A stretch of DNA of 64,000 bases, taken from the sequence record MW349128.1. One strand, written 5' to 3'. Position numbers and translations under genes: made by a program. Numbering within the stretch: position 1 is the first letter of the stretch; the number at the start of each line of letters is the position of its first letter. Shown in pieces: positions 1 to 64,000 of this stretch. The notes below the pieces were generated by a model. The model did no database searches. It worked only from the letters and a program-made list of their open reading frames with translations, and was not told where the DNA came from.

Positions 1-1
1 T

Positions 2-190
2 AAACTCTCACCTAACAGTGAAAATGCAGAAGGAATGAAAAAAGAACAAGAAGCTAGAAGAAAAGATATTGCTTCAATTAAACGTATCAATAGTGTTATT
101 GAAGGAAATGATATGAGTAATTCTATATTTGGTCAACAACAAAAACCAATGGATAACAATAATAAACGTATTATGGATTTATTCAAATAA
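2..190 (+). CDS. 3' end of hypothetical protein (partial, runs off left edge)
   Basis: Open frame +2 (KLSPNSENAEGMKKEQEARRKDIAS...IMDLFK*) ending TAA 188-190, followed by a hairpin. Confidence 0.75.
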   Translation, partial: KLSPNSENAEGMKKEQEARRKDIASIKRINSVIEGNDMSNSIFGQQQKPMDNNNKRIMDLFK

Positions 191-198
191 AATATATA

Positions 199-230
199 AG
201 AGTAATGATGATTAACTTCGTCATTACTCT
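199..230 (+). terminator. Hairpin, probable intrinsic terminator
   Basis: AGAGTAATGATGA-ttaact-TCGTCATTACTCT followed by ATTTTATT. Confidence 0.7.
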
Positions 231-362
231 ATTTTATTGGAAATTTTTATAAAATGTTATTAACTAAGTTGTATAGTAGAGTTGATTTTAGAAAAGATAA
301 AAGAAAATTTTAGTTATTCGTCAGAATAATATATTATATAAAAATAAAAAGATAAATGGGAA

Positions 363-1163
363 GTGAAAATTTTGACTAAGACATACTTAATTGATGACAA
401 AGATGATTTAGAAATGGTTAAAGAAGAATACGATGAAATTATTATGAATATTTCTGAAGATATTATGGTAGATAATATTAAAGATCAAATTCATGAATCT
501 AATACAAAGCAATTTTATACTGATCAACATCATAAGAATTTCTTTGAATACTTTGAAATCCGATTTAATTTTGTATTAGAAAGATATAAAGATGATAATG
601 ATATTTTAAATAGAACTAAAGAAGTTTATAATGATATTTTAAATGAAATATTAGAATCAATTCAAGATACTTATCAATTATCTATTGAATTTTCAGAAGA
701 TATTTTAGTTGAAGATAAAGCTCAGTATATTAAATCATTATACTATTTCTTTGTATTAAATAAAAAAGAAATGATTAATAATCTATTTATTAATTATATT
801 GAAAAGAATATTGTACATTTATCTAAGACTTATGAAGATAATTTAAATGATGATATTAATACTTCATTATCATATAACAATTTAAAGAAAACTATTGATA
901 ATGAATACACAGCTATGATTTATTCTATTCCAGATATTATTGAAGGAATTTATATTGGAGATAATGAAGATATTATTGAAACTATAATTCTAGATGAAGA
1001 ATCTGAATTGAATAATTATCAGATTGATAAAATGTTAGTAGAACAATCAATTACTGATGTTAGATTTGATAATAATCTTATTAACGTATTAAGAGAAACA
1101 TTTGAAGATAATAACGTATTATTTAGAGAAATCCAGTATTATTTCATTAATAAATATAAATAA
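363..1163 (+). CDS. Hypothetical acidic protein, 266 aa
   Basis: Long ORF, phage-typical codon use, no recognised motif. Confidence 0.8.
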   Translation: MKILTKTYLIDDKDDLEMVKEEYDEIIMNISEDIMVDNIKDQIHESNTKQFYTDQHHKNFFEYFEIRFNFVLERYKDDNDILNRTKEVYNDILNEILESIQDTYQLSIEFSEDILVEDKAQYIKSLYYFFVLNKKEMINNLFINYIEKNIVHLSKTYEDNLNDDINTSLSYNNLKKTIDNEYTAMIYSIPDIIEGIYIGDNEDIIETIILDEESELNNYQIDKMLVEQSITDVRFDNNLINVLRETFEDNNVLFREIQYYFINKYK

Positions 1164-1169
1164 GGAGAT

Positions 1170-1922
1170 TTGTCAAAAATGGTAGAAGAGAATAAATATG
1201 TTGAAGAATTAGAAAAAGATTTACAAAATGCGATGGAAGAATTTGATAAAGAAAATGAAGAATTAGAAAAAGAAATCGAAGAAAAAAAGAAAGATATCAA
1301 TAAAGAATTATCAACTTACTATGGTAAAGATAATATTGATATCAATGACGTACTATCTGTAGATTCTAAAGTTCAAAGATATCAAGAAAAATTAGATTTC
1401 ATTAATGGGGATTTAACTTTTGAAAAAGATGAAGATATTCCTGAAAGATTAAAACCTTTAAAAGATTTAAAGATTAATGATACCAAACAAATTGAAAATA
1501 TCATTGAACAAATTAAAGATAGTAAAGAAGCTAAACATATGTTAGATAATATTACTATTAGTAAATTACCTGTTAAAGAAAATAAACTTAAAAAAGTAAA
1601 TGAAAAATTAAATATGAAAATTTACAATCATAATAAAATTCATGGAAATGAAAATAATGAATACAATTATATTGATCTAGAAGAGATCTATGAAAATCTA
1701 AAAAATGCATTAGACAGTGATAGTTTCAAAGAAACAAATTCATTGTATAAATTTATGTGTTCATTAGGTTCATACATGTTACAAAATTATGAAAAATCTC
1801 CTTATTATATAAAATCTCTTTCTGAAAATGTTGATTATATTGGAAAATTCGGTAATAAATTAGAACAGAACGAAGATTTTATCAAAGTAATTAATAGTAT
1901 CTTAATTAGATACCAAAAATAA
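1170..1922 (+). CDS. Hypothetical protein with N-terminal coiled coil, 250 aa
   Basis: ORF with AGGAG SD upstream of TTG start; E/K-rich heptads. Confidence 0.8.
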   Translation: MSKMVEENKYVEELEKDLQNAMEEFDKENEELEKEIEEKKKDINKELSTYYGKDNIDINDVLSVDSKVQRYQEKLDFINGDLTFEKDEDIPERLKPLKDLKINDTKQIENIIEQIKDSKEAKHMLDNITISKLPVKENKLKKVNEKLNMKIYNHNKIHGNENNEYNYIDLEEIYENLKNALDSDSFKETNSLYKFMCSLGSYMLQNYEKSPYYIKSLSENVDYIGKFGNKLEQNEDFIKVINSILIRYQK

Positions 1923-1960
1923 ATTATAAAAATTAGAATAGAAAGAGGTTAGAGTTAGTT

Positions 1961-2194
1961 ATGCCAGAAATTAAATTTTATACAAAGAATAATTGTAGTA
2001 AATGCATGTTTAGTAAAATGGTTCTAGGTAATCAAGGAATTGAATATACAGAAATTAATATTGATGAGGATGAAAAAGCTAAAGAAGATCTTTTATCTAA
2101 AGGCTATCAATCTTTACCAGTAATTGATTTCGGTACTGATGTTGTAGTTGGAAACGATCCAGCTAAATTAAATCAAGTATTATCTACATTATAG
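1961..2194 (+). CDS. nrdH: NrdH-like glutaredoxin
   Basis: 77 aa, YTKNNCSKC (CxxC), GYQSLPVI; upstream of nrdI-nrdE-nrdF. Confidence 0.9.
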   Translation: MPEIKFYTKNNCSKCMFSKMVLGNQGIEYTEINIDEDEKAKEDLLSKGYQSLPVIDFGTDVVVGNDPAKLNQVLSTL

Positions 2195-2212
2195 AAAGGA
2201 TGATTTATCATT

Positions 2213-2416
2213 ATGAATACTATCTTTGAAAATAAAGAATCAGTAGATTATAAAAAACTTGCTGAAATGGTTCAAAACGGTCAAGTTGAAGAATTAAATG
2301 ATAAACCTTTATACGAAGGACCTTATAAAGAAAATTTCAGTATTGAAGGTTGGAATTATACCTTTGAATCTGATGGTAGTTTTTGGAAATGGGAATATCG
2401 TCAAGTAGGATATTAA
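2213..2416 (+). CDS. Hypothetical protein, 67 aa
   Basis: ORF with AAGGA SD, in operon. Confidence 0.7.
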   Translation: MNTIFENKESVDYKKLAEMVQNGQVEELNDKPLYEGPYKENFSIEGWNYTFESDGSFWKWEYRQVGY

Positions 2417-2432
2417 ATATATGAATTAAAAT

Positions 2433-2463
2433 GATCTATCATAAGGATAACTTATGATGGATC
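2433..2463 (+). terminator. Hairpin, probable terminator
   Basis: GATCTATCATAAG-gataa-CTTATGATGGATC then TATTTT. Confidence 0.6.
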
Positions 2464-2511
2464 TATTTTAAACCTCAAATTTAGAAAATATAATTAAATG
2501 GAGAGATTTTC

Positions 2512-2934
2512 ATGAAATTGGTTTATTTTACTTTAACAGGTAATAGTAAAAAATTTGCAGATAAATTAGACAAAACAATAGTTGGAGAACCTATTGAACT
2601 TAATAGAAATAACTGTGAAGAAATAGAAATGGATGAAGATTATATACTTATATGTGGATCTTATAATACTCCTCATGCAATTTATAATCACGTTAAAAAG
2701 TTCTTTAGTAATGGAATGAATTTAAGTAGATGTATTGGTATTGTAGGTTCAGGTAATAGAAATCTTAATTATGAATTCTTAACTACACCTAAGAAATTAT
2801 GTAATGATTTTAATTTAGAATTATTAATGGGTATAGAATTATTCGGAATTAAAAATGAACATATCGAATTAAATAAAAAATTAAAAGAATTAAATAACTC
2901 TAGTATTATAAATAAAGATTTAGAATTAGTATAG
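2512..2934 (+). CDS. nrdI: NrdI flavodoxin-like protein
   Basis: MKLVYFTLTGNSKKF..., GIVGSGNRN motif; directly upstream of nrdE. Confidence 0.92.
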   Translation: MKLVYFTLTGNSKKFADKLDKTIVGEPIELNRNNCEEIEMDEDYILICGSYNTPHAIYNHVKKFFSNGMNLSRCIGIVGSGNRNLNYEFLTTPKKLCNDFNLELLMGIELFGIKNEHIELNKKLKELNNSSIINKDLELV

Positions 2935-2954
2935 ATATAAGGAGATAGGATAAA

Positions 2955-5900
2955 ATGCCAAAAGAAATAGATTTAACTTCAGAAAAATTTAAAGATTATT
3001 CATATAACGAATTAAACTCAAGAGGTTCACAATTAAAAGATGGTAATTTAGATTTAGAATTTGAATTAGCTTCAGTTAAAAAATACTTTTTAGATAATGT
3101 AAATAAAAATGTAAGATACTTTAAAACTTATAAAGAAAAAATTAACTATTTAGTAGATAATGATTATATTGATGGAGATATGATCAAAAATTATGATTTT
3201 GAATTTATTAAAGGATTAATGAAAGAATTAATGGCTTATAAACATAGATTCACTCGTTTATTAGGAGCTAAAAAATTCTATGAACAGTATGCAATGAAAG
3301 ATGATGCAGGAGAAATCTTATTAGAACTATATGAAGATAGAATTTTATTTGTAGCTTTATATTTAGCTGACGGTGATGAAGAATTAGCTAGAAATATTGC
3401 TAATGAAATTATTACAGGAACTTTCCAACCTGCCACACCAACATTCCTTAATGCAGGTAGAGTACGTTCTGGAGAATTAGTAAGTTGTTTCTTATTAACT
3501 ATGGAAGACTCTTTATCATCTATTTATAGAAATATCTCTAATGTAGCTCAATTAAGTAAACGTGGTGGAGGCGTAGGTAAACTATATACGTTTCATTAAG
3601 ATTTTTGAAAATTATAAATCTTAAATGATACTAATGCCTACGAAAAATCGTGTGAACTCATACTAAAGGGGTGTCTAATTATAATAATTAGGCTAACGGT
3701 CATAGCAGTTAATTATGCTGGTAAGAGAGACTAAGTCCTATTAAATTGATAGGATAGAGTTAATACCGTGCCAAGCTTTATACTATTCATAGCTTCTAGA
3801 TGGGAGCTTGATAAAATGAAAGAAAATGAAATATTTAAACAATTAGAAGAATTTCCAGACTATGATTTTGGTAGTCATGGAACTATAATATCTTATAAGA
3901 CTAAAAATCCTAGAAAAATTATACCCAAGATTGATAAGAATGGTTATCATGAAGTAGGATTGAGAGATTATACAAATAAAAGAAAATACAGAAAAGCACA
4001 TAGACTTATTCTATTAGCACATAATTATATAGAAAATTCAGAAGATATGCAAGTAAATCATATAAATGGTAAACCAGATGACAATCGTTTATCTAATTTA
4101 GAATGGTGTACATCTAAAGAAAATATGAAACATGCATATAATATTCTTAGTAAAAATAAAGATAATAATAAATTTAAAATAGAAGTTTTGATTAAAGATA
4201 AAAATGATAATATTTTTAATTTTGAATCTATGAGTAAAGCTTCAGTATTTATCAAAAGTTCTGTTGGTGGTCTAAGATCTTTCTGGGTTAGAAGAAAAAG
4301 ACCTACAAATGAATTTATTAAATATAAAGATTATGATATAATGTTTAAGCCTAGTGAAAACTGGATTAAAGAATATGGAAAAGAAATTGTTTAAAGTTAT
4401 GAATAGTAAATTGAAGGTGTAGAGACTATCGAAAAGAAAGTTTAATTACTTTACTTAGTAGAGTAGGTCAGAGATTAGTACTGATCGAAGTGCATGGCAT
4501 ATTATTTTAAATAATATGAAGATATAGTCCACTCATTATAGAAATATAGTGGTTAAAGTGATTAGTTTAAGTAATTTACGTGCTGACAATGATCCAATTA
4601 AAGGTGTTGAAGGTGCAGCTTCAGGTGTAGTTCCAGTTATGAAAGTATTTGAAGATACTTTATCATATGTAAATCAACTGGGTTAATTTTAATGGCTCAG
4701 TATAAATATTGTTAATTGCTGGAAAAGTTTACAAGCTTAATCAGCATCAATCAAGATGATTGTTCAACGACTAAATATAATAATACTTATTAATAGTATA
4801 AGATATAGTCTAATCTATATGAATTTCATATAGTTAATATAAATGCAACGTAATGGAGCTGGAGCTCTTTATTTAAATATTTTCCATAAAGATGTAGTAA
4901 AATTCTTAGATACTAAGAAAGAAAATGCTGATGAAAAAGTAAGATTAAAAACTATTTCATTAGGTTTAACAGTTCCAGATAAATATTATCAATTAGTTAA
5001 AGAAAATAAATCATTATATACATTTAGTCCATATGACATTAAAAAATATTACGATTTAGATTTCGATAGTATTGACTTTAATACTTATTATGATATCTTT
5101 GTAGATGATAAACGTATTAGTAAAGAGAAAATGTATGCTCGTGATTTAGAAACTACTATTAGTAAATTACAACAAGAATCTGGTTATCCTTATATCATTA
5201 ATATTGATACAGCTAATAGAGCTAATCCAATTAGTCATGGTACAATTAAAATGAGTAACTTGTGTAGCGAAATTCTACAAGTACAATACCCTTCATTAGT
5301 TGACGATAATCAACAATATGTTAAAACAGGAACAGACGTTTCATGTAATTTAGCTTCAACTATTGTACCTGGTTTAATGAAATCAAAAGACTTTGGTAAA
5401 TCAGTTGGAACTATGTTAAGAAGTTTAAATTCAGTAGCAGAAAAATCTAATATTGAAGCTGTACCTACAGTTAAGAAAGCTAATGATCTATTCCATACAG
5501 TTGGTTTAGGTGCAATGGGATTACACACTTATTTAGCTGAAAACCATATTCAATATGGATCAGAAGAATCTAAAGACTTTACTAATATTTATTTCATGTT
5601 ATTAAACTATTGGACATTAGTTGAATCAAATAAAATTGCTAAAGAAAAAGATGAGTCATTCTATTTATTTGAAAAAACTGAATATGCTGATGGCTCTTAC
5701 TTTGATAAACGTTATATTGGTAAAAATATTCAACCACGTACTGAAAAAGTTAAAGAATTATTTGAAGATATCTTTATTCCATCTGATAGTGATTGGGAAC
5801 AATTAAGAAATAATATTGTTATGGACGGTCTATACAATCAAAATAGATTAGCTGTAGCACCTAATGGTTCTATTGGTTATGTTAGAGAAGTATCACCTTC

Positions 5901-6300
5901 AATTCACCCTATTGTTGAATTAATTGAAGAGCGTGTAGAAGGTAAAACAGGTACTACTTTCTATCCAGCACCAGGTATTACACCAGACAACTTTGAATAC
6001 TTTAAGAAAAATGCATATCAACTGGATATGAGAGATATGATTGATTTATATTCAGAAGCTCAATATCATGTAGACCAAGGTATTTCAATGAATATTTACT
6101 TAATGAATGAACTTGATCCAGATATATATGAATGGAAAAAAGATTCTTTAGATAAAGAAACTACTACTCGTGATATTAGTAGATTACGTAACTATGCTTA
6201 TAGTAAAGGTATTAAATCTATGTATTATACTCGTATTTATTCACCAGACCATGATTCTCAATCTCAAGGAATAGTTGAATGTGAATCTTGTTCTATCTAA
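2955..6300 (+). CDS. nrdE: Class Ib ribonucleotide reductase alpha subunit, spliced: join(2955..3578,4561..4683,4846..6300), 733 aa
   Basis: Motifs FQPATPTFLNAG, SCFLL, GGGVG|ISLSNLR, NQLG|QRNGAGA, SNLCSEILQ, C-terminal CESCSI; the joins restore the frame at U|...G| boundaries. Confidence 0.93.
3579..4560 (+). mobile_element. Group I intron nrdE-I1 (982 nt) encoding an HNH homing endonuclease
   Basis: Interrupts GGGVG|ISLSNLR; 5' exon ends in U, intron ends in G; core elements GAAGGTGTAGAGACTATC and AAGATATAGTCC; P9 hairpin with GAAA loop; P1 pairing not clean. Confidence 0.88.
3816..4394 (+). CDS. Intron-encoded NUMOD4-HNH homing endonuclease (likely start 3816)
   Basis: GYHEVGL...KAHRLILLA...VNHINGKPDDNRLSNLEWCTSKENMKHAY; GGAG SD before ATG 3816. 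Confidence 0.9.
   Translation: MKENEIFKQLEEFPDYDFGSHGTIISYKTKNPRKIIPKIDKNGYHEVGLRDYTNKRKYRKAHRLILLAHNYIENSEDMQVNHINGKPDDNRLSNLEWCTSKENMKHAYNILSKNKDNNKFKIEVLIKDKNDNIFNFESMSKASVFIKSSVGGLRSFWVRRKRPTNEFIKYKDYDIMFKPSENWIKEYGKEIV
4684..4845 (+). ncRNA. ORF-less mini group I intron nrdE-I2 (162 nt)
   Basis: NQLG|QRNGA restored; P1 ACUGGGU/GCUCAGU with U-G wobble; AATTGCTGGAAA, AATCAGCATC, GTTCAACGACTA, AAGATATAGTCT; ends in G. Confidence 0.9.
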
Positions 6301-6314
6301 TTGGAGGAAATTAT

Positions 6315-6533
6315 ATGACATTAAAAGAAAAATTTGAAAGTAAATATAGAAATTTAAATAAAGAACCAGAAATTTTAATTGTAGTAATTAAACTACCAAG
6401 TGGAGCTAAGGAAGTAATTTCCAATAGCTCTGACTTGGATAATAAAGTTCATTATTACTTAGAAAATTATGATGATCAATTTAGACATGTTAGAGATAAA
6501 AAAGTAAAGATAATTGATTTTATATTAGTATAA
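6315..6533 (+). CDS. Hypothetical protein, 72 aa (start after GGAGG SD)
   Basis: ORF between nrdE and nrdF. Confidence 0.75.
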   Translation: MTLKEKFESKYRNLNKEPEILIVVIKLPSGAKEVISNSSDLDNKVHYYLENYDDQFRHVRDKKVKIIDFILV

Positions 6534-6554
6534 AGAATAAGGAGAGTTACTTAG

Positions 6555-7628
6555 ATGACAACAAAAGGAAATTTCTTAACAAGTAGTAATGATAATAAAA
6601 GTTATTATAGTCCTATGAATTGGAATAAAGTAGACGATTATGTAGATTTAATGACATTTGATACTTTAGTATCACAATTTTGGACTTCAACACGTATTCC
6701 AGTTTCAAATGATATTAAAGCTTGGAATGGATTAGATGATAATACAAAAGATGTAGTTAATAAAGTATTTGCCGAATTAACTACTCTTGATACACTTCAA
6801 TCACGTGAAGGAGGAGATGCTTTACTTCATCATGCTCTTACACCTATGGAAGAAGATGTATTAAACAACATCAGATTTATGGAAAGTATTCACAATCGCT
6901 CGTATAGTACTATTTTTACTACTTTGTTAAATTCAAAACAAGTAGATGAAAACTTCAAATGGGTAGAAGAAAATGAACATGTTCAAAAGAAAATTAAATT
7001 GATTAATGAAGCTTATCAATCAGGTGATATCCTTAAAGTGCAAGCCGCTTCAGTATTCTTAGAGTCATTCTTATTTTATTCAGGTTTTTATACTCCATTA
7101 AGATTAAAAGATAGTCTTAAAAGTGTATTAGAAATCATTAAATTAATCTTAAGAGATGAGTCACTTCATGGTTCTTATATTGGATATAAATTTGGTAAAC
7201 GTTATGAAAAATTAGAAGAAAATGAACAAAACGAAATTAAAATGTGGGTAACTAATTTACTATTTGAACTTTATCAAGTTGAATGTGAATTCATTGAAGA
7301 AGTTTATACTGAAATTGGTTGGGCTGAAGATGTTAAAATATTCGCTCAATATAATGCCAATAAAGCTTTATTAAATCTTAAATTAGATCCTATTTTCGAA
7401 ACTACTGAAGAAGATGTAAATCCAATTGTAATGGCTGGATTAAAAACTTCTACTGGTAATCATGATTTCTTCTCTCAAGAAGGTAACGGATATCTTATTG
7501 GTAAAGCTGAAAATACTAAAGAAGAAGATTATGATTCAATTGATGTTAATGAACTTAATAAGAATATCATTGATTCATATAAAGATAAAGCAGATGATAG
7601 ATTTAGTCATAGTTACTATATAGATTAA
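6555..7628 (+). CDS. nrdF: Class Ib ribonucleotide reductase beta subunit
   Basis: QFWTSTRIPVSNDI, TTLDTLQ, MESIHNRSY (radical Tyr), ESFLFYSGF, RDESLHG. Confidence 0.95.
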   Translation: MTTKGNFLTSSNDNKSYYSPMNWNKVDDYVDLMTFDTLVSQFWTSTRIPVSNDIKAWNGLDDNTKDVVNKVFAELTTLDTLQSREGGDALLHHALTPMEEDVLNNIRFMESIHNRSYSTIFTTLLNSKQVDENFKWVEENEHVQKKIKLINEAYQSGDILKVQAASVFLESFLFYSGFYTPLRLKDSLKSVLEIIKLILRDESLHGSYIGYKFGKRYEKLEENEQNEIKMWVTNLLFELYQVECEFIEEVYTEIGWAEDVKIFAQYNANKALLNLKLDPIFETTEEDVNPIVMAGLKTSTGNHDFFSQEGNGYLIGKAENTKEEDYDSIDVNELNKNIIDSYKDKADDRFSHSYYID

Positions 7629-7655
7629 TAAACAAATGTATATGATTAATTTGCA

Positions 7656-7686
7656 GCCCTAACATTTCTAACTGAGATGTTAGGGC
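7656..7686 (+). terminator. Intrinsic terminator after nrdF
   Basis: GCCCTAACATTTC-taact-GAGATGTTAGGGC + ATTTTTT. Confidence 0.8.
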
Positions 7687-7713
7687 ATTTTTTACGCACG
7701 AAAATTGAGCTTT

Positions 7714-7725
7714 AACATTCTTATA
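7714..7725 (+). promoter_or_regulatory. Putative late promoter AACA-N6-TA
   Basis: AACAttcttaTA; same pattern upstream of several structural genes; matches the AR9 late consensus as recalled. Confidence 0.5.
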
Positions 7726-7736
7726 TTTATGAAATA

Positions 7737-8510
7737 TTGAAGAGAAGGGAGATATATTTAAAATTGAATATTAAAGAATTTAGAAGAGAAGGAAATTCAA
7801 TAATTTTTACTGGTGAAGTATTAGATATTTATATACCAAGAGAACAATTTAAAAACGGTTTAGCTGAACATCGTGGAGAATATATTAATGCTTATGGTAT
7901 GTTCCAATTTGAAATTAAAACTGAAAAACAAGCTGAAGAAGGTAAATCTGGTGAAATTAGAAAGATTAAATATCCTAATAGAATGGATTTCAACTATACA
8001 GAACAGTTTAAATTTGATGGGAAATTATCAGAAGATTTAGATCCAATTCAGTATGACGTATTTAGATTGACTAATGGATGTCAGTTTATGGCTAATGTAC
8101 ATATTGAACAATCAGCTGAAACTGTTAAGAATTTTTTATTTCTATTTCATGCAGGTAAATTACCTTCATTTGTAGATTATAATGATATTATTAAACTTCA
8201 TTATGATGTATTAAATAGTAATAAAGTAAATCTTAAATCAAATTCATTAACTTATGAATTAATTATCGCTGAAATATGTAGATATAAAGGTAATGTAGAA
8301 ATGCCTTATAGAATAGCTTTGAATAAAAAAGATAATGTAGGATCATTAGACTATATTAATTATAATCTTAAGAAATTACCTAATCTTAATTCAACATTTG
8401 CTTCATTTACATTTGAAGGAATGGATGATACAATTGTAAGTTCTATAGGTAGAACTGCTAAGGGTGGAGAAGAAAAACGTACACCTTTAGAAGATGTTAT
8501 GAAATATTAA
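7737..8510 (+). CDS. Putative RNA polymerase beta-prime C-terminal-like subunit (257 aa; start may be TTG 7761)
   Basis: C-terminus LPNLNSTFASFTFEGMDDTIVSSI...TPLEDVMKY resembles beta-prime region H (SFISAASFQET..VLT.AA); judged by eye. Confidence 0.45.
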   Translation: MKRREIYLKLNIKEFRREGNSIIFTGEVLDIYIPREQFKNGLAEHRGEYINAYGMFQFEIKTEKQAEEGKSGEIRKIKYPNRMDFNYTEQFKFDGKLSEDLDPIQYDVFRLTNGCQFMANVHIEQSAETVKNFLFLFHAGKLPSFVDYNDIIKLHYDVLNSNKVNLKSNSLTYELIIAEICRYKGNVEMPYRIALNKKDNVGSLDYINYNLKKLPNLNSTFASFTFEGMDDTIVSSIGRTAKGGEEKRTPLEDVMKY

Positions 8511-8530
8511 TAGAAAGAAGTGTTAATAAT

Positions 8531-8725
8531 ATGATATGGAAAATATCAAAGAATTTATTACCTTTGGTAAAATCTTTACTGTTATTTGCTAAATTTAATT
8601 CTAATAAAAAATATTTTAAACCTTATTTAGCATTTTTAGTTTTTCAAAATGAAATAAGTATAGATCAAATACCTGAAGAATATAAAGCTGATGTAGAAAA
8701 ATTAGTTAAAAGTTCTATGGAATAG
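8531..8725 (+). CDS. Small CD1375/XkdX-like tail-associated protein
   Basis: YLAFLVFQNEISIDQIPEEYKADVEKLV pattern; upstream of the sheath gene. Confidence 0.4.
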   Translation: MIWKISKNLLPLVKSLLLFAKFNSNKKYFKPYLAFLVFQNEISIDQIPEEYKADVEKLVKSSME

Positions 8726-8759
8726 TTGCATTGTGTTTCATATATACTTCTGTACTTTA

Positions 8760-8771
8760 AACATACTATTA
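8760..8771 (+). promoter_or_regulatory. Putative late promoter upstream of tail sheath
   Basis: AACAtactatTA. Confidence 0.5.
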
Positions 8772-8852
8772 TAAAATTTATTATATTAAAAATGTCTATT
8801 GAAAAAATAAAATCACATAGATGTAAATATCGAAAGGAAGGTTACAAAAAAT

Positions 8853-11800
8853 ATGGCAGACTTTATGTATCTCCATCCTTCTGTACAAACTCAAGTTAAC
8901 TCTTATCAAAATAACTTCCAAACAGCTGAAGGTCCAGTGACTTTATTTGCAGCTGACACATTTGAAAAAGGTAAAGATGGAGTTATTGACTTTGTTGGTA
9001 CTGAAGAAGAATTTATCTTTAAATATGGTGAACCAAATTACGCAAAATACGGACAAACTGCTTACAACATGGTAAACTGGTTACGTTCTGGTGGTCAAGC
9101 TTACGTATTACGTGTACTACCTCAAAACGCAACTTACTCTCATGCCATTTTAAATGTTCAAAGTAGAGTTCAACGTAAAGGCAAAAAAGTTTTAACAGAA
9201 GCAAATGAATTAGTAGAAATTGATGACGTTAAAATTCGTCCAACTATTGCATTTGTTAAGAAAAATAATAGAAATATTGAAGAATTAGTAAATGAAATTT
9301 CATTAGACCGTACTGCAGAACAAACTGTAGATGGATATAATAATAATTTCTTATTATTAGCTTATCCAAATGGTCGTGGTGAATCTTATAACGATCTAGG
9401 AATTCGTTTAACATTAAATACTTCTTATGACACTAGTGGTCGTACTGAACGTGTTTATAATTTAGAAGTATTAGATTTCGATGAATTTGGTAACGTTAAT
9501 GTAATAGATGGACCTTTCTTAGTAACATTTGATACAGATTCAATTTCTGATACTGGTGAATCAATGTTTATCGAAGAAGTAGTTAATCGTTATTCTAAAT
9601 ATATCAATATTAAATTTAATCTTGAAAATTTCCAAAGATTAGCTGAGCAAATTAATCCATATGTTCATCCAGCTAGTATTGATGTTATTTCTGGACGTTC
9701 TAAAGTAGGTTTAGACGGAAATCCTGAAACATTCTACTCTGAAATTACTAAAGATTCAGAAGATGTTCATGTTTCTTTACAACGCTACAACAATAAAGGT
9801 ATTCCAGTAACTATTAATGGACAACCAGTATTAAATAAACCTGATTTTAACGATCCAGTTGAAAATGCTTTAATTTCATTAGATAATGGTATTCGTGAAA
9901 AATCATTTGTAACAGATTCTGACCGTTTATCTTACATGAGAGATCAATATAAGACTCTACGTTCTGATAAATTCTCTGAATTCAAGTCAATCTTAAATAA
10001 AATTATCGTACCTAATGGTGGACTATTTGTTGATGATGCAGGAGATCTTCCTAAGACAATTAAAGAGAATTTAGTTTCTGATAAATTAACTCAAGAAGAT
10101 GTTACAGCTAATATTGAAGATGAAGAAGCAGTAGAAAAAGAATTAGCTGAAAAATTCAAACCTTCTGAAATTAACTTTGGTGGTAAACCTTCAGGTGTTG
10201 TATCTGAATTGGTTGAAAACTATAAAACTTATTTCGAAGATTCTAATGAAGAAAACTTATCAGCTGTATTAGCTTCTTCTGAAGAAATTGGTTCTTTACT
10301 ATTAAATGAATTCTTAGATAATGGTAATAAACTTAATGCAGCTTATGAATTAGTTTATAAATCTAATTCAGGTATTTCTTCAAATCCTAAATATCAAGCA
10401 GATGTTAAAGAATTACGTGATGTTCTTTCTCAAAAAGACCAAATCCGTATCTTTGGTATTCAACATAAATCTAATATCTTAGATATTACAAATGATATTG
10501 CTGAATTACGTATTGGAATGAAATCTGTAACTAATATTGAAGGTATGAGTAAAGTATTAAACGATACTGAAACTGAACTTAAATATGTTACTGATAATTT
10601 AATTCCTGCTGTTAAAGAAGGATTACCAGAAGATGCTATTAAATTCATTAACACTGTTCCTGATGAAGATGGAGACGGTGAACGTGAAATAGTTTCTCCT
10701 GAATCTATGTTAAACCGTATTGCAGATTGTCAATTATTGATTGATGATGTTCGTGTAGGTTTAATGGAAGATAACGCAACTAATCGTGAAGAAGTTTATA
10801 CTGCATGTAATGAAATTGCTAATCAATTAGTTGACTTAATTAATAGAGCTGTTTCAGTATCTTCAACTTATAAAGTTGCTCGTGCTGTACGTATTGCAGC
10901 TAACACTATCTATTATGATATTGCTATTTTCCGTAAGAACATTGATGAAATGATCCAAACTCGTTCTAACTATACTGAACGTGATATCACTTCAAATGCT
11001 CATCAAAATATTGAATTGGCTGTTGCTAACTTGAATAAAGCTAACTCTAAATACTTCAATACTAACCTTATTGATGTAGCTAGTCCGGTTAAATTCTTAT
11101 TCGGTTCAGATGGTGATTTCTCTTATGAAAATGATTTATCATATAGTGAACGTAAGAATGCAGTTAATCGTGAATTAATTAAAGCTTATAAAGGTTTAAT
11201 TGATGAAGATTTAACAAATACAAAAGCTGTTCCGTTTGATGTTGTTCTTGATGCTCGTTATTCTAACGAAGTTAAGTTCGCTATTTCTGAATTAGCTAAA
11301 AACAACCGTAAGGACTTTGTATTCTTAGCTGATACTGTTACTGATCGTTACCCAGTTAGTCCTGAAGATGCAATTAAATGGAGAAAAGAAGAATTTGCAG
11401 TATCTTCTGAGTACACAGCTATTTACTCTCAAGACTTAACTTACTATGATGAGTATACTGGTAGAGACATTCGTTTCACACCAACTTATCGTTTAGCTTC
11501 AATGATTCCTTATCAAGCAGTTAATTCTGGTTTACACTTCCCTATTGCAGGACCTAGACGTGGACTAGTAGAAGGACATAAAGCTTTATCATGGGCTCCT
11601 AATGAACCTTATAAAGAAAAACTTTATACTTCTAAGATTAACTACATTGAAAAAGATATTGATAGAACTAAATTTGGTTCTCAAATGACATCTATTAAAT
11701 CAGATGGTCCATTATCTAACCTTAATAATATCTTCACATTAAATCAAATTAAACGTGATGCTGAAACATTAGTTTCTGATTACCAATTTGAATTAAATGA

Positions 11801-12002
11801 TGATGAAACTCGTTCTATCATGAATACAGAATTGAATTCTTATTTAACTCGTTATGTATCTAACCGTAGTTGTGAAACTATTCAAGCTGAAGTTAGTGCT
11901 GATGAATATGATAAAGCTCAACGTATCGTACGTGTACGTATTTCTGTTAAATTCAACAATGTTATTGAACGTATCTTCATTGATATCAATGTTGAAAAAT
12001 AA
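8853..12002 (+). CDS. Contractile tail sheath protein, 1049 aa
   Basis: N-terminal HPSV...FIFKYGEPNYAKYGQ and C-terminal FTPTY...HFPIAGPRRG...RIVRVRISVKFNNVIERIFIDINV typical of jumbo-phage sheaths; followed by tube gene. Confidence 0.85.
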   Translation: MADFMYLHPSVQTQVNSYQNNFQTAEGPVTLFAADTFEKGKDGVIDFVGTEEEFIFKYGEPNYAKYGQTAYNMVNWLRSGGQAYVLRVLPQNATYSHAILNVQSRVQRKGKKVLTEANELVEIDDVKIRPTIAFVKKNNRNIEELVNEISLDRTAEQTVDGYNNNFLLLAYPNGRGESYNDLGIRLTLNTSYDTSGRTERVYNLEVLDFDEFGNVNVIDGPFLVTFDTDSISDTGESMFIEEVVNRYSKYINIKFNLENFQRLAEQINPYVHPASIDVISGRSKVGLDGNPETFYSEITKDSEDVHVSLQRYNNKGIPVTINGQPVLNKPDFNDPVENALISLDNGIREKSFVTDSDRLSYMRDQYKTLRSDKFSEFKSILNKIIVPNGGLFVDDAGDLPKTIKENLVSDKLTQEDVTANIEDEEAVEKELAEKFKPSEINFGGKPSGVVSELVENYKTYFEDSNEENLSAVLASSEEIGSLLLNEFLDNGNKLNAAYELVYKSNSGISSNPKYQADVKELRDVLSQKDQIRIFGIQHKSNILDITNDIAELRIGMKSVTNIEGMSKVLNDTETELKYVTDNLIPAVKEGLPEDAIKFINTVPDEDGDGEREIVSPESMLNRIADCQLLIDDVRVGLMEDNATNREEVYTACNEIANQLVDLINRAVSVSSTYKVARAVRIAANTIYYDIAIFRKNIDEMIQTRSNYTERDITSNAHQNIELAVANLNKANSKYFNTNLIDVASPVKFLFGSDGDFSYENDLSYSERKNAVNRELIKAYKGLIDEDLTNTKAVPFDVVLDARYSNEVKFAISELAKNNRKDFVFLADTVTDRYPVSPEDAIKWRKEEFAVSSEYTAIYSQDLTYYDEYTGRDIRFTPTYRLASMIPYQAVNSGLHFPIAGPRRGLVEGHKALSWAPNEPYKEKLYTSKINYIEKDIDRTKFGSQMTSIKSDGPLSNLNNIFTLNQIKRDAETLVSDYQFELNDDETRSIMNTELNSYLTRYVSNRSCETIQAEVSADEYDKAQRIVRVRISVKFNNVIERIFIDINVEK

Positions 12003-12022
12003 TAGTTTAATATAAACCCATT

Positions 12023-12053
12023 ATAGGATACGACAATGTAAGTCGTATCCTAT
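12023..12053 (+). terminator. Intrinsic terminator after sheath
   Basis: ATAGGATACGAC-aatgtaa-GTCGTATCCTAT + TTTTT. Confidence 0.8.
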
Positions 12054-12181
12054 TTTTTATTTATAAATTTTAAAATATAAAAGATATTATCTTATAATTA
12101 TTTATACTAATATGAAGTTAATATAAACTCTTTATTATATATCATTATGGATAAATATTTATGAAAAGGAGAAAATAATCT

Positions 12182-12988
12182 ATGATTTTACCAAGTAAGA
12201 ATCAGCGTGTGTTTGATAATAACATCGCTAAAAATAAATGGTTCTACAATGGCCATATGAACTTACAAACTCTTGAGTTTGATCCGTTCGTAACTGGTTA
12301 CAGCTTTATCGTATGGACTAAAGTTCCTTCATGGGTTGAAAAACAATTCCCTGGATTTAAAGCTATGACTCAAAAGAACTTTAAATCATTCCAAGGTTTA
12401 GAAAATATTGAATTAACTACAAATGATTATATGCATACATTTAACGGTAATAACTATCGTACTGCTGCATCTATCACTAAAGGAAACACTGGTTTCCAAA
12501 TGACTCACCAAGAATTCTCTGGTAGTCCAATTAAAAATATGTATCAATATTGGGTATCTGGTATCCGTGATCCTCGTACTGGTATTGCAACTTATCCTAA
12601 AATTCATAATTTAGAATATGCTGCTAAGAACCATACAGGAGAATTACTATACATCCAAACTCGTCCTGATGCTAATAACACTAGTAAAAATAATATTGAA
12701 TTTGCTGCTTACTATACAGCTGTTATGCCTACTCGTATTAGCATTGATCACCATAACTATACTATGGAAACTCACGAAGAAGTTCAAATTGAACAAGATT
12801 TCGCAGGTAATATGGAAATCTCTGCTCGTGTAAATGACTTCGCTAAGTCTAAACTTAAAGAAGTATACAGCTTCGTTGAACAAGGTATGTTTGATCCTAA
12901 TGCACCTAAAGAAGCAGGAGCTCAGCTTTCTGACTTTGATTATAACAAAGGTGGAATTACAGGTTCAGGTAACGGAGATATTAAATAA
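12182..12988 (+). CDS. Tail tube protein, 268 aa
   Basis: DPFVTGYSFIVW, EFSGSPI..MYQYWVSGIRDPRTG; position after sheath. Confidence 0.75.
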   Translation: MILPSKNQRVFDNNIAKNKWFYNGHMNLQTLEFDPFVTGYSFIVWTKVPSWVEKQFPGFKAMTQKNFKSFQGLENIELTTNDYMHTFNGNNYRTAASITKGNTGFQMTHQEFSGSPIKNMYQYWVSGIRDPRTGIATYPKIHNLEYAAKNHTGELLYIQTRPDANNTSKNNIEFAAYYTAVMPTRISIDHHNYTMETHEEVQIEQDFAGNMEISARVNDFAKSKLKEVYSFVEQGMFDPNAPKEAGAQLSDFDYNKGGITGSGNGDIK

Positions 12989-13004
12989 TTTTAGCAATAA
13001 AAAT

Positions 13005-13032
13005 CCCCTAACACATTTATTTGTGTTAGGGG
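13005..13032. terminator. Bidirectional terminator between convergent genes
   Basis: CCCCTAACACA-tttatt-TGTGTTAGGGG with A/T tracts on both sides. Confidence 0.8.
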
Positions 13033-13039
13033 TTATATT

Positions 13040-15202
13040 TTAATAATTTATTCTAGAGTATATGTGACATAATGTTATAATATCTAAATTCTCAGTTTCA
13101 TTCAATAATCTGTCTTTCCAATTTTCTCCGAGATCGTATATTGTTTCACCAATTTCACTTTCAGTAAAATTCTGTAGCGGAACTAATTTAGCGTCATACT
13201 TATTAAATTTGTTAATATATCCATCATAAGTATAATCTTGACTCAGATATTTAATGGATTCAAATACAAAAGGTTTAAATATCATATATCTATCAAATTG
13301 CATATCATCATGTATCATTAAAATTTTAGGTAAATAATGAGATTTTATTGGGAAAGAAATATCTAAATTCTGTATTGGATTTTTATATCTAATATCGAAT
13401 TCTAATTTTCTAGTGTTATAATCAAATTCATTAATAGCATAATATATAGGAGGTTTTTCTATATAAAACTCAATATTATCTTCAGTATCTATATATTCAC
13501 TAATACTTCTAAATGATCTTGATTTTTCACCATCAATATTATTTAATTCATCATCATTATTTGTTTCTACATAATCCTTAAATATGAAATAATGATCTTT
13601 AAGATTAGGGTATAATAATGCTTTTGGATTGACATCTGAATGTTTTTCAATGGTATTTGAATTTATTATCAATGAGTCAAATAAAAAATTATTTTCATCA
13701 GACACTGTTATTTTAATTTCATTTTCTTTTTTCAGATATACTTCTTTAATACGATCATCTATACCTATATCAGTATTTCTCTTATATAAAGATAATGTAC
13801 ATAAATCATTATGATCTCCATATACTTTAGCTAAGTAATTTTTACCATTTATACTAATTATTGCTTCTTCTTTTTTATTATTAACTTCATTCCTATTTTT
13901 TCTTCTAAACAGTAAATTGAATGTGTACATTCCGGATTCAGTTAATTTGATTTCATTTTTAAGTGTACCTGTTAAAATTGTAAATTTATTGTTCATTCTA
14001 TTAACTTCATCAATAGAAGTTAATTTACCATCTATCTTTACAGTTTCTAAAATATTTCCAGTACCCATATTTAATGAATCATTATCTACATAAAAATCAC
14101 TCATTGGAATTATAGTACGAGTGCCAATCTTAAAGTCGTTATAAGTTTTAACATAAAAAGGATTTTTGGATTCAGGAACTTCAGTCTCTTGAAGTATAAT
14201 AATATCTATATCATTATTTTTAGTAGAGAATCTTTCATCGTATTCAAATTTAAACGTATGTTTTCCTTTTTCCAAATACAATGGTACTTCTTCATAAAAT
14301 TCATTTTCTGAATCTCTATAAAATTCTAATATAGATCTATTCCATATAAATTCCCTATCTGTCGGAGATCTAAAATAGTACCCTACATTATCTACAAATA
14401 CTTTGTTCACTGTACCATTACTAAAATGGTTTCCATTTTTACATCTAATTTCATAATAAGAAGAATTAGGAATATAAATGTTCATTTCCAATATTCCATC
14501 CTCAATAGTTACATAACCTTCTCCAAGAAATCTATCATATCCTGATTTTCTTTTATAAGCTCCATCAAAGTTACTTTCCCTTGTTTTATATATATCACCT
14601 AGATATGCATCATAAAATATCCTACCGTCATCTAATAATCCTTCATGTATTAGTCCATCTATAATTTCAGATTCTTTTAATACTTTACGATTATAAGCAT
14701 AATCTTTAGGATACTTTCTATTATCTTGATATATTGGTGGGTAAGGTTCGATTTTCACTTCCTTTCTTTCTATACTATTAAAAGACAAATCTTCATATTC
14801 TATATTCCCTATGAAGTTTGTGTCATAAATTCTCTCTGTTTTACCTAAATAATTATAGAATATAGTAAATAAGTCATATTTTAATTCACCAATAATTTCA
14901 TAAGGTCTTTCTTCATATACTAAAATATCTGAAGAAATATCCTCTAATCTAAAGGTTGGATTCTCTAAACCATATTCACTTTTGATATAATCTTCTGATT
15001 TTGGAATATCAAGTGTATTATCTTCATTAAATGTAAATTTATTATATTCCTCAGAATTAGATTCCACTCTTAATATTAATTTATCACTTTTCTTTGTTTT
15101 AGTTTCGATTAAAGTTTTATTTTCATTATCTTTAATTTTAGTTATTACAATGTCTCCAGAATTGTGTTTATCAATTAATTCTTCTATTCTATATAATTTC
15201 AT
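13040..15202 (-). CDS. Putative tail/baseplate protein with tandem CBM6/35-like beta-sandwich domains, 720 aa
   Basis: Repeated pattern VPLYLEKGKHTFKFEY...IDIIIL and EVYLKKENEIKITV...FDSLII; last gene of the structural operon. Confidence 0.45.
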   Translation of the reverse strand: MKLYRIEELIDKHNSGDIVITKIKDNENKTLIETKTKKSDKLILRVESNSEEYNKFTFNEDNTLDIPKSEDYIKSEYGLENPTFRLEDISSDILVYEERPYEIIGELKYDLFTIFYNYLGKTERIYDTNFIGNIEYEDLSFNSIERKEVKIEPYPPIYQDNRKYPKDYAYNRKVLKESEIIDGLIHEGLLDDGRIFYDAYLGDIYKTRESNFDGAYKRKSGYDRFLGEGYVTIEDGILEMNIYIPNSSYYEIRCKNGNHFSNGTVNKVFVDNVGYYFRSPTDREFIWNRSILEFYRDSENEFYEEVPLYLEKGKHTFKFEYDERFSTKNNDIDIIILQETEVPESKNPFYVKTYNDFKIGTRTIIPMSDFYVDNDSLNMGTGNILETVKIDGKLTSIDEVNRMNNKFTILTGTLKNEIKLTESGMYTFNLLFRRKNRNEVNNKKEEAIISINGKNYLAKVYGDHNDLCTLSLYKRNTDIGIDDRIKEVYLKKENEIKITVSDENNFLFDSLIINSNTIEKHSDVNPKALLYPNLKDHYFIFKDYVETNNDDELNNIDGEKSRSFRSISEYIDTEDNIEFYIEKPPIYYAINEFDYNTRKLEFDIRYKNPIQNLDISFPIKSHYLPKILMIHDDMQFDRYMIFKPFVFESIKYLSQDYTYDGYINKFNKYDAKLVPLQNFTESEIGETIYDLGENWKDRLLNETENLDIITLCHIYSRINY

Positions 15203-15236
15203 AATTTTAGTTCCTTTCAGTTATGTTAATTTTAAA

Positions 15237-18200
15237 TTAAGTAAACATATTCAATCCCGGATTATTTGGATGGGGATTATATTGGGATTTATATCCATAA
15301 ATTGCATCATCAATTTGTTGTTGAAAAACTCTTCCTTTAATTACTTGCATACTTCTAGAATATTGAGTTTTCATATTAATTTGAGCTTTATCAATAATGG
15401 ATAGTTGATCTCTTCTAATTCCTGCTAAGCAATCAATATAAGATAATAATCCTGTATTAAATTTCATTCTTTGGAATGATTTAGAAGCCATTAAGTTTGG
15501 ATACATATCTCTAATATTAATAGATACAGTAATTTCTCTTGGGAAACCATCTGCAGTCCATGTACCTTCTTCACCACGAACTATATTCATTGAAGTTATT
15601 ATACCTGTATTACATTCAAATCTACCAGGACAATTAGCTCTAATAATAAACGGTTGCTTATAAGAGAATATTGAATCTTGTAAAGGTAAAGCTAATACTA
15701 ATAATGAAAGAAATGGTAAATATACATTGTCAAATATAGATTGTGGATCTCCATAAGCACTATAGAATTTAAATTCTAGATTATAAGTACGGTCAAAAGT
15801 TGAATTCATCCAAACCTGGTTTGTTAAATCTTGATTTTATATATTAAATATAAAGGCAAGACCTTGTATAAAATACACTTGGCTCAGTGACTAACGTATA
15901 AGGGAACCCTTATACTCCTTGTAAAGCTAATCGGACATTAGCTTATCACCCGTTTATCGTCTCCCGCTACCCGCAGGCGACTCTCATATCTTTTATTTTG
16001 TGAGATTAAACATATTTTAAATCTAGAATATTTTTAGCTGCATTTAAATCTCTATCAAGAACTACATCACAATTAGGACAATCATGAGTATCATCACCTA
16101 AAACTAATTTCTCTTTATTAGTTCTAACATAACCACATGATGAACATGTCTGTGTAGTCTTTTTCTTAGTAATAATATTTAATTCATTATCATAAAAATT
16201 AGATTTAAATTTTAATTTTTCTAAAAAATCATACTTACCAAATCTTCTATTAGAACGTCTAAGATTTCTGAATCTATCAGATATTTTATGTGGATATGGT
16301 TCTATATTGATTACTTTATAATTTTTAACTAACCAATTAGTAATTTTGTCCCTATGATCTTCCAACATATCATATTCTCTATTATAAGACTTTCTTAATT
16401 GTTTTAAAAGTTTGTAATATGATTTTGAATAATATTTTTTTCTATCTAATTTAGATTTAATTTTTTCAGTTTTTCTTTCTTGTTTCCATAGAATATTCGG
16501 TATTTTAAATTCAAATACTTGACCGTTTGAGTCTACAGCAGCTAAAGGAGTTTTTATCCCCATATCAATACCAATTGAATAATTATTTTCTCTCTGTTTC
16601 TTATAATTGATTATCTCATAAGTTATAGAGATGTAGAATTTTTCATTCTTTCTGCTTATGGTGTAATATTTAAAATTAATATCGTTAGAGTTAATAAATT
16701 TTAAAGATTCCTTAGTTTTAATAACAAAAGGTTTAATTCCTTTCATTGCAGAAACTCTTATCCATTTTTTAGATAAAAATTTTACAGGTAAACTTAGTTT
16801 ATCTTTAACTATAAATCTAAATGAATCGTTAGAATATTTTTTCTTTTTAAATTTAGGTTTAAATTTATCACTATCTATATAATTTTTAGATTTTCTAGCT
16901 TTACTCTGCATTTCATAGTATTTAGAAAAAGTCTGATTTAGATCTTTTAAAGCTTCTTGTCTAACCATACTATTAACTTCATAAAGATAAGGATAATTTC
17001 CAGAATTTTGAATTTCGTTGTTTAATTTCTTTTGAAAATCAAATCCACTAAATTTCTTATCATCATCAATATTCTGATAATCTTCTAAAGCCATATTCCA
17101 TACTTTTCTTCTTACACCAAAGCATTTATTGAAATAATTCTTTTGGTCTTGATTTGGGTATATTCTAGTTTTGAAAGATTTAACTATTCCTTTTTTCATT
17201 GTTTAATTTCACCTCCTAATCATATTATATAAATATGTTAGGAAATTCCTGATATGAATTTTTTATCAGTATTTTATACAATCTCTAAATTAGTAATTTA
17301 GAGCACAGACTATATCATACTCATTGATATGAGTGAATATATTTAGTCGTTGGACAAGTCTTATTGACTTGATGCTGATTGAGATAATAATCTATTCCAG
17401 CAATTAATATTCTTTGCTAATTAAAATTACTTTTAATAGGGACTATTTGTGTGAATAATCCGGATAATACATTGATGCACCATCTAAATGTTCCATAAAG
17501 TTACCTACAATACCACCAATAACTGGCATATTTGCTACCATATCATTAATACTATCTTTAATAGTTCTAGTAATTTTACCTAAAATAGAAGCTCCACCAA
17601 TACGAGCCATTTCTTTTTGTTCTCGTATTTCTTGGTTTTTATTATTAACTTGAGAAGCAATATCAGATTGATTATATTCATGCATTGCAGATTCTGATAT
17701 ACTAGTTGATTTATCTGCATAGTAAGCTAGTCCATAGTTTTTATCATCTTGTAGAGATCCACCTAGATCAAATGATCCTTTTAAACCCATTGATGCATGA
17801 ACTTGAGAAGCCATAGTTTGTACGTATTTATAATATTCAGCCATTTTAGGTTCAAAGCTTATCATACGACCATCTTTAGTATTACCGATACCTACTAAAG
17901 ATAAACCAGAGTTTACTAATCTATCCATTCCTTCACCAAAACTCCATAATTTACCTTCTCCTGGTTTACCAAATAATTTACCATTTAATTTAGGCATACC
18001 CGGCATTATAAATACTAAAGGTAAATCTAATTCAAATGTTCTTTTATATATTCTTCTATTAGGATCATCTAAACTAGAATAGTACATAGGCATTCCAAAT
18101 ACATCTAGTTCACCTTTAACATTTCTTAATTGTTTTTTATCTTTAGCATTTTTATCTGTTAAATATTCAGTTGCTTGTCTTTGATTACCCAAAGCATCCA

Positions 18201-18354
18201 TAAAAGCACCAGTATCTTTTTGAGTAGGATCATATTCATGATAGTCATAATCACCTTTTTTCTCATCAGCTTGAGGTATTAAAGCCATATCATCATCTGC
18301 CACTTTTAAAGGTTCTTGTTCCTTAGACTCTTTTTTATCTTTTTCTTCAGCCAA
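15237..18354 (-). CDS. Putative baseplate/tail structural protein, spliced: complement(join(15237..15815,17458..18354)), 491 aa
   Basis: Splicing gives GASMYYPD|VWMNSTFDRTYNLEFKFYSAYGDPQSIF, continuing to GIITSMNIVRGEEGTWTADGFP; function inferred from context. Confidence 0.7.
15816..16005 (-). ncRNA. Putative omega-RNA scaffold / intron 3' domain
   Basis: GC-richer non-coding 190 nt right after tnpB with stems AAGCTAAT/ATTAGCTT, GTATAAGG/CCTTATAC, GTCTTG/CAAGAT; abuts the 3' splice site. Confidence 0.6.
16006..17199 (-). CDS. tnpB: IS200/IS605-IS607-type RNA-guided endonuclease TnpB, 397 aa
   Basis: N-terminal KTRIYPNQDQKNYFNKCFGVRRKVWNMAL; RuvC IGIDMG, INIEP, DRDLNAAKNI; Zn ribbon CSSC...CPNC; AGGAGGTGA SD. 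Confidence 0.93.
   Translation of the reverse strand: MKKGIVKSFKTRIYPNQDQKNYFNKCFGVRRKVWNMALEDYQNIDDDKKFSGFDFQKKLNNEIQNSGNYPYLYEVNSMVRQEALKDLNQTFSKYYEMQSKARKSKNYIDSDKFKPKFKKKKYSNDSFRFIVKDKLSLPVKFLSKKWIRVSAMKGIKPFVIKTKESLKFINSNDINFKYYTISRKNEKFYISITYEIINYKKQRENNYSIGIDMGIKTPLAAVDSNGQVFEFKIPNILWKQERKTEKIKSKLDRKKYYSKSYYKLLKQLRKSYNREYDMLEDHRDKITNWLVKNYKVINIEPYPHKISDRFRNLRRSNRRFGKYDFLEKLKFKSNFYDNELNIITKKKTTQTCSSCGYVRTNKEKLVLGDDTHDCPNCDVVLDRDLNAAKNILDLKYV
17228..17239 (-). promoter_or_regulatory. Putative late promoter for tnpB inside the intron
   Basis: AACAtatttaTA ~30 nt upstream of the tnpB start codon. Confidence 0.5.
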
Positions 18355-18383
18355 TTTATTTCACTTCCTTTTAATAATAAAGA

Positions 18384-18412
18384 GGATATGACACATAATA
18401 AATGTCATATCC
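18384..18412 (-). other. Hairpin (terminator or 5' leader stem)
   Basis: GGATATGACA...TGTCATATCC; lies between an AACA-N6-TA motif (18433-18444) and the SD of the 18354 gene. Confidence 0.6.
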
Positions 18413-18455
18413 CCAATTTAATTTATTTACTATAAATTTATGTTGCATCAAAATA

Positions 18456-21400
18456 TTATTTTCCTGAGAAAACAGGTATAGCTGGTCTAACGTCAATAAC
18501 AAATCTATCTCCATAAGAATCTCTAATTGCTTCTTGTAAATCTTGATTACCTGTAGATGGATCTTGACTTGAACCATCAGGAGTATAAGGATTATTAGGA
18601 TCATTAGGATTATTAGGGTTGTTTGGATTATTAGGATTTGATTGATTATCATTTCCATTATTATTGCTATTATTTCCATTAGAACCATTAGATCCATTAG
18701 AACCATTATTTCCATTAGATCCATTTTGACCGTCTTTACCGTTATTAATAATATTAGGATTTTCTTTAATAATTTTTTCAAGCTCTTTTTGAATATCTTT
18801 AATAATTACATTACCTTTAGAATCTACTAAATCACCTTTATTATTAATAATAGTATTAGAAATATTTGTTGTATTTCCATCTTTATTAATATTTTTACCT
18901 TTAAAGGACATATCTTTAAGTTGTTCTAACATTTTGGCAGTATTTTTATCAATATTGCTTGTATGTTTAATTATATTATCTAAATCCATACGTTTTTGTG
19001 GATCTACTTTCATAGGTCCTTTATTTTCATAATTTACTTTAGAATTATTATAATTATTAGTAATATTATAGATATTTCTTACTGTATTATTATTACCTTG
19101 TATAGTTTGATTTGTAATGGAATTATTATTAGTTGTAGGTTTACCATTATTATAATTATTATTGATAACCGTAGAACTATTATTTCCTCCATTATTAATT
19201 ATACTAGAATTATTCTGGTTATTATTAACATTTCCTTGACTTCCTGAAGATGATTGATTGTTACCATCAGCTCCAGAACTATATGAAGGTGATGAACCAT
19301 CTTTACCGTCTTTTCCATCAGAACCATCTTTACCAGATGATCCTTCTGAATCGTCAGATGATGAACTTGATCCACTTGAAGATCCAGATTCTGTAGCTTC
19401 CTTACCTGCTTTAGCTTTAAGTTCAGCCTGTTGTTCTTCATCTATCTTTTTAGCTTCTTCATAGTCAATTCCATAAATTCTAGCATAACGTTTCATTAAT
19501 CTATCATTTAAAGCTTCTTGTTCTTCTTCATCCATACGGTTATCATCTCTACCAGTAATAGAACCGTACCAAGTACCATTTTTGAAACTATATTCAGAAG
19601 CTCCAGCAGAAGATCCATTAGAGTCTCCTCCTTCACTATCGCTTCCACCTATTTTATCACTACCATCTAGAGGTTTACCTGTATCATCAGGACCACCGCC
19701 GCCATATCTCATTGTAATACCAATTTGTAATCCCATTTTTTGGTATTTATTTGCAGGAGTTACAGCAACACCATGACCATAATATGATTCAACTTGTTTT
19801 CCTCCACCTATATACATAGTAACATGGTTATCGTTATCACATAAAGTAATATCACCAATTTTTTTCTTAGTGCCTTTACTTATTTTTCTAAATTTAGTAC
19901 CACCATCTCTAAAAGTAAAAGTGGTAGCATTAATATCCATTTCTAAACCAGCTTTTTTGAATGAACGAGCAATTAAACTAGAACAGTCAAATGAATTTTT
20001 ACCTTGTCTATTTGACTGAGAGTATGTTGCACCATCTTGAGCTATTGCCCATTGTACTGCTTGTTTAATTTTATCTCTTTCAGATCCACCGGATCCTCCA
20101 CCTTTACCATAAACTCCACCAGTAATAGTAGGTTTTTCTAAAACTAAACCAGTTTTTCCAACTTTTTTATTTTTATTAGATGTAGATGATACCATATTTG
20201 CAAATTGATTAACGTTCGTATCACTATAAACAGTACTAGAACCTCCACCTTTAGCTTTAGTGGATTTCTTAGATGAACCCCCTAGTTTATCTAACCATTT
20301 TTTAGCGTTTGATTGTCTTTCAGGAATAACTTTAACTCCTGCACGTTCATACAAATTCTCCCATACAACTGTTGCTTCATCAACATTCTTAGCTTTCTTA
20401 ATAGCAGACCAAGCAGCAGATTCAGATCCTTGAAGTTCATACCACATGAAGTCTAACTGAGCATCAAGATCAGACCATTTCTTACCTTTCTTTTCAGCAA
20501 ATGCTTTAAGATTATCTTTACGATCATCCCATTGAGCTAGTCCTTTACCTCCGACCCAACCAGAGTTTTGTTCGGCACCGGGATCCATTTTGGATTCACG
20601 TTCAAAGTTACCTAATATACCTGCTATCTGATGATCTTCTAACCCTTTTTCAGCAAAGAAATTCCATACTTTAGATGCAACATCTTTACCATCAACACTT
20701 TCTGCTCCTCCATCAGATGATCCTTCTGAAGAAGAACTTCCTGATGAACCGGCCATGAATCCTGCCATAATATCATTCATCATTCCGCCAAGTTTATCAA
20801 ACCAATCACCAATTTTGTTTACTACTTCACCATCAGGATCAGTTATATCTTTTTTAGATTTTTTCTTTTTCTTCTTACTTAATAAAGAATAGAAAGGAGA
20901 TAATCTTAACATAGTTTCAGCCAATTTTTTAGGAGCTTTTTTAAGTTTACTCATTAAATTATTAGGCATCATTTTATGCATTTTTTCACTAATTTTACCC
21001 ATGATAGATAAAGGAGAATTTTTCATTACTCCATTAACATCTTTCTCGATATTATCTTTAGTTTTATTAGTTGACTCTTCTACTTGTTTTTTAGCATCTT
21101 TACTAGCTTTATCAGACATTCCTTGCATTTCAGCCATTTCTTTCTTAGCTCTTTCAGATGCATGATCTTCAATACCTTCTTGATAAGAACCTAATTCTTC
21201 TTTACTAGCTTCCACCATTTCACGACTTTGATTAGACATATCTTCTTCATGAGAAGAGAATTTGTCATCAAGGAATCCTGATAAGTTTTTAGCTAAGCCT
21301 ATTCCACCTTGAATAAGATTAGAAGTAGCTCCGACCATATTACTAATTCCTTTTCCAGCCATAGCTAAAGGTGCCATTAATAACATTGAAGCTCCACCTA

Positions 21401-24200
21401 CAGCTTTTTTAATTAAACCACCAAAACCTTCAGATTTTTCTTCCATCATACTATCAGTAGAATCACCAAATCCTTTAGCCATTCCAGTAGTTTTTTGTAC
21501 CATATTCATACCTAGACCAAAAGCAGGTTTTACAATTCCTTTATAAAGTCCAACTCCAGCTAATCCCATTAAAGGAACTTGAGCTAATAAAGGATTGTCT
21601 TTAATAAAACTTCCAATTAATGAAGAACTATCTTTATCACCAGTTAATTTAGAATCAACTAAAGGATCAACACTAAATTTAGCATTTTCACCGTTAGGTT
21701 GCTCTGAATCTAATTTCTCTTGTTCTTTTTTCTGTTTTGCAGGGTGATCATTAAAACCTATAAAGCTTCCTAAAGTTTTAATTGGATGTTTAAGAGATTC
21801 AATTGGATGTGCTATAGTACTCATTATTTCAGGAGCAGACAATAATATAGATAAAGGTAATCCTACACCAGTTGCGGCCAGTCCTACTCTTGAACCTACT
21901 TTCAAACCAGCTTTAACTATACCTTTACCGGCTTTAGATCTCATTAATTTACTTCCAACTTTACTTGCACCAAATTTACCTTTAGCTTTATTTCTTAGTT
22001 TAGAACGTAATCCTCTTCCAGCACCAGATAACAAAGCTCCACCAGCAGCAAATTTACCGGCAAGTGATTCACCAGCACCTATAACACTTTTACCAATTTT
22101 AGTATTAGCCATTTTACTATCTAATACTTTTCTTTTAAGTTTATCTTTATCAATATCTTTAATTTTATCTTTAGCTTTTTCTTCTATTTTATCTTTAATC
22201 TCATCTTTTAATGGATTATCTTCTTTTTCTTCTTGTTGTCTATTTACTTCAGAAGCATGAGCTTCATTACTATCTGAGATCAAAGTAGATTTTTGTTTAT
22301 CTTTATTATTTAAATTATTTCCATTATTAGAATTAGAAGAATTATTAGAATTAGAAGACTTAGTATCTTTAATATCATCCAATTTTTCTTTAATTTCATC
22401 AAATTTACTATCTTGTTTTTGACTATCTCCAGATACAATATTATTATTATCATTTTGTGAAGATTGTTGATTATTTTTTCTTACATCTAGTTTATCATTT
22501 ATTCTAGATACAATATTTTTAATTTCACTTATATCGCTATTGATAATATTAAAATTAATGTCAGAAAATTCATTGTTACCTTTAGAAGCATATGACTTAG
22601 GTTTTTGACCTTTATCATTAACTGCATTTATAGTACTTCCGCCAAGATTTTTTCTAATTGATTTAGATTTTTGATTCAATTGCATTCTAGCTTTAGTTAA
22701 ACTAGTTTTTACTTCTTTATCTTCAAATAGCTCTTCTAAAAGACTATTTACATTAGATGACTTAGTTTTAACTTTATCACTATCTTTAGAACTATTAACA
22801 TTTTCACTAATAATATTTTTTACTAATGATTTATAATCTTTAGAGTCTATATTTTTATCTTTAGCTTTACTTTCAACTCTTTTAAAGAATTCAGAACTTT
22901 CAATAGTTTTATCTATAGATTTTTTAATTTCATCATTAATAGTTTTAGATGTTTTAAAAGATCCTGAATCATAATCATAATGAATTTCTTCACCATCTTC
23001 AGAAGTTAAACCAACTATTTTAGATAAATAACCAGGAATAACTGTATTAATAGTACTATGTGTTTCAACATCAAAAGCTACTCTTTCATTTTTATTCTTT
23101 TTATTTGCTGTTGAAATTCCACCATCTATATTATTAAATAATTTATCTATAAGTTTGCTTTTCTGTTTATCTATGAAATCACGATTAGTTTTCTTCTTAT
23201 CTTCTTTATTTTCATCTTTAGTAAATACCGTTGACATATTTGTTAGCTTTTCACTAATTTTATCACTGTTTATTATATCAAAAGCTTTACCTTTAGCACT
23301 GTCTAAAAGTCCACCTTGTATGCCTTTAGTTCTACTCCCAATAATATCTTTAACTAATTCAATACCTTGTTTTTTAGCAAATTCTTTAGCTTTATCTTTA
23401 AAACCATCTGCTTGACTACCACTTAGTATATTAGAAAGAGTTATATTAGATAAGAACAAATCTTCTAAAGAATTACTATTTTTAATTTCACTTATATTTT
23501 TTACAGATGTATTATTTCTAATATCATTACTAGTTTTGATTAAACCTGTTAATCCTTCAAATAAATTCTCTCTAACATTATCATTAGTTTCTCTCATGTA
23601 ATGAAGAGTTTCCATTAAATTATTAAAACCTGTGGCATTAATTTGAGATAAATTAGATATAGAAGAAGTTAAAAGAGCAGAAGATTTAGCTGAAGATGAA
23701 TTATCATTAATTACTGTTGTTGATGAAATGACTTCAGATTTATTACTTTCTTCTTCATCAAAATCATCGAAAGAAAAATCTCCTATTTCATCATTATCTG
23801 AATTTTCATCACTCATATCAAAATCATCAAAGCTACTGAAATCAAAATCATCGCCCATATCCATTGTTCCGCCATCTAAATTGGATGATTTATTTAAAGC
23901 TCCTTTATCTATGATCGTTTCACCAGTTTTTAAAGTTCTTTTAGTACTTTTAAGAGCTTCTTTAGATAAATCTTTCCCAGTTTCAGTTAACTTCTTAAAT
24001 TGTTCTTTTCTATTATCTTTAACTTCTTTGATAGCTTTTAAAGGATTATTGTTATCAATAAGTTTTTTCATATTGTTTGATTTCATGTTATTCAAATTCT
24101 TTTTGAATTCATTATCAATGTATTTTCTAGAAGAATTAGAAGAGGAGTTCCTATTGAACTCTCTTTCTAATTTCTTATTATTAAATTTATCTTTAGCCAA
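18456..24200 (-). CDS. Tape-measure-like virion protein with phage-tail lysozyme and NlpC/P60 domains, 1914 aa
   Basis: VWNFFAEKG...IAGILGNFERES...GLAQW...LDAQLDFMWYEL (lysozyme); YSQSNRQGKNSFDCSSL...NHVTMYIG (NlpC/P60 Cys/His). Confidence 0.8.
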   Translation of the reverse strand: MAKDKFNNKKLEREFNRNSSSNSSRKYIDNEFKKNLNNMKSNNMKKLIDNNNPLKAIKEVKDNRKEQFKKLTETGKDLSKEALKSTKRTLKTGETIIDKGALNKSSNLDGGTMDMGDDFDFSSFDDFDMSDENSDNDEIGDFSFDDFDEEESNKSEVISSTTVINDNSSSAKSSALLTSSISNLSQINATGFNNLMETLHYMRETNDNVRENLFEGLTGLIKTSNDIRNNTSVKNISEIKNSNSLEDLFLSNITLSNILSGSQADGFKDKAKEFAKKQGIELVKDIIGSRTKGIQGGLLDSAKGKAFDIINSDKISEKLTNMSTVFTKDENKEDKKKTNRDFIDKQKSKLIDKLFNNIDGGISTANKKNKNERVAFDVETHSTINTVIPGYLSKIVGLTSEDGEEIHYDYDSGSFKTSKTINDEIKKSIDKTIESSEFFKRVESKAKDKNIDSKDYKSLVKNIISENVNSSKDSDKVKTKSSNVNSLLEELFEDKEVKTSLTKARMQLNQKSKSIRKNLGGSTINAVNDKGQKPKSYASKGNNEFSDINFNIINSDISEIKNIVSRINDKLDVRKNNQQSSQNDNNNIVSGDSQKQDSKFDEIKEKLDDIKDTKSSNSNNSSNSNNGNNLNNKDKQKSTLISDSNEAHASEVNRQQEEKEDNPLKDEIKDKIEEKAKDKIKDIDKDKLKRKVLDSKMANTKIGKSVIGAGESLAGKFAAGGALLSGAGRGLRSKLRNKAKGKFGASKVGSKLMRSKAGKGIVKAGLKVGSRVGLAATGVGLPLSILLSAPEIMSTIAHPIESLKHPIKTLGSFIGFNDHPAKQKKEQEKLDSEQPNGENAKFSVDPLVDSKLTGDKDSSSLIGSFIKDNPLLAQVPLMGLAGVGLYKGIVKPAFGLGMNMVQKTTGMAKGFGDSTDSMMEEKSEGFGGLIKKAVGGASMLLMAPLAMAGKGISNMVGATSNLIQGGIGLAKNLSGFLDDKFSSHEEDMSNQSREMVEASKEELGSYQEGIEDHASERAKKEMAEMQGMSDKASKDAKKQVEESTNKTKDNIEKDVNGVMKNSPLSIMGKISEKMHKMMPNNLMSKLKKAPKKLAETMLRLSPFYSLLSKKKKKKSKKDITDPDGEVVNKIGDWFDKLGGMMNDIMAGFMAGSSGSSSSEGSSDGGAESVDGKDVASKVWNFFAEKGLEDHQIAGILGNFERESKMDPGAEQNSGWVGGKGLAQWDDRKDNLKAFAEKKGKKWSDLDAQLDFMWYELQGSESAAWSAIKKAKNVDEATVVWENLYERAGVKVIPERQSNAKKWLDKLGGSSKKSTKAKGGGSSTVYSDTNVNQFANMVSSTSNKNKKVGKTGLVLEKPTITGGVYGKGGGSGGSERDKIKQAVQWAIAQDGATYSQSNRQGKNSFDCSSLIARSFKKAGLEMDINATTFTFRDGGTKFRKISKGTKKKIGDITLCDNDNHVTMYIGGGKQVESYYGHGVAVTPANKYQKMGLQIGITMRYGGGGPDDTGKPLDGSDKIGGSDSEGGDSNGSSAGASEYSFKNGTWYGSITGRDDNRMDEEEQEALNDRLMKRYARIYGIDYEEAKKIDEEQQAELKAKAGKEATESGSSSGSSSSSDDSEGSSGKDGSDGKDGKDGSSPSYSSGADGNNQSSSGSQGNVNNNQNNSSIINNGGNNSSTVINNNYNNGKPTTNNNSITNQTIQGNNNTVRNIYNITNNYNNSKVNYENKGPMKVDPQKRMDLDNIIKHTSNIDKNTAKMLEQLKDMSFKGKNINKDGNTTNISNTIINNKGDLVDSKGNVIIKDIQKELEKIIKENPNIINNGKDGQNGSNGNNGSNGSNGSNGNNSNNNGNDNQSNPNNPNNPNNPNDPNNPYTPDGSSQDPSTGNQDLQEAIRDSYGDRFVIDVRPAIPVFSGK
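18588..18725. repeat. Low-complexity coding repeats (GSN and NPN units)
   Basis: Encodes GQNGSNGNNGSNGSNGSNGN and NPNNPNNPNNPNDPNNP; 9-nt periodic GGATTATTA / CCATTAGAT. Confidence 0.8.
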
Positions 24201-24221
24201 TTTTTATTCTCACCACTCTTT

Positions 24222-27200
24222 TTATTTTAATTCTTCTAAAAGTCTATCTAATTCTTTAGTAGAAGCTAATGTATTTCTATCTATATTTGACAACATTTTA
24301 ACGAGGTCATCTGAATACCAATATTGCTCATAATCATATATATAATCTGTATTACCATTAGTTACAGTTGAATTTTTATAATTATTTACAATTTTATTAT
24401 AATGATTTGTAGTTTTATTTTTACCTTTTACAAATTCTTGTTTTACATCGGTATTATTAACAGTACTTCCTTGACCTTGATTATAATTATTATTTGTTGT
24501 ATTATTACTTGTATTACCTTGATTATTTTGTGTTGATTTATTACTATTAGAAAAACCACTATTCTCTAATGTTGGTAATTGGAAACCATTACCTAATTTA
24601 GAAATTTGACTACCTGCTTTTTCAATATTTTCTTTAGCTTTATCCTTAGAAGAACTTGCAGAAGATCCAGAATCTTTATCGTCTCCATCTTTAGATGAAC
24701 TTGATCCGCTTGAAGATCCAGACTCAGTAGCTTCTTTACCTGCTTTAGCTTTAAGCTCTTCTTGTTGTTCTTTATCTATTTTCTTAGCTTCTTCATAGTC
24801 AATTCCATAGATTTTAGCATAACGTTTCATTAAACGATCATTAAGCTCTTCTTGTTCTTCTTCATCCATTCTTCTATCATCTCTACCGGTAATAGAACCA
24901 TACCAAGTACCATTTTTGAAACTGTATTCTCCGGCTCCGGAACCTGAAGAAGAATCAGAACTATCACTATCAGAAGATTCACCATCTTCATCTTTAGAAA
25001 CTTTAGATTCAGATCCTTTTTCATCTTCATCTTTATTATCTTTTTTATCAGCTTTAGATTTTTCTTTTTCTACTTCTTTATCAATTTTTTCTTCTGCTTT
25101 TTTATCATCAGAAGAACCTCCACCACCAATATAAGGATTTACATACATTTTTATTAAATCTACTAATATCATTCTACCTTTATTAGTTGGCATATAACCA
25201 TCTTCTTTAACTAAAACAGAATTAGCTTTACTAAACCAGTCAATTATATTAGCTGCACTAGCATTAATTGATTCATTGACTGCATTCATCAAATCAGTTA
25301 AATCTAAACTAGTACCGTTTTTATTACTATTGAAATAAGTATTAACGAAATATACATTAGCTTTATCATACATATTCTGTATTTCTGATATTTCTCCTGT
25401 AGATAATCCTCCGTTTAAACCTAATTGGATGACTATTGCTACACCTGTTCTGTTATACTCATCAATATTATTCTGTAATATTCTTCTACCAGATTCAGAT
25501 CCACCAGAATATTGTTTCCCTACAGAAGCTTCTATTTTAGCACCTTTAATTTTAATTCTAAGATCATTTGAAGCATCTTTAGTTATTTCATCACCTATAA
25601 TCAAAATTTTATTAAATTGATTTGATGATCTTAATATTCCAGTTTGTTTTTTCTCTTTACTTTCTTTAATTGCATTAAATACTTTATTTACTTTTTTAGC
25701 TTTTTCTTTAACTTTATAATCATCTTGCTTATTGATTCTATTTATTTGTGTATTAATTTTATCTTGCTCTCTCTTTTGTTGAGCAATTTCTTTTCTTCGG
25801 TTCTGCATATCTTGGATGCTTTTCTTCTTAAGTTGTCTTTGCATAGATACAGAATTCATATCACCTACTAGTGAATGACCTCCACCTTTATCTTTTTCAC
25901 CTTTTTTACTACTTCCACCTTTAGAACTACTCTTATCGTCATCATCATCTGAACCTTTACCTTTTACTTTAGCAAATACATAAGGTGCTGGATCAATTGC
26001 AGTTTCATTTGAAGGTCTTCCTTTCATGACCTGGAAGTGCATATGTGGTGCAGTAGTTTGAGCCCCTGTATTACCAGAGACGGCAATTTTTTGACCTACT
26101 CCTACTTTATCACCTTTTTTAGCAGTTATTTTACTATTATGCATATACCAAGTGTAGATACTACCGTTTTTGACCTCAACGATATTACCTCCACCAACGT
26201 CTTTAATTATATTACTTACTGTACCAGGTACAATAGCTAATATATCTGTTCCTGTAGGCATACCAATATCTATACCCCAGTGTTTTGAACTTCCGTTAAA
26301 TGATAGTCCTTGATAATTACCAAATGGTTGCCAGAATTGGTGTTTCTTAATCCAAGCACCTGCAGCATTATCAGGTATTTTATTCAATACAGATTGTGAT
26401 GTAATAGAAGGTGCATTTTTATCTATTTCAATTTCATCACCTTGTAATTGTCCACTACTGCTACCTGATGAAGATGATGAATCTCCACCTGAACTAGAGT
26501 TTTTCATTTTAGACATGGCAACTACCATTTCTTCCATTTTAACTAAGAAACGTGCAAACCAATCACCAATTTCTCCTCCACCTTTAGTAGAGAAATCTAT
26601 TCCACCTTTTGCAATTTGATATAAACTACCTAAAGGAGTATCATAGAACATATTTTCTTGTATTTCTTCTTCAGCTTTAGGACCTGACTTCATTTTATTA
26701 TCAGTTATTGTTTTAAACATATCTCCACCAACTTTTGAAATTGGGAATAAAGGAGATGATCTAAACATCATTTTAGAAGTAGATAATATTAATCTTCCTA
26801 AACCTGTTTCATCTTCATTTTCTTTTTCTTCTTTTTCTCTAGCCTCAAGATTATCTCCTGGGTGTTTAGACAATCCGAAAAAGCTTCCTAAAGTTTTAAT
26901 TGGATGTTTAAGAGATTCAATAGGATGTTTTATAGTTTTGATAATATCTGGTGCCCACATTGCCGCACCTATAATAGGACCAACAATAGGTATAAAAGGT
27001 AATGCTGTTTTTAGACCAGCTTTTAAAGCAAATTTTCCAGCAGCTTTCATACCGCCTTTACTGAATAATTTATTTTTAGCTTTACCTAAGAATCCAAAAG
27101 TTTTTTTACCCCCATTTTTTATAGAGCTAAATATACCTTTACCTATAGAACTAGCTTTTTTAAAACCTTTACCTAAAAATTTACCCGTTTTAGTTAATCC

Positions 27201-30146
27201 CTTAACTGCAAATGATTTTACTTTAGGTAACTTTTTAGCACCCCATTTTACTACAGATGCACCTGTATTGAATGCACCTTTACCAAATTTAACAGTTTTA
27301 TTGAATACACCTTTACCAAATTTAACAGTTTTTCCAAATATATTTTTACCTAAATTTCCAATACCTTTTATTAAATTTTTAGTTTTCCCATAAAAGTTCT
27401 TTCCTATATCTACAACTTTACCAATAGCACCTTTAACTTTACCAGGTAGTCCTCTAACTACATCAAGCATTTTCATTGCACCTTCAGGTAAGAATTTCTT
27501 TAGTATCTTAGGTAAGAATTTTGCTGCTATAGCACCTCCACCTAACATTAAACCAGCTTTACCTAAAAATCCTAATCCTGTTCCAACACTACCCATTAGA
27601 CCTTTTTCTTGATCTTTTTTCCTTTTACCGTTCATTAATTTAGCCAAAACAGTAGCAGATAGTCCTGCAAAAGCAATTGTTCCTGGTTTACTAAAATCTA
27701 ACATTGAGTTCATTAATTTCTTAGTACCTGTTTCTTTTTCAGCTGCTCCACCAGAGCCAAATTTAAGAGTTCCTCTTAAATCTTCAGCAACCTTTGTTTT
27801 ACTAGATCCTGATAATTTTGATATAACGTCTTCACCAGTCTCAGCAGCATTTGCAGTTGATAAACCTTTTTTCATTTCATCTAATTTTTTATTATCATCA
27901 GATTGATTCATGTCGTTTATCATAGTTTTACTTTGCTTAGGATAAGCAGTGCTAATTAAATTTTCAAGATATTTTCTAGCTTTAGATTGCTTTTCTTCTC
28001 TAGATAAATCATCAATACTTTTAGTTGGTTCTTTATTTAAATCAACTTTATTATTACTCTGAGGTCCTTTAATATTCTTTATTAAATTCATTAAAGGATG
28101 ATTATCTGTATAGTTATTATCTATGATACCAGAATTATGATCTTCATTATTACCATTATTATTAGTGTTTTCTCTTAAAATAGATGAAGGATCTTTACGC
28201 ATATCATTAAATTTATTAACAGAACTTGATAGTTTACCTAATTTGTCTTGAACTGATTTTGTTTTTTCATTAGATAAATAACTAGGTAAATTAAACTTAC
28301 TAGACGAATCTATAATACTATTAATTTTTCCTATTTTATCATTTACATAATCTTTATTATTGCTTATATTTTCTGGATTAATATCGTCTAATTTACTTTC
28401 TATTTCTAAGAATAATTTTTTAAGTTCATCAAGATCATCATTCTTCCATTCGATATCAGAATAATCTTTAACTTCATTAATTTTATTTACTCTAGCAGAA
28501 CTTGATTGAGTTTCATTATTTCTTCTTTTTAATCCTTTAATATCTGTAAATGACATTAATGTTGAATCATCTTTACCAATCTTGTTATACTCAGAGCCTA
28601 TTGATTTCTTAATATTAAAAAGATCAATATTAAATTTAGATATATCATTATTGAAAATATTTTCAATAATATCTGAATAATTTATATCCTTAGTATGCTT
28701 AGATAATTCATCTTTATTTTTTACTGGTTTATTAATTTTACTTAAAGAGAGTAAGATATCTTTAATTTCTTCATCTTCAATACCATTATCAGATAAATCT
28801 TTTCCTAATTTAGTATCTTTAAAATTAAATAATGATTTTTCTTTTAATTTATCATTTATATTTTTTCTAGTATTCTCTCTACTATCCCAAGTTCCTTCAG
28901 AATAGTTATATATACTACCTAATTCACTATTATTAACTAAACCGTTAGATTTTCCTTCTCTTTTAGCAATTAGGTTACCTTGTAATCTAGATAAAAGATC
29001 TGGTATAGCTTTATTAATAGAAGTATGACTTTCCCTATCAAATTGAACCGGAGTACTTTTATCTCTTTTATTCTTAGTTGATATTGTTCCATCACTTAAA
29101 ACGTTATCTTTTAAATTTCCGATTCTTTTATTAAGTGCTTCACCTAAATTAGAAATATATTTATTATCATTACCTTTAAGTTTATCTAAGGTATTTGATA
29201 ACCTTCCTTCATCATCAGTCAGTTCACTTACTAATAAAGAACCTAAATTATTAGGATCAAATTTTCTATTAAGTCTACTAAATATACCTTTATTTTCAAC
29301 ATCATCTGGATCGTATCCTGAAGTACTTCCATACATCAATTTCTTCATGCCCATTTGAGCACCTGTAGTTAATGCTAATTCAATAGGATTTTTTGCAAAT
29401 CCCATTAATATATTCTTAAGTCCTTCAGAACCACCTAACATACTTATCATTGAATTATTTTCAATATTTGTTTTATTATCTAAATATTTTAATAAACTTA
29501 TATTGCCATTAAGTATCTCAAATAGTTTACTTTGTTTTCCTCTTTTAGTGTTTTCTTCAAGTAAGGTATTTTGATATATAGAACTCTGTATTGATGCTAA
29601 ATTCGATACAGCTGAATTCATTAAAGTACTTGTAGCCTCATTTGATATCGCTAAATTTCTTAAAGCTATATTAGTTCCTGTAAAACCTTTTTGGTTAATC
29701 GTAGCGAGATTATTAAAAGCAATTAAAGGGGAATTTACTAGACTAGATTTCTTTTTATCTGAAACATTTATTATTTCAGATTTTGTACCATCATCATTAT
29801 CAATTATTTCAGTAATTGTTTCATACTCAGGTTTAGAATTTGATAGTTCTTCACTTTCTTCTGAAAATATATCATTTTCTTTTGAACTAGATTTAATGCT
29901 TTTTATTAAATTCTTAGTGGAAGATTTAATTTCAGAAACGTTTTTAATTCTTCTTTCTTCTTTATTCATTAAATTTAATCCATCAGAACCAATAACACTA
30001 TCTAATGCTGGATTTGATTTAATAAATGCATTGAAAAGAATACGACTAGTATTTTTAGAAGCATTTTTAATTATCTCTGATTTATTATTTTTTTCTAGCC
30101 TCTTTATATTCTTTTTATTATTATCCATTACTTTTAATTTCACCAC
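24222..30146 (-). CDS. Tape-measure-like virion protein with M23 peptidase and OatA-like SGNH domain, 1974 aa
   Basis: HWGIDIG...YMHN...PHMHFQV (M23 HxxxD/HxH); 11-residue F/W repeats (GKTVKFGKGVFNKTVKFGKGAF); SGNH-like block near the C-terminus. Confidence 0.8.
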   Translation of the reverse strand: MVKLKVMDNNKKNIKRLEKNNKSEIIKNASKNTSRILFNAFIKSNPALDSVIGSDGLNLMNKEERRIKNVSEIKSSTKNLIKSIKSSSKENDIFSEESEELSNSKPEYETITEIIDNDDGTKSEIINVSDKKKSSLVNSPLIAFNNLATINQKGFTGTNIALRNLAISNEATSTLMNSAVSNLASIQSSIYQNTLLEENTKRGKQSKLFEILNGNISLLKYLDNKTNIENNSMISMLGGSEGLKNILMGFAKNPIELALTTGAQMGMKKLMYGSTSGYDPDDVENKGIFSRLNRKFDPNNLGSLLVSELTDDEGRLSNTLDKLKGNDNKYISNLGEALNKRIGNLKDNVLSDGTISTKNKRDKSTPVQFDRESHTSINKAIPDLLSRLQGNLIAKREGKSNGLVNNSELGSIYNYSEGTWDSRENTRKNINDKLKEKSLFNFKDTKLGKDLSDNGIEDEEIKDILLSLSKINKPVKNKDELSKHTKDINYSDIIENIFNNDISKFNIDLFNIKKSIGSEYNKIGKDDSTLMSFTDIKGLKRRNNETQSSSARVNKINEVKDYSDIEWKNDDLDELKKLFLEIESKLDDINPENISNNKDYVNDKIGKINSIIDSSSKFNLPSYLSNEKTKSVQDKLGKLSSSVNKFNDMRKDPSSILRENTNNNGNNEDHNSGIIDNNYTDNHPLMNLIKNIKGPQSNNKVDLNKEPTKSIDDLSREEKQSKARKYLENLISTAYPKQSKTMINDMNQSDDNKKLDEMKKGLSTANAAETGEDVISKLSGSSKTKVAEDLRGTLKFGSGGAAEKETGTKKLMNSMLDFSKPGTIAFAGLSATVLAKLMNGKRKKDQEKGLMGSVGTGLGFLGKAGLMLGGGAIAAKFLPKILKKFLPEGAMKMLDVVRGLPGKVKGAIGKVVDIGKNFYGKTKNLIKGIGNLGKNIFGKTVKFGKGVFNKTVKFGKGAFNTGASVVKWGAKKLPKVKSFAVKGLTKTGKFLGKGFKKASSIGKGIFSSIKNGGKKTFGFLGKAKNKLFSKGGMKAAGKFALKAGLKTALPFIPIVGPIIGAAMWAPDIIKTIKHPIESLKHPIKTLGSFFGLSKHPGDNLEAREKEEKENEDETGLGRLILSTSKMMFRSSPLFPISKVGGDMFKTITDNKMKSGPKAEEEIQENMFYDTPLGSLYQIAKGGIDFSTKGGGEIGDWFARFLVKMEEMVVAMSKMKNSSSGGDSSSSSGSSSGQLQGDEIEIDKNAPSITSQSVLNKIPDNAAGAWIKKHQFWQPFGNYQGLSFNGSSKHWGIDIGMPTGTDILAIVPGTVSNIIKDVGGGNIVEVKNGSIYTWYMHNSKITAKKGDKVGVGQKIAVSGNTGAQTTAPHMHFQVMKGRPSNETAIDPAPYVFAKVKGKGSDDDDDKSSSKGGSSKKGEKDKGGGHSLVGDMNSVSMQRQLKKKSIQDMQNRRKEIAQQKREQDKINTQINRINKQDDYKVKEKAKKVNKVFNAIKESKEKKQTGILRSSNQFNKILIIGDEITKDASNDLRIKIKGAKIEASVGKQYSGGSESGRRILQNNIDEYNRTGVAIVIQLGLNGGLSTGEISEIQNMYDKANVYFVNTYFNSNKNGTSLDLTDLMNAVNESINASAANIIDWFSKANSVLVKEDGYMPTNKGRMILVDLIKMYVNPYIGGGGSSDDKKAEEKIDKEVEKEKSKADKKDNKDEDEKGSESKVSKDEDGESSDSDSSDSSSGSGAGEYSFKNGTWYGSITGRDDRRMDEEEQEELNDRLMKRYAKIYGIDYEEAKKIDKEQQEELKAKAGKEATESGSSSGSSSSKDGDDKDSGSSASSSKDKAKENIEKAGSQISKLGNGFQLPTLENSGFSNSNKSTQNNQGNTSNNTTNNNYNQGQGSTVNNTDVKQEFVKGKNKTTNHYNKIVNNYKNSTVTNGNTDYIYDYEQYWYSDDLVKMLSNIDRNTLASTKELDRLLEELK

Positions 30147-30163
30147 CGCTCATATTTTCTTAA

Positions 30164-30175
30164 TACAAATATGTT
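30164..30175 (-). promoter_or_regulatory. Putative late promoter upstream of the tape-measure pair
   Basis: AACAtatttgTA. Confidence 0.5.
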
Positions 30176-30222
30176 CCATCAAGTTATATGATTTGATAAT
30201 AATTTACAAAAAAAAACAAAAA

Positions 30223-30270
30223 TTTCCCTAACACAAATACTCCATTTAAGGAATATAAGTGTTAGGGAAA
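30223..30270 (-). terminator. Hairpin, probable terminator
   Basis: TTTCCCTAACAC ... GTGTTAGGGAAA with a long T tract on the minus strand. Confidence 0.7.
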
Positions 30271-30274
30271 ATAA

Positions 30275-30937
30275 TTATTTATTTTTAACTACTTCTTGAA
30301 TTTTATCTAATACTAAATCTACATCTTTTTCTAAAGATAATTTTTCAAATAACATAGTTAATAAGAAATCTATTGTTTTATGGTTAATAAAGAAAATAGA
30401 ACCAATAATATGATTCATTTCTTTTTTACTGACTTTTTTATTTTCTTGATGATATTTTCTATTAGGTGTTAATCTTCTTATATGACCACCATTATTAACC
30501 ACTGTTTTACTTACAGAATCAATTATTGTTTGATAGAATTTATCATCACTAACTTTTTCACCTGTATTTAATACAAAATCTTTACTGAAATTTAAATCAT
30601 TTAATTCTATTACATATTTGTATTCTAAATTATACTTCTCAATCAAAGTAGAATTTATAGAAACAAAATAAAGAATTATATCTAATAATTCAAGAGAAGC
30701 TAATGAAGTTAATTCATAGCGTTCCTTAATATTATCAGTCTTTAATAAATTATACATTTCAATATTAAACTCATAAGATTCTTCAATTATTTGAGGTAAA
30801 AATCTATCAATCATTTGATGTAATTCTTCGTCACCAAAATCATAACGTTTAATTACATCAATATGATTTAAATATAGATTCTCTATATTAATATTAATAC
30901 TTCTTTTCTTATTGTAAAAATGCTTCATTAATATCAT
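30275..30937 (-). CDS. Putative all-alpha NTP pyrophosphatase (MazG/dimeric dUTPase/T4 gp56-like)
   Basis: IIEESYEF...LELLDIILYF acidic ExxE/ExxD pattern. Confidence 0.35.
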   Translation of the reverse strand: MILMKHFYNKKRSININIENLYLNHIDVIKRYDFGDEELHQMIDRFLPQIIEESYEFNIEMYNLLKTDNIKERYELTSLASLELLDIILYFVSINSTLIEKYNLEYKYVIELNDLNFSKDFVLNTGEKVSDDKFYQTIIDSVSKTVVNNGGHIRRLTPNRKYHQENKKVSKKEMNHIIGSIFFINHKTIDFLLTMLFEKLSLEKDVDLVLDKIQEVVKNK

Positions 30938-30949
30938 CCAATCTATTTA

Positions 30950-31867
30950 TTATTGAAATTTATTTTTAAACTCTTTTTCATACTCTTCATTAACTTTATT
31001 TAAATCGATTTCTTCACCATCTACTGTTCTAAATTTATCAGCAGATAATTTCTCACCTTTTAATACTTCTTTATCATCAGATTCAACTTTAGCTTGCATA
31101 ACTATATGTGGAGTTACATATGAAGGTGATTTAACTGTATCTAATTTAGGTGCATGAATACGAGCTTTTTGTAATTTACGTGTAAAGTTGATGTTATTAA
31201 TTGAAATTGTTTTACCCTCTTTTAAAGCTGATGTACGTAATGAATCTGCTAATGTTACAATATCTTTTAATTCTTTTTTACTGTATGCTTCATTTCCTGA
31301 TTCATCTACAAGATTCATTAATAAATCATTTAATAATTCATCTTTAGTGTATGATTTATCACTGTATTTCTTTTTAGTAGTTTTCTTAACGTCTTTTTTA
31401 ACTCGATTAACTTTAATTTTTTCCACTTTATTATCATCCTTTTTACTTGTTTTAGTTTTTGTACTAGATTTCTTTTTAACTGGATTCTTAACTTCTTCTA
31501 CTTTTTCTTCTTTAACTTCTTTTTCTTCTTTAATTTCTTTTTCTTTATCAGGATTAATTCCTGAAGCTGTAATAGTTACATTATCATATTCTGTATCTGT
31601 TGGAATATCCTTTAATTTGATAATTACATCTTTTAATTCATCAGAAGCAATATTAATTTCATTCTTATTGTAATTAATTTTGATTACATTATCATCTTCT
31701 GGGATTAATACTAAATTCTTTCTATCATATTTTTCTGGAATTGTTTCAATTTCAAAAGTTAATACGTCACCTTTATAACCTTGTTCTTCACTTACTTTTA
31801 ATTCTGCTGATTCTAATACACTTAAATCCTTAGTTTCATTAGTTACTTTTCTTCTTGTAATTGCCAT
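30950..31867 (-). CDS. HU/IHF-like DNA-binding protein with long N-terminal extension, 305 aa
   Basis: C-terminal YSKKELKDIV...ALKEGKTISINNINFTRKLQKAR resembles the HU fold; K/E/T-rich linker. Confidence 0.5.
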   Translation of the reverse strand: MAITRRKVTNETKDLSVLESAELKVSEEQGYKGDVLTFEIETIPEKYDRKNLVLIPEDDNVIKINYNKNEINIASDELKDVIIKLKDIPTDTEYDNVTITASGINPDKEKEIKEEKEVKEEKVEEVKNPVKKKSSTKTKTSKKDDNKVEKIKVNRVKKDVKKTTKKKYSDKSYTKDELLNDLLMNLVDESGNEAYSKKELKDIVTLADSLRTSALKEGKTISINNINFTRKLQKARIHAPKLDTVKSPSYVTPHIVMQAKVESDDKEVLKGEKLSADKFRTVDGEEIDLNKVNEEYEKEFKNKFQ

Positions 31868-31929
31868 ATCCTATTCTCTCCTTATATTTTTATATATTTG
31901 AAATTAGTATTTAACCTAATCTCATTAAA

Positions 31930-31942
31930 ATAATATATATTT
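31930..31942 (-). promoter_or_regulatory. Putative early promoter motif AAATATATATTAT
   Basis: Exact 13-mer; six more intergenic copies on the + strand. Confidence 0.55.
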
Positions 31943-32222
31943 AAAATATTAGTTGTAATTTTTAATTTTTTCTATGATCCAAATTAAGTTTATTTATAAG
32001 TATTTTTCTTTAATTTTAATTACTTAATTTTTAATAACATTTTTAATTACTATTATTTTTTATAATATATTTATTAATTAATAAAAAATCTATTATTTAC
32101 AAATATATAAATAATATATTGTGGTGGATTTCAAATTTTTTATAAAGAAAAAATTATTAAACTGAATTAACCAATAATTATTAAATTACAAAGTAAATGA
32201 TTTACAAAAATAATCGAGGTGT

Positions 32223-33446
32223 ATGAATTTCATGGGATTAAATAAAAAACAAGAAGAAGGATTAATGAAGGCTAAGCACTGGTGGAATAATGATACATCA
32301 AGACCTTTTGTTTTAGCAGGAATTGCTGGAAGTGGTAAAAGTTATTTGATGACTAAAATAATAGATACTTTAGGATTACATGAATCTCAAGTATCATTTA
32401 TAGCATATACAGGTATGGCAGCAGGAGTATTAGTTAAGAGAGGTATAAATGCTACTACCATTCATAGAACTATTTATAATCCTTTCGTAGATGAAAAAAC
32501 AGGTGAAGTTAGATTTGTTTTAAAAACTAAAGAAGAATTTGATCCTGAAATTAAATTAATAATCATTGATGAAATATCTATGGTTCCTGATAAAATGATT
32601 GAAGAGATTAAACAATTTGAAATACCTATATTAGTTTGTGGAGACAAATCTCAATTGACACCAGTTTTTGGTACTAATTCATTAATAGAAAATCCAGACA
32701 TATTCTTAGATGAACCTGTTAGACAGGCATTAGATAACCCTATTCTTAAAATGGCTAATGAAGTTCGTAAAGGAGAAGATATTGAATATGGTTCTTATGG
32801 AGATAATTTACAAGTAATAAATTCAAATGAATTAACAATAGATATGTATAAAAATGCAGATCAAGTTCTTATGAGTTATAATAAAACAGTTAATCAATTT
32901 AATAGCTTCTATAGAAATCAAGTTGAAGGAATTGACATTGAATCAAATCCTTTTCCTAAAGCAGGAGAAAAAATTATTTGCTTGAAAAATAACTGGAATA
33001 AAGTTATTACTGAAGGAAATATAAATCAATATCTTACAAATGGTTTAATTGGAGAAATAACAAGATCTGGTAAGAAAAATAGTTTTACTGCTTCAACACA
33101 ATTAGATTTTAAGCCAGTAGGTTTTGATAATGAAAGATTTAGTAGAATATATTATGATGATTTAATTTTCAATGGAACTATTAGAGATCAACAAGAATTA
33201 TTTGAATTAAGAAAGACAGATAATGAAATTAATAAGATCTTTAAAAAACGTTATGTAACCACTATGAGTAATTTTAGTATGAAAGTTAATCCTTTTAATT
33301 ATGCTTATGGAATAACTGTTCATAAATCTCAAGGTTCTGAATTTGATAACGTTATTGTATTCGATGAAAATTATTCTAAAGATAGATACAAATCATTATA
33401 CACTGCAATTACTCGTGCTAAAAAGAATTTAATTATAGTTAAGTAA
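32223..33446 (+). CDS. Dda/RecD-like SF1B DNA helicase
   Basis: Walker A GIAGSGKS, IIIDEISMV, CGDKSQL, YAYGITVHKSQGSEF. Confidence 0.9.
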   Translation: MNFMGLNKKQEEGLMKAKHWWNNDTSRPFVLAGIAGSGKSYLMTKIIDTLGLHESQVSFIAYTGMAAGVLVKRGINATTIHRTIYNPFVDEKTGEVRFVLKTKEEFDPEIKLIIIDEISMVPDKMIEEIKQFEIPILVCGDKSQLTPVFGTNSLIENPDIFLDEPVRQALDNPILKMANEVRKGEDIEYGSYGDNLQVINSNELTIDMYKNADQVLMSYNKTVNQFNSFYRNQVEGIDIESNPFPKAGEKIICLKNNWNKVITEGNINQYLTNGLIGEITRSGKKNSFTASTQLDFKPVGFDNERFSRIYYDDLIFNGTIRDQQELFELRKTDNEINKIFKKRYVTTMSNFSMKVNPFNYAYGITVHKSQGSEFDNVIVFDENYSKDRYKSLYTAITRAKKNLIIVK

Positions 33447-33459
33447 AGGAGATCTTTCA

Positions 33460-33690
33460 ATGACTAATAATAATAATCAAATTACTCAGGTTTCAAATCA
33501 ATTAAACACTGCATTGAATAATATTGCTAAAGCAATAAGAGGTCAGGATAAAATTGATGAAATTGAAGAGTTGAAACGAGAGAATAAAGAACTTCATGAA
33601 TTTCTCTTTAAAGTTTATCAGAATAATGAAGTTGATAGAAAAAAATTAAAGAAAATACTTTTTAAAGATATTAATAGTAAATTTATATAA
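33460..33690 (+). CDS. Small coiled-coil protein, 76 aa
   Basis: AGGAG SD, tightly packed operon. Confidence 0.75.
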   Translation: MTNNNNQITQVSNQLNTALNNIAKAIRGQDKIDEIEELKRENKELHEFLFKVYQNNEVDRKKLKKILFKDINSKFI

Positions 33691-33701
33691 GGAGAATTAC
33701 A

Positions 33702-34157
33702 ATGACAAGTGAAAAGAAAATTGCATCAGAATTAACTTTAGATCAGAAAATTAAATTATTAGAACCTAAAATACAAGAAGAATCTTATTTAAGACCATTG
33801 AGTCAAGTTGATGAGTCTTTTTATAATGAAGTTATTAAAGATGAATTAATGGATCAAATTAATAAAGAAAATCATAAATTCGAAAATAGCTTTGACTATC
33901 ATATATTTAAAAATGGCCCTATACAGTTAATGGGTTTCATATACAAGTTTGAATTCAACGAACAAGATTTAAAAGTTAAAAAAGAAAAACCTAGAGAAGA
34001 AAATATTTACTTTGGAAGTTTTCTTTTAAATAATAAAAACAAAAAAGATGATCCAATTTACTTGTTACAAGTGGATAGTAGTCTGGTTGATTTCAGTTTA
34101 ATTGAAAATAAAAAATATAAAGAATTTGGACGTAATTTATTTAAATTAATTAAATAG
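33702..34157 (+). CDS. Hypothetical protein, 151 aa
   Basis: AGGAG SD. Confidence 0.78.
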   Translation: MTSEKKIASELTLDQKIKLLEPKIQEESYLRPLSQVDESFYNEVIKDELMDQINKENHKFENSFDYHIFKNGPIQLMGFIYKFEFNEQDLKVKKEKPREENIYFGSFLLNNKNKKDDPIYLLQVDSSLVDFSLIENKKYKEFGRNLFKLIK

Positions 34158-34168
34158 GAGTGATATAA

Positions 34169-34447
34169 ATGGATAAAGAAATCGAAGATTTAGCAGGAGG
34201 AATAAATAATCTAGAAATTGACCTTAAAGGGATGAATTACAGATTATCTAATGATAAACAAGTTATTGATTTTGAAATAGAGAAAATTAATGGATATATT
34301 AAATTTTTACATGAAGAAAATCAAAGCATCAAAAAAGAAAATATGTTGTTAAAAGAAGCAATAGTATCTATTTCTAAGCATACAGGATTTAATAATGATT
34401 ATATAAATAAATTGTCTAACGAAATTATCAAAGAAAACTTTAAATAA
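34169..34447 (+). CDS. Small coiled-coil protein ending ...EIIKENFK
   Basis: AGGAG SD; C-terminal tag-like end. Confidence 0.78.
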   Translation: MDKEIEDLAGGINNLEIDLKGMNYRLSNDKQVIDFEIEKINGYIKFLHEENQSIKKENMLLKEAIVSISKHTGFNNDYINKLSNEIIKENFK

Positions 34448-34467
34448 TAAAGAGATGTGATTTTATT

Positions 34468-34743
34468 TTGAATAATGAAAAAAGTTTAATTAAGCGTATG
34501 GAAGATTTAGAAGAACGTACTAGAATGAATGAAATTAAATTAAATACTATGAAAGATAATTATCATTATATAAATGACATTATAGGTACATTAATTAATA
34601 GAATAGATAATTCTAATCAAACTAATGAAAAGAAATTGGATGAGGTAAGATTAGAATTAGTTCGTCTTTCTAACGAATTAAATTCACATTCTGAAGTAAC
34701 TAAAAAGTATATAAAGAATTTTATCAGAGATAATCTTAAATAA
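34468..34743 (+). CDS. Small coiled-coil protein ending ...KKYIKNFIRDNLK
   Basis: ORF in operon. Confidence 0.75.
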   Translation: MNNEKSLIKRMEDLEERTRMNEIKLNTMKDNYHYINDIIGTLINRIDNSNQTNEKKLDEVRLELVRLSNELNSHSEVTKKYIKNFIRDNLK

Positions 34744-34747
34744 AGGA

Positions 34748-35029
34748 ATGAAGTGTATGAAAGCTATTAAAAGAATAATTGGTTCAGAAGAATTTATTAA
34801 CACTGTAAAGAAAACTATAGCTAGAACTAAGAAAGCAGAAGAGAAATTTTATGATTTAAATAATAGAGTTGATAAAGCTGTATCTTTAGCTAGTAAAGTT
34901 GTTGAAGATAATAAAGAAAAAGAAAGAAAAATTAAAGAACTAAAAGAAGCTTTATCTAAAGAGAAAATTAATAATAGAAGTATAAAATCCAGATATAATA
35001 GATTATTATATAAAAATGAGGGAAAATAA
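34748..35029 (+). CDS. Small basic coiled-coil protein, 93 aa
   Basis: ORF in operon. Confidence 0.72.
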   Translation: MKCMKAIKRIIGSEEFINTVKKTIARTKKAEEKFYDLNNRVDKAVSLASKVVEDNKEKERKIKELKEALSKEKINNRSIKSRYNRLLYKNEGK

Positions 35030-35031
35030 TT

Positions 35032-35259
35032 ATGAATCCAAATATTAATTTTAATGATAATGGAAAATCTATGGATGAACTTTATTCAAAGTTACAATTT
35101 TCATTTGCTAAACAAGTAGAAAAAGATATATTGGAAGATAATGAAAAAGATTCTCTAGAAAAAGAATTAAAAGAACTTAGAGAGCTTATTTTCGAAGTAG
35201 CTAAAAAATATGACGTTAAAGAAGTAAAAGATTATTTAGTTAGAAAAAATATGAAATAA
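35032..35259 (+). CDS. Small protein ending ...KEVKDYLVRKNMK
   Basis: ORF in operon; C-terminal tag. Confidence 0.75.
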   Translation: MNPNINFNDNGKSMDELYSKLQFSFAKQVEKDILEDNEKDSLEKELKELRELIFEVAKKYDVKEVKDYLVRKNMK

Positions 35260-35263
35260 ATAA

Positions 35264-35293
35264 GAGGTAATGACATTAATTTGTCATTACCTC
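35264..35293. terminator. Bidirectional terminator between convergent genes
   Basis: GAGGTAATGACA-ttaatt-TGTCATTACCTC. Confidence 0.75.
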
Positions 35294-35305
35294 AATTATA
35301 CTTCT

Positions 35306-37534
35306 TTAGTCATCATATTTATCTCTATATTCATAATAACTATCATATTGAACTTCTAAACCTGAGAAAGCTGAAATGAATCCCATATGCCCTTCCATAT
35401 TGATATTTTCAATATCTTTAATATCAACATCAGGTTCTCTATAATTAAAATCTTTATTTTTATCTATAAAAATTCTAATTCTATTTTCATTCTTTATAAT
35501 CTTAATATATTTATTATTAATATCTAAAGGTACATGATTAGTTACATATAGCTGTTTTTCTTTTTCATCTTGGAATATTTCTTTAGGTTTTCCAAATACT
35601 TTATCAATTTCATAGAAACCAGTTTTCATTACACGATCAGGATCATCCATCACATCTTTATCATCTAAATCAAAATAAGGTACATCCCAATTTTCTTGTT
35701 GAGAAGCTATCCACAACATATAACCTGAGTTAAGATTAGAATTATAATCAAATACAATACCTGCTCCACCAGTATTATTTTTATTAATAACTTTAAATGT
35801 CATAATATAATTTTTAGGGAATTTGAAATTTTGACTATATACATAGTTTAAAGAATCATCATCAAATTTAGTTGTTCCATCTTTAAAACTAATGTAACCA
35901 TAGTTTCCTAATGATTGTTTAGTAATTGATTTATTGTAAAATCCTGTATATGTCTGTGTATCAACTGGATAAGTTCCATAAGAACGTAAAGCAACTATCG
36001 TAGGATTAAAGAAGATTCCTGAACGACTCTCATCAAAGAAATACTGTGACCCATCTGGATTTTTTAATGAATAGTTGTATTCCAATTCTACATCATACCA
36101 ATCTTCTTTAGTCACTATAAATGTGTTATTAAATTCTTCATGACTAATTCCAGCTATTTCAAGTTCATCAAGACTAACTTGTATAATTTCATTTGGATCA
36201 ACTTCATTATCAAAATTAGTTAATTTAACTTCTATCTCCATTTTTTTAATATTCTTCATATTATACATCATATGCTTAAGATAAGATTTTTGACCTTGAG
36301 TATTATAATTTTTATTAGTTGAAGGGAATATGTTTTCAACTTTCTTAACTTTACCAGTATTAGAAGTTAATGTAATATCATAAACTAATTTAGCTGTTGG
36401 ATGATTATTATCTTTAAAATTAGTTGAATAACCTAAATTAAATGCAAAGAAATCATATTTAAGTAAACGCTTAATATTCATTCTAGGATTTTCATTTTCA
36501 TCATCTAAAGTTATCTTGACAAAAGAAGCTGAATCACCTTCTTCTTTATCTGATTTACTGAACATATCTCCTTTAACTTCATAAAGACCAGTTTCTTTAT
36601 TAAAACTTACCGAAGATAATCTAGTTGATTCTAAATTAGAATGCTGTACATCTTCATCATTAGCTTTTCTTAAATCAAATATAGCAGTTGGAGCTTTAAA
36701 TTGGTAATTTTCTGTAGCATTAATTATATTAAACCCTTTACTATCTGTTATATTTAATTTAGAAGTTCCGTTTTGTAATGGAGCAAATAAGTATTTTTCA
36801 CCAGGTTTGAAATACATCTTACCTTTAAATTTACGAGAGAAACCTTTCTTATAAAAGATATGAGGTAAAGTTTTTAAACCATCATTATTAAGTGTAAAAG
36901 GTTCAACTAATTCTTTATTATCTGTATCAGGTCTATAGAATTTGTGTTCATGAACTTCATATCTTTCTCTTAAATAGCGATCTGAAGTAATATCATTCAA
37001 TTTATCATCAAAGTCTAATTCAGGTACAAAAGGTATAATTTTAGGATTTCTGTATTTAGGTGTTACTCTGTCTGAATCTTCTTCAGTACTTTTAATCATA
37101 TGTTTATATATTGGTTTAGGATTAGTTTCAGATCCTAATACATCGTTTTCACTATTGATAATCTTATTTAAATCGTTAATTACAGTTTCTGTGAATACTT
37201 TAACAGTATCTGTATTAAATTGATCCACTGTCTGCATATCATTTACGAATAATAATAAATACCATAGATCTGTTGTTCCATATAATTCATTGGAAAGATA
37301 TTCAGGTTTATAATGATATGCTTTATCTAATTCATAATCTATCAAATCTGCCTTTAATACATTTTCATATTTCTTTAATAATGGAAAACCGAATACTGAT
37401 TGCTTTTCAAATATATACCATTCAGATATATTATTTAATAATAGTTTATTTGATTTGGAATATTGTATTTCTTCAGCCATTTCAGGAACATCATTCTTTC
37501 CCATATTCGAGTTCCCTACGTTACGTATAAGCAT
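35306..37534 (-). CDS. Baseplate wedge (T4 gp53/LysM-like) N-terminus fused to a large beta-rich region, 742 aa
   Basis: YHYKPEYLSNELYGTTDLWYLLLFVN; C-terminal GGAGIVFDY...GYMLWI lectin-like; AACA-N6-TA motif at 37568-37579. Confidence 0.55.
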   Translation of the reverse strand: MLIRNVGNSNMGKNDVPEMAEEIQYSKSNKLLLNNISEWYIFEKQSVFGFPLLKKYENVLKADLIDYELDKAYHYKPEYLSNELYGTTDLWYLLLFVNDMQTVDQFNTDTVKVFTETVINDLNKIINSENDVLGSETNPKPIYKHMIKSTEEDSDRVTPKYRNPKIIPFVPELDFDDKLNDITSDRYLRERYEVHEHKFYRPDTDNKELVEPFTLNNDGLKTLPHIFYKKGFSRKFKGKMYFKPGEKYLFAPLQNGTSKLNITDSKGFNIINATENYQFKAPTAIFDLRKANDEDVQHSNLESTRLSSVSFNKETGLYEVKGDMFSKSDKEEGDSASFVKITLDDENENPRMNIKRLLKYDFFAFNLGYSTNFKDNNHPTAKLVYDITLTSNTGKVKKVENIFPSTNKNYNTQGQKSYLKHMMYNMKNIKKMEIEVKLTNFDNEVDPNEIIQVSLDELEIAGISHEEFNNTFIVTKEDWYDVELEYNYSLKNPDGSQYFFDESRSGIFFNPTIVALRSYGTYPVDTQTYTGFYNKSITKQSLGNYGYISFKDGTTKFDDDSLNYVYSQNFKFPKNYIMTFKVINKNNTGGAGIVFDYNSNLNSGYMLWIASQQENWDVPYFDLDDKDVMDDPDRVMKTGFYEIDKVFGKPKEIFQDEKEKQLYVTNHVPLDINNKYIKIIKNENRIRIFIDKNKDFNYREPDVDIKDIENINMEGHMGFISAFSGLEVQYDSYYEYRDKYDD

Positions 37535-37629
37535 TTAATTTCACTTCCGTTCATTTTATTGGTATAATAAATGGTTGTTAAAGCATTTATCAATATAGAT
37601 AAAAAATTAGAATTTTCAAATAATATTTT

Positions 37630-37642
37630 AAATATATATTAT
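37630..37642 (+). promoter_or_regulatory. Putative early promoter motif AAATATATATTAT
   Basis: Exact 13-mer upstream of the MoxR gene. Confidence 0.55.
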
Positions 37643-37720
37643 TTTATTGAGAATGAGTTATTATTAGACTTAATTCTCAAATATAAAATAAAAATTTTAA
37701 TTAAGAGGAGAGATTTGGAT

Positions 37721-39268
37721 ATGTCAGTAACAAAATACAGTGATGTAAAATTAGTAGCAAAATTAAACTTTGAGGCGGATAACTTGGTGAATATCATCGG
37801 ACACGGAGGAATCGGTAAGACTCAATTATTCAAAGAAATTGCTAGAGAAGAAAATATGAACTTCATTACTATTGCAGCTAACAACTTAAAAGAAGGTGAG
37901 CTTTCAATGCCAATGCTTTCACCTAAAGATAATGAAGTTGTATATGCTCCAATGGATAAAATTAAAGAAGCAAATAGACTTTATGAAGCTTATAAAGAAT
38001 ATCAAGCTAATGGTGGAGTTCAATATTCTCAAAGAGATTTAGCTAATATGAAATTAGATGAACTTAAAGAAATTTATAAAGATTTATCTAAAGAAGATAA
38101 TCTAGTTGAATATTATGAAGATACTCAAGAAAACTATGTGAACAAAGTATTTAACAAAGCTAAAGTTAAAAATGTTAAATATACTCATGCAGAATTAAGA
38201 AATAAATCTGTACCAGAATTAGAAGAAATCTTTAAAGAACTTACTGGTAAAGAACTAAAAGATAAATTAGGTAAAGGTTATTATATTAGTAAAGTATTAG
38301 AATTAATTCCTAGACCTTATACACTTCTATTTGTTGATGAAATTGCTCGTACAGATCAACAAGTACAATCTGAACTTATGAACTTCTTATTAGAACGTCA
38401 AGTTAATGGATATCATTTACCAGACAATGTTAAAATTGCTCTAGCACAAAATCCAAGTTCTGATATGCCTGGTTTTGAAGATACAGATTATTCTTCAACA
38501 TCTATGGATAATGCAGTATCTTCTCGTTTACTTCATATTCATATGGAACCAGATATGACTAGTTTCGTACAATATGCAACTCAATATAAACCAGATTCTG
38601 AAAAACAAAATATTCATCCTTCTGTATTAGAATTTATTACTGAAAAAGAAAGTTATGAATATTTATTCAATCCTAATAAAGAGGCGAATGTTGACTTTAA
38701 CGATACTAACCCTCGTTCTTGGGAAATGTTAAGTAATCTTGTATACACTATTGAAGATAGTGATTTATTAAAAACAGGAAGTCCAGAAGAAAATAGACGT
38801 AATAAACAAAAAGCATTACAGATTTCTGCAGAGGGTAAAATTAATATGTCTTTAGCTAATAAATTTACTAAATTCTATATTGATAATCAAGCTAAGCTTC
38901 CAAGACCTTCTGATATTCTATTTGAATATGATAGAGGAGTAATGACACCAAGAAAAGAATTATTGAAACAGCACATTGAAGTTATTGAAGGTCAATCTAC
39001 AATTCGTCAATTGACATTGAAAACTGCAATTATTAACTATCTTAAAAATAATCCAGATTTAATTGATGAGAAAGTTATTCAAGTTGCAGTAGAAGCTTTA
39101 TTATTAGGTAAAACTGAAACTAATGCTACATCAGTAAGATTAATTAGTAGATTATCTGAATCAACAGAAGATACAGATCAAATTCTATATGATAAATTTA
39201 CTGATAATGATTTATATAGTGAAGAAGCATTTAAACTATATGAAAAAATGACAGGTTCTTTAGGATAA
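37721..39268 (+). CDS. MoxR-like AAA+ ATPase (start 37721 after GAGGAG), ~515 aa
   Basis: Walker A GHGGIGKT, Walker B LLFVDEIAR, ELMNFLLER.VNGYHLP, LAQNP, MDNAVSSR, NPRSWE. Confidence 0.88.
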   Translation: MSVTKYSDVKLVAKLNFEADNLVNIIGHGGIGKTQLFKEIAREENMNFITIAANNLKEGELSMPMLSPKDNEVVYAPMDKIKEANRLYEAYKEYQANGGVQYSQRDLANMKLDELKEIYKDLSKEDNLVEYYEDTQENYVNKVFNKAKVKNVKYTHAELRNKSVPELEEIFKELTGKELKDKLGKGYYISKVLELIPRPYTLLFVDEIARTDQQVQSELMNFLLERQVNGYHLPDNVKIALAQNPSSDMPGFEDTDYSSTSMDNAVSSRLLHIHMEPDMTSFVQYATQYKPDSEKQNIHPSVLEFITEKESYEYLFNPNKEANVDFNDTNPRSWEMLSNLVYTIEDSDLLKTGSPEENRRNKQKALQISAEGKINMSLANKFTKFYIDNQAKLPRPSDILFEYDRGVMTPRKELLKQHIEVIEGQSTIRQLTLKTAIINYLKNNPDLIDEKVIQVAVEALLLGKTETNATSVRLISRLSESTEDTDQILYDKFTDNDLYSEEAFKLYEKMTGSLG

Positions 39269-39275
39269 TATAATA

Positions 39276-39307
39276 AAGATAATGGAGATTAGGTTCTCCA
39301 TTATCTT
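39276..39307 (+). terminator. Hairpin, probable terminator
   Basis: AAGATAATGGAGA-ttaggt-TCTCCATTATCTT + T-rich tail. Confidence 0.65.
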
Positions 39308-39337
39308 ATTTATTTTTTTATTTATAAATATTAGGAG

Positions 39338-41281
39338 ATGAATTGGATAATGGAAAAACGTACTATTAAAGTTATTAGAAGAGATATACTTGATGAAGTT
39401 CAAGATTCTATTAGAGAAGATAGAAGTTATGATAAAGAAAAATTAGTTAAACTTGGTAAAGAATTAATGGAGAATAGTATATTTGTATTATATACTTCAG
39501 ATGTAGATATCTATGGAGTTATGTTAATGACTGTAGAAAAGATTATTGATTTAGAAGTACCTGAAGCTACATTTTCAGTATATGATGAAGATAAAGGATA
39601 TAGAATTGGTATTAATCCAATACTATTAGCTACTACAGTTGATAAAGATGAGGAAATTATTTCTATGTTCCTACATGAAGCTATGCATGTTGCTCATGGA
39701 CATTTGATTGAATTTAGAATGTTAAAGAATAAGGAAGATCAACAATTGAAAATGATAAGTCACTTAGGTATGGATTTATCTATATTTGAAATTGAAGAAG
39801 ACTTCCAATTAGGTAAACGTGAAGCTAATACAAGTAAAAAAGTATTACCTGAAATTGCACCTAATGTAGATAAGATTGAAAAGTACATTCAAGATAAATT
39901 TAATAAGACAGATTTTAAATTAAATCACAAAGATGGTTCTCATTATTATATTAAAGAATTAGTAGATGTATATAGAGAAAATGAAGAAGAAGATTTGTTT
40001 GAATCTATGGGACAATCTATTCAAGATATGATTCAAGAAGCTTCTGAGAAACAAAATGAAAGAAGTGAAGAATCATTAGAACAAGAAAATGAACAGTTGA
40101 AAGATATGTTGGATAAATTAAAAGATATAGAAGAAAAGAATGATTTATCAAAACAACTTTCCAATAATAAAATTGATGATTCAGATATTGATGACTTTGA
40201 AAAACAAGCTCAAGATTATATGAATCAGTTAGATGATTTGAATGGTAATAATGAAAAAGAAAGTAATGATACTAAAAGTCAAAAAGAAATTGAAGAAAAG
40301 ATGAATGATTTATTAGATTCTATGAAAGATAATAGTAATAATAATGATTTTGATCAATCTAATAATTCTGATTTATCTGACAAAATTCAAGAAATGAAAT
40401 CAAACTTATTAAATCAGATGATTCAAAATAGTATGCAGCAAGGTTCTGAAGGTATGCAAGGTGAAGATAGTGGAATGAGCAATGGTCAAAATATTAGTGA
40501 AATGGGAAGTAATATGACTATGTCTTCTTCATTAGAAGGTAATAAAAAATATGAAGATAGATTTGATGTTAATCCATTACAAAATGATGCTACTGAAGAA
40601 AGAATGAAAGATCAACTTCATGAATTATTAACTAACGCTGTTAGCAATAGTAGAGGTGATACTCCAGCTCATATTAAAGAACAAATTGAAATACTGAAAC
40701 GTAAACCAAAAATTAAATGGCAAGATTTCTTAAAATCTAAAGTTGGTAAGAAACGTGCAGACACTAGAAAAACTATTTTAAGACGTAATAGAAGACAACC
40801 TTATCGTAATGATGTTAGAGGAACTTTACCTGGTAAGAAATTAGGAAAAGTGTTTGCAGCAATTGATACTTCAGGTTCAATGAGTAAAACTGAAATTGAA
40901 GAAATTATTGCTGAATTATATTATATCAGTAAAGATATGAAGATTGATTTAGTTTTATTATTCTTCTCTACAGATGTAGAAGAAGTTGTAGAAGTAACTA
41001 GACCTAACCAATTTAATAATTATGTAATGGGTCGAGGAGGAACTTATTTTAGTTCTGTATTTGATTATTTAAATGATGATAATAATAAAAATAAATACAA
41101 TGTAACAAAAGATGACATTTTACTATTCTTCTCAGATGGTTTTGGAGAGCCGGAAGTTGATTATGGTGTATTAAAAGATATTATTTGGGTTATCACTGAA
41201 GATGAGAAAAACTTATCAGTTAATGATCCAAAAGGTAAAGTACTAAAATTAGAAATAGATAATAATCGTAATAATTTCTAA
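39338..41281 (+). CDS. DUF2201-type HExxH metallopeptidase-like / vWA protein (start probably 39350)
   Basis: FLHEAMHVAHGH; MIDAS AIDTSGSMS, GRGGT, FFSDG; adjacent to the MoxR ATPase. Confidence 0.85.
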   Translation: MNWIMEKRTIKVIRRDILDEVQDSIREDRSYDKEKLVKLGKELMENSIFVLYTSDVDIYGVMLMTVEKIIDLEVPEATFSVYDEDKGYRIGINPILLATTVDKDEEIISMFLHEAMHVAHGHLIEFRMLKNKEDQQLKMISHLGMDLSIFEIEEDFQLGKREANTSKKVLPEIAPNVDKIEKYIQDKFNKTDFKLNHKDGSHYYIKELVDVYRENEEEDLFESMGQSIQDMIQEASEKQNERSEESLEQENEQLKDMLDKLKDIEEKNDLSKQLSNNKIDDSDIDDFEKQAQDYMNQLDDLNGNNEKESNDTKSQKEIEEKMNDLLDSMKDNSNNNDFDQSNNSDLSDKIQEMKSNLLNQMIQNSMQQGSEGMQGEDSGMSNGQNISEMGSNMTMSSSLEGNKKYEDRFDVNPLQNDATEERMKDQLHELLTNAVSNSRGDTPAHIKEQIEILKRKPKIKWQDFLKSKVGKKRADTRKTILRRNRRQPYRNDVRGTLPGKKLGKVFAAIDTSGSMSKTEIEEIIAELYYISKDMKIDLVLLFFSTDVEEVVEVTRPNQFNNYVMGRGGTYFSSVFDYLNDDNNKNKYNVTKDDILLFFSDGFGEPEVDYGVLKDIIWVITEDEKNLSVNDPKGKVLKLEIDNNRNNF

Positions 41282-41290
41282 TATTAATTA

Positions 41291-41324
41291 TGTGGTAATG
41301 GGGATTAATTTCTCTATTACCACA
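41291..41324 (+). terminator. Hairpin, probable terminator
   Basis: TGTGGTAATGGGGA-ttaatt-TCTCTATTACCACA. Confidence 0.65.
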
Positions 41325-41371
41325 TATTATATTTTATTTTTTATATATTGAAAGGAATGAATATTTAGGAT

Positions 41372-43594
41372 ATGGAAAATTTTGTAAAAGATGAGATAGA
41401 AAAATTATTTAATGTAACTATATATAATAAAGAATTTTGTGATTTAGATGTTATGTACAATAGAAAAGATACGAATACTAGAACCTTTTTAACTGATAAT
41501 TTGAAAAGTAGAATAGAAGAAAATTTAATTAATCTCATTAGATACTCGTATGGTGATGTCAAACAAAAAGTAATGGTTAGAGATAATGAATATAGAAAAA
41601 ATTATAAAGATTTTTTAATGAACCATCCTGATATTAATACAGAAGGTTTATTGGATGAAAATGAAGAAGGTATTTCTATTTTTAGAGATCCGTATGGTGA
41701 TAACAGCACAATAAGAGATTCAGATATTATAAATAATGTAAATAGACGTGAGGATATTTTTACAAATAAAGGTGAACGACTAGATAATGGTACTAAATTA
41801 AAAGATACTTTTGTACTTAGAAATATGTCTATAAATTATAATAATGTAATTACGGATAGATTAGAAACTGATATAAAATTCTTCCAATCTGATTCCTTTA
41901 TTGATGAAAATAATAAAATATCTGAATTATCTTTTGAAAATATATTATGTATTGATGAGACAGTATCTATTAGGGAAAGAAGAAAATGGTATAAATCAAT
42001 AGAAAAAGAATCCATTCCAAATATGAATATCATATATAAATATGTACCAGAGGTAATGAAATTTATAGCTACAGGTATATATAAAACTACTAACTTTAAA
42101 CCAGATATATACCACTTTATTGGATTAGAATATTTATTGTTTGTAGGTGCATATAGAGGATATAACAGAAACAGTTATTATTCTCTTGCAAATCTAATGA
42201 TGTTATTAAATAATTTAATTAGAGTTAATGATATCAATAATATTATTGATGATCAAAAATTAAAATATTCTGATTTTAGAAAAAGATTGGATAGAAATGT
42301 AATTGAAATTAAAAAAGATAAAAATATATCATTAGAAGGATTCATGATACAAAGAAATGATTTAAATAAAAGAATTTTAAGTGAATTTAATGATGTTCTT
42401 AATAAATTAAATAAAAATTTAGATATTAATGAGAATATAAAAATTGGTTTTAATAATACCTTAGATAAATCAATTGAAGAAGTTATTAAAGATAATAATT
42501 CAGGTATTTCTAGTTATACAATTGATAAAGTTAAAGAAAAATACAATAATATATTATCTAGTATTATTGATGAAATTAAAAACTCTATAGGTTATATAAA
42601 TCAAGAAAATATAATTAATTATTTCCTTGATGAAAAAGCTAATGAAAAAGTAGAACAATTAGATGATTTTGAAATTAGAATTTTTAATAAATATAATTCT
42701 TTAACGAATCTAAGCAATGAAGATAAATTTTATATTAAAGATTTAAATGATGAAAATCTTATAAGAAAGTTAATTGAAGTTATTAAAAAATATAATAAAA
42801 AAATAGATATTGACGCAACTAATATTGATTTCAGTAAATTAAAAGATTCAACATATGATTTAATTAGTTCTCTTGAAAATGATAATTTTATGAAAATAAC
42901 GATGTCTCCTTCTTTAGATAATATAGATTATTTCACTAAAATGTGTATTAAAGATATAAATGAATTTGATAGAGATTATTTAATTAAAAATTACAAAAAG
43001 ATTTTTGAAGAAATAGACAGTAAGAAAAATGATCATAAAAATATAATAAGTGTTAGTCTAGACAATTTTATAATTAACTTTAATAAATTTACTGGTTTTG
43101 GATCGAATAATATATTAACTGAAAGTGTTAGAATTATTAATAATGATCTAAGTATTGAGGATGTATCATTAATATTCTTAATTTCAATTAATGGATTTAA
43201 ACAAGAAAATGAAGATTTAGAAATTACAAGTACAGATAATATGATTTCTTCATTTAGAGAGGAAGTAGATTATAAAGGACAAACAACTTCATTGAATGCA
43301 ATTAAAAATATATTTATAGACGGTAATTATGAGTCTATTTCAAATATACTTTTACTATTATTTGGAAATATTAATTTCAACCAACCGTATAATAATTTTT
43401 ATTTAGAAAAGCTTAATACAAGTTCAAAATATTTCTTAAATTCAGAATTTGCTTACAAAGATAATGAAGGTAAAATTAAAAGTGGAAGTTTCAATAATTT
43501 CATTAAAGATAATAAAGATAATTTAAATTCTGAAGTATTGAATAAATTTAGAAAATACAGAACTAAATACCTAGCAAGAAATATATTTTTATAA
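41372..43594 (+). CDS. Hypothetical protein, 740 aa
   Basis: Long ORF, no recognised motif. Confidence 0.8.
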   Translation: MENFVKDEIEKLFNVTIYNKEFCDLDVMYNRKDTNTRTFLTDNLKSRIEENLINLIRYSYGDVKQKVMVRDNEYRKNYKDFLMNHPDINTEGLLDENEEGISIFRDPYGDNSTIRDSDIINNVNRREDIFTNKGERLDNGTKLKDTFVLRNMSINYNNVITDRLETDIKFFQSDSFIDENNKISELSFENILCIDETVSIRERRKWYKSIEKESIPNMNIIYKYVPEVMKFIATGIYKTTNFKPDIYHFIGLEYLLFVGAYRGYNRNSYYSLANLMMLLNNLIRVNDINNIIDDQKLKYSDFRKRLDRNVIEIKKDKNISLEGFMIQRNDLNKRILSEFNDVLNKLNKNLDINENIKIGFNNTLDKSIEEVIKDNNSGISSYTIDKVKEKYNNILSSIIDEIKNSIGYINQENIINYFLDEKANEKVEQLDDFEIRIFNKYNSLTNLSNEDKFYIKDLNDENLIRKLIEVIKKYNKKIDIDATNIDFSKLKDSTYDLISSLENDNFMKITMSPSLDNIDYFTKMCIKDINEFDRDYLIKNYKKIFEEIDSKKNDHKNIISVSLDNFIINFNKFTGFGSNNILTESVRIINNDLSIEDVSLIFLISINGFKQENEDLEITSTDNMISSFREEVDYKGQTTSLNAIKNIFIDGNYESISNILLLLFGNINFNQPYNNFYLEKLNTSSKYFLNSEFAYKDNEGKIKSGSFNNFIKDNKDNLNSEVLNKFRKYRTKYLARNIFL

Positions 43595-43603
43595 ATATGA
43601 TTT

Positions 43604-43616
43604 AAATATATATTAT
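43604..43616 (+). promoter_or_regulatory. Putative early promoter motif
   Basis: AAATATATATTAT followed by a hairpin at 43634-43663. Confidence 0.55.
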
Positions 43617-43692
43617 AAAAATGTAATAATTAGAGTGTAATATCATTAATTTGATATTACACTATTTTAATTTATAAGGAGATGAAATAGAT

Positions 43693-44937
43693 ATGGTAGA
43701 AGATTTATATGAAAATGATATATTTATCTTTGATTTAAAAAATAATGATTTAAATGAAGATGATAAATATATGGTTAATAAGTTTATTACAAATTTGTTC
43801 TATAGATATTCACTTGCAGAAGGTATAGATAATTTGAATATTTTAAATTCAAAAGAAGTAAAAATAAATGATAATATTAAGATTATCAAAATAAGAAATT
43901 TTAATAATTTAAAAAATGGTGACATATTAGCTTCATTAATATTAAATTATTACCATACTGAAAATTTAGATTTAAAAGAAATATTAAAGGATAATTTAAT
44001 TAAAGAAATAAATATGGAAGATAATTATTATATGAATAAAGATATAAATGTATTAATTAAATTTATGTATATCAGTAAATTTACTTATGATAATGATTTA
44101 AATGAAATTAATATTGATATAGATGAATATTTCTCTAACGAAACAGATATTGCATATATAGTTAAATTAATAAAAGATGAAGATATGAACTTCTTTAAAG
44201 AGAACACACATATAATGAGTTTAAAGTATATTAATGAAATAGGTATAACTCAATTATTTAATAAAATATTTTATACTAAATCTTTTAATAAAGATAAAGA
44301 AGAAAAATTTATTAAAACCGTAATTGATTATATTTATACTGGAACTAAAAATAAAACGTACAGTAATAAAATATTAATTATGAATGAGTTGTATGGTGTA
44401 TTTGGAAGAAAATATAAAAAACCTAGTAACGATATATTAAATTATATTGAAAATACAGTGGATAATATCATTAAGAATAAAGTTAAAGATAGTAAATATA
44501 AAGAATTTGATAAAAAGTATTTAATTGAAAGAATAAGAATTTTTAATAGAAATATAAAAGATATAGGTGTTTATAATAGAATAGATAATTATTTAAAATA
44601 TGATAAAGAAACTTACTTAGGTGATAATGATGATATAGTTAAAGCATTCTTTTTCAATAATTATCAATATGATAGTATTTTTCGTTTATGTGTAATATTT
44701 AAAAATAAATTACCTGAAAAGGAAAATGTTGAAGAATTCTTTATTAAATTATTAGATTTAATTAATAAAAATACAACTACAACAGAGAAGAAAAAACTTA
44801 TGAAAGATATTTTAAACCCTAGTTTTAATAATATTGATAAATTTAAATATAACGATCCAAGCTTTTTAGTTAGTAAATCTAAAGGAGAGCTTAAGAGAAT
44901 AATCATGCACAATACAGTTAAGAAAACATTTATTTAA
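43693..44937 (+). CDS. Hypothetical protein, 414 aa
   Basis: AAGGAG SD, long ORF. Confidence 0.8.
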   Translation: MVEDLYENDIFIFDLKNNDLNEDDKYMVNKFITNLFYRYSLAEGIDNLNILNSKEVKINDNIKIIKIRNFNNLKNGDILASLILNYYHTENLDLKEILKDNLIKEINMEDNYYMNKDINVLIKFMYISKFTYDNDLNEINIDIDEYFSNETDIAYIVKLIKDEDMNFFKENTHIMSLKYINEIGITQLFNKIFYTKSFNKDKEEKFIKTVIDYIYTGTKNKTYSNKILIMNELYGVFGRKYKKPSNDILNYIENTVDNIIKNKVKDSKYKEFDKKYLIERIRIFNRNIKDIGVYNRIDNYLKYDKETYLGDNDDIVKAFFFNNYQYDSIFRLCVIFKNKLPEKENVEEFFIKLLDLINKNTTTTEKKKLMKDILNPSFNNIDKFKYNDPSFLVSKSKGELKRIIMHNTVKKTFI

Positions 44938-44956
44938 AAGAAAGAGGTTATGCGAT

Positions 44957-45679
44957 ATGTTAGTAAAGGAGAATAAAGAAGTGAAGTTAAAGAATAGAGA
45001 CAGTATACGTATAGATCAATTAATGACAATTAATTTAAATGATCCATCTTCAAAGAATATTATTACTTTTCAGTTATTACTGGAAAGTAATATTTTAAGT
45101 TGTTATATTAAAGATAATCTAGATAAAACGTTATTTACTAAAAATGAGTTAAACAAATATGAAGAATTTATAAATTATACCATAGACAATTTTGAATCTG
45201 AAGGTATAAGAATTAATGGAAAAGAGGATAAATTTTTAACTGATCTATTAAGAAAAGCATCAATTAAAAGATTAGTTAAAATGGTAGACTCTGATACTAT
45301 GATTATTAATGATAAATATCTATTTATTAATCGATTAATTAATATAGGAACTAAAATTAAAGAAGATGATTCCAAGTATATTTCGGATGTAATATACATC
45401 AATTTTAAAGATGAAGTTAATCAAAATAAATTAAATAAAATTATATTAAATCCTAATTTACAATCTGTAATAGAATATCTAATTCATAGGAATTTAATTA
45501 AAGAAATTGATGAAAAAATATTATACAAATGGATTATGTTTTTAGATGAGAATATTAGTAAATGTAAAAGTACTGTATATTATAGGTTAAATCATAGCTT
45601 AGTTAGTTTAATAAATAAGTATAATAATATACAAGAAGCTAAAGGTTATTTAGGATATGAAAGATTAGAATTAGAATGA
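44957..45679 (+). CDS. Hypothetical protein, 240 aa
   Basis: AGAGG SD. Confidence 0.78.
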   Translation: MLVKENKEVKLKNRDSIRIDQLMTINLNDPSSKNIITFQLLLESNILSCYIKDNLDKTLFTKNELNKYEEFINYTIDNFESEGIRINGKEDKFLTDLLRKASIKRLVKMVDSDTMIINDKYLFINRLINIGTKIKEDDSKYISDVIYINFKDEVNQNKLNKIILNPNLQSVIEYLIHRNLIKEIDEKILYKWIMFLDENISKCKSTVYYRLNHSLVSLINKYNNIQEAKGYLGYERLELE

Positions 45680-45733
45680 TTTAATATTTTTAGATATTAT
45701 TATAGATAACTTTAAATAAGGAGAGAATAAATA

Positions 45734-45946
45734 ATGAACCCATCCAGTCCAACTAGTCCTCTAAACCCAGCTAATCCAGCTAGTCCAACTAATCCTGCAA
45801 ATATGTCAGATCATAATAATAATAGCCTTAACGAATCATTATTTAACTTTCCAGATTCTTTCTTAGAGTTTATAATAACGTTTGGTGTGTTAACAATTAT
45901 TTTATTTGGTATTTTCTTTGCAATTTCATTTATTAGAAATTATTAA
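45734..45946 (+). CDS. Small membrane protein with N-terminal NP/SP repeats
   Basis: MNPSSPTSPLNPANPASPTNPAN...; C-terminal hydrophobic helix. Confidence 0.75.
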   Translation: MNPSSPTSPLNPANPASPTNPANMSDHNNNSLNESLFNFPDSFLEFIITFGVLTIILFGIFFAISFIRNY

Positions 45947-45953
45947 AATATAT

Positions 45954-45985
45954 TCCCCTAATACTATTAATTTAGTATTAGGGGA
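45954..45985. terminator. Bidirectional terminator
   Basis: TCCCCTAATACTA-ttaatt-TAGTATTAGGGGA between convergent genes. Confidence 0.75.
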
Positions 45986-45998
45986 AAATTATTATTTT

Positions 45999-46274
45999 TT
46001 ATTTCTTACTGTCTAATTCAGCTAATTTTAATTTAGCTTTAGTCGCATATTTTTGACGGATTATATCACGCCATTTTTTACGAGCACGAGCAGCTTTTTG
46101 ATATTTAAAGTAAATTGGATCTTGAGCTTCTTTAGCAGCAACTAAAGCTAATTGGTTCAATCTACGTTTACGTTTAGTTTGTTCATCTAAACGCATGATA
46201 TTTTGCTCACGTAAAAGAGCTTCATCAGTAGCTTTCATAATTTGCTCTTCTAGTGGAGATAAATTATTAGACAA
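45999..46274 (-). CDS. Small basic protein, probably virion-associated, 91 aa
   Basis: Isolated minus-strand gene; near-match late motif AACAtactatTT upstream; NIMRL...AAKEAQDPIY...KY pattern. Confidence 0.7.
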   Translation of the reverse strand: MSNNLSPLEEQIMKATDEALLREQNIMRLDEQTKRKRRLNQLALVAAKEAQDPIYFKYQKAARARKKWRDIIRQKYATKAKLKLAELDSKK

Positions 46275-46406
46275 AATATTTCACATCTCTTTCTTAGATT
46301 TATTTAGTTTATTAATAAATAGTATGTTTTGTTAATGATAGTTTAAAAATTTTAATAATAAAGAATAACTAGATTTTTATAATTATGTAGGAGGTTAGTA
46401 AACCAA

Positions 46407-48697
46407 ATGACAACAGAATTAAAGAATAAAGAAGAAAGAAAAAGAGCTTTAACTGGATATTTAGAACAATTGGTATGGATGGTTCAAAAGAATAATCCTG
46501 ATTTTGATAAAGAAGAAATATTAAAAGAATGTAGAGAATTTGTAAAAGAAAATGTTAAACCTGTTATGACAGAGGTATCAGGTCAAGAAATGAATGTTGA
46601 TTCTTTATTACGTACAGTTATTAATTCAAATTTAATAGTAACTGGATCAGGTTCGATTTATCAAACACAATCACAAAGAAAAAATTTAAATGCAGAGATG
46701 TTAAAAGACTTCATTGATTCACGTAAAGTAGCTAAACATAATATGTTTATAAGTAAAGGTGTAGACGATGTTAAATATCATAAATATATGAATGAACAAA
46801 AAACAATTAAGATCTTGGCTAATAGTTACTATGGTGCTATGATACAAGGAAATAGTATTTTCTATGATCCTTATTCAGGACCTGCTATCACATATAGTGG
46901 TGTTGATATTGTTACGACTTCAGCAATAGCTTTAGAAAGATTTATAGGTAGTAAAATATTCTTTATGAATATTAGTGAGATTTATAATTATATCGTAAGA
47001 ATATGTCAAGAAGAATATAAAGATCATGATATTAAGATAAATTCAGTTCCTACTGATAATGAAATATTAAAAGGTTTATTGGATAACGTAGAATATAATT
47101 TCTCTGAAGATGAAGAAAATGATTTAAAAGAATTCTTTAGTAATTTAACTCAAGATGAGAAAAATAGAGTTTATTTTAAAAATAATCTTTATGGTTTATT
47201 AGATCACACTGATATATTTGATAATAAAATTAGTAAAATGACAGGTAGAGAAGATTTCTTAGATCCGAACGAACCACCTGAAGATATGATACCATTATTA
47301 GATGAATTATTTGATATATTAGAAGACTGGGTTATTTATAATTATCAAGATTACAATAGAATGTATAGAATGAATTATAAAAAACGTAGAAGTGTACTTA
47401 CAATCGATTATGATAACATGGTCGCTGCTTAAAGTAATTTAAGTTGATTCACATTATTAATTGCTGAGAAAGTATTTATTAAATTAATCAGCATCAATCA
47501 ATATGATTGTTCAACGACTAAATATAATGATACTCATAAAGAGTATATGATATAGTCTATTTTATATTTAAAAATATAATATTAAAGACAGATAGTAACT
47601 TCGTACATTTAGATCCATTATATCAAAAAATGAAAGAAAAGAAACCTGAAGATTTCCCTATTGCAGAAAATGGTTTAGAAGATAAATTAGAACAACGTGT
47701 AGGTAATATATCTATTATTAACTATCAAATTACTAAATTGCTAGAATTATCTTATCATAGATTCTGTAAAGATTTAGGATTAGAAGATGAACATTTAGGT
47801 GTTATATCTATGAAAAATGAGTATGTAAATGCTCCAGTATACAGTAATGTGTATTAGTAAATATTATTAATTGCTGAGACAAAATAAAATTAATCAGCAT
47901 CTTCAAATAATGAAGTTCAACGACTAAATATAATAATTCTTAATAATAAAGAATATGATATAGTCTAGTCTTATATTTAAAATATAAGTATAAACGTTTT
48001 ACTTGACAAACAGTTAACAACAGATAAAAAGAAAACTTATGCTTCATCAGTAATTCAACAAGAGGGTAATTTAGTTCAACCACCAGACTTAGATGTTAAA
48101 GGTATGGCTATTAGAAAAGTTAATACTAATAAACGTATTAGAGAATTATTTACTGAAATATTACAAAAAGATATCTTAGAAAATAAAACTGGAATTGATA
48201 GAATTGGAATTATACGTAAATATAAAGAAATTGAAGAAATGATTAAAAAATCATTAGAGAATGGTGATATTGAATTCTTAAAACCTGGTAAAGCTAATAA
48301 CGCAGAAGTATATAAAGATCCTTATACACAAATGAATTATAGAGCAGCTTTATCATGGAATTTAATGTATCCAGATAAAGAAATATCTCTTCCAGCAAAT
48401 ATCTTAATGGTTAAATTAAATATTAAATCATTTGGAGATATTAAGGATAAAGTTGATGATGAAGAATTATTAGATAAATTTAGAGAAGTATTTAGAAACG
48501 AAAGATTAGTTAAAAATGGAATGAATGTAATTGCAGTTGAAGGTAATACAATTCCTGAAGAATTTAGACCTTTTATTGATTATGATTCAATGATAGAAGA
48601 TCATATTAAACCAGGTAAAGATATTATTGAATCTATTGGAGTTAAAGTGTTAGAATCTTCAAATAGTTCTTTCGTATCAAATATGGTTAAATTTTAA
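46407..48697 (+). CDS. Family B DNA polymerase, split subunit with motifs B and C, spliced: join(46407..47408,47588..47822,47997..48697), 645 aa
   Basis: KILANSYYG (motif B); splicing restores VLTID|TDSNF (motif C) and MKNE|FLLDKQLTTDKKKTYAS; no motif A seen. Confidence 0.88.
47409..47587 (+). ncRNA. ORF-less mini group I intron polB-I1 (179 nt)
   Basis: P1 CGAU/GUCG; P2 with GUAA loop; P3 CATTAT/ATAATG; P7 GACTA/TAGTC; ends in G. Confidence 0.92.
47823..47996 (+). ncRNA. ORF-less mini group I intron polB-I2 (174 nt)
   Basis: P1 GAGU/GCUC; P10 UUUAC/GUAAA; same core motifs; ends in G. Confidence 0.9.
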
Positions 48698-48720
48698 AAA
48701 AAAAAAGGAGGGTATATTTA

Positions 48721-49224
48721 ATGAGATACTTTTTATTTAAACCTAAAAAGTTTCAAGAACTATTTGAAACTGAAAAGAAATTATCATCTGTCTTTGAATA
48801 TTATAGAGATATGAAAAAAGATATTGTATTTAAAGTTGATGAAAATGATGATATTTTTATGATGTTATATAATATTTTAAGTGATGAAATATTACCTTTT
48901 ATAAGATGTAAAGTATACAATAAAAAAGATGGAGAAATACTAAAAGCATCAGAATTATATGTCCCTATTAGTTTGGATATTCATAAAGAAATAAATATAA
49001 ATAAAAATAGTATAGAGTATGATTCTAACATGCCTTATAAACATGGTTTAATTGAATGTCCATCTATTGACGAAGATAATACTAACAATTATCTTCGTTT
49101 AAATTTTCAATATAATGACAAAGATGATTATTTTTATATTTACTTAAATGATATTTATGCTATTTTTGAAGAGATAGATAAAACAGAATTTATGAAAATA
49201 GAAACTAAAAAGAATTTTATGTAG
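48721..49224 (+). CDS. Hypothetical protein, possible distant member of the C-terminal-tag family
   Basis: Starts MRYFLFK, ends FEEIDKTEFMKIETKKNFM. Confidence 0.75.
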   Translation: MRYFLFKPKKFQELFETEKKLSSVFEYYRDMKKDIVFKVDENDDIFMMLYNILSDEILPFIRCKVYNKKDGEILKASELYVPISLDIHKEININKNSIEYDSNMPYKHGLIECPSIDEDNTNNYLRLNFQYNDKDDYFYIYLNDIYAIFEEIDKTEFMKIETKKNFM

Positions 49225-49283
49225 ATTGAAAAAATTTATTATTTTCATATAAAAATTCTTGCTTAATTTTTAATTTTATGTTA

Positions 49284-49296
49284 AAATATATATTAT
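49284..49296 (+). promoter_or_regulatory. Putative early promoter motif
   Basis: AAATATATATTAT. Confidence 0.55.
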
Positions 49297-49361
49297 AAAA
49301 ACGAGAATATGTCACTATTAAAATTAAACTTATTCTTAATAAATTTGGAGAGTGAAAAGAA

Positions 49362-50672
49362 ATGGCAAAACAATCAGATGTATTTAGTAAAAAGAAATCA
49401 TTATATAGAAAAAATGGTAGAAAAATACCTTCTAAGTTTAGAAAGATGGATGTAGATGGTACTTGGTTTTATAGATTTGATCATAATAGATTTATCATTG
49501 ATAATTTAACTAGATTTATGGAAGATAAAGAATTAAAAAAATTATTAAATGATTATAGAAATAATTATGATAATAAAGAAAAATTTAATAATGATTGTTA
49601 CTTCTTTGAATTAGATAAAGATATACCTAAATTAAATAAATCTCAATTAAAGATATTCTTCACTCATTTATCTAGAAAACATATTGGAAAAGATTTCTTA
49701 AAAAATATTACTTTGAAAGATAATTCTAAATTAGAAATAAAAGAATTTGATGATTTAGAAATATGGTCAAGAGAACCTGATAAAGAAGAAGTATATGACG
49801 TTGGTTATCTTGATATGAAAGATTATAGAATGATTGCTCATATTGATCATGAAAATGAAGAAATTGTTATTCATACAGATATTGAAGAAGAAAATCCAAA
49901 ATCATATAGTACTTTAATTAGTTCTTTAGAATCAATTGAAATTGATGATTATTATGAAGATATTAGCTCTGATGAAATAAGAATTAAATTAAATGACTTT
50001 AATTTAAGAAAAGTATTTAATAAGACTAATAGTAAAATATTTAAAGTTATTTTACCAGTTACTTATAATTATGAAGGTTTTGATGATCAAGTGTCCTTCT
50101 TATTTGATAATTTCAGTAAAACATATATTAAACAACTTGAAAAAGAAGAATACGATAAGAAAATGCCTATCGGAGGACAACCTTATCATTTAAGACCTGA
50201 AAATAGACCTTATTATGCTAAACGTAGAATAATTAAAGATTGGAATATTTATGAAATATTTGATGAAGATAAAGATGGATATAAATTATTCAGTGTTAAA
50301 GATGATCAAGGGTTTATTTATTTAATATACTATATTGGTAAGAATTATCATGGTAAAGGTATAATAGTTAACGGTAAAGAATCTCCAGAACTTCAAGATC
50401 CGTCTAATTATAGAAAATCAGTTAAATTAAAAGATATTTATTACAGTGTATTAATTTCACAAGCTAAATATAATCTAATGAAGAAAAATAAATTTGATAT
50501 TTATACAGCTTTTGATACATCCAACCCTAAATATATGACAATTTCAGATGAAGAAAATATTCATACAACTGATTTCTTAATACCTGAAAGACCATTTAAA
50601 ATTAGACAAACTAAATTTAGAGAAGATAAAATATCAAATTTAAAAGATAAATTCGTAGAGGAGTTTGAATAG
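49362..50672 (+). CDS. Hypothetical protein, 436 aa
   Basis: GGAG SD, long ORF. Confidence 0.8.
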   Translation: MAKQSDVFSKKKSLYRKNGRKIPSKFRKMDVDGTWFYRFDHNRFIIDNLTRFMEDKELKKLLNDYRNNYDNKEKFNNDCYFFELDKDIPKLNKSQLKIFFTHLSRKHIGKDFLKNITLKDNSKLEIKEFDDLEIWSREPDKEEVYDVGYLDMKDYRMIAHIDHENEEIVIHTDIEEENPKSYSTLISSLESIEIDDYYEDISSDEIRIKLNDFNLRKVFNKTNSKIFKVILPVTYNYEGFDDQVSFLFDNFSKTYIKQLEKEEYDKKMPIGGQPYHLRPENRPYYAKRRIIKDWNIYEIFDEDKDGYKLFSVKDDQGFIYLIYYIGKNYHGKGIIVNGKESPELQDPSNYRKSVKLKDIYYSVLISQAKYNLMKKNKFDIYTAFDTSNPKYMTISDEENIHTTDFLIPERPFKIRQTKFREDKISNLKDKFVEEFE

Positions 50673-50675
50673 TAT

Positions 50676-51410
50676 ATGGAGGATAATGAATATATGTATA
50701 CAGAAGATGAAATGAATACAGGTCATATAGTTGCGGATTGTGATGAAGTTTTAGTCAATATATCGCCAAAGATAGTTCAATTAATGCATGAAGATTATGA
50801 ATATTATAATCAATTCTTTAGATTATCTGAAGATTTTGATTATAATAAACATTATGATGTAATATTAAGTAGACCTGAATACTATATAGATCAATGGTTA
50901 GTTAGAAAAGATGTTTATAATAACTTTTCAGAAAAAGAAGTTAATGAAGCAAGAGAAAGACTACAAAATGAAATTATATTTAAAAAAGATTTATATGATG
51001 AACTTCAACCAACTAATTTAGGTAGAAGTTTATCATATACCATTAATACACCGTTAATGAATAAATTAACTATCGTTACTAAAACTTCAGATAATAATCT
51101 AAAATCTAAAGAGAAGTTTTTAAAAACTTTATTTAGAGGAAGTATGGATAAAGTTGATATATTCTACTTAGAACCAGATGAGAAAAAATCTGATGTGATT
51201 AATTCTTTAGGATATGTTACTAGAATATATGAAGATGAAGTAAGTAATATTAGTGATATTATAAAGAACTGTCAAAATGTAACACAAACAGGAATTGATA
51301 TTCCTTCATTGGGATATAATCAAGATATCGATGAAGGAACGATATTAAAAGCTAAAGAAAAGAAAATTGATTTAAACTATTTCAGTTATATGGGACAAAG
51401 TATTAAATAA
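50676..51410 (+). CDS. HAD-superfamily phosphatase, 5'-deoxyribonucleotidase-like
   Basis: Motif I IVADCDEVL, motif II LTIVT, motif IV IYEDEVSNI. Confidence 0.55.
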   Translation: MEDNEYMYTEDEMNTGHIVADCDEVLVNISPKIVQLMHEDYEYYNQFFRLSEDFDYNKHYDVILSRPEYYIDQWLVRKDVYNNFSEKEVNEARERLQNEIIFKKDLYDELQPTNLGRSLSYTINTPLMNKLTIVTKTSDNNLKSKEKFLKTLFRGSMDKVDIFYLEPDEKKSDVINSLGYVTRIYEDEVSNISDIIKNCQNVTQTGIDIPSLGYNQDIDEGTILKAKEKKIDLNYFSYMGQSIK

Positions 51411-51416
51411 ACAAAT

Positions 51417-51452
51417 AATCCATGTTTGACAAATTCAAGTCAAACATGGATT
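51417..51452 (+). terminator. Intrinsic terminator
   Basis: AATCCATGTTTGAC-loop-GTCAAACATGGATT + T-rich tail. Confidence 0.8.
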
Positions 51453-51508
51453 TATTATAATTTTTTTTTTATAAAAATTGACATTGAGGAAGGAAATTAA
51501 AATGAAAA

Positions 51509-51802
51509 ATGGACATTAAAGATTTCATAATAGTTTTTTCTTTATTCTATCTTATTTTAGTTGCTATACCGTCTGTAATATTCTTAAGTAAAATTAATTA
51601 CAAAAAGAGTAATAAAATTATTATATTATTCTTTAATATAATAATCGTTTTATTTATATGTATTACTGTATTACTGTATAATTTATTTAATAAAGAAGAT
51701 AATAAAGAATCACTAAAATATTATAATAAAGAAGAAAATATAATAGATTATTATATCGAAAAAGATATTAATCCATTATTAAAAGAAAGTGATGTGAAAT
51801 AG
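51509..51802 (+). CDS. Small membrane protein, two TM helices
   Basis: Two hydrophobic stretches. Confidence 0.7.
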   Translation: MDIKDFIIVFSLFYLILVAIPSVIFLSKINYKKSNKIIILFFNIIIVLFICITVLLYNLFNKEDNKESLKYYNKEENIIDYYIEKDINPLLKESDVK

Positions 51803-51805
51803 TAA

Positions 51806-53792
51806 ATGAAAGTAGATATGATAGATATTGAACAAGTCATAACTGATACAAATGCTAAAGAAGTAACCAATCCTGTATTTTTCGATTCAGGTATACTACC
51901 AAAAGAAGATGGTTTATTTTCATATGATATATTTGGTTTAATAGGTACTCCTGAAAGAAAAACCAATTTAGGTTGGATTAATTTAAAGGATAAATACCTT
52001 AATCCGGTGGCTTATAAAGCATTAAAAGATTTAGATAAAAATATTGAACTATGTATTCAGGGTTCAGAGTATTTTAAAGTAGAAAAAGGTCAATTAGTTC
52101 CTTCAGAAGATGGAGATACTGGACTGAATTTCTTATATGAAGTATTTGATGATTTAAAATTTAGAAAGAATGATTCTCGTATTAGATCTGAAAAAATTGA
52201 TATGATTAAAAATACAGATAAGCAAAAAATATTTGTAGATAAATGGCTAGTAATACCTGCTTTTTATAGAGACTTTAATCCTAATGAAACTTCAGGAGAA
52301 ATTCAAGATACTGAAGAAGTTAATAATATGTATTCTTCTATTATACGTTCTGTAGATGCTATTAGTTTTAATTCTTTTGGTTTTATTGCTAACAGTACTA
52401 AATATAATATACAAAATACATTATTTGAAATATATCAGAAATTTACTTCAGGAGAATTATCAGGTAAAACTGGTTTTATGCAAAAACGTATATTGGGTAA
52501 AACAGTAGATAATAGTACTCGTGCAGTTATTTCTTCACCTAAAATTAATTCGAATAGATGGGATGAAATGCAGATAGAGTTTGGTGAGTTAGGTGTACCA
52601 TTAACTCAATTAGTTACCTTATTTTTACCATTCTTTAATAAGTATATAATTGATTTTATTGAACTTCATAAAGATGCTTTCCAAACAGCTACTGGAAATG
52701 ATGAGAAAGAATTATCATTAGAAGAAGTGTATGAACAATTCGATGATAAATCTATTAAGAATATGCTAGAATTCTTTATTAAAGATCCTAATGAAAGATT
52801 TAGTCCTATATATGTAAATGATAGAGAAGGTAAACGCCATAAAGTTAAATTATTTGAAAAAACTTTGGGTAGAGATTTTACTGTAATTGATTTACTTTAT
52901 ATTGCTGCAACCGAAATAGTAGAAGATAAGCATGTTATGTATTCAAGATATCCGATTAATAAAATGGTCGCTGCTTAAAGTGATTTAAGTTGATAAACAT
53001 TGTTAATTGCTGAAATACTATTAATAAAGTTAATCAGCATCAATTAAATATAATTGTTCAACGACTAAATGCAATGATACTATTTAATAGTATATAATAT
53101 AGTCTAATTTATATAATACTTATATAAATATAATAAATGCGAAAATTTCTTGAACGTAGCACCTGCTAAAATTAAAATATTAACTACTGTTGATACTATT
53201 CCAGAAATAATTTTAGATGATATAGTATTAAAAGATTACCCTAAAGTAGTAAGAGAGTATCCTGTTGATGAAGATATTTTCTTAGATACTGCAATCATAC
53301 ACAATTCATATGCTCAAGCACTTGGTGCAGATTTTGATGGCAAAATTTTATATTACCATCATTAAATAATATTAATTGCTGGAAAATCTAATAAGATAAT
53401 CAGCATCAACTTAATAAAAGTTGTTCAACGACTAAATATATTACTAAAGAAGATATAGTCTAATTATATGTAAATACATGTATATAAAATGGATATGATT
53501 TCAATACGCTCTTTATGGTCTGTAGAAGCAAATAAAGAAGCTGATAAACTTATTAATAAGAAAACTAATTACTTAAACTACACAGGAAATAGTATACGTG
53601 GAGTTGGTAATGAGAGTAAGTTTGTATGCTCTCAATAAATTTCATTAATTGCTGGAAAAACAAAATTAATCAGCATCAACTTAATAAAAGTTGTTCAACG
53701 ACTAAATATGAAAATGATTTAAATATCATAAGATATAGTCTAATTATCATAAATATATGGTACAAGCTTTATATTCTTTAACTAAAGAATAA
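51806..53792 (+). CDS. Phage multisubunit RNA polymerase beta-prime fragment with catalytic DFDGD, spliced: join(51806..52956,53140..53341,53492..53617,53760..53792), 503 aa
   Basis: DGLFSYDIFG, LSGKTGFMQKRILGKTVDNSTRAVISSP; splicing gives SRYPI|ENF, GADFDG|DMISIR, GNES|VQALYSLTKE*. Confidence 0.88.
52957..53139 (+). ncRNA. ORF-less mini group I intron rpoC-I1 (183 nt)
   Basis: P1 CGAU/GUCG; P2 with GUGA loop; P3 CATTGT/GCAATG; P7; ends in G. Confidence 0.88.
53342..53491 (+). ncRNA. ORF-less mini group I intron rpoC-I2 (150 nt), C-A 5' splice site
   Basis: Splits DFDG|D; P1 GAUGGC/ACCAUC; P10 GAUAUG/UAUAUU; core motifs present; P8 vestigial. Confidence 0.85.
53618..53759 (+). ncRNA. ORF-less mini group I intron rpoC-I3 (142 nt)
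   Basis: P1 UGAGAGU/GCUCUCA; P10 GUACAAG/UUUGUAU; P3 TTTCAT/ATGAAA; P7; ends in G. Confidence 0.9.
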
Positions 53793-53803
53793 TTTAAAAA
53801 TTC

Positions 53804-53834
53804 AGAGTAACGGTCTAATATAGATCGTTACTCT
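53804..53834 (+). terminator. Hairpin after the RNAP gene
   Basis: AGAGTAACGGTCTA-ata-TAGATCGTTACTCT; its position just after stop 53792 supports the last exon. Confidence 0.7.
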
Positions 53835-53866
53835 TATTATATTGCTTTTATACAAAATACTTATTT

Positions 53867-53879
53867 AAATATATATTAT
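53867..53879 (+). promoter_or_regulatory. Putative early promoter motif
   Basis: AAATATATATTAT heading the tag-gene array. Confidence 0.55.
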
Positions 53880-53912
53880 AAAATAGAAGTATATTAAAAT
53901 ACAAAAGGAGAA

Positions 53913-54545
53913 GTGATTATTTTGAATATTAATGATTATAGATATTTTAAAATGGATGATGGATTAATGCAAATCCATAAAGATAAAATTAAAGGAAATA
54001 TTACAGACTTGATAGGAATGTTGCATATTGATGTAGATCGTATCAAGGAAGATAATTTTCTAAATTTAGGTTTAGAAAGATTAAATATAAATATTTCTTT
54101 TGATAATCTTGAATTGGTATGGGAAAATATAAAATTTCAATTTAGTTTGTCGATAATTATTTTTGCTGAAAAACAAGAAAATGAATTAAATGAATATACA
54201 AGTAGTATAAGATTTTTTTATGATAATGAAGAAAGACAAATGGAGAGTGATAGATTTAAAAAACTTATATTAAATGTTGATTATATAAAAAATTTTGTAA
54301 GTTTAATGGTAGATGATAAAGAAATCGATGATTTAACAATTTCTATTTTTAATTATGATAAAAATGATTTTCATTTAAAATGTTCTGATATTGTAATTAG
54401 ATACTTATACGATTTAGAAAGAAGATTTAATGATAAAGGTTATGATTTGTTATTAAATGGTAAGAATATAAATGAATTAGAAGACAATGAAGAAAAAGAT
54501 ATTGATAAGATTAAGAAATATTTAGTGAAAGAAAATTTTAAATAA
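53913..54545 (+). CDS. C-terminal-tag family protein 1
   Basis: Ends DIDKIKKYLVKENFK*. Confidence 0.8.
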   Translation: MIILNINDYRYFKMDDGLMQIHKDKIKGNITDLIGMLHIDVDRIKEDNFLNLGLERLNINISFDNLELVWENIKFQFSLSIIIFAEKQENELNEYTSSIRFFYDNEERQMESDRFKKLILNVDYIKNFVSLMVDDKEIDDLTISIFNYDKNDFHLKCSDIVIRYLYDLERRFNDKGYDLLLNGKNINELEDNEEKDIDKIKKYLVKENFK

Positions 54546-54556
54546 GGAATGATAAA

Positions 54557-55219
54557 ATGGATAATATAAAAGTATACAATAATACAATAACTAATCAAAA
54601 ATTTTCTTTAGATAATAATGAAATTGATAATGGTAGATTCTTATATAAAGCTATGGAACAAGTAACAAATAAAAATCAAAAGAATATTGAATTTCTTGAT
54701 AGTAGTTTTCTAGTAAATAATATGCAGATGAATTTCCATTTTTATATTTACTCGGATTTTATTATAAACTTTAAAAATCTAACTGGAAAAGATAAAAATA
54801 TATTAATTAATGGTAATAATTCTGATATAACAAGGGCTTCATTTGTCTGTTTTTATGACAATATTGATAATGAAAGAATATTCCAAATTTATCTAAAAAC
54901 AAAGAAATCTAAAAAGATAAGAAATATATTAAAAGATTATGAAAGTGAGAAATATTTAATTGAAAGAATAATGTTAATTGGTGAAGATATATCTTTTAAA
55001 GTAGATTTTAAAAAAGAATATTTAGATAGTATAGAAGATAATGAATATAAGTCTTTAGACAGTTTGATTCACTATATATTAAAAGATATGTTAATTAATA
55101 TAGATGGAGAATTTATACCTTTTATGGAATTTATTAAAAATTATCTTTATTCTATATCTAAAGAAATTACTGATGAAAAAGAAATTAAGAAATATTTAAT
55201 TAAAGAAAATTTTAAATAA
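54557..55219 (+). CDS. C-terminal-tag family protein 2
   Basis: Ends EITDEKEIKKYLIKENFK*. Confidence 0.8.
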   Translation: MDNIKVYNNTITNQKFSLDNNEIDNGRFLYKAMEQVTNKNQKNIEFLDSSFLVNNMQMNFHFYIYSDFIINFKNLTGKDKNILINGNNSDITRASFVCFYDNIDNERIFQIYLKTKKSKKIRNILKDYESEKYLIERIMLIGEDISFKVDFKKEYLDSIEDNEYKSLDSLIHYILKDMLINIDGEFIPFMEFIKNYLYSISKEITDEKEIKKYLIKENFK

Positions 55220-55236
55220 TGGAGTTGAAATAGATA

Positions 55237-55722
55237 ATGATATATTACAAAAATAAAGTAAATGGTGAAATATATGAAGTTAATAATATTCATAGAAAAG
55301 ATGATGCTTTTTATTATGTGTTTGGTAATGAATTTAAAAAAGAGAATTCGTCTTTTTATAGATCTGATGGTAAAAAGATTGACCTATATGATGAAGATGT
55401 AGGAAGTATAAAATTGGAGTTTTTCTTAATTTACGGTTTTATTAATCTTCATTTAACTACGCACATTTCTTGGGATCTTAATAGTATTCCTTTTATACCT
55501 AAAAATATAGATTTAACAAACCAAAATCTTGTCATATCAGACTCTTCAATTGATCTTTATTATTTATTTTATAAAAGATTATGTTATGCGATAGATGTAA
55601 ATATGACACATTATAATATTCCATTAGAAAAATTTAATTTTGATAATGAAGATATATTTGAAATAATTTCAGAAGATTGCAAAGAAGTAAAAGATTTTAA
55701 AGTTAGAAATCATTTTAAATAA
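55237..55722 (+). CDS. C-terminal-tag family protein 3
   Basis: Ends EIISEDCKEVKDFKVRNHFK*. Confidence 0.8.
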   Translation: MIYYKNKVNGEIYEVNNIHRKDDAFYYVFGNEFKKENSSFYRSDGKKIDLYDEDVGSIKLEFFLIYGFINLHLTTHISWDLNSIPFIPKNIDLTNQNLVISDSSIDLYYLFYKRLCYAIDVNMTHYNIPLEKFNFDNEDIFEIISEDCKEVKDFKVRNHFK

Positions 55723-55735
55723 GGAGGAATTATTA

Positions 55736-56407
55736 ATGGAAGGTTATGATTTTGATTTATATATAACAAATAGGGATTTGAAAGATAATCATTTTATGAA
55801 AATAAATAAAGATAGGTATAATAATGATAGAGACTATATTGAAAGAGTAAATACTATCAATATGATAAAATTATTAACTCATGTCTCTTATCCTGATTAT
55901 GAAAATATTATATCATTTAATGTTGACTGTAAACTGAAATTAAGAGGTTTTAATGATTATAAAGATATTAAGTTATCTTATTATCAAGAAGTAGAATCAA
56001 AATCAACTATTATTGCCGGAATATCATTTGTAAAAACTGAATTAAATTTAATAAGTAAAGAGAAAGATAATAGATATCTAACAGATGAATTATTGTATGA
56101 GTATGATATGATGAAAATAAATACAAGTATAAATAATAAACTTAATACAATTAAATTAACTAAAAATGAAGCCACTGCTTTGAATAGTATTAGTCAGAGA
56201 AGTCCTAAATTTCATTTATCACTTGATAAGTTTAGAAGAGAATTCTTAAAGATGATAACTGAATTAAATAAGTATGAAGATATACAGTTTTTAATTGATG
56301 GAACGTATTATAGTTTAGAAGATATCAATTTATACAATAAAGATTTATTTAGAACTGCTACTGATAAGGAATTCAAGAATTATTTAGTTAAAGAAGGATT
56401 TAGATAA
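55736..56407 (+). CDS. C-terminal-tag family protein 4
   Basis: Ends TATDKEFKNYLVKEGFR*. Confidence 0.8.
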   Translation: MEGYDFDLYITNRDLKDNHFMKINKDRYNNDRDYIERVNTINMIKLLTHVSYPDYENIISFNVDCKLKLRGFNDYKDIKLSYYQEVESKSTIIAGISFVKTELNLISKEKDNRYLTDELLYEYDMMKINTSINNKLNTIKLTKNEATALNSISQRSPKFHLSLDKFRREFLKMITELNKYEDIQFLIDGTYYSLEDINLYNKDLFRTATDKEFKNYLVKEGFR

Positions 56408-56418
56408 AAAAGTGTATT

Positions 56419-56431
56419 AAATATATATTAT
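56419..56431 (+). promoter_or_regulatory. Putative early promoter motif
   Basis: AAATATATATTAT. Confidence 0.55.
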
Positions 56432-56443
56432 AAAAATGAGATA

Positions 56444-57145
56444 ATGAATCTAACAGAGTTCATTATCTCTAATAATATCTTAAATAGAGGAGATGAAGTT
56501 AATATGGATAATAATGAATATATAAATAATCATGAATTCTATAAAGTTGATAGTAGAGGACAAATAATAGTAACTAATAAAGATGTTACTAAAGATGAAT
56601 TAAATGTTAATCTATTCAAAGAATTATTTAATTTTAATAATGTTAAGAAAAAAATAGATGAAATTGGTTTATTTTCATTAAAAACCAATAGTATTTTGAT
56701 AAGGGACAAAAATACTTATTACAGAACTAAGAATTCTTATATAGATATAACAGACATGTGCAATAATAATTATTTTGAATTATATTTTGTATTTTCATTA
56801 TTAGATAAAAATGAAAATGGATGCAAGAATATAGGACCTTTTAAAAGTTCAATTAGCAGTCAAGTATTTTCATATACAGCTAAAATTCAAATTAAAAATA
56901 GAGACAATTTGGAACATGAATTAATTTCAAATATAATTGATCTCTTTAGTAGTAAAAAAGAAACAAATTTAATAATATATACAGTTGATTCAGTAGAGGA
57001 TGATATTGATTTTATGACAAGTCGAGAATTTAAGAAAGATTTAATTTTAGAAGAATATACACTCGATGAAATATACAAGGTCTTAGAAAAATTAGAAAGT
57101 GAAAAAGAAATTAAACAATACTTAGTTAAAGAAAATTTTAAATAG
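56444..57145 (+). CDS. C-terminal-tag family protein 5 (start possibly 56504)
   Basis: Ends LESEKEIKQYLVKENFK*. Confidence 0.8.
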   Translation: MNLTEFIISNNILNRGDEVNMDNNEYINNHEFYKVDSRGQIIVTNKDVTKDELNVNLFKELFNFNNVKKKIDEIGLFSLKTNSILIRDKNTYYRTKNSYIDITDMCNNNYFELYFVFSLLDKNENGCKNIGPFKSSISSQVFSYTAKIQIKNRDNLEHELISNIIDLFSSKKETNLIIYTVDSVEDDIDFMTSREFKKDLILEEYTLDEIYKVLEKLESEKEIKQYLVKENFK

Positions 57146-57151
57146 AGAGGA

Positions 57152-57697
57152 GTGAAATATATGGATTTAAAAAATTCTAGATTTTTAAGAAAAAGTAAAC
57201 ATCATAAAATAATACAATTTAAGCATAATAATATAAATAATGATCATGTATTAGGATTATCTTTATTAATATTATTTACTAATGTTTATATAAGAAGTGA
57301 TTCTGATGATATTAGTATTTATGATTATTTATCAAATGTATACATGAAAATAGATGGTTATTTAAAAGGTCCTTTATCAATAACGCATGGAGACAATAAT
57401 AGCGTATTAGTATATTCTAGAATTAGATTACCATTAGATCTATTTAAATTAAGAGAATACAATGTTAATACTAGATTATACACATATATTCTTCTTGATA
57501 ATTATGAAACTGATAAAGGAGATTTAATTCAATCCGTTGTTAATGCTTCTGATTATATTATTAAGAATGATAGAATTAAATTAAAAATAATTATTGATGG
57601 AATTGAAAAAGATATTGGTGGTATATTAAAATACTTTGATGAAGTTAAAGATGAAAAAGAAATTAAGAAATATTTAGTAGAAAAAAATTTTAAATAA
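57152..57697 (+). CDS. C-terminal-tag family protein 6
   Basis: Ends EVKDEKEIKKYLVEKNFK*. Confidence 0.8.
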   Translation: MKYMDLKNSRFLRKSKHHKIIQFKHNNINNDHVLGLSLLILFTNVYIRSDSDDISIYDYLSNVYMKIDGYLKGPLSITHGDNNSVLVYSRIRLPLDLFKLREYNVNTRLYTYILLDNYETDKGDLIQSVVNASDYIIKNDRIKLKIIIDGIEKDIGGILKYFDEVKDEKEIKKYLVEKNFK

Positions 57698-58332
57698 TGA
57701 AAGAGGTAATTAAAATGAATGAATCATTATATGTATCTGATATTTTAGAATATAGTTTCATTGATAAAAAGAGTCTTTCTAGAAAAGAATTATTTGATAT
57801 ATCTTTTGATCAATTTTTCAAACATCCAGGCTGTACTGGTTATGATGTTAAAAATGTTCGTCTTTGGATAAATTCTATGGATGGTCTAATTCTAAGATTC
57901 GGTTATGATATGAATAATCTTTTTTATGTAAATGAATTTGATCTTTTCGTAGATAAAAATGATGGTCAATATGAATTTAGTTTTGTATTAGATATTCCAG
58001 CGTTTTCAAAAAAAGAAGTTCACTGTGAAATAGGACCTTTTGTATCTAGAGAAGGTGAAATTGAATTTTATTTTAATGATACAGAAATATATACTGAAGG
58101 AAAAACTTTACTAGACAAAGCTAAAGAATACTTGACTAGAGATATATTTAATAAAAATGGTTCTGCATTTAATGTCTTTTCATTAAATAACGAAGACAAT
58201 ATTCATGATTACAAAATAAGTAAAGAGGATATAAAAGAAATCTATAATTTAAATATTATAGATGAACTATTTAAAGAAGTAACGGATGAAAAGGAAATTA
58301 AAAATTACTTAGTCAAGAAAGGTTTTGAATAA
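57697..58332 (+). CDS. C-terminal-tag family protein 7 (start possibly 57715)
   Basis: Ends EVTDEKEIKNYLVKKGFE*. Confidence 0.8.
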   Translation: MKEVIKMNESLYVSDILEYSFIDKKSLSRKELFDISFDQFFKHPGCTGYDVKNVRLWINSMDGLILRFGYDMNNLFYVNEFDLFVDKNDGQYEFSFVLDIPAFSKKEVHCEIGPFVSREGEIEFYFNDTEIYTEGKTLLDKAKEYLTRDIFNKNGSAFNVFSLNNEDNIHDYKISKEDIKEIYNLNIIDELFKEVTDEKEIKNYLVKKGFE

Positions 58333-59011
58333 TATGATTGATTTTAAATTATACAAAAATATAGATAATGGAAAATATATAGAAGCAAAAGATGGTATAG
58401 AAAAATATATTAGATCTTTTTCATTTATTAACTATGTGGATGATAATCTATACTTAGTGAAGCATGAAAAATATACAAAAGACGACTATATATTGAGACA
58501 TCAAGGAATGACTAGAAATTTCATTGTAATTAATCACAATAACATTATGTATAGAATAAAACACATAGAATTGACTATTCGGTTGAAGCTTAATCATGAA
58601 GCTATAATTAATATTAAACTTACACCTACAGCTGCAACTCTTAATAAATTTGAAAGTGTTGGAAATTTCACAAAAGTAAGAAACTTATTTTATAACCGGA
58701 AATTATTTAAATATGAAAATTATCCTAAATTTGAATATGATTATAAAGAAGAAGATCAGATTTTCTTTAGTGAAATGTTTGAAGCGGTATTAAAAGAAAT
58801 TGAAAATGATGATATTGATTTTTATGTAATTAATGAAGAAATTATAGAAGAATTTGAAGAAAATAAGAATAAAATAAAACTAGAAAATTTCTCGAAGTAT
58901 AAAGATGGTACATTAGAAGATTATAATATATTAAATTTCAGTAAGAAATTTATTGAAATTAAAGATGAGAAAGAAATTAAAAACTATTTAGTAAATAAAA
59001 ACTTTAGGTAA
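58325..59011 (+). CDS. C-terminal-tag family protein 8
   Basis: Ends EIKDEKEIKNYLVNKNFR*. Confidence 0.8.
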   Translation: MNNMIDFKLYKNIDNGKYIEAKDGIEKYIRSFSFINYVDDNLYLVKHEKYTKDDYILRHQGMTRNFIVINHNNIMYRIKHIELTIRLKLNHEAIINIKLTPTAATLNKFESVGNFTKVRNLFYNRKLFKYENYPKFEYDYKEEDQIFFSEMFEAVLKEIENDDIDFYVINEEIIEEFEENKNKIKLENFSKYKDGTLEDYNILNFSKKFIEIKDEKEIKNYLVNKNFR

Positions 59012-59057
59012 TTTAATTAACTTACTTTTATAATATATGAAAGAAGTGATTAACTAA

Positions 59058-59843
59058 ATGTCTAATGAAAATAACGGAATTGATTTAATTTCACAAATTA
59101 ATGATATGATGGAAGAATATAAAATGCTAGTTGGATTTAAATCTAAAATGGAACGTAAAGAAATTCAATTAGAAGAAAGAATTAGAGATTTAACTAAGAA
59201 TCTGAAATATCCTAAACATACATTTGTATCTAATATGGAAGCTAATATTATTAGTGTAGAAAAAGAAATTAAAGACACTATTATGCAAATGAAAAATGTT
59301 AAAAAAGATATTATTGACTTAACTATGAAAGCTCAGAAAATGGCTGAAGATGATGAATCTGAAGATAACTATAAAGTGCTTGCTAAAAATGTACTTAGTC
59401 AGCTTAATAATATGTCTAATAAAGATATATTAAACAGCATGACAGAAAATGAAGAAGATACTGCTGAAGATGAAGAAGATTTGAAAGATAAATTAGATCA
59501 AACTTTAGAAAATCTAAATAAAGATATAGATGAAGATGAAAAAGAAATTGAAAAAAGAGAGGAATTACAAAAAGAAGTTAATGAACTTAAACATCAAGAC
59601 TTAGCTTCTATTTTAAAAGTATATAAAGGCACATTGCAATTCTTTGTATTAGGTGATACTCCAAATGAATATGAACTAGTAATTGCTGATAATGAAATGA
59701 ATATCATTGAAGAAGATGAGCTTGAAGATGAATATCCAGAATTATTTACTATGACTAGAGATCTTATCTTTGAAGATGTTGAAGGTAATGATGAAATAGT
59801 TAAAGATGAATTTGGAAATATTTATCAAAAAGCAGAATTTTAG
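59058..59843 (+). CDS. Acidic coiled-coil hypothetical protein, 261 aa
   Basis: Long ORF, no tag. Confidence 0.8.
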   Translation: MSNENNGIDLISQINDMMEEYKMLVGFKSKMERKEIQLEERIRDLTKNLKYPKHTFVSNMEANIISVEKEIKDTIMQMKNVKKDIIDLTMKAQKMAEDDESEDNYKVLAKNVLSQLNNMSNKDILNSMTENEEDTAEDEEDLKDKLDQTLENLNKDIDEDEKEIEKREELQKEVNELKHQDLASILKVYKGTLQFFVLGDTPNEYELVIADNEMNIIEEDELEDEYPELFTMTRDLIFEDVEGNDEIVKDEFGNIYQKAEF

Positions 59844-59851
59844 ATTATTTT

Positions 59852-59884
59852 GCCCATAATATATCGCATTAATATATTATGGGT
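59852..59884 (+). terminator. Hairpin, probable terminator
   Basis: GCCCATAATATAT ... ATATATTATGGGT. Confidence 0.65.
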
Positions 59885-59911
59885 ATTTATTATATAGGAG
59901 ATGAATTAAAT

Positions 59912-60037
59912 ATGTTAAAAAGATTATATGAATTATTAACTAGAAAAAGATTTGAAAAGAAACTATATGAATTTAAATTTAGTTATCAAGACCATGAGCA
60001 TCTTAATGAAGTTCATGAATTTAGTAAAAACAATTAA
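59912..60037 (+). CDS. Small protein, 41 aa (below the ORF-track cutoff)
   Basis: AGGAG SD; MLKRLYELLTRKRFEKKLYEFKFSYQDHEHLNEVHEFSKNN*. Confidence 0.6.
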   Translation: MLKRLYELLTRKRFEKKLYEFKFSYQDHEHLNEVHEFSKNN

Positions 60038-60040
60038 GGA

Positions 60041-60451
60041 GTGATATTATTGCTATCAGAATACAGATTAAATAGTAATAAAGAAAATATTAAACAACTA
60101 TTAAGAGATTATGGTTTTAGAAAAGATTCTTATACTAAAGCGTTATTATATAGAAAGCGTGTGACTGATCCAAATGATATTTTGTTCATAGAAGCTGAAG
60201 TGGTTATTGAAACTAATTCAGATCTAGTTAAATTAAATTATTATGATAATAAACATAATAGATTTAATCCTTCTAATGAATCGCCAGAGGTTCAAAAAGG
60301 TTTAAGTATATTAGAAGACATGAAAGAAAAAGAATTATTAATTGAACCAGAATTAACTCAAAATAAAGAAGAAAAAGAAGTTCTTGATAGACTTAAAGAA
60401 CAACGTGAAGAAATGGAAAATGGACAAGTATCACCTAATTCTGAAGATTAG
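60041..60451 (+). CDS. Hypothetical protein, 136 aa
   Basis: AGGAG SD overlapping the upstream stop. Confidence 0.75.
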   Translation: MILLLSEYRLNSNKENIKQLLRDYGFRKDSYTKALLYRKRVTDPNDILFIEAEVVIETNSDLVKLNYYDNKHNRFNPSNESPEVQKGLSILEDMKEKELLIEPELTQNKEEKEVLDRLKEQREEMENGQVSPNSED

Positions 60452-60454
60452 AAT

Positions 60455-60467
60455 AAATATATATTAT
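60455..60467 (+). promoter_or_regulatory. Putative early promoter motif
   Basis: AAATATATATTAT followed by a hairpin at 60478-60505. Confidence 0.55.
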
Positions 60468-60531
60468 AAAAACGTTATCCCAATACTATTAAATTAGTAT
60501 TGGGATTATTATAATAAAAGGAGTTAAATAA

Positions 60532-61311
60532 ATGGAGAAAATTAACAAATACTATGCTAGTAAATCTGAAAAAGAATTTATGGAATTAACTTTCAATGAA
60601 AATGAAACAAACTATTTTGACTTTAAATGGAAAGTTTTAAGCAAATTATTCGCTGAAATGCAGTTAAAGTATAATGAAAGATTTTTCATAACTCATGAAG
60701 AATATGATGATAATGATGGCTTATTTGGTGTTAGATTATTTTTTGATGCTTTCCCTACAGTAAAATATAAATATAAGGGTAAAAAAAATAAAATGGAACT
60801 TCTCTTTTACGCTACAATACGTTTTAGTTTAAAAGAAGAAGACGATAACTATATTAAGATTAGAGCTTTCCCTGTATATAATAATAGTAAGATAGGTAAA
60901 AGATTATTTAGTAAAAGATCTGGTATATTTGATGATGATGGTGAACTATATTTACATCATAGCTTTAATGAAGAAATTATATCTCGATTTTTAAAATATT
61001 ATAAAAGTCATATACAAAAAGGAAAAAGAGCTGTAGAACTCAAAGATGATTTATATAAAATATTTAATGATACAAATAAATTAATCTTTGAATTACTGGA
61101 TCAGATACAAGACCATTCAGATATTGAATTTCTTATTGCACCGGATTGGGATTTTAGCGTTAAGGAAAAGGTAAAAGAAAAAGGTTTTAGTTTTGAAAAA
61201 GAATATGATAAGTATATCAGTTTAAATGATTTTGACGCTGATGCATATTTTAGAGAAATAACTGATGAGAAAGAGATTAAAAAATTTAAAGTCAAGAAAG
61301 GATTTTCCTAA
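60532..61311 (+). CDS. C-terminal-tag family protein 9
   Basis: Ends EITDEKEIKKFKVKKGFS*. Confidence 0.8.
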   Translation: MEKINKYYASKSEKEFMELTFNENETNYFDFKWKVLSKLFAEMQLKYNERFFITHEEYDDNDGLFGVRLFFDAFPTVKYKYKGKKNKMELLFYATIRFSLKEEDDNYIKIRAFPVYNNSKIGKRLFSKRSGIFDDDGELYLHHSFNEEIISRFLKYYKSHIQKGKRAVELKDDLYKIFNDTNKLIFELLDQIQDHSDIEFLIAPDWDFSVKEKVKEKGFSFEKEYDKYISLNDFDADAYFREITDEKEIKKFKVKKGFS

Positions 61312-61312
61312 T

Positions 61313-62122
61313 ATGAAAAATAATACAAAATATTTTATAGATAAAGAAAGAGACGAATTAATTGAAATTGATAGAAATTATCTTAACCGATATGAATATA
61401 TTGCATATGTATTAACCACTATGGATATTAATAATATTTTAAGTAGTAAAGGATACGCTAAATCTTTCATAGATAATATTTCTAAAGAAGAAGATTATAT
61501 GAATTTTCATTATAAAGAAATTGATAATGATATTTATTTTATAGACAAACATAATAAAAATGATGCTTTTAAAAGATTTAATACTAATTTTCATATTAAT
61601 TTCAATACTGGTAGAATGGATAAAATTGAAACTGGAGAATTTAAATTAGATTTTCATTTTGATAATTCATTATATAAAGAATATTTCAATACAATTACTA
61701 ATGGTTTAGTAAATGAAAATAATTTAGTTAATGAAGGAATAAATGAAAAAATGAGATCTCTTGTAAATATTGAATTATTTGAAAAGAGTTTATACGAGAT
61801 CAAATATAATAATGAATCATTTATGGATTTAAGTTTTTCAATATCGGCATTTGAGAAAAATCCTATTATTAAATTTATAGAAGATTTTAAGGATTTATTC
61901 TTTATAATATTATATCAGAATAATCTTAGTGTATTAATGTCTCTTTATGAGATTAAATATATGTATAAAGATGATATAGAATTTTATATTAGTTTCTCCA
62001 GTAAGGGTGGCGGTTTAATTAATTTATTACATCTAATAGAAAGTGATGAAAATGATTTATTCAAAGAATTAACAGATGAAAAAGATATTAAAAATTTTAA
62101 AGTCAAGAAAGGATTTTCATAA
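61313..62122 (+). CDS. C-terminal-tag family protein 10 (start ATG 61313)
   Basis: Ends ELTDEKDIKNFKVKKGFS*. Confidence 0.8.
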   Translation: MKNNTKYFIDKERDELIEIDRNYLNRYEYIAYVLTTMDINNILSSKGYAKSFIDNISKEEDYMNFHYKEIDNDIYFIDKHNKNDAFKRFNTNFHINFNTGRMDKIETGEFKLDFHFDNSLYKEYFNTITNGLVNENNLVNEGINEKMRSLVNIELFEKSLYEIKYNNESFMDLSFSISAFEKNPIIKFIEDFKDLFFIILYQNNLSVLMSLYEIKYMYKDDIEFYISFSSKGGGLINLLHLIESDENDLFKELTDEKDIKNFKVKKGFS

Positions 62123-62859
62123 TGGAATATAATAATTATTATAGATATAAATTAGATGGAAAAATACTTCACTTTAATATGGATAGAACTGACTTGCGTA
62201 GAGATATATTGGCTGAAATATTTACTAAAATGCAGATGGAATATATTTATAAAAATGAAGAAATGATCATCAGACCAAGAAACTTTAGACATCGATCTGT
62301 ACTTTCTTTAGTTTATTCTCTTTTTAATGATAAAGTAGTTAAAATCGAACAAATTTCTAAAATATTAATTAAAGATCATGCAAGAGATTTATTAAAATAT
62401 AATACGAATTTTAATTTAGAATTTAATTCTATTTTAGATAAAGGAATATTTAAAAAAGATTTTCCAAAGGAATCTTTTCATGACAAAACAGAAAGTAATA
62501 TGAATGGATACTCAATTTTAAGTGATAATATAAGACATACTAGTGAAAATTTTGTTAATCTAGAAGATAGAGATCGTATTTTAAATTTTGGAGAAATAGA
62601 ATTTCTAGTCAAAGAATTTAATAGAGCTCTTTTAAATTATCTTATGGATTTAGTGGAATATGGAGATTTAGAATTAAATGTTAAGAAATCAGAGTTAGCA
62701 TATTTTATGACCGGAATATATACAAAAATGGAAGAACAAGAAGACAAATTATTTTCTATATTCGATTATAAATTTTTACTTAATGAATCTGGGTTATTTG
62801 AAGAGGTTACAGATGAAAAAGTTATTAAAGAATATTTAGTGAAAAATAATTTTAAATAA
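62122..62859 (+). CDS. C-terminal-tag family protein 11
   Basis: Ends EVTDEKVIKEYLVKNNFK*. Confidence 0.8.
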   Translation: MEYNNYYRYKLDGKILHFNMDRTDLRRDILAEIFTKMQMEYIYKNEEMIIRPRNFRHRSVLSLVYSLFNDKVVKIEQISKILIKDHARDLLKYNTNFNLEFNSILDKGIFKKDFPKESFHDKTESNMNGYSILSDNIRHTSENFVNLEDRDRILNFGEIEFLVKEFNRALLNYLMDLVEYGDLELNVKKSELAYFMTGIYTKMEEQEDKLFSIFDYKFLLNESGLFEEVTDEKVIKEYLVKNNFK

Positions 62860-62873
62860 AGGAGGATTTTTCG

Positions 62874-63734
62874 TTGAATAAAAATAAAGATTATTATCTA
62901 TATAAATTAGAAGACAAAATGTACACAGTTGAAAATGAAATTGAAGATTTATCGGATATAGGTATAAAGAATTTTATAACTCCAGAAATTAATACTTTAA
63001 GTCATATATTCTCAAATTTACAATTCTCACATAAAGAAAATAGAAACCCTGATAAATCTCCTTTTATGCTTTTTAATATTTTTAAAGAGGAACCAAGACA
63101 TATTAAAGGAGCTATTATAGATATAATGCCATTTCTACCTTTTTTAGCTTATAATATAAACGATTCAAAAATATTAAATAATTTTAGTATAAATTTAAAT
63201 TCAGATGTCAAATTTCATGAAAAAGGTGAATATAAAGATAAAGACGATAATGATATTTATGTACTTAAAAATGGCATTGATCTTAGTTTAGAATTGAGTA
63301 TTTCAAATCTTGGAACTGAATTAGACAAAAAATTATTTAATGAATCATGTGGAAATGTCTTTGAGTTTAAAGGAGAAAATAATACATTAGTATTTAAAAT
63401 AAATAAATTTATACCTGAAGAAGATCCAATTCAACTATATAATGCTTTAAAGAAAAATAATCTAGGTCATCATAGGATGTATAAATTTCTTCTAAATATA
63501 AATAATGAAATACTAACATTATTGAATAAAATAACCAATCATCTTAATATAAATTTTTATTTAAATGAAAGATATTTTTTAGAATTTAGCAAAGATGATT
63601 TAAAAATAAAAGAAGAAGATATTAAAGATAAATATGTAGAATTATTTAGTTATATAGATGAAACAGATACATTTGAGAAAATTAATGATGAAAAGATTAT
63701 AGCTAAATATAAAGTAAGAGATAATTTTAAATAA
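62874..63734 (+). CDS. C-terminal-tag family protein 12
   Basis: Ends KINDEKIIAKYKVRDNFK*. Confidence 0.8.
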   Translation: MNKNKDYYLYKLEDKMYTVENEIEDLSDIGIKNFITPEINTLSHIFSNLQFSHKENRNPDKSPFMLFNIFKEEPRHIKGAIIDIMPFLPFLAYNINDSKILNNFSINLNSDVKFHEKGEYKDKDDNDIYVLKNGIDLSLELSISNLGTELDKKLFNESCGNVFEFKGENNTLVFKINKFIPEEDPIQLYNALKKNNLGHHRMYKFLLNINNEILTLLNKITNHLNINFYLNERYFLEFSKDDLKIKEEDIKDKYVELFSYIDETDTFEKINDEKIIAKYKVRDNFK

Positions 63735-63794
63735 AATTAAAATTCTATAATAACGGAAAATTATAGTAGTATAACTAGGAGATGAAATTAGATA

Positions 63795-64000
63795 ATGAAA
63801 ATTAAACGATTAAAGTTAGTTAACTTTATAGGTATATATGCTGGGACAGGTCTTAAAGAAATTGAGATAGACTTCAGTAAGAGTAAAAATAATATGATAA
63901 TGCTACTTGGAAATAACGGATCTAGTAAGACTGTGATACTTTCACAACTAAGTCCGTATAGAACTTCTAATGATAATCGTAAGACAATTACGATTGAAGG
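63795..64000 (+). CDS. SbcC/Rad50-like SMC ATPase, 5' partial
   Basis: AGGAG SD; MKIKRLKLVNFIGIY...EIEIDFS...MIMLLGNNGSSKTVILSQL. Confidence 0.8.
   Translation, partial: MKIKRLKLVNFIGIYAGTGLKEIEIDFSKSKNNMIMLLGNNGSSKTVILSQLSPYRTSNDNRKTITIE

Follow-up and report, generated by a model that had tools for sequence, protein, structure and literature searches.

Six compact ORF-less group I introns with a complete catalytic core in nrdE, polB and rpoC of the Staphylococcus jumbo phage Machias

Three genes in a 64,000-nt stretch of phage DNA, nrdE, polB and the virion RNA polymerase gene rpoC, are interrupted by six very short inserts. The question is whether these are group I introns and whether RNAs of this size splice by themselves. 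The stretch, called the window here, corresponds with 100% identity to bases 62001-126000 of the Staphylococcus jumbo phage Machias (MW349128.1), and a window coordinate is the record coordinate minus 62000. An earlier note on this DNA described six ORF-less mini group I introns of 142-183 nt, and all six are present at these sizes (Table 1). All six are group I introns: the P3-P4-P6-P7 core is complete, each copy has a guide of its own, and the last nucleotide is G. The favored reading, with a probability of about 0.85, is that the six represent a compact phage lineage of genuine group I introns, with a T4/Twort (IA2)-like core and the splicing mechanism proposed below. The GC content of the six is 19-22%.

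Table 1. Features in the window, in window coordinates; a slash marks the insertion point in the protein sequence
Feature	Position	Strand	Length (nt)	Phase	Junction or content	Rfam (bits)	Model R1 (bits)
HNH endonuclease ORF	3816-4394				within nrdE-I1
nrdE-I1, 3' ribozyme part	4442-4551	+			different, larger group I intron; 39.0 bits
nrdE-I2	4684-4845	+	162	0		37.7 (RF00028)	118.8
TnpB-type ORF	16006-17199	-			OrfB_IS605, HTH_OrfB_IS605 and Cas12f1-like TNB domains; inside seventh-copy intron
Seventh same-core copy	17306-17417	-			in 'virion protein' gene; runs on into TnpB ORF		117.9
polB-I1	47409-47587	+	179		divides polymerase motif TID/TDS	29.9
polB-I2	47823-47996	+	174	1	NE-F/LLD	17.3
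rpoC-I1	52957-53139	+	183	2	YPI/ENF	22.4
rpoC-I2	53342-53491	+	150		divides catalytic motif ADFDG/D (ADFDG/DMIS)	34.2
rpoC-I3	53618-53759	+	142		GNES/VQALYSLTKE-stop	27.8
Last rpoC exon	53760-53792	+	33		VQALYSLTKE and stop; identical to C-terminus of intronless S6 protein

The core is shared by all copies. The sequence GTTCAACGACTAAAT is found exactly in each of the six introns, which also share AATTGCTG and AATCAGCATC. The shared motifs listed earlier hold with one exception, rpoC-I1, which carries AATATAGTCT instead of GATATAGTCT. P3 covaries across the copies as previously listed, P6 and P8 covary strongly as well, and P4 and P7 are invariant. In an alignment of seven copies, 99.5% of the cells are paired and 11 pairs show compensatory changes; in one of 30 copies, 98.4% are paired, with double changes in 136 cells. 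Compensatory changes affect 11-16 pairs over the two sets, and only 24-54% of the cells were paired in a control with the 3' partners slid. P3, P4, P6, P7, P8, the P3/P7 pseudoknot, and covariation were thereby found as in a group I core, except that rpoC-I2 and 3 of 28 genome copies have no P8. All six score below the Rfam RF00028 gathering score of 50 (17-38 bits, E 4.6e-08 to 0.067 in short local scans), and Rfam scans of the whole window gave no matches. The top Rfam match of every copy is nevertheless Intron_gpI, and the alignment spans the P4, J6/7-P7, and J8/7-P7' consensus. The low scores are due to the missing peripheral helices and not to a different fold.

Each intron has its own guide, as had been claimed, pairing over 4-7 bp with its own 5' exon. 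Guides vary with the exon on similar scaffolds (GUCG/CGAU and GUCC/GGAU), and a simple test of guides against own and other exons was uninformative in such AT-rich sequence. All six introns end in G. Five have U at position -1 and a U.G pair at the splice site; rpoC-I1 gains its U at -1 and its terminal G when both boundaries are set 1 nt upstream of the naive protein boundary. In rpoC-I2, position -1 is C and faces the A of the guide ACCAUCA, where U.G is expected. In nrdE-I2, P1 consists of the guide GCUCAGU with exon ACUGGGU, and the 3' end of the intron is AAAUG. P1 of polB-I1 has the guide GUCG with exon CGAU and four further pairs on the intron side; that of polB-I2 has GCUC with GAGU and a GUAA loop. 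The P1-P2 module of rpoC-I1 is that of polB-I1, with the guide GUCG. The P1 of rpoC-I3 is formed by GCUCUCA with UGAGAGU. A P10 of 6 bp is present in rpoC-I2 (UAUAUU with exon GAUAUG) and in rpoC-I3 (UUGUAU with exon GUACAA).

The peripheral helices vary from copy to copy. P2 is absent in three introns, in agreement with the earlier note, namely nrdE-I2, rpoC-I2, and rpoC-I3. In polB-I1 it has a GUAA loop, in polB-I2 it has 8 bp and a GUAA loop, and in rpoC-I1 its loop is GUGA. The statement that P5 is reduced to a short loop applies only in part: P5 is absent in polB-I2 (16 nt, A-rich, in its place) and rpoC-I3 (14 nt), none is predicted in polB-I1, where it is weak or absent, and the other three retain 3-5 bp. 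The nrdE-I2 helices are P5 of 5 bp, P6 of 6 bp, P8 of 5 bp, and P9 of 8 bp, and those of rpoC-I1 are P5 of 3 bp, P8 of 7 bp, and P9 of 10 bp. P8 has 6 bp in both polB introns, with P9 of 7 bp in polB-I1 and 8 bp in polB-I2. In rpoC-I2, P8 is cut down to CUAAAG and P9 has 7 bp, and rpoC-I3 has a P8 of 5 bp and no P9. The reduction therefore goes beyond the earlier account in the P8 of rpoC-I2, the P9 of rpoC-I3, and the C facing A at the rpoC-I2 5' splice site.

Removal of each insert gives a stop-free and nearly gapless match to intronless orthologues or to solved NrdE chains, as had been proposed. Spliced polB encodes 646 amino acids with no internal stops, and aligns with one gap column to the 645 amino acids of the intronless phage S6. 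The exons that flank nrdE-I2 are contiguous on solved NrdE chains (1pem_A residue 249 followed by 250-251; 6cgl_A residue 241 followed by 242). By sequence, all six end in a G, and ligation of their exons would restore the gene. Retention of any of the six leads to a stop at codon 1-12, which bears out the in-frame stops reported before. The inserts do lie in catalytic motifs of the essential ribonucleotide reductase, DNA polymerase, and RNA polymerase genes, so the phage depends on splicing to produce these proteins. Since a viable phage needs them, splicing in vivo is inferred.

Related phages point in the same direction. The number of cores in polB and rpoC is 0 in S6, 3 in MarsHill, 7 in LY01, and 6 in AH12, with presence or absence at identical sites. 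The rpoC-I3 orthologues of MarsHill and LY01 are only 140 nt long. At the rpoC-I2 site, Machias and AH12 have ACCAUCA/UGAUGGC, and MarsHill and LY01 have GCCGU/ACGGU; the latter two have U.G at the splice site, the guide having changed together with the exon. The micro-exons of 9-15 nt in relatives and the last rpoC exon make sense only with RNA splicing.

The covariance model built here (R1) found 30 copies of the core in the Machias genome; in metagenome loci of jumbo phages it found 162, and its matches to IMG/VR contigs of 360-400 kb lie in dense arrays. The 30-copy Machias family was missed by standard RNA annotation. Beyond the six, the window holds a seventh same-core copy on the minus strand and a different intron, nrdE-I1, which carries an HNH endonuclease ORF. 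The introns are new to the existing annotation only in part. The exon joins around five of the six are already in the GenBank record and in Korn et al. (bioRxiv 10.1101/2020.12.14.422802), where they were made by protein alignment. rpoC-I3 is absent from the GenBank annotation, and the last rpoC exon was left out because the annotated CDS stops at a stop inside the intron (window position 53638). The novelty is thus moderate and lower than first implied, as small jumbo-phage introns are already known in outline.

In the proposed mechanism, the intron would be transcribed inside the pre-mRNA, and its own guide would form P1 with the 4-7 nt that end the 5' exon. In rpoC-I2 and rpoC-I3 the guide would also form P10, with the 6 nt that open the 3' exon. 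The guanosine-binding catalytic core is expected to be built from the conserved P3/P7 pseudoknot with P4 and P6. An external G would attack the 5' splice site at the U.G wobble in five introns and at the C facing A in rpoC-I2; the terminal G would then replace the external G, and the exons would be ligated. The stop 1-12 codons past the 5' splice site would bar ribosomes from the core. The 140-183 nt family may have arisen by piecemeal loss of P2, P5, P8, or P9, together with any GNRA-loop clamps, and may have colonized about 30 sites that lie in conserved motifs of essential genes. Turnover among related phages would have followed, probably through endonuclease-assisted homing or recombination in co-infection.

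Points against the favored reading are the Rfam scores under the gathering score, the missing U.G wobble and P8 of rpoC-I2, and the missing P5 and P9 of rpoC-I3. Autonomous self-splicing of the six is a prediction. RNA-only activity under physiological conditions is doubtful in the smallest copies because their helices are short and AU-rich, and a plausible tertiary clamp is present only in the P2-bearing introns. It is tentatively suggested, at a strength best called doubtful, that the 140-150 nt copies may be the smallest natural full-core group I ribozymes, splicing autonomously in vivo although P2, P8, or P9 is missing and, in one lineage, C-A replaces the near-universal U.G, or else that they may depend on a phage or staphylococcal cofactor that would make phage expression temperature-sensitive. 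Autonomous splicing, if true, would lower the natural size limit of the fold and provide a compact scaffold for ribozyme engineering.

A quite conceivable alternative, if short of likely, is that rpoC-I2, rpoC-I3, and polB-I2 derive from group I introns and are no longer autonomous. Their folding or reaction would then require help from the phage or the host, for example from an RNA chaperone, a maturase-like endonuclease, or the ribosome, and splicing would be factor-dependent and possibly temperature- or stage-dependent. Group I introns without peripheral stabilizers often require proteins such as CYT-18 or StpA, which favors this view. The loss of P2, P5, P8, or P9, the lack of an L9-P5 type clamp, the GC content of 19-22%, and helices of 3-8 bp are consistent with it. 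These phages form plaques at 30 °C and none at 37 °C (Korn et al., bioRxiv 10.1101/2020.12.14.422802), which also fits. However, these introns keep a complete, conserved catalytic core, the two smallest have a long P1 plus P10 (13 bp) that may offset the missing periphery, and no candidate factor was identified in this analysis. Activity also persists in engineered sunY miniribozymes of about 180 nt and in constructs from which P4-P6 was deleted, which argues against a need for a factor.

The seventh copy raises a different possibility. This element (17417-16006, minus strand) is IStron-like and separate from the six; its 5' splice site probably follows CCGGAU at 17458, with the guide GUCC, and its TnpB ORF is followed by a more GC-rich, guide-RNA-like tail. 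IStrons combine a group I intron with an IS200/IS605 or IS607 element, belong to IA2, and are known in clostridial phages (PMC4227781, bioRxiv 10.1101/2023.11.20.567912). The seventh copy and two more in the Machias genome likewise join the same ribozyme to a TnpB gene after P9. The six themselves are ruled out as IStrons since they are ORF-less, the TnpB fusion being found in the seventh copy only; they also lack the guide-RNA-like tail and have other 3' ends. It is unlikely that the P2-bearing polB-I1 and rpoC-I1 are ORF-less derivatives of such an element (group I intron plus IS605-family TnpB) and that IS-type transposition or TnpB-guided homing, rather than classical intron homing, brought them to their GAU sites. 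The seventh copy does share the core (117.9 bits) and the P1-P2 module and carries tnpB, all three are inserted after xGAU, and Machias has three such chimeras. Both ORF-less derivatives of IStrons and insertions that follow TTGAT-like pentanucleotides have been described (PMC4227781). Yet the 3' ends differ, being A-rich (AAUG or AAAG) in the mini-introns and a GC-rich guide-RNA-like tail in the chimeras, a TnpA gene was not seen in the annotation, and the target likeness covers only 3-4 nt and is equally the P1 requirement of a shared guide.

It is very unlikely that the introns have taken on a regulatory role as checkpoints controlling when or whether replication and transcription enzymes are expressed. 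Their location in essential genes, the weak helices, and the temperature-limited growth of the phage are circumstantial points in its favor, but selfish homing elements classically sit in the conserved motifs of essential genes (PMC12908238, PMC4227781), relatives without introns, S6 among them, are viable, and presence or absence differs among close relatives. That the inserts stay in the RNA, the genes being naturally split into separately translated pieces or decaying as pseudogenes, has a negligible probability: in AR9-like phages several separately encoded pieces make up beta and beta', and three introns end in ATG in frame with the following exon, but those ATGs have no preceding Shine-Dalgarno sequence, one of the fragments would be a peptide of 10 aa and, in relatives, some would come from exons of 9-15 nt, the breaks fall inside the catalytic motifs ADFDG/D and TID/TDS, the exons are conserved without frame drift or gaps relative to intronless S6, and the inserts bear a covarying ribozyme fold.

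The six resemble the ORF-less phage introns of the T4/Twort type (IA2; RF00028 consensus). The core signatures AAUUGC..GAAA, GUUCAAxGACUAAA, and AAGAUAUAGUCUAAUC are common to both. In both, the interrupted genes include nrd, DNA polymerase, and structural genes, one gene can hold several introns, and an early in-frame stop occurs. In contrast, the Machias introns are about 100 nt shorter, and individual copies lack P2, P5, P8, or P9. Their core sequences are IA2-like, but the extra P7.1/P7.2 helices that this subgroup has between P3' and P8 find no room in the 31-44 nt between the P7 strands, which fit P3' and one short P8. The Azoarcus pre-tRNA-Ile intron (IC3, about 205 nt, ORF-less) is a minimal model that is GC-rich and very stable, and its self-splicing is demonstrated; it was reportedly described by Reinhold-Hurek and Shub in 1992 and by Tanner and Cech in 1996. 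It keeps P2, P5, P8, P9, and two tetraloop-receptor clamps. The Machias introns are likewise natural, compact, and ORF-less. They differ in being 22-63 nt shorter, AU-rich (19-22% GC), located in mRNA and not tRNA, without those clamps, and with self-splicing that is predicted. Among engineered miniribozymes, the sunY derivatives of about 180 nt are attributed, reportedly, to Doudna and Szostak in 1989, and a minimal P3-P9 domain is said to come from Ikawa et al. in 2000. They resemble the present introns in that a group I core stripped of its periphery can still catalyze. However, they are laboratory deletions, usually weaker or in need of high Mg2+, whereas the Machias copies are natural alleles of viable phages.

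The gut 'Jug' jumbo phages, described in a 2026 paper, have 2513 group I introns with a mean of about 206 nt and about 18 per genome, and metatranscriptome reads support the splicing of 37 of 76 (PMC12880540). As in Machias, these jumbo phages have terL, nrd, and polymerase genes broken up by many small ORF-less group I introns (PMC12880540). The hosts differ (Bacteroides versus Staphylococcus), the Machias sizes are at or under the low end of the reported mean size, and the Jug paper contains no structural analysis (PMC12880540). Still smaller natural introns, degenerate 'group I' introns of 56-81 nt for which in vitro splicing through the group I pathway is claimed, occur in fungal rRNA genes (PMC3160393). 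These have only P1, P7, and P10, without the P3-P8 and P4-P6 core, while the Machias introns keep the whole catalytic core.

The six inserts in the genes for ribonucleotide reductase (nrdE), DNA polymerase (polB) and virion RNA polymerase (rpoC) belong to a miniaturised lineage of genuine group I introns and have IA2-like core sequences. All six sites named in the earlier note carry an exact copy of the 15-mer GTTCAACGACTAAAT, which has no further exact plus-strand occurrence; a seventh copy, with a single mismatch, is on the minus strand. The polB and rpoC intron boundaries were set against the uninterrupted genes of phage S6; exact lengths are given for copies with intronless references, which excludes the other 23 copies in phage Machias and the metagenomic copies. 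Spliced polB encodes 646 amino acids without internal stops and aligns with the 645 residues of S6 with one gap column, and spliced rpoC encodes 504 amino acids, as in S6, with zero gaps. When aligned with solved NrdE structures, the nrdE exons meet without a break, between residue 249 and residues 250-251 in 1pem_A and between residues 241 and 242 in 6cgl_A. The interrupted motifs include the polymerase TID/TDS and the β′ catalytic ADFDG/D, and retention of any of the six introns leads to a stop at codon 1-12. The peptides predicted across the spliced junctions include GADFDGDMISIR and GNESVQALYSLTKE. The sizes, shared blocks and P3 pairs of the earlier note are all correct, with minor corrections to its account, and its in-frame stops and restored motifs are confirmed. 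Ribonucleotide reductase, DNA polymerase and virion RNA polymerase all depend on removal of the introns from the RNA.

Coordinates of the introns and associated elements (window positions unless a Machias record position or an L-number, the handle of an individual DNA stretch, is given)
Feature	Location	Strand	Length	Guide with exon	Remarks
nrdE-I2	4684-4845	+	162 nt	GCUCAGU with ACUGGGU	
polB-I1	47409-47587	+	179 nt	GUCG with CGAU	
polB-I2	47823-47996	+	174 nt	GCUC with GAGU	
rpoC-I1	52957-53139	+	183 nt		
rpoC-I2	53342-53491	+	150 nt		
rpoC-I3	53618-53759	+	142 nt	GCUCUCA with UGAGAGU	
nrdE-I1	3816-4551				separate, larger group I intron with HNH endonuclease ORF
IStron-like chimera	17458 to ~15900; core 17306-17417, ORF 17199-16006	-		 	mini group I core and TnpB
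IStron-like chimeras	record ~205562-207100 and 227935-229400 (L130, L131)				mini group I core and TnpB gene
Probable missed introns	record 2834-2942 and 3021-3129 (L127)				outside the window; short terminal exons, like rpoC-I3
LY01 micro-exon	L125 10323-10334		12 nt		part of β′ ADFDGD motif, between adjacent mini-introns
LY01 micro-exon	L125 10516-10524		9 nt		part of β′ ADFDGD motif, between adjacent mini-introns
AH12 micro-exon	L126 8971-8985		15 nt		part of β′ ADFDGD motif, between adjacent mini-introns
MarsHill rpoC insert	L004 ~9080-10550		1.47 kb		begins GTGCG, encodes homing endonuclease
Arrays of R1-like cores	L063 3380-3800; L068 6700-7750; L082 3200-4200; L061 3250-4080				IMG/VR jumbo phage contigs; one core per 170-240 nt

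All six introns end in G, and five have U at position -1. The guides differ and each matches its own 5′ exon, as the earlier note had proposed. A simple longest-run test does not tell own from foreign exons: guides average 6.3 against their own exons and 4.0 against the others, but cross pairs reach 8. It also picks GU-rich alternatives, such as GUUGAUU in polB-I1 and AUCAUUAAA in rpoC-I2; these are rejected because in relatives it is the upstream guide that is conserved and covaries. The six nucleotides directly 5′ of the guide pair with the first six of the 3′ exon in rpoC-I2 (UAUAUU with GAUAUG) and rpoC-I3 (UUGUAU with GUACAA), and the P1-P10 guide, read off the sequence, is continuous over 13 bp in both. 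The Gly codon GGC at the rpoC-I2 site places C at -1, opposite an A of the guide ACCAUCA. The related phages MarsHill and LY01 have GGU and the guide GCCGU there, which gives a normal U.G, so both partners of the U.G pair have changed in Machias, to give C.A. In mutagenesis of other group I introns, attributed to Doudna et al. in 1989 and Knitt et al. in 1994, a C.A pair is reportedly able to substitute. No alternative 5′ splice site of rpoC-I2 with U.G was found that preserves the ADFDGD motif.

P4 and P7 are invariant in the alignment of the seven window copies, and P3, P6 and P8 covary. In this alignment 99.5% of cells are paired and 11 of 27 pairs have compensatory changes; slid 3′ partners give 24-53% pairing. 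The covariance model derived from it (R1) picks out 30 cores when run over the complete Machias genome, and the P3 covariation across copies described earlier is upheld. The 30 cores have 98.4% of cells paired and double changes in 136 cells, figures that lean towards the structure because the alignment was fitted to R1. A further R1 match on the minus strand at 35831-35918 (20 bits, E 0.33) falls within a baseplate gene that has no interruption, and is attributed to chance.

Segment folding supports and sharpens the view of these introns as near-minimal group I cores. The folds lack P2 in nrdE-I2, a P5 helix between the P4 strands in polB-I1, P5 in polB-I2, P2 in rpoC-I2, where CUAAAG also stands in place of P8, and P2, P5 and P9 in rpoC-I3. 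In the three introns that keep P2, the loops are of GNRA type (GUAA or GUGA) and P8 includes a CU:AG step, a combination that by published tetraloop rules would fit an L2-P8 clamp. Every copy without P8 is also without P2. The loss of P8 is recurrent and not a one-off lesion, since P8 is shrunk to C-NNN(N)-G in 3 of 28 complete Machias cores (CCTAG, CTAAAG and CAAAG; record 51915, 115362 and 243466). The smallest copies have short, AU-rich helices and no obvious tertiary clamps. An identical 41-nt P4′-P6-P7 stretch is present in rpoC-I2 and rpoC-I3 (53374-53441 vs 53647-53714) and in the extra intron of the phage AH12, a pattern suggestive of gene conversion among adjacent introns.

The window matches, at 100% identity, Machias MW349128.1 (window coordinate = record coordinate - 62000), a 274-kb AR9-like jumbo phage from a swine barn. 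Its GenBank entries carry the note 'exon boundaries predicted based on alignment', and the describing paper calls the genes only 'intron-disrupted', without intron type, size or structure (Korn et al.). The rpoC CDS in the Machias and MarsHill records stops at the in-intron stop of rpoC-I3 and misses the last ten residues; rpoC-I3 is the one intron of the six that the public annotation lacks. Two further introns elsewhere in the Machias record were probably missed as well (Table). With the 142-nt intron as query, blastn finds 9-32 places per record in six Staphylococcus jumbo phage records, none annotated as an intron.

The polB-rpoC region contains no R1 cores in S6, three in MarsHill, seven in LY01 and six in AH12. 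The rpoC-I3 orthologues of MarsHill and LY01 are 140 nt long, with P2, P8 and P9 all missing. The β′ catalytic motif is a hot spot for introns, and the micro-exons of 9-15 nt in LY01 and AH12 would be meaningless without RNA splicing. Introns from two phage clades are 69-86% identical at the same site and 64-82% at different sites; because same-site introns are no more alike than the others, replacement or recombination among copies is suggested.

Other mobile elements are found beside the mini-introns. The TnpB genes of the IStron-like chimeras have OrfB_IS605, HTH and TNB domains, followed by a more GC-rich, guide-RNA-like tail, and one chimera is located within a virion protein gene. LY01 polB contains a 'transposase'. 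The 3′ ribozyme part of nrdE-I1 scores 39 bits against the Rfam group I model RF00028, below the gathering score. The MarsHill rpoC insert is ~10 nt downstream of the rpoC-I1 site. It was considered as an ORF-carrying relative and rejected, as its GTGCG start fits the group II intron of PMC12350094; the insert is consistent with such a phage group II intron. ORF-less mini-introns, TnpB-carrying chimeras and group II introns are linked in a single phage lineage, so the family suits the study of competition among mobile elements.

Selfish homing elements classically show such a location in catalytic motifs and such presence/absence polymorphism, and the 'checkpoint' function proposed earlier has no support. 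The phages grow at 30 °C and not at 37 °C (Korn et al.), which makes a cofactor need or a temperature limit on splicing plausible. If the 140-150 nt copies self-splice, complete group I ribozymes can in nature be about a quarter smaller than the present limit, and the smallest copies would reveal which peripheral helices are dispensable in evolution. This is relevant to ribozyme folding studies and to compact self-splicing cassettes, e.g., for circular RNA production.

Rfam gives no match at the gathering score in the window, and none at E≤1 over the whole window or a 6.6 kb sub-window; local scans of 0.6-0.9 kb give only sub-threshold Intron_gpI matches of 17-38 bits. A published study of a related Staphylococcus jumbo phage likewise had no success with Rfam. 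The family is invisible to Rfam-based pipelines, and Staphylococcus jumbo phage genes consequently enter annotation in fragments or with incorrect ends, which probably affects many metagenomic jumbo phages too. The compact P7 module (CAACGACTAAA, 12-42 nt, ATATAGTC) is present in at least 120 IMG/VR stretches and in 73 stretches of prokaryotic genomes. R1 has 162 matches in 100 viral loci, many on 200-400 kb contigs and often spaced by 170-240 nt, and the arrays imply that uncultured jumbo phages may carry chains of mini-introns with very short exons between them.

Beyond the Phialophora work, the literature searched yielded no relevant report on the lower size limit of group I introns, and degenerate fungal introns of 56-81 nt are on record (PMC3160393). 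The Jug gut phages (360-402 kb) have 2513 group I introns with a mean of ~206 nt, and metatranscriptome reads supported splicing in 37 of 76 (PMC12880540, 2026). The present lineage is a more reduced variant of an already known kind of intron.

Follow-up and report, generated by a model that had tools for sequence, protein, structure and literature searches.

The window analysed here, a stretch of 64,000 nucleotides, belongs to the Staphylococcus jumbo phage Machias (MW349128.1; 100% match, a window position being the record position minus 62000). On its minus strand, a virion-protein gene is interrupted by a 1642-nt insert; the homologues of phages PB50 and AH12, both close relatives, are uninterrupted there, and the insert is also missing at this site in MarsHill and Madawaska. 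The parts of the split gene are as follows.

17458..18354, minus strand: exon 1 of the virion-protein gene CPT_Machias_090 (joined CDS in GenBank, PHROG 20401 positions 24-296, PB50 junction)
15816..17457, minus strand: whole insert, 1642 nt, a group I intron with tnpB and a putative guide-RNA scaffold (junctions set against PB50)
15237..15815, minus strand: exon 2 of the virion-protein gene (PHROG match, PB50 junction)

Alignment of both junctions with the uninterrupted PB50 gene sets the boundaries unambiguously: ...CCGGAT closes exon 1 at 17458, the insert runs from 17457 to 15816, starting right after the splice-site U and ending in a G (omega-G), and GTTTGG opens exon 2 at 15815. The terminal CCGGAT of exon 1 supplies the 5' strand of P1 (GGAU) and holds the position of the would-be TAM. 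A first-pass annotation, which had placed a 1642-nt insert after GAU and ending in G, is thus exact when set against the uninterrupted allele, and the intron-less alleles that it had proposed to look for in related phages exist in the four phages named above. The exons are in frame, match successive stretches of phrog_20401 (positions 24-296, then 300-451) and add up to 1476 nt (897 + 579), the length of the PB50 CDS; this sequence comparison lends indirect support to splicing. The GenBank record already annotates the split gene and a "transposase". The one basis for calling the host a putative tail or baseplate gene is its "virion protein" annotation together with the neighbouring genes.

The ribozyme core and its relatives in the window

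The 5' part of the insert folds into a compact group I core of about 175 nt, with these landmarks on the minus strand.

17283..17457: ribozyme core (landmarks, covariation, profile of 14 Machias-type cores)
17443-17440: internal guide sequence GUCC, pairing with exon GGAU (P1)
17412-17407 and 17340-17335: P3
17348-17344 and 17312-17308: P7
17303-17283: P9 hairpin
17249..17269: extra hairpin after P9 (P9.1-like), present in 5/5 TnpB-bearing copies

The core also has a GNRA-capped P2, P4-P6 and P8. Among the 14 family cores, P3 keeps six of six pairs in every member with 10 different strand sequences, against only 8% when partners are swapped; P5, P6, P8 and P9 also covary, P4 and P7 being invariant. 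In the one copy that follows AGAU rather than GGAU, the internal guide reads GUCU instead of GUCC. A terminal G stands just before the exon in all five copies and in six of the seven related loci, the end of the seventh (L177) not being identified. Of the helices named by the first-pass annotation, P1, the GNRA-capped P2, P3 and P7 are present; P10 holds (5 bp) for the virion-protein copy and was dropped as a family feature, because it is not conserved across sister copies and the copies of phage LY01 have one common 5' leader with different second exons.

The Rfam group I model RF00028 gives no match to the window element at E <= 10, nor to its sister copies at E <= 1. The conclusion that the insert is not an intron was nevertheless rejected, since the core covaries and a profile built from the 14 Machias-type cores picks up sequence directly ahead of tnpB in five related loci, among them L009, the larger intron core of which reaches the Rfam gathering threshold (61.4 bits; 61.7 bits at L173). 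The compact core of Machias is more likely a reduced form.

As the first-pass annotation had it, the core is common to six ORF-less introns of the window: six more places are 73-82% identical to the first ~150 nt of the insert and show its core signature.

4684..4845, plus strand: ORF-less mini-intron in nrdE (boundaries from reading frame and P1)
47451..47590 (approximate), plus strand: ORF-less mini-intron core, DNA polymerase gene (core match)
47861..47998 (approximate), plus strand: ORF-less mini-intron core, DNA polymerase gene (core match)
52997..53137 (approximate), plus strand: ORF-less mini-intron core, virion RNA polymerase beta' gene (core match)
53366..53493 (approximate), plus strand: ORF-less mini-intron core, virion RNA polymerase beta' gene (core match)
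53639..53773 (approximate), plus strand: ORF-less mini-intron core, immediately beyond the annotated beta' N-terminal CDS (core match)

Related cores number about 20 per genome and are mostly ORF-less; the same window also holds an HNH-bearing nrdE intron.

TnpB, its RNA tail and the predicted guide

The remainder of the insert, minus strand throughout, contains an intact nuclease gene and a structured tail that runs up to the 3' splice site.

17228..17239: AACA(N6)TW, candidate internal promoter, 40 nt upstream of the tnpB ATG
17212..17217: ribosome-binding site AGGAGG of tnpB (sequence)
16006..17199: tnpB, 397 aa, intact (Pfam, PHROG 506, ISDra2 alignment)
15816..16005: structured tail, putative omega-RNA scaffold, 190 nt (conservation, compensatory changes, profile matches)
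15981-15959: tail stem 1, predicted
15915-15896: tail stem 3, predicted
15863-15828: tail terminal stem, predicted
15827-15816: conserved 3' end of the tail, last 12 nt of the intron
15796..15815: predicted guide, first ~16-20 nt of exon 2, adjoining the scaffold on its 3' side (from the architecture)

TnpB contains the Pfam domains HTH_OrfB_IS605, OrfB_IS605 and Cas12f1-like_TNB (E 9e-13, 4e-12 and 5e-15, respectively) and matches PHROG 506 with an E value of 2e-65. It has two CxxC pairs, and its RuvC residues D212, E300 and D384 align with D191, E278 and D361 of ISDra2 TnpB, in agreement with the intact RuvC D/E/D triad and zinc ribbon reported at first pass; an alignment of 30 sequences shows no variation at D212, D384 or the four cysteines. 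Across the five copies of the element, tnpB is under purifying selection (dN/dS 0.10-0.27 at dS 0.5-0.76).

It is also the sole ORF of at least 40 aa in the insert. A tblastn search of the window with Pfam-verified TnpA of the Y1 type found nothing significant (best E 3.9); for TnpA of this type the earlier claim that TnpA is missing holds. Run against all phages, the Y1 TnpA tblastn yielded 121 records; a TnpA neighbour or remnant was found at none of the 12 loci examined. P2 and the terminal hairpin of the tail were considered as leftover TnpA recognition hairpins and rejected in this role, since both vary freely between copies.

The AACA(N6)TW motif corresponds to the late-promoter consensus of AR9-type phages (Korn et al. 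preprint). In 10 of 12 family loci it stands 31-40 nt ahead of the start codon of tnpB; its information content is low. In a scan of the element for sigma-70 promoters and terminators, sites were no more frequent than in shuffled sequence.

The tail remains 90-97% identical between copies despite the ORF dS of 0.5-0.76, and compensatory changes are found in 8 of its 16 predicted pairs. Its profile matches right after tnpB in three related loci (L009, L173 and L012; E 1e-15 to 1e-12), and bacterial IS605 tnpB genes carry its 5' motif at their 3' ends, one of these genes adjoining an Rfam Transposase-2 RNA; Rfam holds no family of its own for the tail. The structured tail of ~190 nt described at first pass is confirmed as 190 nt that end at the 3' splice site, and its conservation and compensatory changes suggest a functional RNA that belongs with TnpB.

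Conservation of the final 12 nt of the intron extends to relatives with a TnpB of only ~45% identity, and the 3' ends of the five copies read ..AACAA(G/A)(A/C)CAG; beyond the splice site, the second exons are unrelated between copies. As the putative scaffold stops right at the 3' splice site and unrelated sequence follows, the guide should be exon 2. At the other end, the 5' flanks of all five copies end in GAT, with GGAT in four and AGAT in one. The comparative data thus fit the earlier proposal of an exon-2 guide with a TAM ending in GAT. Empty alleles read [T/C/A]GAT, mostly TGAT; the G at -4 of the four GGAT alleles is a synonymous change missing from them. Its presence in filled but not in empty alleles argues that this G does not belong to the TAM and looks like either an adaptation to P1 pairing or a co-converted base, so that the candidate TAM looks like xGAT. 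Together with the AGAU/GUCU pair of the fifth copy, it means that P1 is kept by change on either side, which implies selection for splicing. Known empty alleles differ from the predicted guides at one to three of the first 20 positions and may for this reason be poor targets.

Distribution, flanks and modes of spread

The five copies lie in five different genes, three in Machias and two in LY01, and the interrupted genes include those for the virion protein, gyrB and the virion RNA polymerase beta subunit. Only one genome carries the element at any given site, and all relatives open to comparison lack it there (at least four at the virion-protein site, eight or nine elsewhere); these relatives are 84-98% identical around the sites. 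The copies diverge from each other far more than Machias does from PB50, which argues for separate horizontal acquisitions and against recent copying within a genome. Compared with PB50, exon 2 of the virion-protein gene has eight synonymous differences concentrated between +12 and +37 and no further one before +174 (binomial P = 2.7e-5), a pattern that looks like a co-conversion tract.

Outside this group, TnpB relatives of 33-48% identity were found on phage-like metagenome contigs only. In related loci on uncultured phage contigs, a group I core lies upstream of tnpB in seven of seven cases and the same tail is present in six of seven; the association therefore predates Machias. The first-pass suggestion that the chimera was born in Machias, and hence separately from clostridial IStrons, made because its core resembles the phage's own mini-introns, is thus unsupported. 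In bacterial and archaeal genomes, the matches listed include no close cellular TnpB, the best of them being 24-29% identical. A protein-guided scan of IMG/VR gave a best TnpB match of 32% identity; two IMG/VR loci (L093 and L094) carry a group I core signature upstream, with no Rfam match at gathering. Scans of IMG/VR and JGI metagenomes with a 15-mer of the tail returned 141 loci, all of which proved to be chance matches on profile check.

What can be read directly from the sequences (how the element is built, which family it belongs to, where it occurs, how strongly it is constrained and what its flanks look like) is consistent with a TnpA-less IStron-like element that probably spreads between co-infecting phages via RNA-guided homing. 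Transcripts containing the ribozyme would start upstream of the gene and splice at 17458|15815, so that the structural protein would still be made. The guide RNA would instead come from transcripts in which scaffold and exon 2 stay connected, the first ~16-20 nt of exon 2 serving as its guide; such transcripts may originate at the internal late-promoter-like motif, in which case the ribozyme would be missing from them. Loaded with this RNA, TnpB would cleave the corresponding intron-less gene of a related phage present in the same cell, at an xGAT TAM followed by the exon-2 sequence. In the filled allele, the intron end (..CCAG) stands in front of the target, which would therefore escape cleavage. 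If the break is then mended on the template of the intron-bearing genome, the element would be copied in along with some flanking exon; alternatively, cutting could merely handicap the competitor.

A fuller version of this scheme is rather doubtful: that of a phage-restricted intron lineage in which TnpB is a re-programmable homing nuclease that acts on uracil DNA and serves both for homing and as a weapon. An internal late promoter would here produce a ribozyme-free transcript of tnpB, scaffold and exon 2, and the clash between splicing and guide formation would be avoided. AR9-like jumbo phages have been reported with uracil replacing thymine in their DNA.

Two other accounts appear improbable, and to the same degree. 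In the first, TnpB and its RNA would chiefly harm competitors that have no intron, by damaging their essential genes, and the element itself would hardly be copied or not at all. The targets are indeed essential or structural (virion protein, gyrB, virion RNA polymerase beta), and in phage PhiPA3 an intron-encoded protein endonuclease is reported to serve interference competition (PMC11620839); such a role is, however, compatible with homing, and the sporadic gains and the co-conversion-like tract point to copying too. In the second, the intron family would move by reverse splicing, then reverse transcription and recombination, with TnpB as a passenger or only a restorer of lost copies. Reverse splicing agrees with the fact that the five sites have in common only a P1 match of 3-4 nt (GAU or GGAU), with the ~20 related and mostly ORF-less cores per genome and with the retron-like reverse transcriptase that these phages encode. 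Yet nothing ties that reverse transcriptase to the introns, and this route leaves unexplained both the tight conservation of tnpB and of a tail ending exactly at the 3' splice site, and the joint travel of intron, tnpB and tail across distant phages.

About as improbable, or slightly more so, is a stranded remnant: a former TnpA-bearing IStron, deprived of that gene long ago and now immobile, its TnpB and RNA having no current role in spread and its insertion being tolerated since the intron splices. TnpA-deleted IStrons are common, and no TnpA was seen in the element, in the window or beside any related locus. Against such immobility stand the five intact tnpB genes under purifying selection at the dS values given above, a tail conserved more than the ORF, sites filled in a single genome among otherwise similar relatives, and clustered flank mismatches. 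Finally, the alternative raised at first pass, in which the guide would start inside the intron tail and target TnpB-less copies of the intron, draws on the many ORF-less core relatives in the same genomes and is nonetheless extremely unlikely, given that the terminal 12 nt of the tail show the clade-wide conservation expected of a scaffold, that variation begins exactly at the exon, the flanks being unrelated beyond the splice site, and that a BLAST of the tail against the window finds outside the element only short, weak matches (best E 0.003), the mini-introns thus being without a counterpart of the tail.

TnpB is the ancestor of Cas12, and its known natural role is to prevent the loss of IS605 and IS607 transposons, bacterial IStrons included. 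Here, a module of TnpB and putative guide RNA resides, free of any transposase, in putatively self-splicing introns of virulent jumbo phages, with a distribution and flank patterns that fit horizontal, site-specific spread. If confirmed, RNA-guided homing of this element would be a natural case of intron homing whose specificity is taken from the neighbouring exon, in contrast to the fixed specificity of protein homing endonucleases. It would bear on the accumulation of introns in jumbo phages, on the competition of phages inside one cell and on how the conflict between splicing and guide formation is resolved, and would extend the known TnpBs by a compact clade, perhaps one able to cope with uracil-containing DNA.

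Relation to IStrons and other known systems

Besides the split gene and the "transposase" annotated in GenBank, what is already known comprises IStrons and their mechanism (PMC10690162, PMC13565253), IStrons in phages and TnpB-only IStrons (PMC4227781), and the idea, proposed in a review, that TnpA-less IStrons home (PMC13565253). No description of TnpB in introns of virulent phages was found in the literature searched. Of the traits that define an IStron, an intron and an IS605 gene within a single pair of ends that are the splice sites is present here, and no TnpA was found, whether intact or as a remnant. The introns of known IStrons are of subclass IA2. Judged from its sequence, the element is a TnpA-less IStron-like intron of virulent phages and appears to belong to an undescribed, phage-restricted branch of the IStron type.

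With group A IStrons (CdISt1 type, a group I intron fused to an IS200/IS605 element), it shares a 5' intron core and a 3' tnpB, ends that coincide with the splice sites, and the occurrence of several copies in unrelated protein-coding genes together with TnpA-less derivatives; the flank TTGAT and terminus TCAG of group A compare with ..GAT and ..CAG here. In contrast to group A, TnpA or a remnant of it is found at none of 12 loci, the host is a virulent jumbo phage instead of a bacterial chromosome, and the core is much reduced (~175 nt) and missed by Rfam. TnpB relatives of more than 33% identity were found on phage-like contigs only. The TnpB locus of C. difficile phage HGP05 was tried as a group A comparator and discarded, as it has no group I intron by Rfam.

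Group B IStrons (BcISt1, CboIStron, IS607 type) likewise combine a group I intron, TnpB and a scaffold ending at the 3' splice site, an arrangement in which splicing and guide formation compete; some reside in phage genomes, including those of the C. botulinum phages c-st and D-1873. The ends of two related loci (L011 and L174), a TGGGT flank and a terminal ..ACGG, are reminiscent of group B. The splice-site base of the present element is the usual U. Those phages are temperate and their elements carry or carried a serine TnpA. The identity of TnpB to that of c-st is 27% and to that of a C. difficile phage 26%, values that unrelated TnpBs equal.

ISDra2 TnpB, known with its guide RNA (PDB 8BF8, 8EXA, 8H1J), aligns over the full length (E ~1e-18) with the RuvC triad and zinc-finger cysteines conserved, and shares the layout of a guide after the scaffold at the right end and a TAM at the left flank. 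It differs by an identity of only ~25%; moreover, the scaffold here lies wholly downstream of the ORF, and the element, which lacks TnpA, is embedded in a ribozyme.

Finally, introns with protein homing endonucleases (T4 td/I-TevI, PhiPA3 gp210 and the HNH-bearing nrdE intron of the window) are self-splicing, as the present intron is predicted to be, and are, as here, located in an essential phage gene and equipped with a nuclease ORF; further common points are presence/absence polymorphism between relatives, flank patterns that here look like co-conversion, and a possible role in competition between phages. The nuclease of the present element, by contrast, would be RNA-guided, and as its specificity would come from the adjacent exon, it would be re-set at each new insertion site.

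The interrupted gene and its intron core

The window is 100% identical to the genome of Staphylococcus phage Machias (MW349128.1; window position = record position - 62000), a virulent jumbo phage of 274 kb whose relatives include Bacillus phage AR9. The interrupted gene is CPT_Machias_090, a two-exon "virion protein" in GenBank, where the internal ORF is called a "transposase" in an entry citing an HHpred match to CasX; the preprint of the Machias authors discusses introns and homing endonucleases and nowhere mentions a transposase or TnpB. The insert is absent from the related phages PB50 and AH12, both of which share 97% identity with Machias in the region of this gene, and alignment of the Machias junctions with PB50 leaves a single possible solution for its boundaries.

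Features of the interrupted gene (exon and insert limits from the PB50 alignment)
17458, minus strand: end of exon 1, ...CCGGAT
17457..15816, minus strand: insert of 1642 nt, last base G
16006-17199, minus strand: tnpB ORF, 397 aa, three TnpB Pfam domains
15815, minus strand: start of exon 2, GTTTGG

The two exons together measure 1476 nt (897 + 579), exactly the length of the PB50 gene, and match consecutive parts of one PHROG profile; with the alignment, this confirms the gene split by a 1642-nt insert that was described in the first-pass annotation.

Rfam detects no group I intron in the window, nor in the element alone at E <= 10, so that the identification relies on different grounds. Over its first ~150 nt the element is 73-82% identical to six further places in the window, and the core signature occurs at exactly seven sites, the other six lying in the nrdE, DNA polymerase and virion RNA polymerase beta' genes, all annotated as multi-exon. 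Among 14 family members from Machias and from LY01, a phage harboring two sister copies of the element, all six P3 pairs form in every sequence from 10 different strand sequences, compared with 8% when partners are swapped; P4 and P7 are invariant, and P5, P6, P8 and P9 keep their stems with differing sequences. Judged by sequence comparison, the element matches group I introns in helix order, in its P3/P7 pseudoknot, in the U-G pair at the 5' splice site and in its terminal G. P10, among the helices proposed earlier, has 5 bp in the window copy, is convincing there only, and does not characterize the family.

Several observations concern the family at large. One is a third mini-intron core (an ORF-less intron of the same type) in the beta' gene, at about 53639 (plus strand). 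It lies just beyond position 53638, where the annotation of the beta' N-terminal CDS, in GenBank a join of no more than three pieces, stops. Next come a short open frame and a hairpin, and the gene may possess a last short exon, absent from the annotation, near 53639-53830 (plus strand). In nrdE (2955-6300), the first intron encodes an HNH endonuclease (3816-4394, plus strand), so that ORF-less, HNH-bearing and TnpB-bearing introns all occur in one window. In LY01, four more core signatures follow the TnpB intron (locus L008, 5840-6990), an unusually dense run of introns within ~1.2 kb of the virion RNA polymerase beta region. When the element serves as BLAST query, matches occur at 20 places in Machias, 23 in LY01, 19 in AH12, 11 in PB50, 9 in Madawaska and 6 in MarsHill, the last two also being relatives of Machias; nearly all are copies of the intron core. 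This compact family is very abundant in the Machias phage group, with a highly variable copy number.

The nuclease and its five close copies

The tnpB gene is the only ORF of at least 40 aa in the insert. Its product aligns over the full length with the solved ISDra2 TnpB, whose RuvC triad positions are matched by D212, E300 and D384 and whose two CxxC pairs are both retained; together with the Pfam domains, this agrees with the intact tnpB, RuvC D/E/D residues and Zn ribbon reported earlier. The accompanying claim that TnpA is missing can now be supplemented for Y1 TnpA: a tblastn search of the window with a Pfam-verified Y1 TnpA from a cyanobacterial locus returned nothing significant (best E 3.9).

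A protein search recovers five closely related TnpBs, of which Machias encodes three and LY01 two. All five copies share one layout, a core of ~210 nt with an extra hairpin, a conserved AGGAGG leader, tnpB and a tail of ~190 nt, and tnpB is intact in each and under purifying selection (dN/dS 0.10-0.27), one of several signs that the element is active.

Surroundings of the five copies
Host genes: virion protein, gyrB, virion RNA polymerase beta, two large neighboring structural-region genes
5' flanks: CCGGAT, TTAGAT, TCGGAT, CCGGAT, GCGGAT
3' ends: ..TTAACAA(G/A)(A/C)CAG
Exon 2: no relation between copies

At every site, a single genome carries the element and all comparable relatives lack it (at least 4 at the virion-protein site, 8 or 9 at the others). 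Divergence between copies greatly exceeds that between Machias and PB50, and the closest relatives of the Machias copies are not each other; this pattern is more consistent with separate horizontal gains than with recent duplication inside the genome or with repeated precise loss. First arrival at five unrelated sites might have involved TnpA acting in trans, reverse splicing with a phage reverse transcriptase, or illegitimate repair.

Tail, flanks and predicted guide

The five tails are 90-97% identical, compared with a dS of 0.5-0.76 in the ORF. RNAalifold predicts two stems with compensatory changes in 8 of 16 pairs, and additional covarying stems emerge when Machias is compared with LY01. 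The 5' part of the tail contains a motif, a GUCGCC stem-loop with GGAGAC and then UAAACG after it, which is shared with the 3' ends of tnpB genes from ordinary bacterial IS605 elements, such as those of a Nocardia locus (L036, 2571) and a Bifidobacterium locus (L066, 2319-2474); in the latter it adjoins the Rfam Transposase-2 RNA (RF03015), which suggests that this RNA family belongs to a TnpB guide-RNA scaffold.

Conservation of the tail, the putative guide-RNA scaffold, extends as far as the 3' splice site and gives way to variation at that point; by this argument the first nucleotides of exon 2 should form the guide, and the earlier alternative of a guide inside the tail is disfavored. Known empty alleles have 1-3 mismatches to the predicted guides. 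Splicing would sever guide from scaffold, as in IStrons (PMC10690162). In 10 of 12 loci, an AACA(N6)TW motif fitting the AR9 late-promoter consensus precedes the tnpB ATG by 31-40 nt; transcripts initiated at this motif would be free of the ribozyme and would carry scaffold and guide in one piece, and it is from this low-information motif that we infer such a guide transcript. Uracil reportedly replaces thymine in Machias-type phages, and TnpB would have to read uracil-containing DNA.

Immediately before the insertion point, the sequence is [T/C/A]GAT in empty alleles, whereas a synonymous change has made it GGAT in four filled ones; at the fifth copy AGAT is retained, and the internal guide sequence is GUCU instead of GUCC. 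Changes in one strand or the other thus preserve P1, an argument that splicing is important and that the TAM is probably closer to xGAT (mostly TGAT) than to GGAT. In gyrB (Machias locus L007, ~2843, compared with L178, L179, L189, L190 and L191), the Ser codon before the intron is TCG in Machias versus AGT in four Staphylococcus relatives, a three-base synonymous change that creates the G pairing in P1; base +6 also differs. This switch could reflect stepwise selection or co-conversion from an unsampled donor. At the virion-protein site, 8 of the 21 exon 2 differences from PB50 cluster at +12..+37, the next lying at +174 (binomial P 2.7e-5), and all eight are synonymous. The cluster looks like a co-conversion tract; five of its Machias states also occur in the more distant MarsHill, and the cluster may alternatively stem from target-site escape in the PB50/AH12 lineage.

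A wider phage clade and its relation to IStrons

All TnpBs found at 33-48% identity come from metagenome contigs that bear phage genes (prohead protease, DnaB-like helicase, divergent DNA polymerase, tubulin and fiber repeats); none of these TnpBs has a TnpA neighbor. The group I core signature lies upstream of tnpB in all seven related loci examined, two of which reach the Rfam gathering score over the full model (L009, 61.4 bits; L173, 61.7 bits), and a core profile matches upstream of tnpB in five loci. Six of the seven have the same tail after tnpB, ending in ..AACAAGACAG or ..AATAAGACGG and followed directly by an in-frame exon; no tail of the Machias type was found in the seventh, L177. 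A profile built from the five Staphylococcus tails alone matches right after tnpB in L009, L173 and L012 (E 1e-15 to 1e-12). Sharing of this architecture with distant phage contigs contradicts the earlier proposal that the fusion arose in Machias; taken as a whole, the earlier interpretation finds partial support. Among the matches listed from bacterial and archaeal genomes (one per species), the best TnpBs are 24-29% identical, and the best in IMG/VR 32%; across 50,697 GenBank phages, the clade is present in Machias and LY01 only, the TnpB of phage c-st, a known IStron carrier, being 27% identical to that of Machias.

Two of the metagenome contigs (L011 and L174) have a TGGGT flank and the end ..AAGACGG, resembling reported IS607-type (group B) IStron ends; their TnpB and 5' tail part nevertheless place them in one clade with the ..ACAG elements. 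Clostridioides phage HGP05 (L333, 48718-52397) carries a gene for a 381-aa TnpB, with no ORF of at least 80 aa and no Rfam match in its flanks (>1 kb each side).

IStrons are fusions of a group I intron with genes of IS605 or IS607 type; group A members insert after TTGAT-like motifs and end in TCAG, group B members are found in C. botulinum phages, and TnpB-only derivatives exist (PMC4227781). IStron TnpBs cut the empty site, guide RNA and splicing being in competition (PMC10690162), and intron homing could spread TnpA-less IStrons according to a 2026 review (PMC13565253). A literature search found no paper describing a case like the Machias element. In layout, end motifs and proposed mode of working, the Machias element resembles the IStrons; it differs from them in that the window yields no significant Y1 TnpA match, in its residence in virulent phages, in its reduced core and in its TnpB, whose clade has been found on phage contigs alone.

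Follow-up and report, generated by a model that had tools for sequence, protein, structure and literature searches.

A tandem array of genes ending in one peptide

Why should a dozen adjacent phage genes, whose products look unalike over most of their length, all close on the same short peptide set exactly at the stop codon? The question is raised by a 64,000-nucleotide stretch of DNA (hereafter the window), which comes from the Staphylococcus jumbo phage Machias (MW349128, bases 62001-126000). Staphylococcus jumbo phages belong to a non-nucleus-forming, uracil-DNA clade with a Gram-positive host. Twelve of the 14 genes in a tandem run at window positions 53913-63734 are tailed and encode proteins of 161-286 aa; two untagged genes, g09 and g10, break the run. 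A first, sequence-only reading had proposed a modular system in which variable domains bind different host targets while the tail docks on one shared hub. The features of the locus are as follows:

53804..53834, + strand: terminator-like hairpin closing the unit upstream of the array
53867..53879, + strand: P1, early-promoter-like 13-mer heading g01-g04, identical to annotated AR9 early promoters
53913..54545, + strand: g01 (CPT_Machias_120), tailed, tail HMM 27 bits; TTG at 53922 may be the true start
54557..55219, + strand: g02 (Machias_121), tailed, 220 aa, tail HMM 36.7 bits
55237..55722, + strand: g03 (Machias_122), tailed, 161 aa, most divergent tail, HMM 33.1 bits
55736..56407, + strand: g04 (Machias_123), tailed, 223 aa
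56419..56431, + strand: P2, early-promoter-like 13-mer heading g05-g10
56504..57145, + strand: g05 (Machias_124), tailed, 213 aa from the annotated start at 56504; the ORF begins at 56444, directly after P2
57161..57697, + strand: g06 (Machias_125), tailed, 178 aa
57715..58332, + strand: g07 (Machias_126), tailed, 205 aa
58334..59011, + strand: g08 (Machias_127), tailed, 225 aa
59058..59843, + strand: g09 (Machias_128), untagged, very acidic (net -36, pI 4.3)
59851..59885, + strand: terminator-like hairpin 3' of g09
59912..60037, + strand: Machias_129, small annotated ORF, untagged
60050..60451, + strand: g10 (Machias_130), untagged, coordinates as annotated; ORF from 60041
60455..60467, + strand: P3, early-promoter-like 13-mer heading g11-g14
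60477..60506, strand not given: hairpin between P3 and g11, a terminator in the record annotation
60532..61311, + strand: g11 (Machias_131), tailed, long class, 259 aa
61313..62122, + strand: g12 (Machias_132), tailed, long class, 269 aa
62122..62859, + strand: g13 (Machias_133), tailed, long class, 245 aa
62874..63734, + strand: g14 (Machias_134), tailed, long class, 286 aa

Little space separates the genes, three of which abut or overlap the next one, and the gene directly downstream of the array carries a virion-associated annotation. The untagged g09 is present as one copy in each of the ten Staphylococcus jumbo phages, and g10 is 81-97% identical across the clade.

The tail comprises about 20 residues of the pattern E-x-x-D-E-K-E-I-K-x-Y/F-L/K-V-K-x-N/G-F-K-stop and ends exactly at the stop codon. 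That 12 genes share it in this position is borne out by the ORF translations and by a 22-residue tail HMM scored against the 881 six-frame ORFs of the window, in which the 12 array genes reached 27-38 bits with matches always at the extreme C-end. The next-best ORF scored 15 bits, and all those remaining at most 10 bits. This thirteenth tailed gene lies outside the array, as the last gene of a RecD-like helicase operon:

35032..35259, + strand: CPT_Machias_101, 75 aa, tail match at the extreme C-end (tail-HMM ORF 35020-35256)

Residue counts over 94 family members from eight related phages gave phenylalanine as the penultimate residue in 94/94, with N before it in 49 members and G in 28; the chain closes on K in 63 members, on R in 14 and on S in 11. 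For every conserved tail position the distance to the stop is invariant.

Scanning the window and a relative with the tail HMM, along the lines that had been suggested, turned up tailed genes beyond the array. In the near-identical relative PB50, the tail core stands at the end of 22 of 499 ORFs, against 0.04 expected from its internal frequency, and all 20 tail-HMM matches of at least 11.7 bits fall within two residues of the stop. Half of the 22 (11) lie outside the array, several with different body types. Since proteins with other body types elsewhere in the genome carry the tail core at their ends as well (a 75-aa protein, a 182-185-aa pair and a 258-aa protein in PB50), the tail may be a portable tag.

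Fast-evolving bodies that probably share one fold

The bodies are as dissimilar in sequence as they had seemed by eye: phmmer gave no cross matches, and Smith-Waterman z-scores for body-body pairs equalled those for body-decoy pairs, with a median of 0. The four genes g11-g14 are alignable over their full length, and hhalign linked some sub-groups (B00-B02, 95%; B04-B12, 67%; B06-B08, 60%); profile comparison of long-class with short-class bodies was not significant. A weak N-terminal motif is common to the bodies (leave-one-out mean rank 5.9 of 40).

Comparison of Machias with AH12 gave dN/dS values of 0.09 for tails, 0.49 for bodies and 0.13 for neighbouring genes; the corresponding values against MarsHill were 0.28, 0.53 and 0.22. 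In the AH12 comparison, tail constraint is thus about that of core genes and the body rate about 4x higher. In 10 of 11 ortholog groups the tails are more alike than the bodies, and ortholog identity is 0.53-0.77 for the array against 0.83-0.89 for its neighbours. The proposal that bodies diversify while the tail stays constant therefore holds, although the raised body dN/dS could reflect relaxed constraint instead of conflict.

AF2 models were built from shallow alignments (11-13 sequences) for g11 of the long class (pLDDT 73, pTM 0.77) and g05 of the short class (pLDDT 79, pTM 0.71; four of the five g05 models were poor, at pLDDT 54-67). The two models present their secondary-structure elements in the same order, and with Foldseek each matched predicted structures of the other class with a probability of 0.97-1.0 and a TM of about 0.3-0.5, a score that may stem in part from the common tail. 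Among PDB folds the best Foldseek match had an E of 0.17 and a TM below 0.2. The same element order and the cross-class matches suggest that the array represents one very divergent fold, probably, and not a set of unrelated domains. Of the modular system first envisaged, the portable tag stands as a possibility, with the tail core on other bodies, while unrelated array domains are improbable.

In both models the tail strand is placed in a sheet, with a fairly high local pLDDT of 84-87, so that the tail may be an integral part of the fold and owe its conservation to folding alone. The most serious alternative to a recognition signal is accordingly an ordinary paralog family, in which the C-terminal strand-helix would belong to the folding core, perhaps clasping the N-terminal hairpin, with no common partner. 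The shared element order of the two classes, their mutual structure matches and the conserved N-terminal motif all speak for it. We nonetheless consider it unlikely: conserved tail positions include charged, probably exposed residues, exactly one residue follows the phenylalanine in all 94 members, tail and body differ five-fold in dN/dS, and the tail core is also carried by different bodies. The sequence-only reading had itself set one ordinary fold with an integral tail against its docking idea; a common fold is indeed probable and the tail strand is modelled within a sheet, but the occurrence of the tail core on other bodies does not fit that picture.

Early-type promoters and absence from virion proteomes

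The exact AR9-type 13-mer occurs seven times in the window, against 0.23 expected, and lies upstream of the array genes in the same orientation. Exact copies at 53867, 56419 and 60455 head three sub-blocks of the array, as the first reading had noticed. The identity of this element to the 13-base early-promoter element of AR9/PBS1 early genes suggests that the array proteins belong to the early class. In the 133 kb of AR9 scanned, syntenic slot included, neither a family homolog nor a tail-like C-terminus was found, and the slot holds five unrelated small genes.

Two published virion proteomes of relatives, both incomplete, bear on where the proteins go. SA1 ORFs 179-191 have no mass-spectrometry data in a set of 52 validated proteins, and DC4 genes 00025-00042 are absent from 15 detected proteins. 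The array proteins are thus presumably non-virion, which disfavours a packaging receptor as the hub.

Early-type promoters, absence from virion proteomes and placement exactly at the C-terminus would all suit a degron, through which a protease of the host or the phage would clear the early proteins together at the switch to late functions. Protease degrons, like encapsulin cargo-loading peptides, are portable and fixed relative to the free C-terminus. They differ from the array tail, which at about 20 residues is longer, is predicted to be a folded strand-helix and not free, and gave no match to known tags or adaptor families in searches of Pfam, NCBI-style names, PADLOC and PDB sequences. We regard this explanation as improbable.

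More doubtful still, and very unlikely, is a role in capsid targeting, in which the tail would direct the proteins into the head for later injection, comparable to the T4 internal-protein signal or to encapsulin cargo peptides. A constant terminal peptide on variable bodies and the annotation of the downstream neighbour recall such a system, and T4 internal proteins likewise combine unrelated-looking bodies with a common short terminal peptide at a locus that is hypervariable between related phages. The T4 targeting peptide is N-terminal and is removed by the prohead protease, and the proteins are found in virions. The array signal, in contrast, is C-terminal in 94/94 members; P1, P2 and P3 are all early-type promoters, and the SA1 and DC4 virion proteins include no ortholog of an array gene.

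Constraint on the tail sequence

The idea that the tail fits an amphipathic helix, and with it membrane targeting, was not supported by measurement. A net charge of +1 to +4 and five hydrophobic residues within the last 14 would agree with it; the helical hydrophobic moment, however, is an unremarkable 0.04-0.42 (the median tail ranks near the 30th percentile among the 14-mers of its own protein) where a high moment with a basic polar face would be expected, the mean hydrophobicity is negative, and the conserved hydrophobic residues are split between opposite sides of the helix. There is little chance that the tail targets membranes in this way.

Equally slight is the prospect of a nascent-chain effect of the final ~18 residues within the terminating ribosome, for example on termination itself or on coupling to the next gene. 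The fixed stop distance of every conserved position and the tight gene packing would favour this, but the operon-final genes g14 and CPT_Machias_101 carry the tail too, the searches gave no resemblance to a described arrest peptide, and the tail is predicted to fold.

A DNA-level element, such as a site for recombination, a trace of gene conversion or regulatory DNA at the ends of genes, can practically be dismissed: although Gly-variant tail codons double as the Shine-Dalgarno site of the abutting next gene in three of four Gly variants and none of the eight others, identical tail residues share a codon in a fraction of 0.70, where codon usage in the bodies would give 0.69, and third codon positions are less conserved (57% identity among the 12 tails, against 73% for positions 1 and 2). 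Because codon sharing is no higher than codon usage predicts, conservation acts at the protein level, as the synonymous variation had indicated.

A new family restricted to Staphylococcus jumbo phages

The family is new and restricted to Staphylococcus jumbo phages. All 18 matches among 1.84 billion representative proteins were inside the family; none was found in IMG/VR, and 185,579 species' genomes showed no enrichment, with Staphylococcus lacking any match. The array proteins gave no significant profile or fold match in Pfam, PHROGs, PADLOC, PDB sequences or PDB folds, the tail has no sequence match in our searches to described classes of C-terminal peptide, and the literature examined on Staphylococcus jumbo phages does not mention the family. 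Copy number is 7-14 per phage (first count) and the presence matrix is patchy; copy turnover and body dN/dS of 0.49-0.53, against 0.13-0.22 for neighbours, mark a diversifying multigene family.

The comparison with poxvirus PRANC and F-box adaptors drawn at the outset fails as one of membership, Pfam finding no PRANC, F-box or ankyrin match in the 12 array proteins or their 26-residue tails. Such adaptors, with a C-terminal F-box-like PRANC domain behind ankyrin repeats, bind Skp1 of a host SCF ubiquitin ligase, and staphylococci are not known to have an SCF ligase. The resemblance is one of organization: poxvirus ankyrin-PRANC proteins, the MGF families of African swine fever virus and jumbo-phage expansions such as the lineage-specific Zn-ribbon expansion of phage G (PMC7824862) are tandem paralogs with fast-evolving bodies, copy numbers that vary between close strains, a constant short terminal element and, as appears probable for the array from its promoters, early expression. 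They differ in having no sequence or fold relation to the array family, whose constant element must end exactly at the C-terminus.

Discussion

The explanation that we favour, tentatively and at slightly less than an even chance, is a diversifying family of early proteins, absent from the virion, whose constant C-terminal module serves for recognition by one common partner. Most members would adopt one divergent alpha/beta fold, modelled as an N-terminal beta-hairpin, a helix, a four-strand sheet, a long helix then a strand, a variable linker and the constant module, itself predicted to consist of a short strand, a capped helix, Asn/Gly, the invariant Phe and one final residue before the stop. 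Body surfaces would diversify fast, with genes gained and lost, as at a host-virus conflict interface, and the module would stay constant because the common partner reads it from the C-terminus. That partner might be a host or phage protein docking all members, or a common assembly mode; the first reading had named ClpC/ClpX, the phage MoxR-vWA chaperone and a membrane among the possible hubs. A role in host takeover or anti-defence is a candidate, as is the single partner itself.

A more specific version, possible but distinctly less probable, makes the tail a portable C-terminal address label: one host or phage reader would recognize Phe-X-COOH and the preceding helix and so direct about 24 early proteins, the products of some 8% of the genes of the phage, to a single location, complex or fate. 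If so, the phage would have a system for sorting proteins or timing their turnover that has no described counterpart in phages.

In each of the ten sequenced Staphylococcus jumbo phages, a considerable part of the 'hypothetical' genes belongs to this family. Should the tail have only a structural role, the array would show, in a clean natural case, how a single fold can diverge until sequence no longer reveals it while both termini stay fixed. If, as in the reading preferred here, it is a common docking or address signal, one short peptide would organize about 8% of the proteins that a 270-kb phage encodes; the tail would provide a direct handle for finding the hub behind the early programme, and the variable bodies would constitute a catalogue of target-specific effectors.

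A tandem array of tailed genes under early-type promoters

The array lies at positions 115913-125734 of the genome of the Staphylococcus jumbo phage Machias (MW349128.1, 274,478 bp), to which window 53913-63734 is 100% identical (the window as a whole being Machias 62001-126000), and its genes, CPT_Machias_120 to 134, are every one annotated as 'hypothetical protein'. It is flanked by the intron-split gene of the virion RNA polymerase beta' subunit and by a gene encoding an SbcC-like 'virion associated protein'. Twelve ORFs encoding proteins of 161-286 aa all carry the same C-terminal peptide pattern (hereafter the tail, the remainder of each protein being the body), and their run is broken by two untagged genes, g09 and g10, and one small ORF. 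Sequenced Staphylococcus jumbo phages number ten (PB50, AH12, PALS_2, S6, UFV_DC4, LY01, MarsHill, Madawaska, SA1 and Machias); their closest relatives outside this group are the uracil-DNA Bacillus phages AR9 and PBS1, in which a piece of the virion RNA polymerase beta' protein is 43% identical.

All 881 six-frame ORFs of the window were searched with a 22-residue HMM built from the tails. The 12 array genes scored 27-38 bits, with the match always at the extreme C-terminal end, which bears out the sequence-only reading of an array of 12 genes sharing one C-terminal tag. The next-best match, at 15 bits, was the C-terminal tail of a 75-aa protein (35032-35259, CPT_Machias_101), all remaining ORFs scoring 10 bits or less. 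This 13th tail-bearer, on the plus strand 19 kb from the array, is the final gene of a RecD-like helicase operon, and its tail is slightly divergent in that Met replaces Phe before the last residue.

Features of the array and its surroundings (window coordinates)
31930 (-): 13-mer identical to AR9 early promoters
37630 (+): the same 13-mer
43604 (+): the same 13-mer
49284 (+): the same 13-mer
53867 (+): the same 13-mer, P1
56419 (+): the same 13-mer, P2
60455 (+): the same 13-mer, P3
59058-59843 (+): g09, untagged gene inside the array
60041-60451 as ORF, 60050-60451 as gene (+): g10, untagged gene inside the array
58311-58332: Lys-Lys-Gly ribosome-binding overlap, Gly-variant tail
61290-61311: Lys-Lys-Gly ribosome-binding overlap, Gly-variant tail
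62101-62122: Lys-Lys-Gly ribosome-binding overlap, Gly-variant tail

The 13-mer is identical to annotated early promoters of AR9. The window contains seven exact copies where 0.23 would be expected, each oriented toward same-strand genes downstream; single-mismatch copies were not found, and PB50 contains 26 exact copies. P1, P2 and P3 head the sub-blocks g01-g04, g05-g10 and g11-g14, as had been proposed from the sequence. Given these AR9-type promoters and the absence of array proteins from the published virion proteomes of two relatives, SA1 (52 proteins; PMC9096886, supplementary table) and DC4 (15 proteins; PMC10638138), the family is most likely early and non-virion.

Several local details of annotation are worth recording. 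The annotated start of g05 (56504) is favoured because P2 lies directly 5' of the first ATG of the ORF (56444). The start of g01 is doubtful: the annotated GTG (53913) has a GGAG only 1 base ahead of it, whereas a TTG (53922), the position at which its orthologs start, is 10 bases away from that GGAG. In the stretch 60455-60510, a 12-bp hairpin at most 10 bases downstream of P3 is annotated as a terminator in the record; either it terminates the preceding unit from a position past the next promoter, or the g11-g14 transcript may carry it as a 5' stem-loop. The virion RNA polymerase beta' gene (51806-53365) and the two array-flanking DNA polymerase genes (L001, 1495-3785 and 21902-25477) are annotated as three exons each, some of the exon gaps harbouring homing-endonuclease genes.

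The tail is constrained as protein

Codon identity among the 12 tails is 73% at positions 1 and 2 and 57% at position 3. Where two tails have the same residue, they use the same codon in a fraction of 0.70 of cases, against 0.69 predicted from the codon usage of the bodies. Because the two values agree, nothing points to a DNA site or to recent gene conversion; a DNA-level repeat is rejected as the source of the similarity, and the view that selection acts on the protein and not on a DNA recombination site holds. One local DNA constraint on the tail does exist: in three of the four Gly variants (g07, g11 and g12; Gly instead of Asn before Phe) and in none of the other eight tails, the Lys-Lys-Gly codons double as the Shine-Dalgarno sequence of a directly abutting or overlapping next gene.

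The penultimate residue is Phe in 94/94 members from eight phages. In the AlphaFold2 (AF2) models of g11 and g05, the tail is predicted to form a short strand (Phe-x-Glu-hydrophobic) followed by a Thr/Ser-Asp cap, a helix of about 10 residues, Asn/Gly, Phe and one last residue, with a local confidence of 84-87 compared with 46-59 for the preceding linker. The helix had been thought amphipathic but is not markedly so: its hydrophobic moment (0.04-0.42) is ordinary within each protein. Its conserved hydrophobic positions are split between two faces. A secretion-type Y-x-x-x-[DE] motif was also considered and rejected, its position varying among the 12 tails.

Rates of evolution separate tail from body. 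Pooled dN/dS between Machias and AH12 reaches 0.49 in the tagged bodies, compared with 0.09 across the last 20 codons and 0.13 in neighbouring genes; the corresponding values between Machias and MarsHill are 0.53, 0.28 and 0.22. Ortholog identity is 0.53-0.77 for the bodies and 0.83-0.89 for the neighbours, including g09 and g10, whose rate of evolution is far below that of the surrounding tagged genes. Both untagged genes are single-copy, present in 10/10 Staphylococcus jumbo phages and absent from all others of the 50,697 phage records searched. The g09 product is very acidic (net charge -36) with a coiled-coil-like N-terminal half, and that of g10 is 81-97% identical throughout the clade. 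Their co-distribution and co-transcription with the family point, only weakly, to g09 and g10 as candidate partners of the tail, many genes being clade-specific anyway.

Divergent bodies with a probable common fold

Once the tails are removed, phmmer finds no body-body cross hits, and median Smith-Waterman z-scores against shuffles are -0.02 for body-body and 0.01 for body-decoy comparisons, the exceptions being the pairs g11/g14 (z about 5) and g12/g13 (z about 4). All four members of the third sub-block, g11 to g14 (the long class), can be aligned from end to end and have several motifs in common. Neither an HMM of the long-class bodies searched against the short-class bodies (those of g05 and g07 among them) nor an hhalign comparison of the two body profiles did better than decoys. 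The 94 members fell into 14 phmmer clusters, of which hhalign joined only B00-B02 (95%), B04-B12 (67%) and B06-B08 (60%). Because the Smith-Waterman and profile tests show no excess, the full-length body alignments returned by uncorrected blastp are regarded as compositional. The earlier impression that the bodies have no visible similarity was thus correct at the level of sequence; its extension to unrelated domains is not borne out by the predicted structures.

The g11 model (13-sequence alignment; pLDDT 72.9, pTM 0.77) begins with an N-terminal beta-hairpin and a helix, continues through a four-strand sheet, helices and a long helix that leads into a strand, and, beyond a linker of low confidence, closes with a short strand and the tail helix. 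The best g05 model (11 sequences; pLDDT 79.1, pTM 0.71; the other four 54-67) has the same order of elements. By Foldseek, the short-class g05 model matches a 258-aa ortholog of the long-class g11 (TM 0.53/0.46, probability 1.0) and two more long-class models (TM 0.41-0.52), and the g11 model matches proteins of 223 and 177 aa (probability 0.97-0.99). A weak aromatic-rich N-terminal motif located on the predicted hairpin is common to the bodies; in leave-one-out searches the omitted member had a mean rank of 5.9 of 40 when competing with other proteins from its phage. On this basis the array probably represents one very divergent fold, with alignments that are shallow, TM-scores that are moderate and a common tail that adds to the Foldseek score. 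Neither model resembles a PDB structure (best E-value for g11 0.17, TM below 0.2), and their matches among predicted viral structures (BFVD) appear confined to the family, as assigned by length and identity only.

Distribution of the family

Syntenic arrays of eight phages contained from 7 (LY01) to 14 tailed genes at the first count, to which three more members, with tails that match less well, were added later. Presence and absence vary patchily among the phages, and only one ortholog group is universal. The genome-wide census of tails was made on PB50, a relative with 95-99% identity to Machias, the latter being covered within the window. The tail core ends 22 of 499 PB50 ORFs of at least 70 aa, against 0.04 predicted from the internal frequency of the pattern, and 11 of the 22 lie outside the array.

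Tail-core ORFs of PB50 (OR770614) outside the array
72659-73213 (-)
75995-76456 (-)
98638-100103 (-): three genes
105235-106380 (-): two genes
108303-108911 (-)
137180-137968 (-)
262153-262806 (-)
29-271: ortholog of window 35032-35259

A second tandem cluster in PB50 encodes tailed proteins of about 150 aa that also have the N-terminal motif, here Tyr-rich, and the tail is found on apparently different, helix-rich bodies, namely those of a pair of 182 and 185 aa, a protein of 258 aa and the 75-aa protein. From the array and this census we estimate about 24 tail genes, or about 8% of the genes of the phage.

Among 1.84 billion representative proteins there were 18 matches, all inside the family; a word-indexed search with the 12-protein alignment gave only five, low-complexity candidates being dominant. 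Neither a protein pattern nor a degenerate DNA pattern of tail plus stop retrieved any relative from IMG/VR, and no family homologs were found in the 133 of 251 kb of AR9 scanned. The syntenic slot of AR9 (L009, 21189-24057), bounded by virion RNA polymerase beta' and the SbcC-like ATPase, is occupied by five small genes unrelated to the family, among them one for a Zn-finger protein and one for a NADAR-family protein; across the wider phage group this position appears to be variable. Mimicry of a Staphylococcus C-terminus was rejected: 185,579 species, each represented by one genome, gave 51 scattered single matches, none in Staphylococcus.

Possible role of the tail and comparison with known systems

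We tentatively favour a reading in which these proteins are early and diversifying and carry a constant C-terminal module that may be read from the C-terminus by one putative common partner. A purely structural tail is a rather unlikely alternative: AF2 places the tail within the fold, but a recognition role is preferred because charged positions are conserved, the distance to the free C-terminus is invariant, dN/dS differs five-fold between tail and body, and the tail is present on other body types. A degron, which would be a special case of reading by a common partner, is less probable still. We give little credence to a packaging signal, the role of packaging receptor raised by the sequence-only reading being disfavoured by the SA1 and DC4 virion protein lists; an amphipathic membrane helix is similarly improbable and is rejected on hydrophobic moment, and a nascent-peptide effect at termination seems equally remote. 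A DNA element can practically be dismissed on the codon comparison.

The family resembles large-virus multigene families that combine a constant module with a variable body, and also terminal targeting peptides. It differs from poxvirus PRANC-type families in having no PRANC, F-box or ankyrin domain, so that the likeness to PRANC/F-box adaptors drawn earlier does not amount to membership, and from T4 internal proteins in that the T4 signal occupies the other end of the protein and the array proteins are not listed in virions (SA1, DC4). Pfam, PHROGs and PADLOC gave no consistent match for the family, and PDB sequence profiles gave nothing for either class or for the tail; the family belongs to none of the compared systems, nor is it described in the literature found on Staphylococcus jumbo phages.
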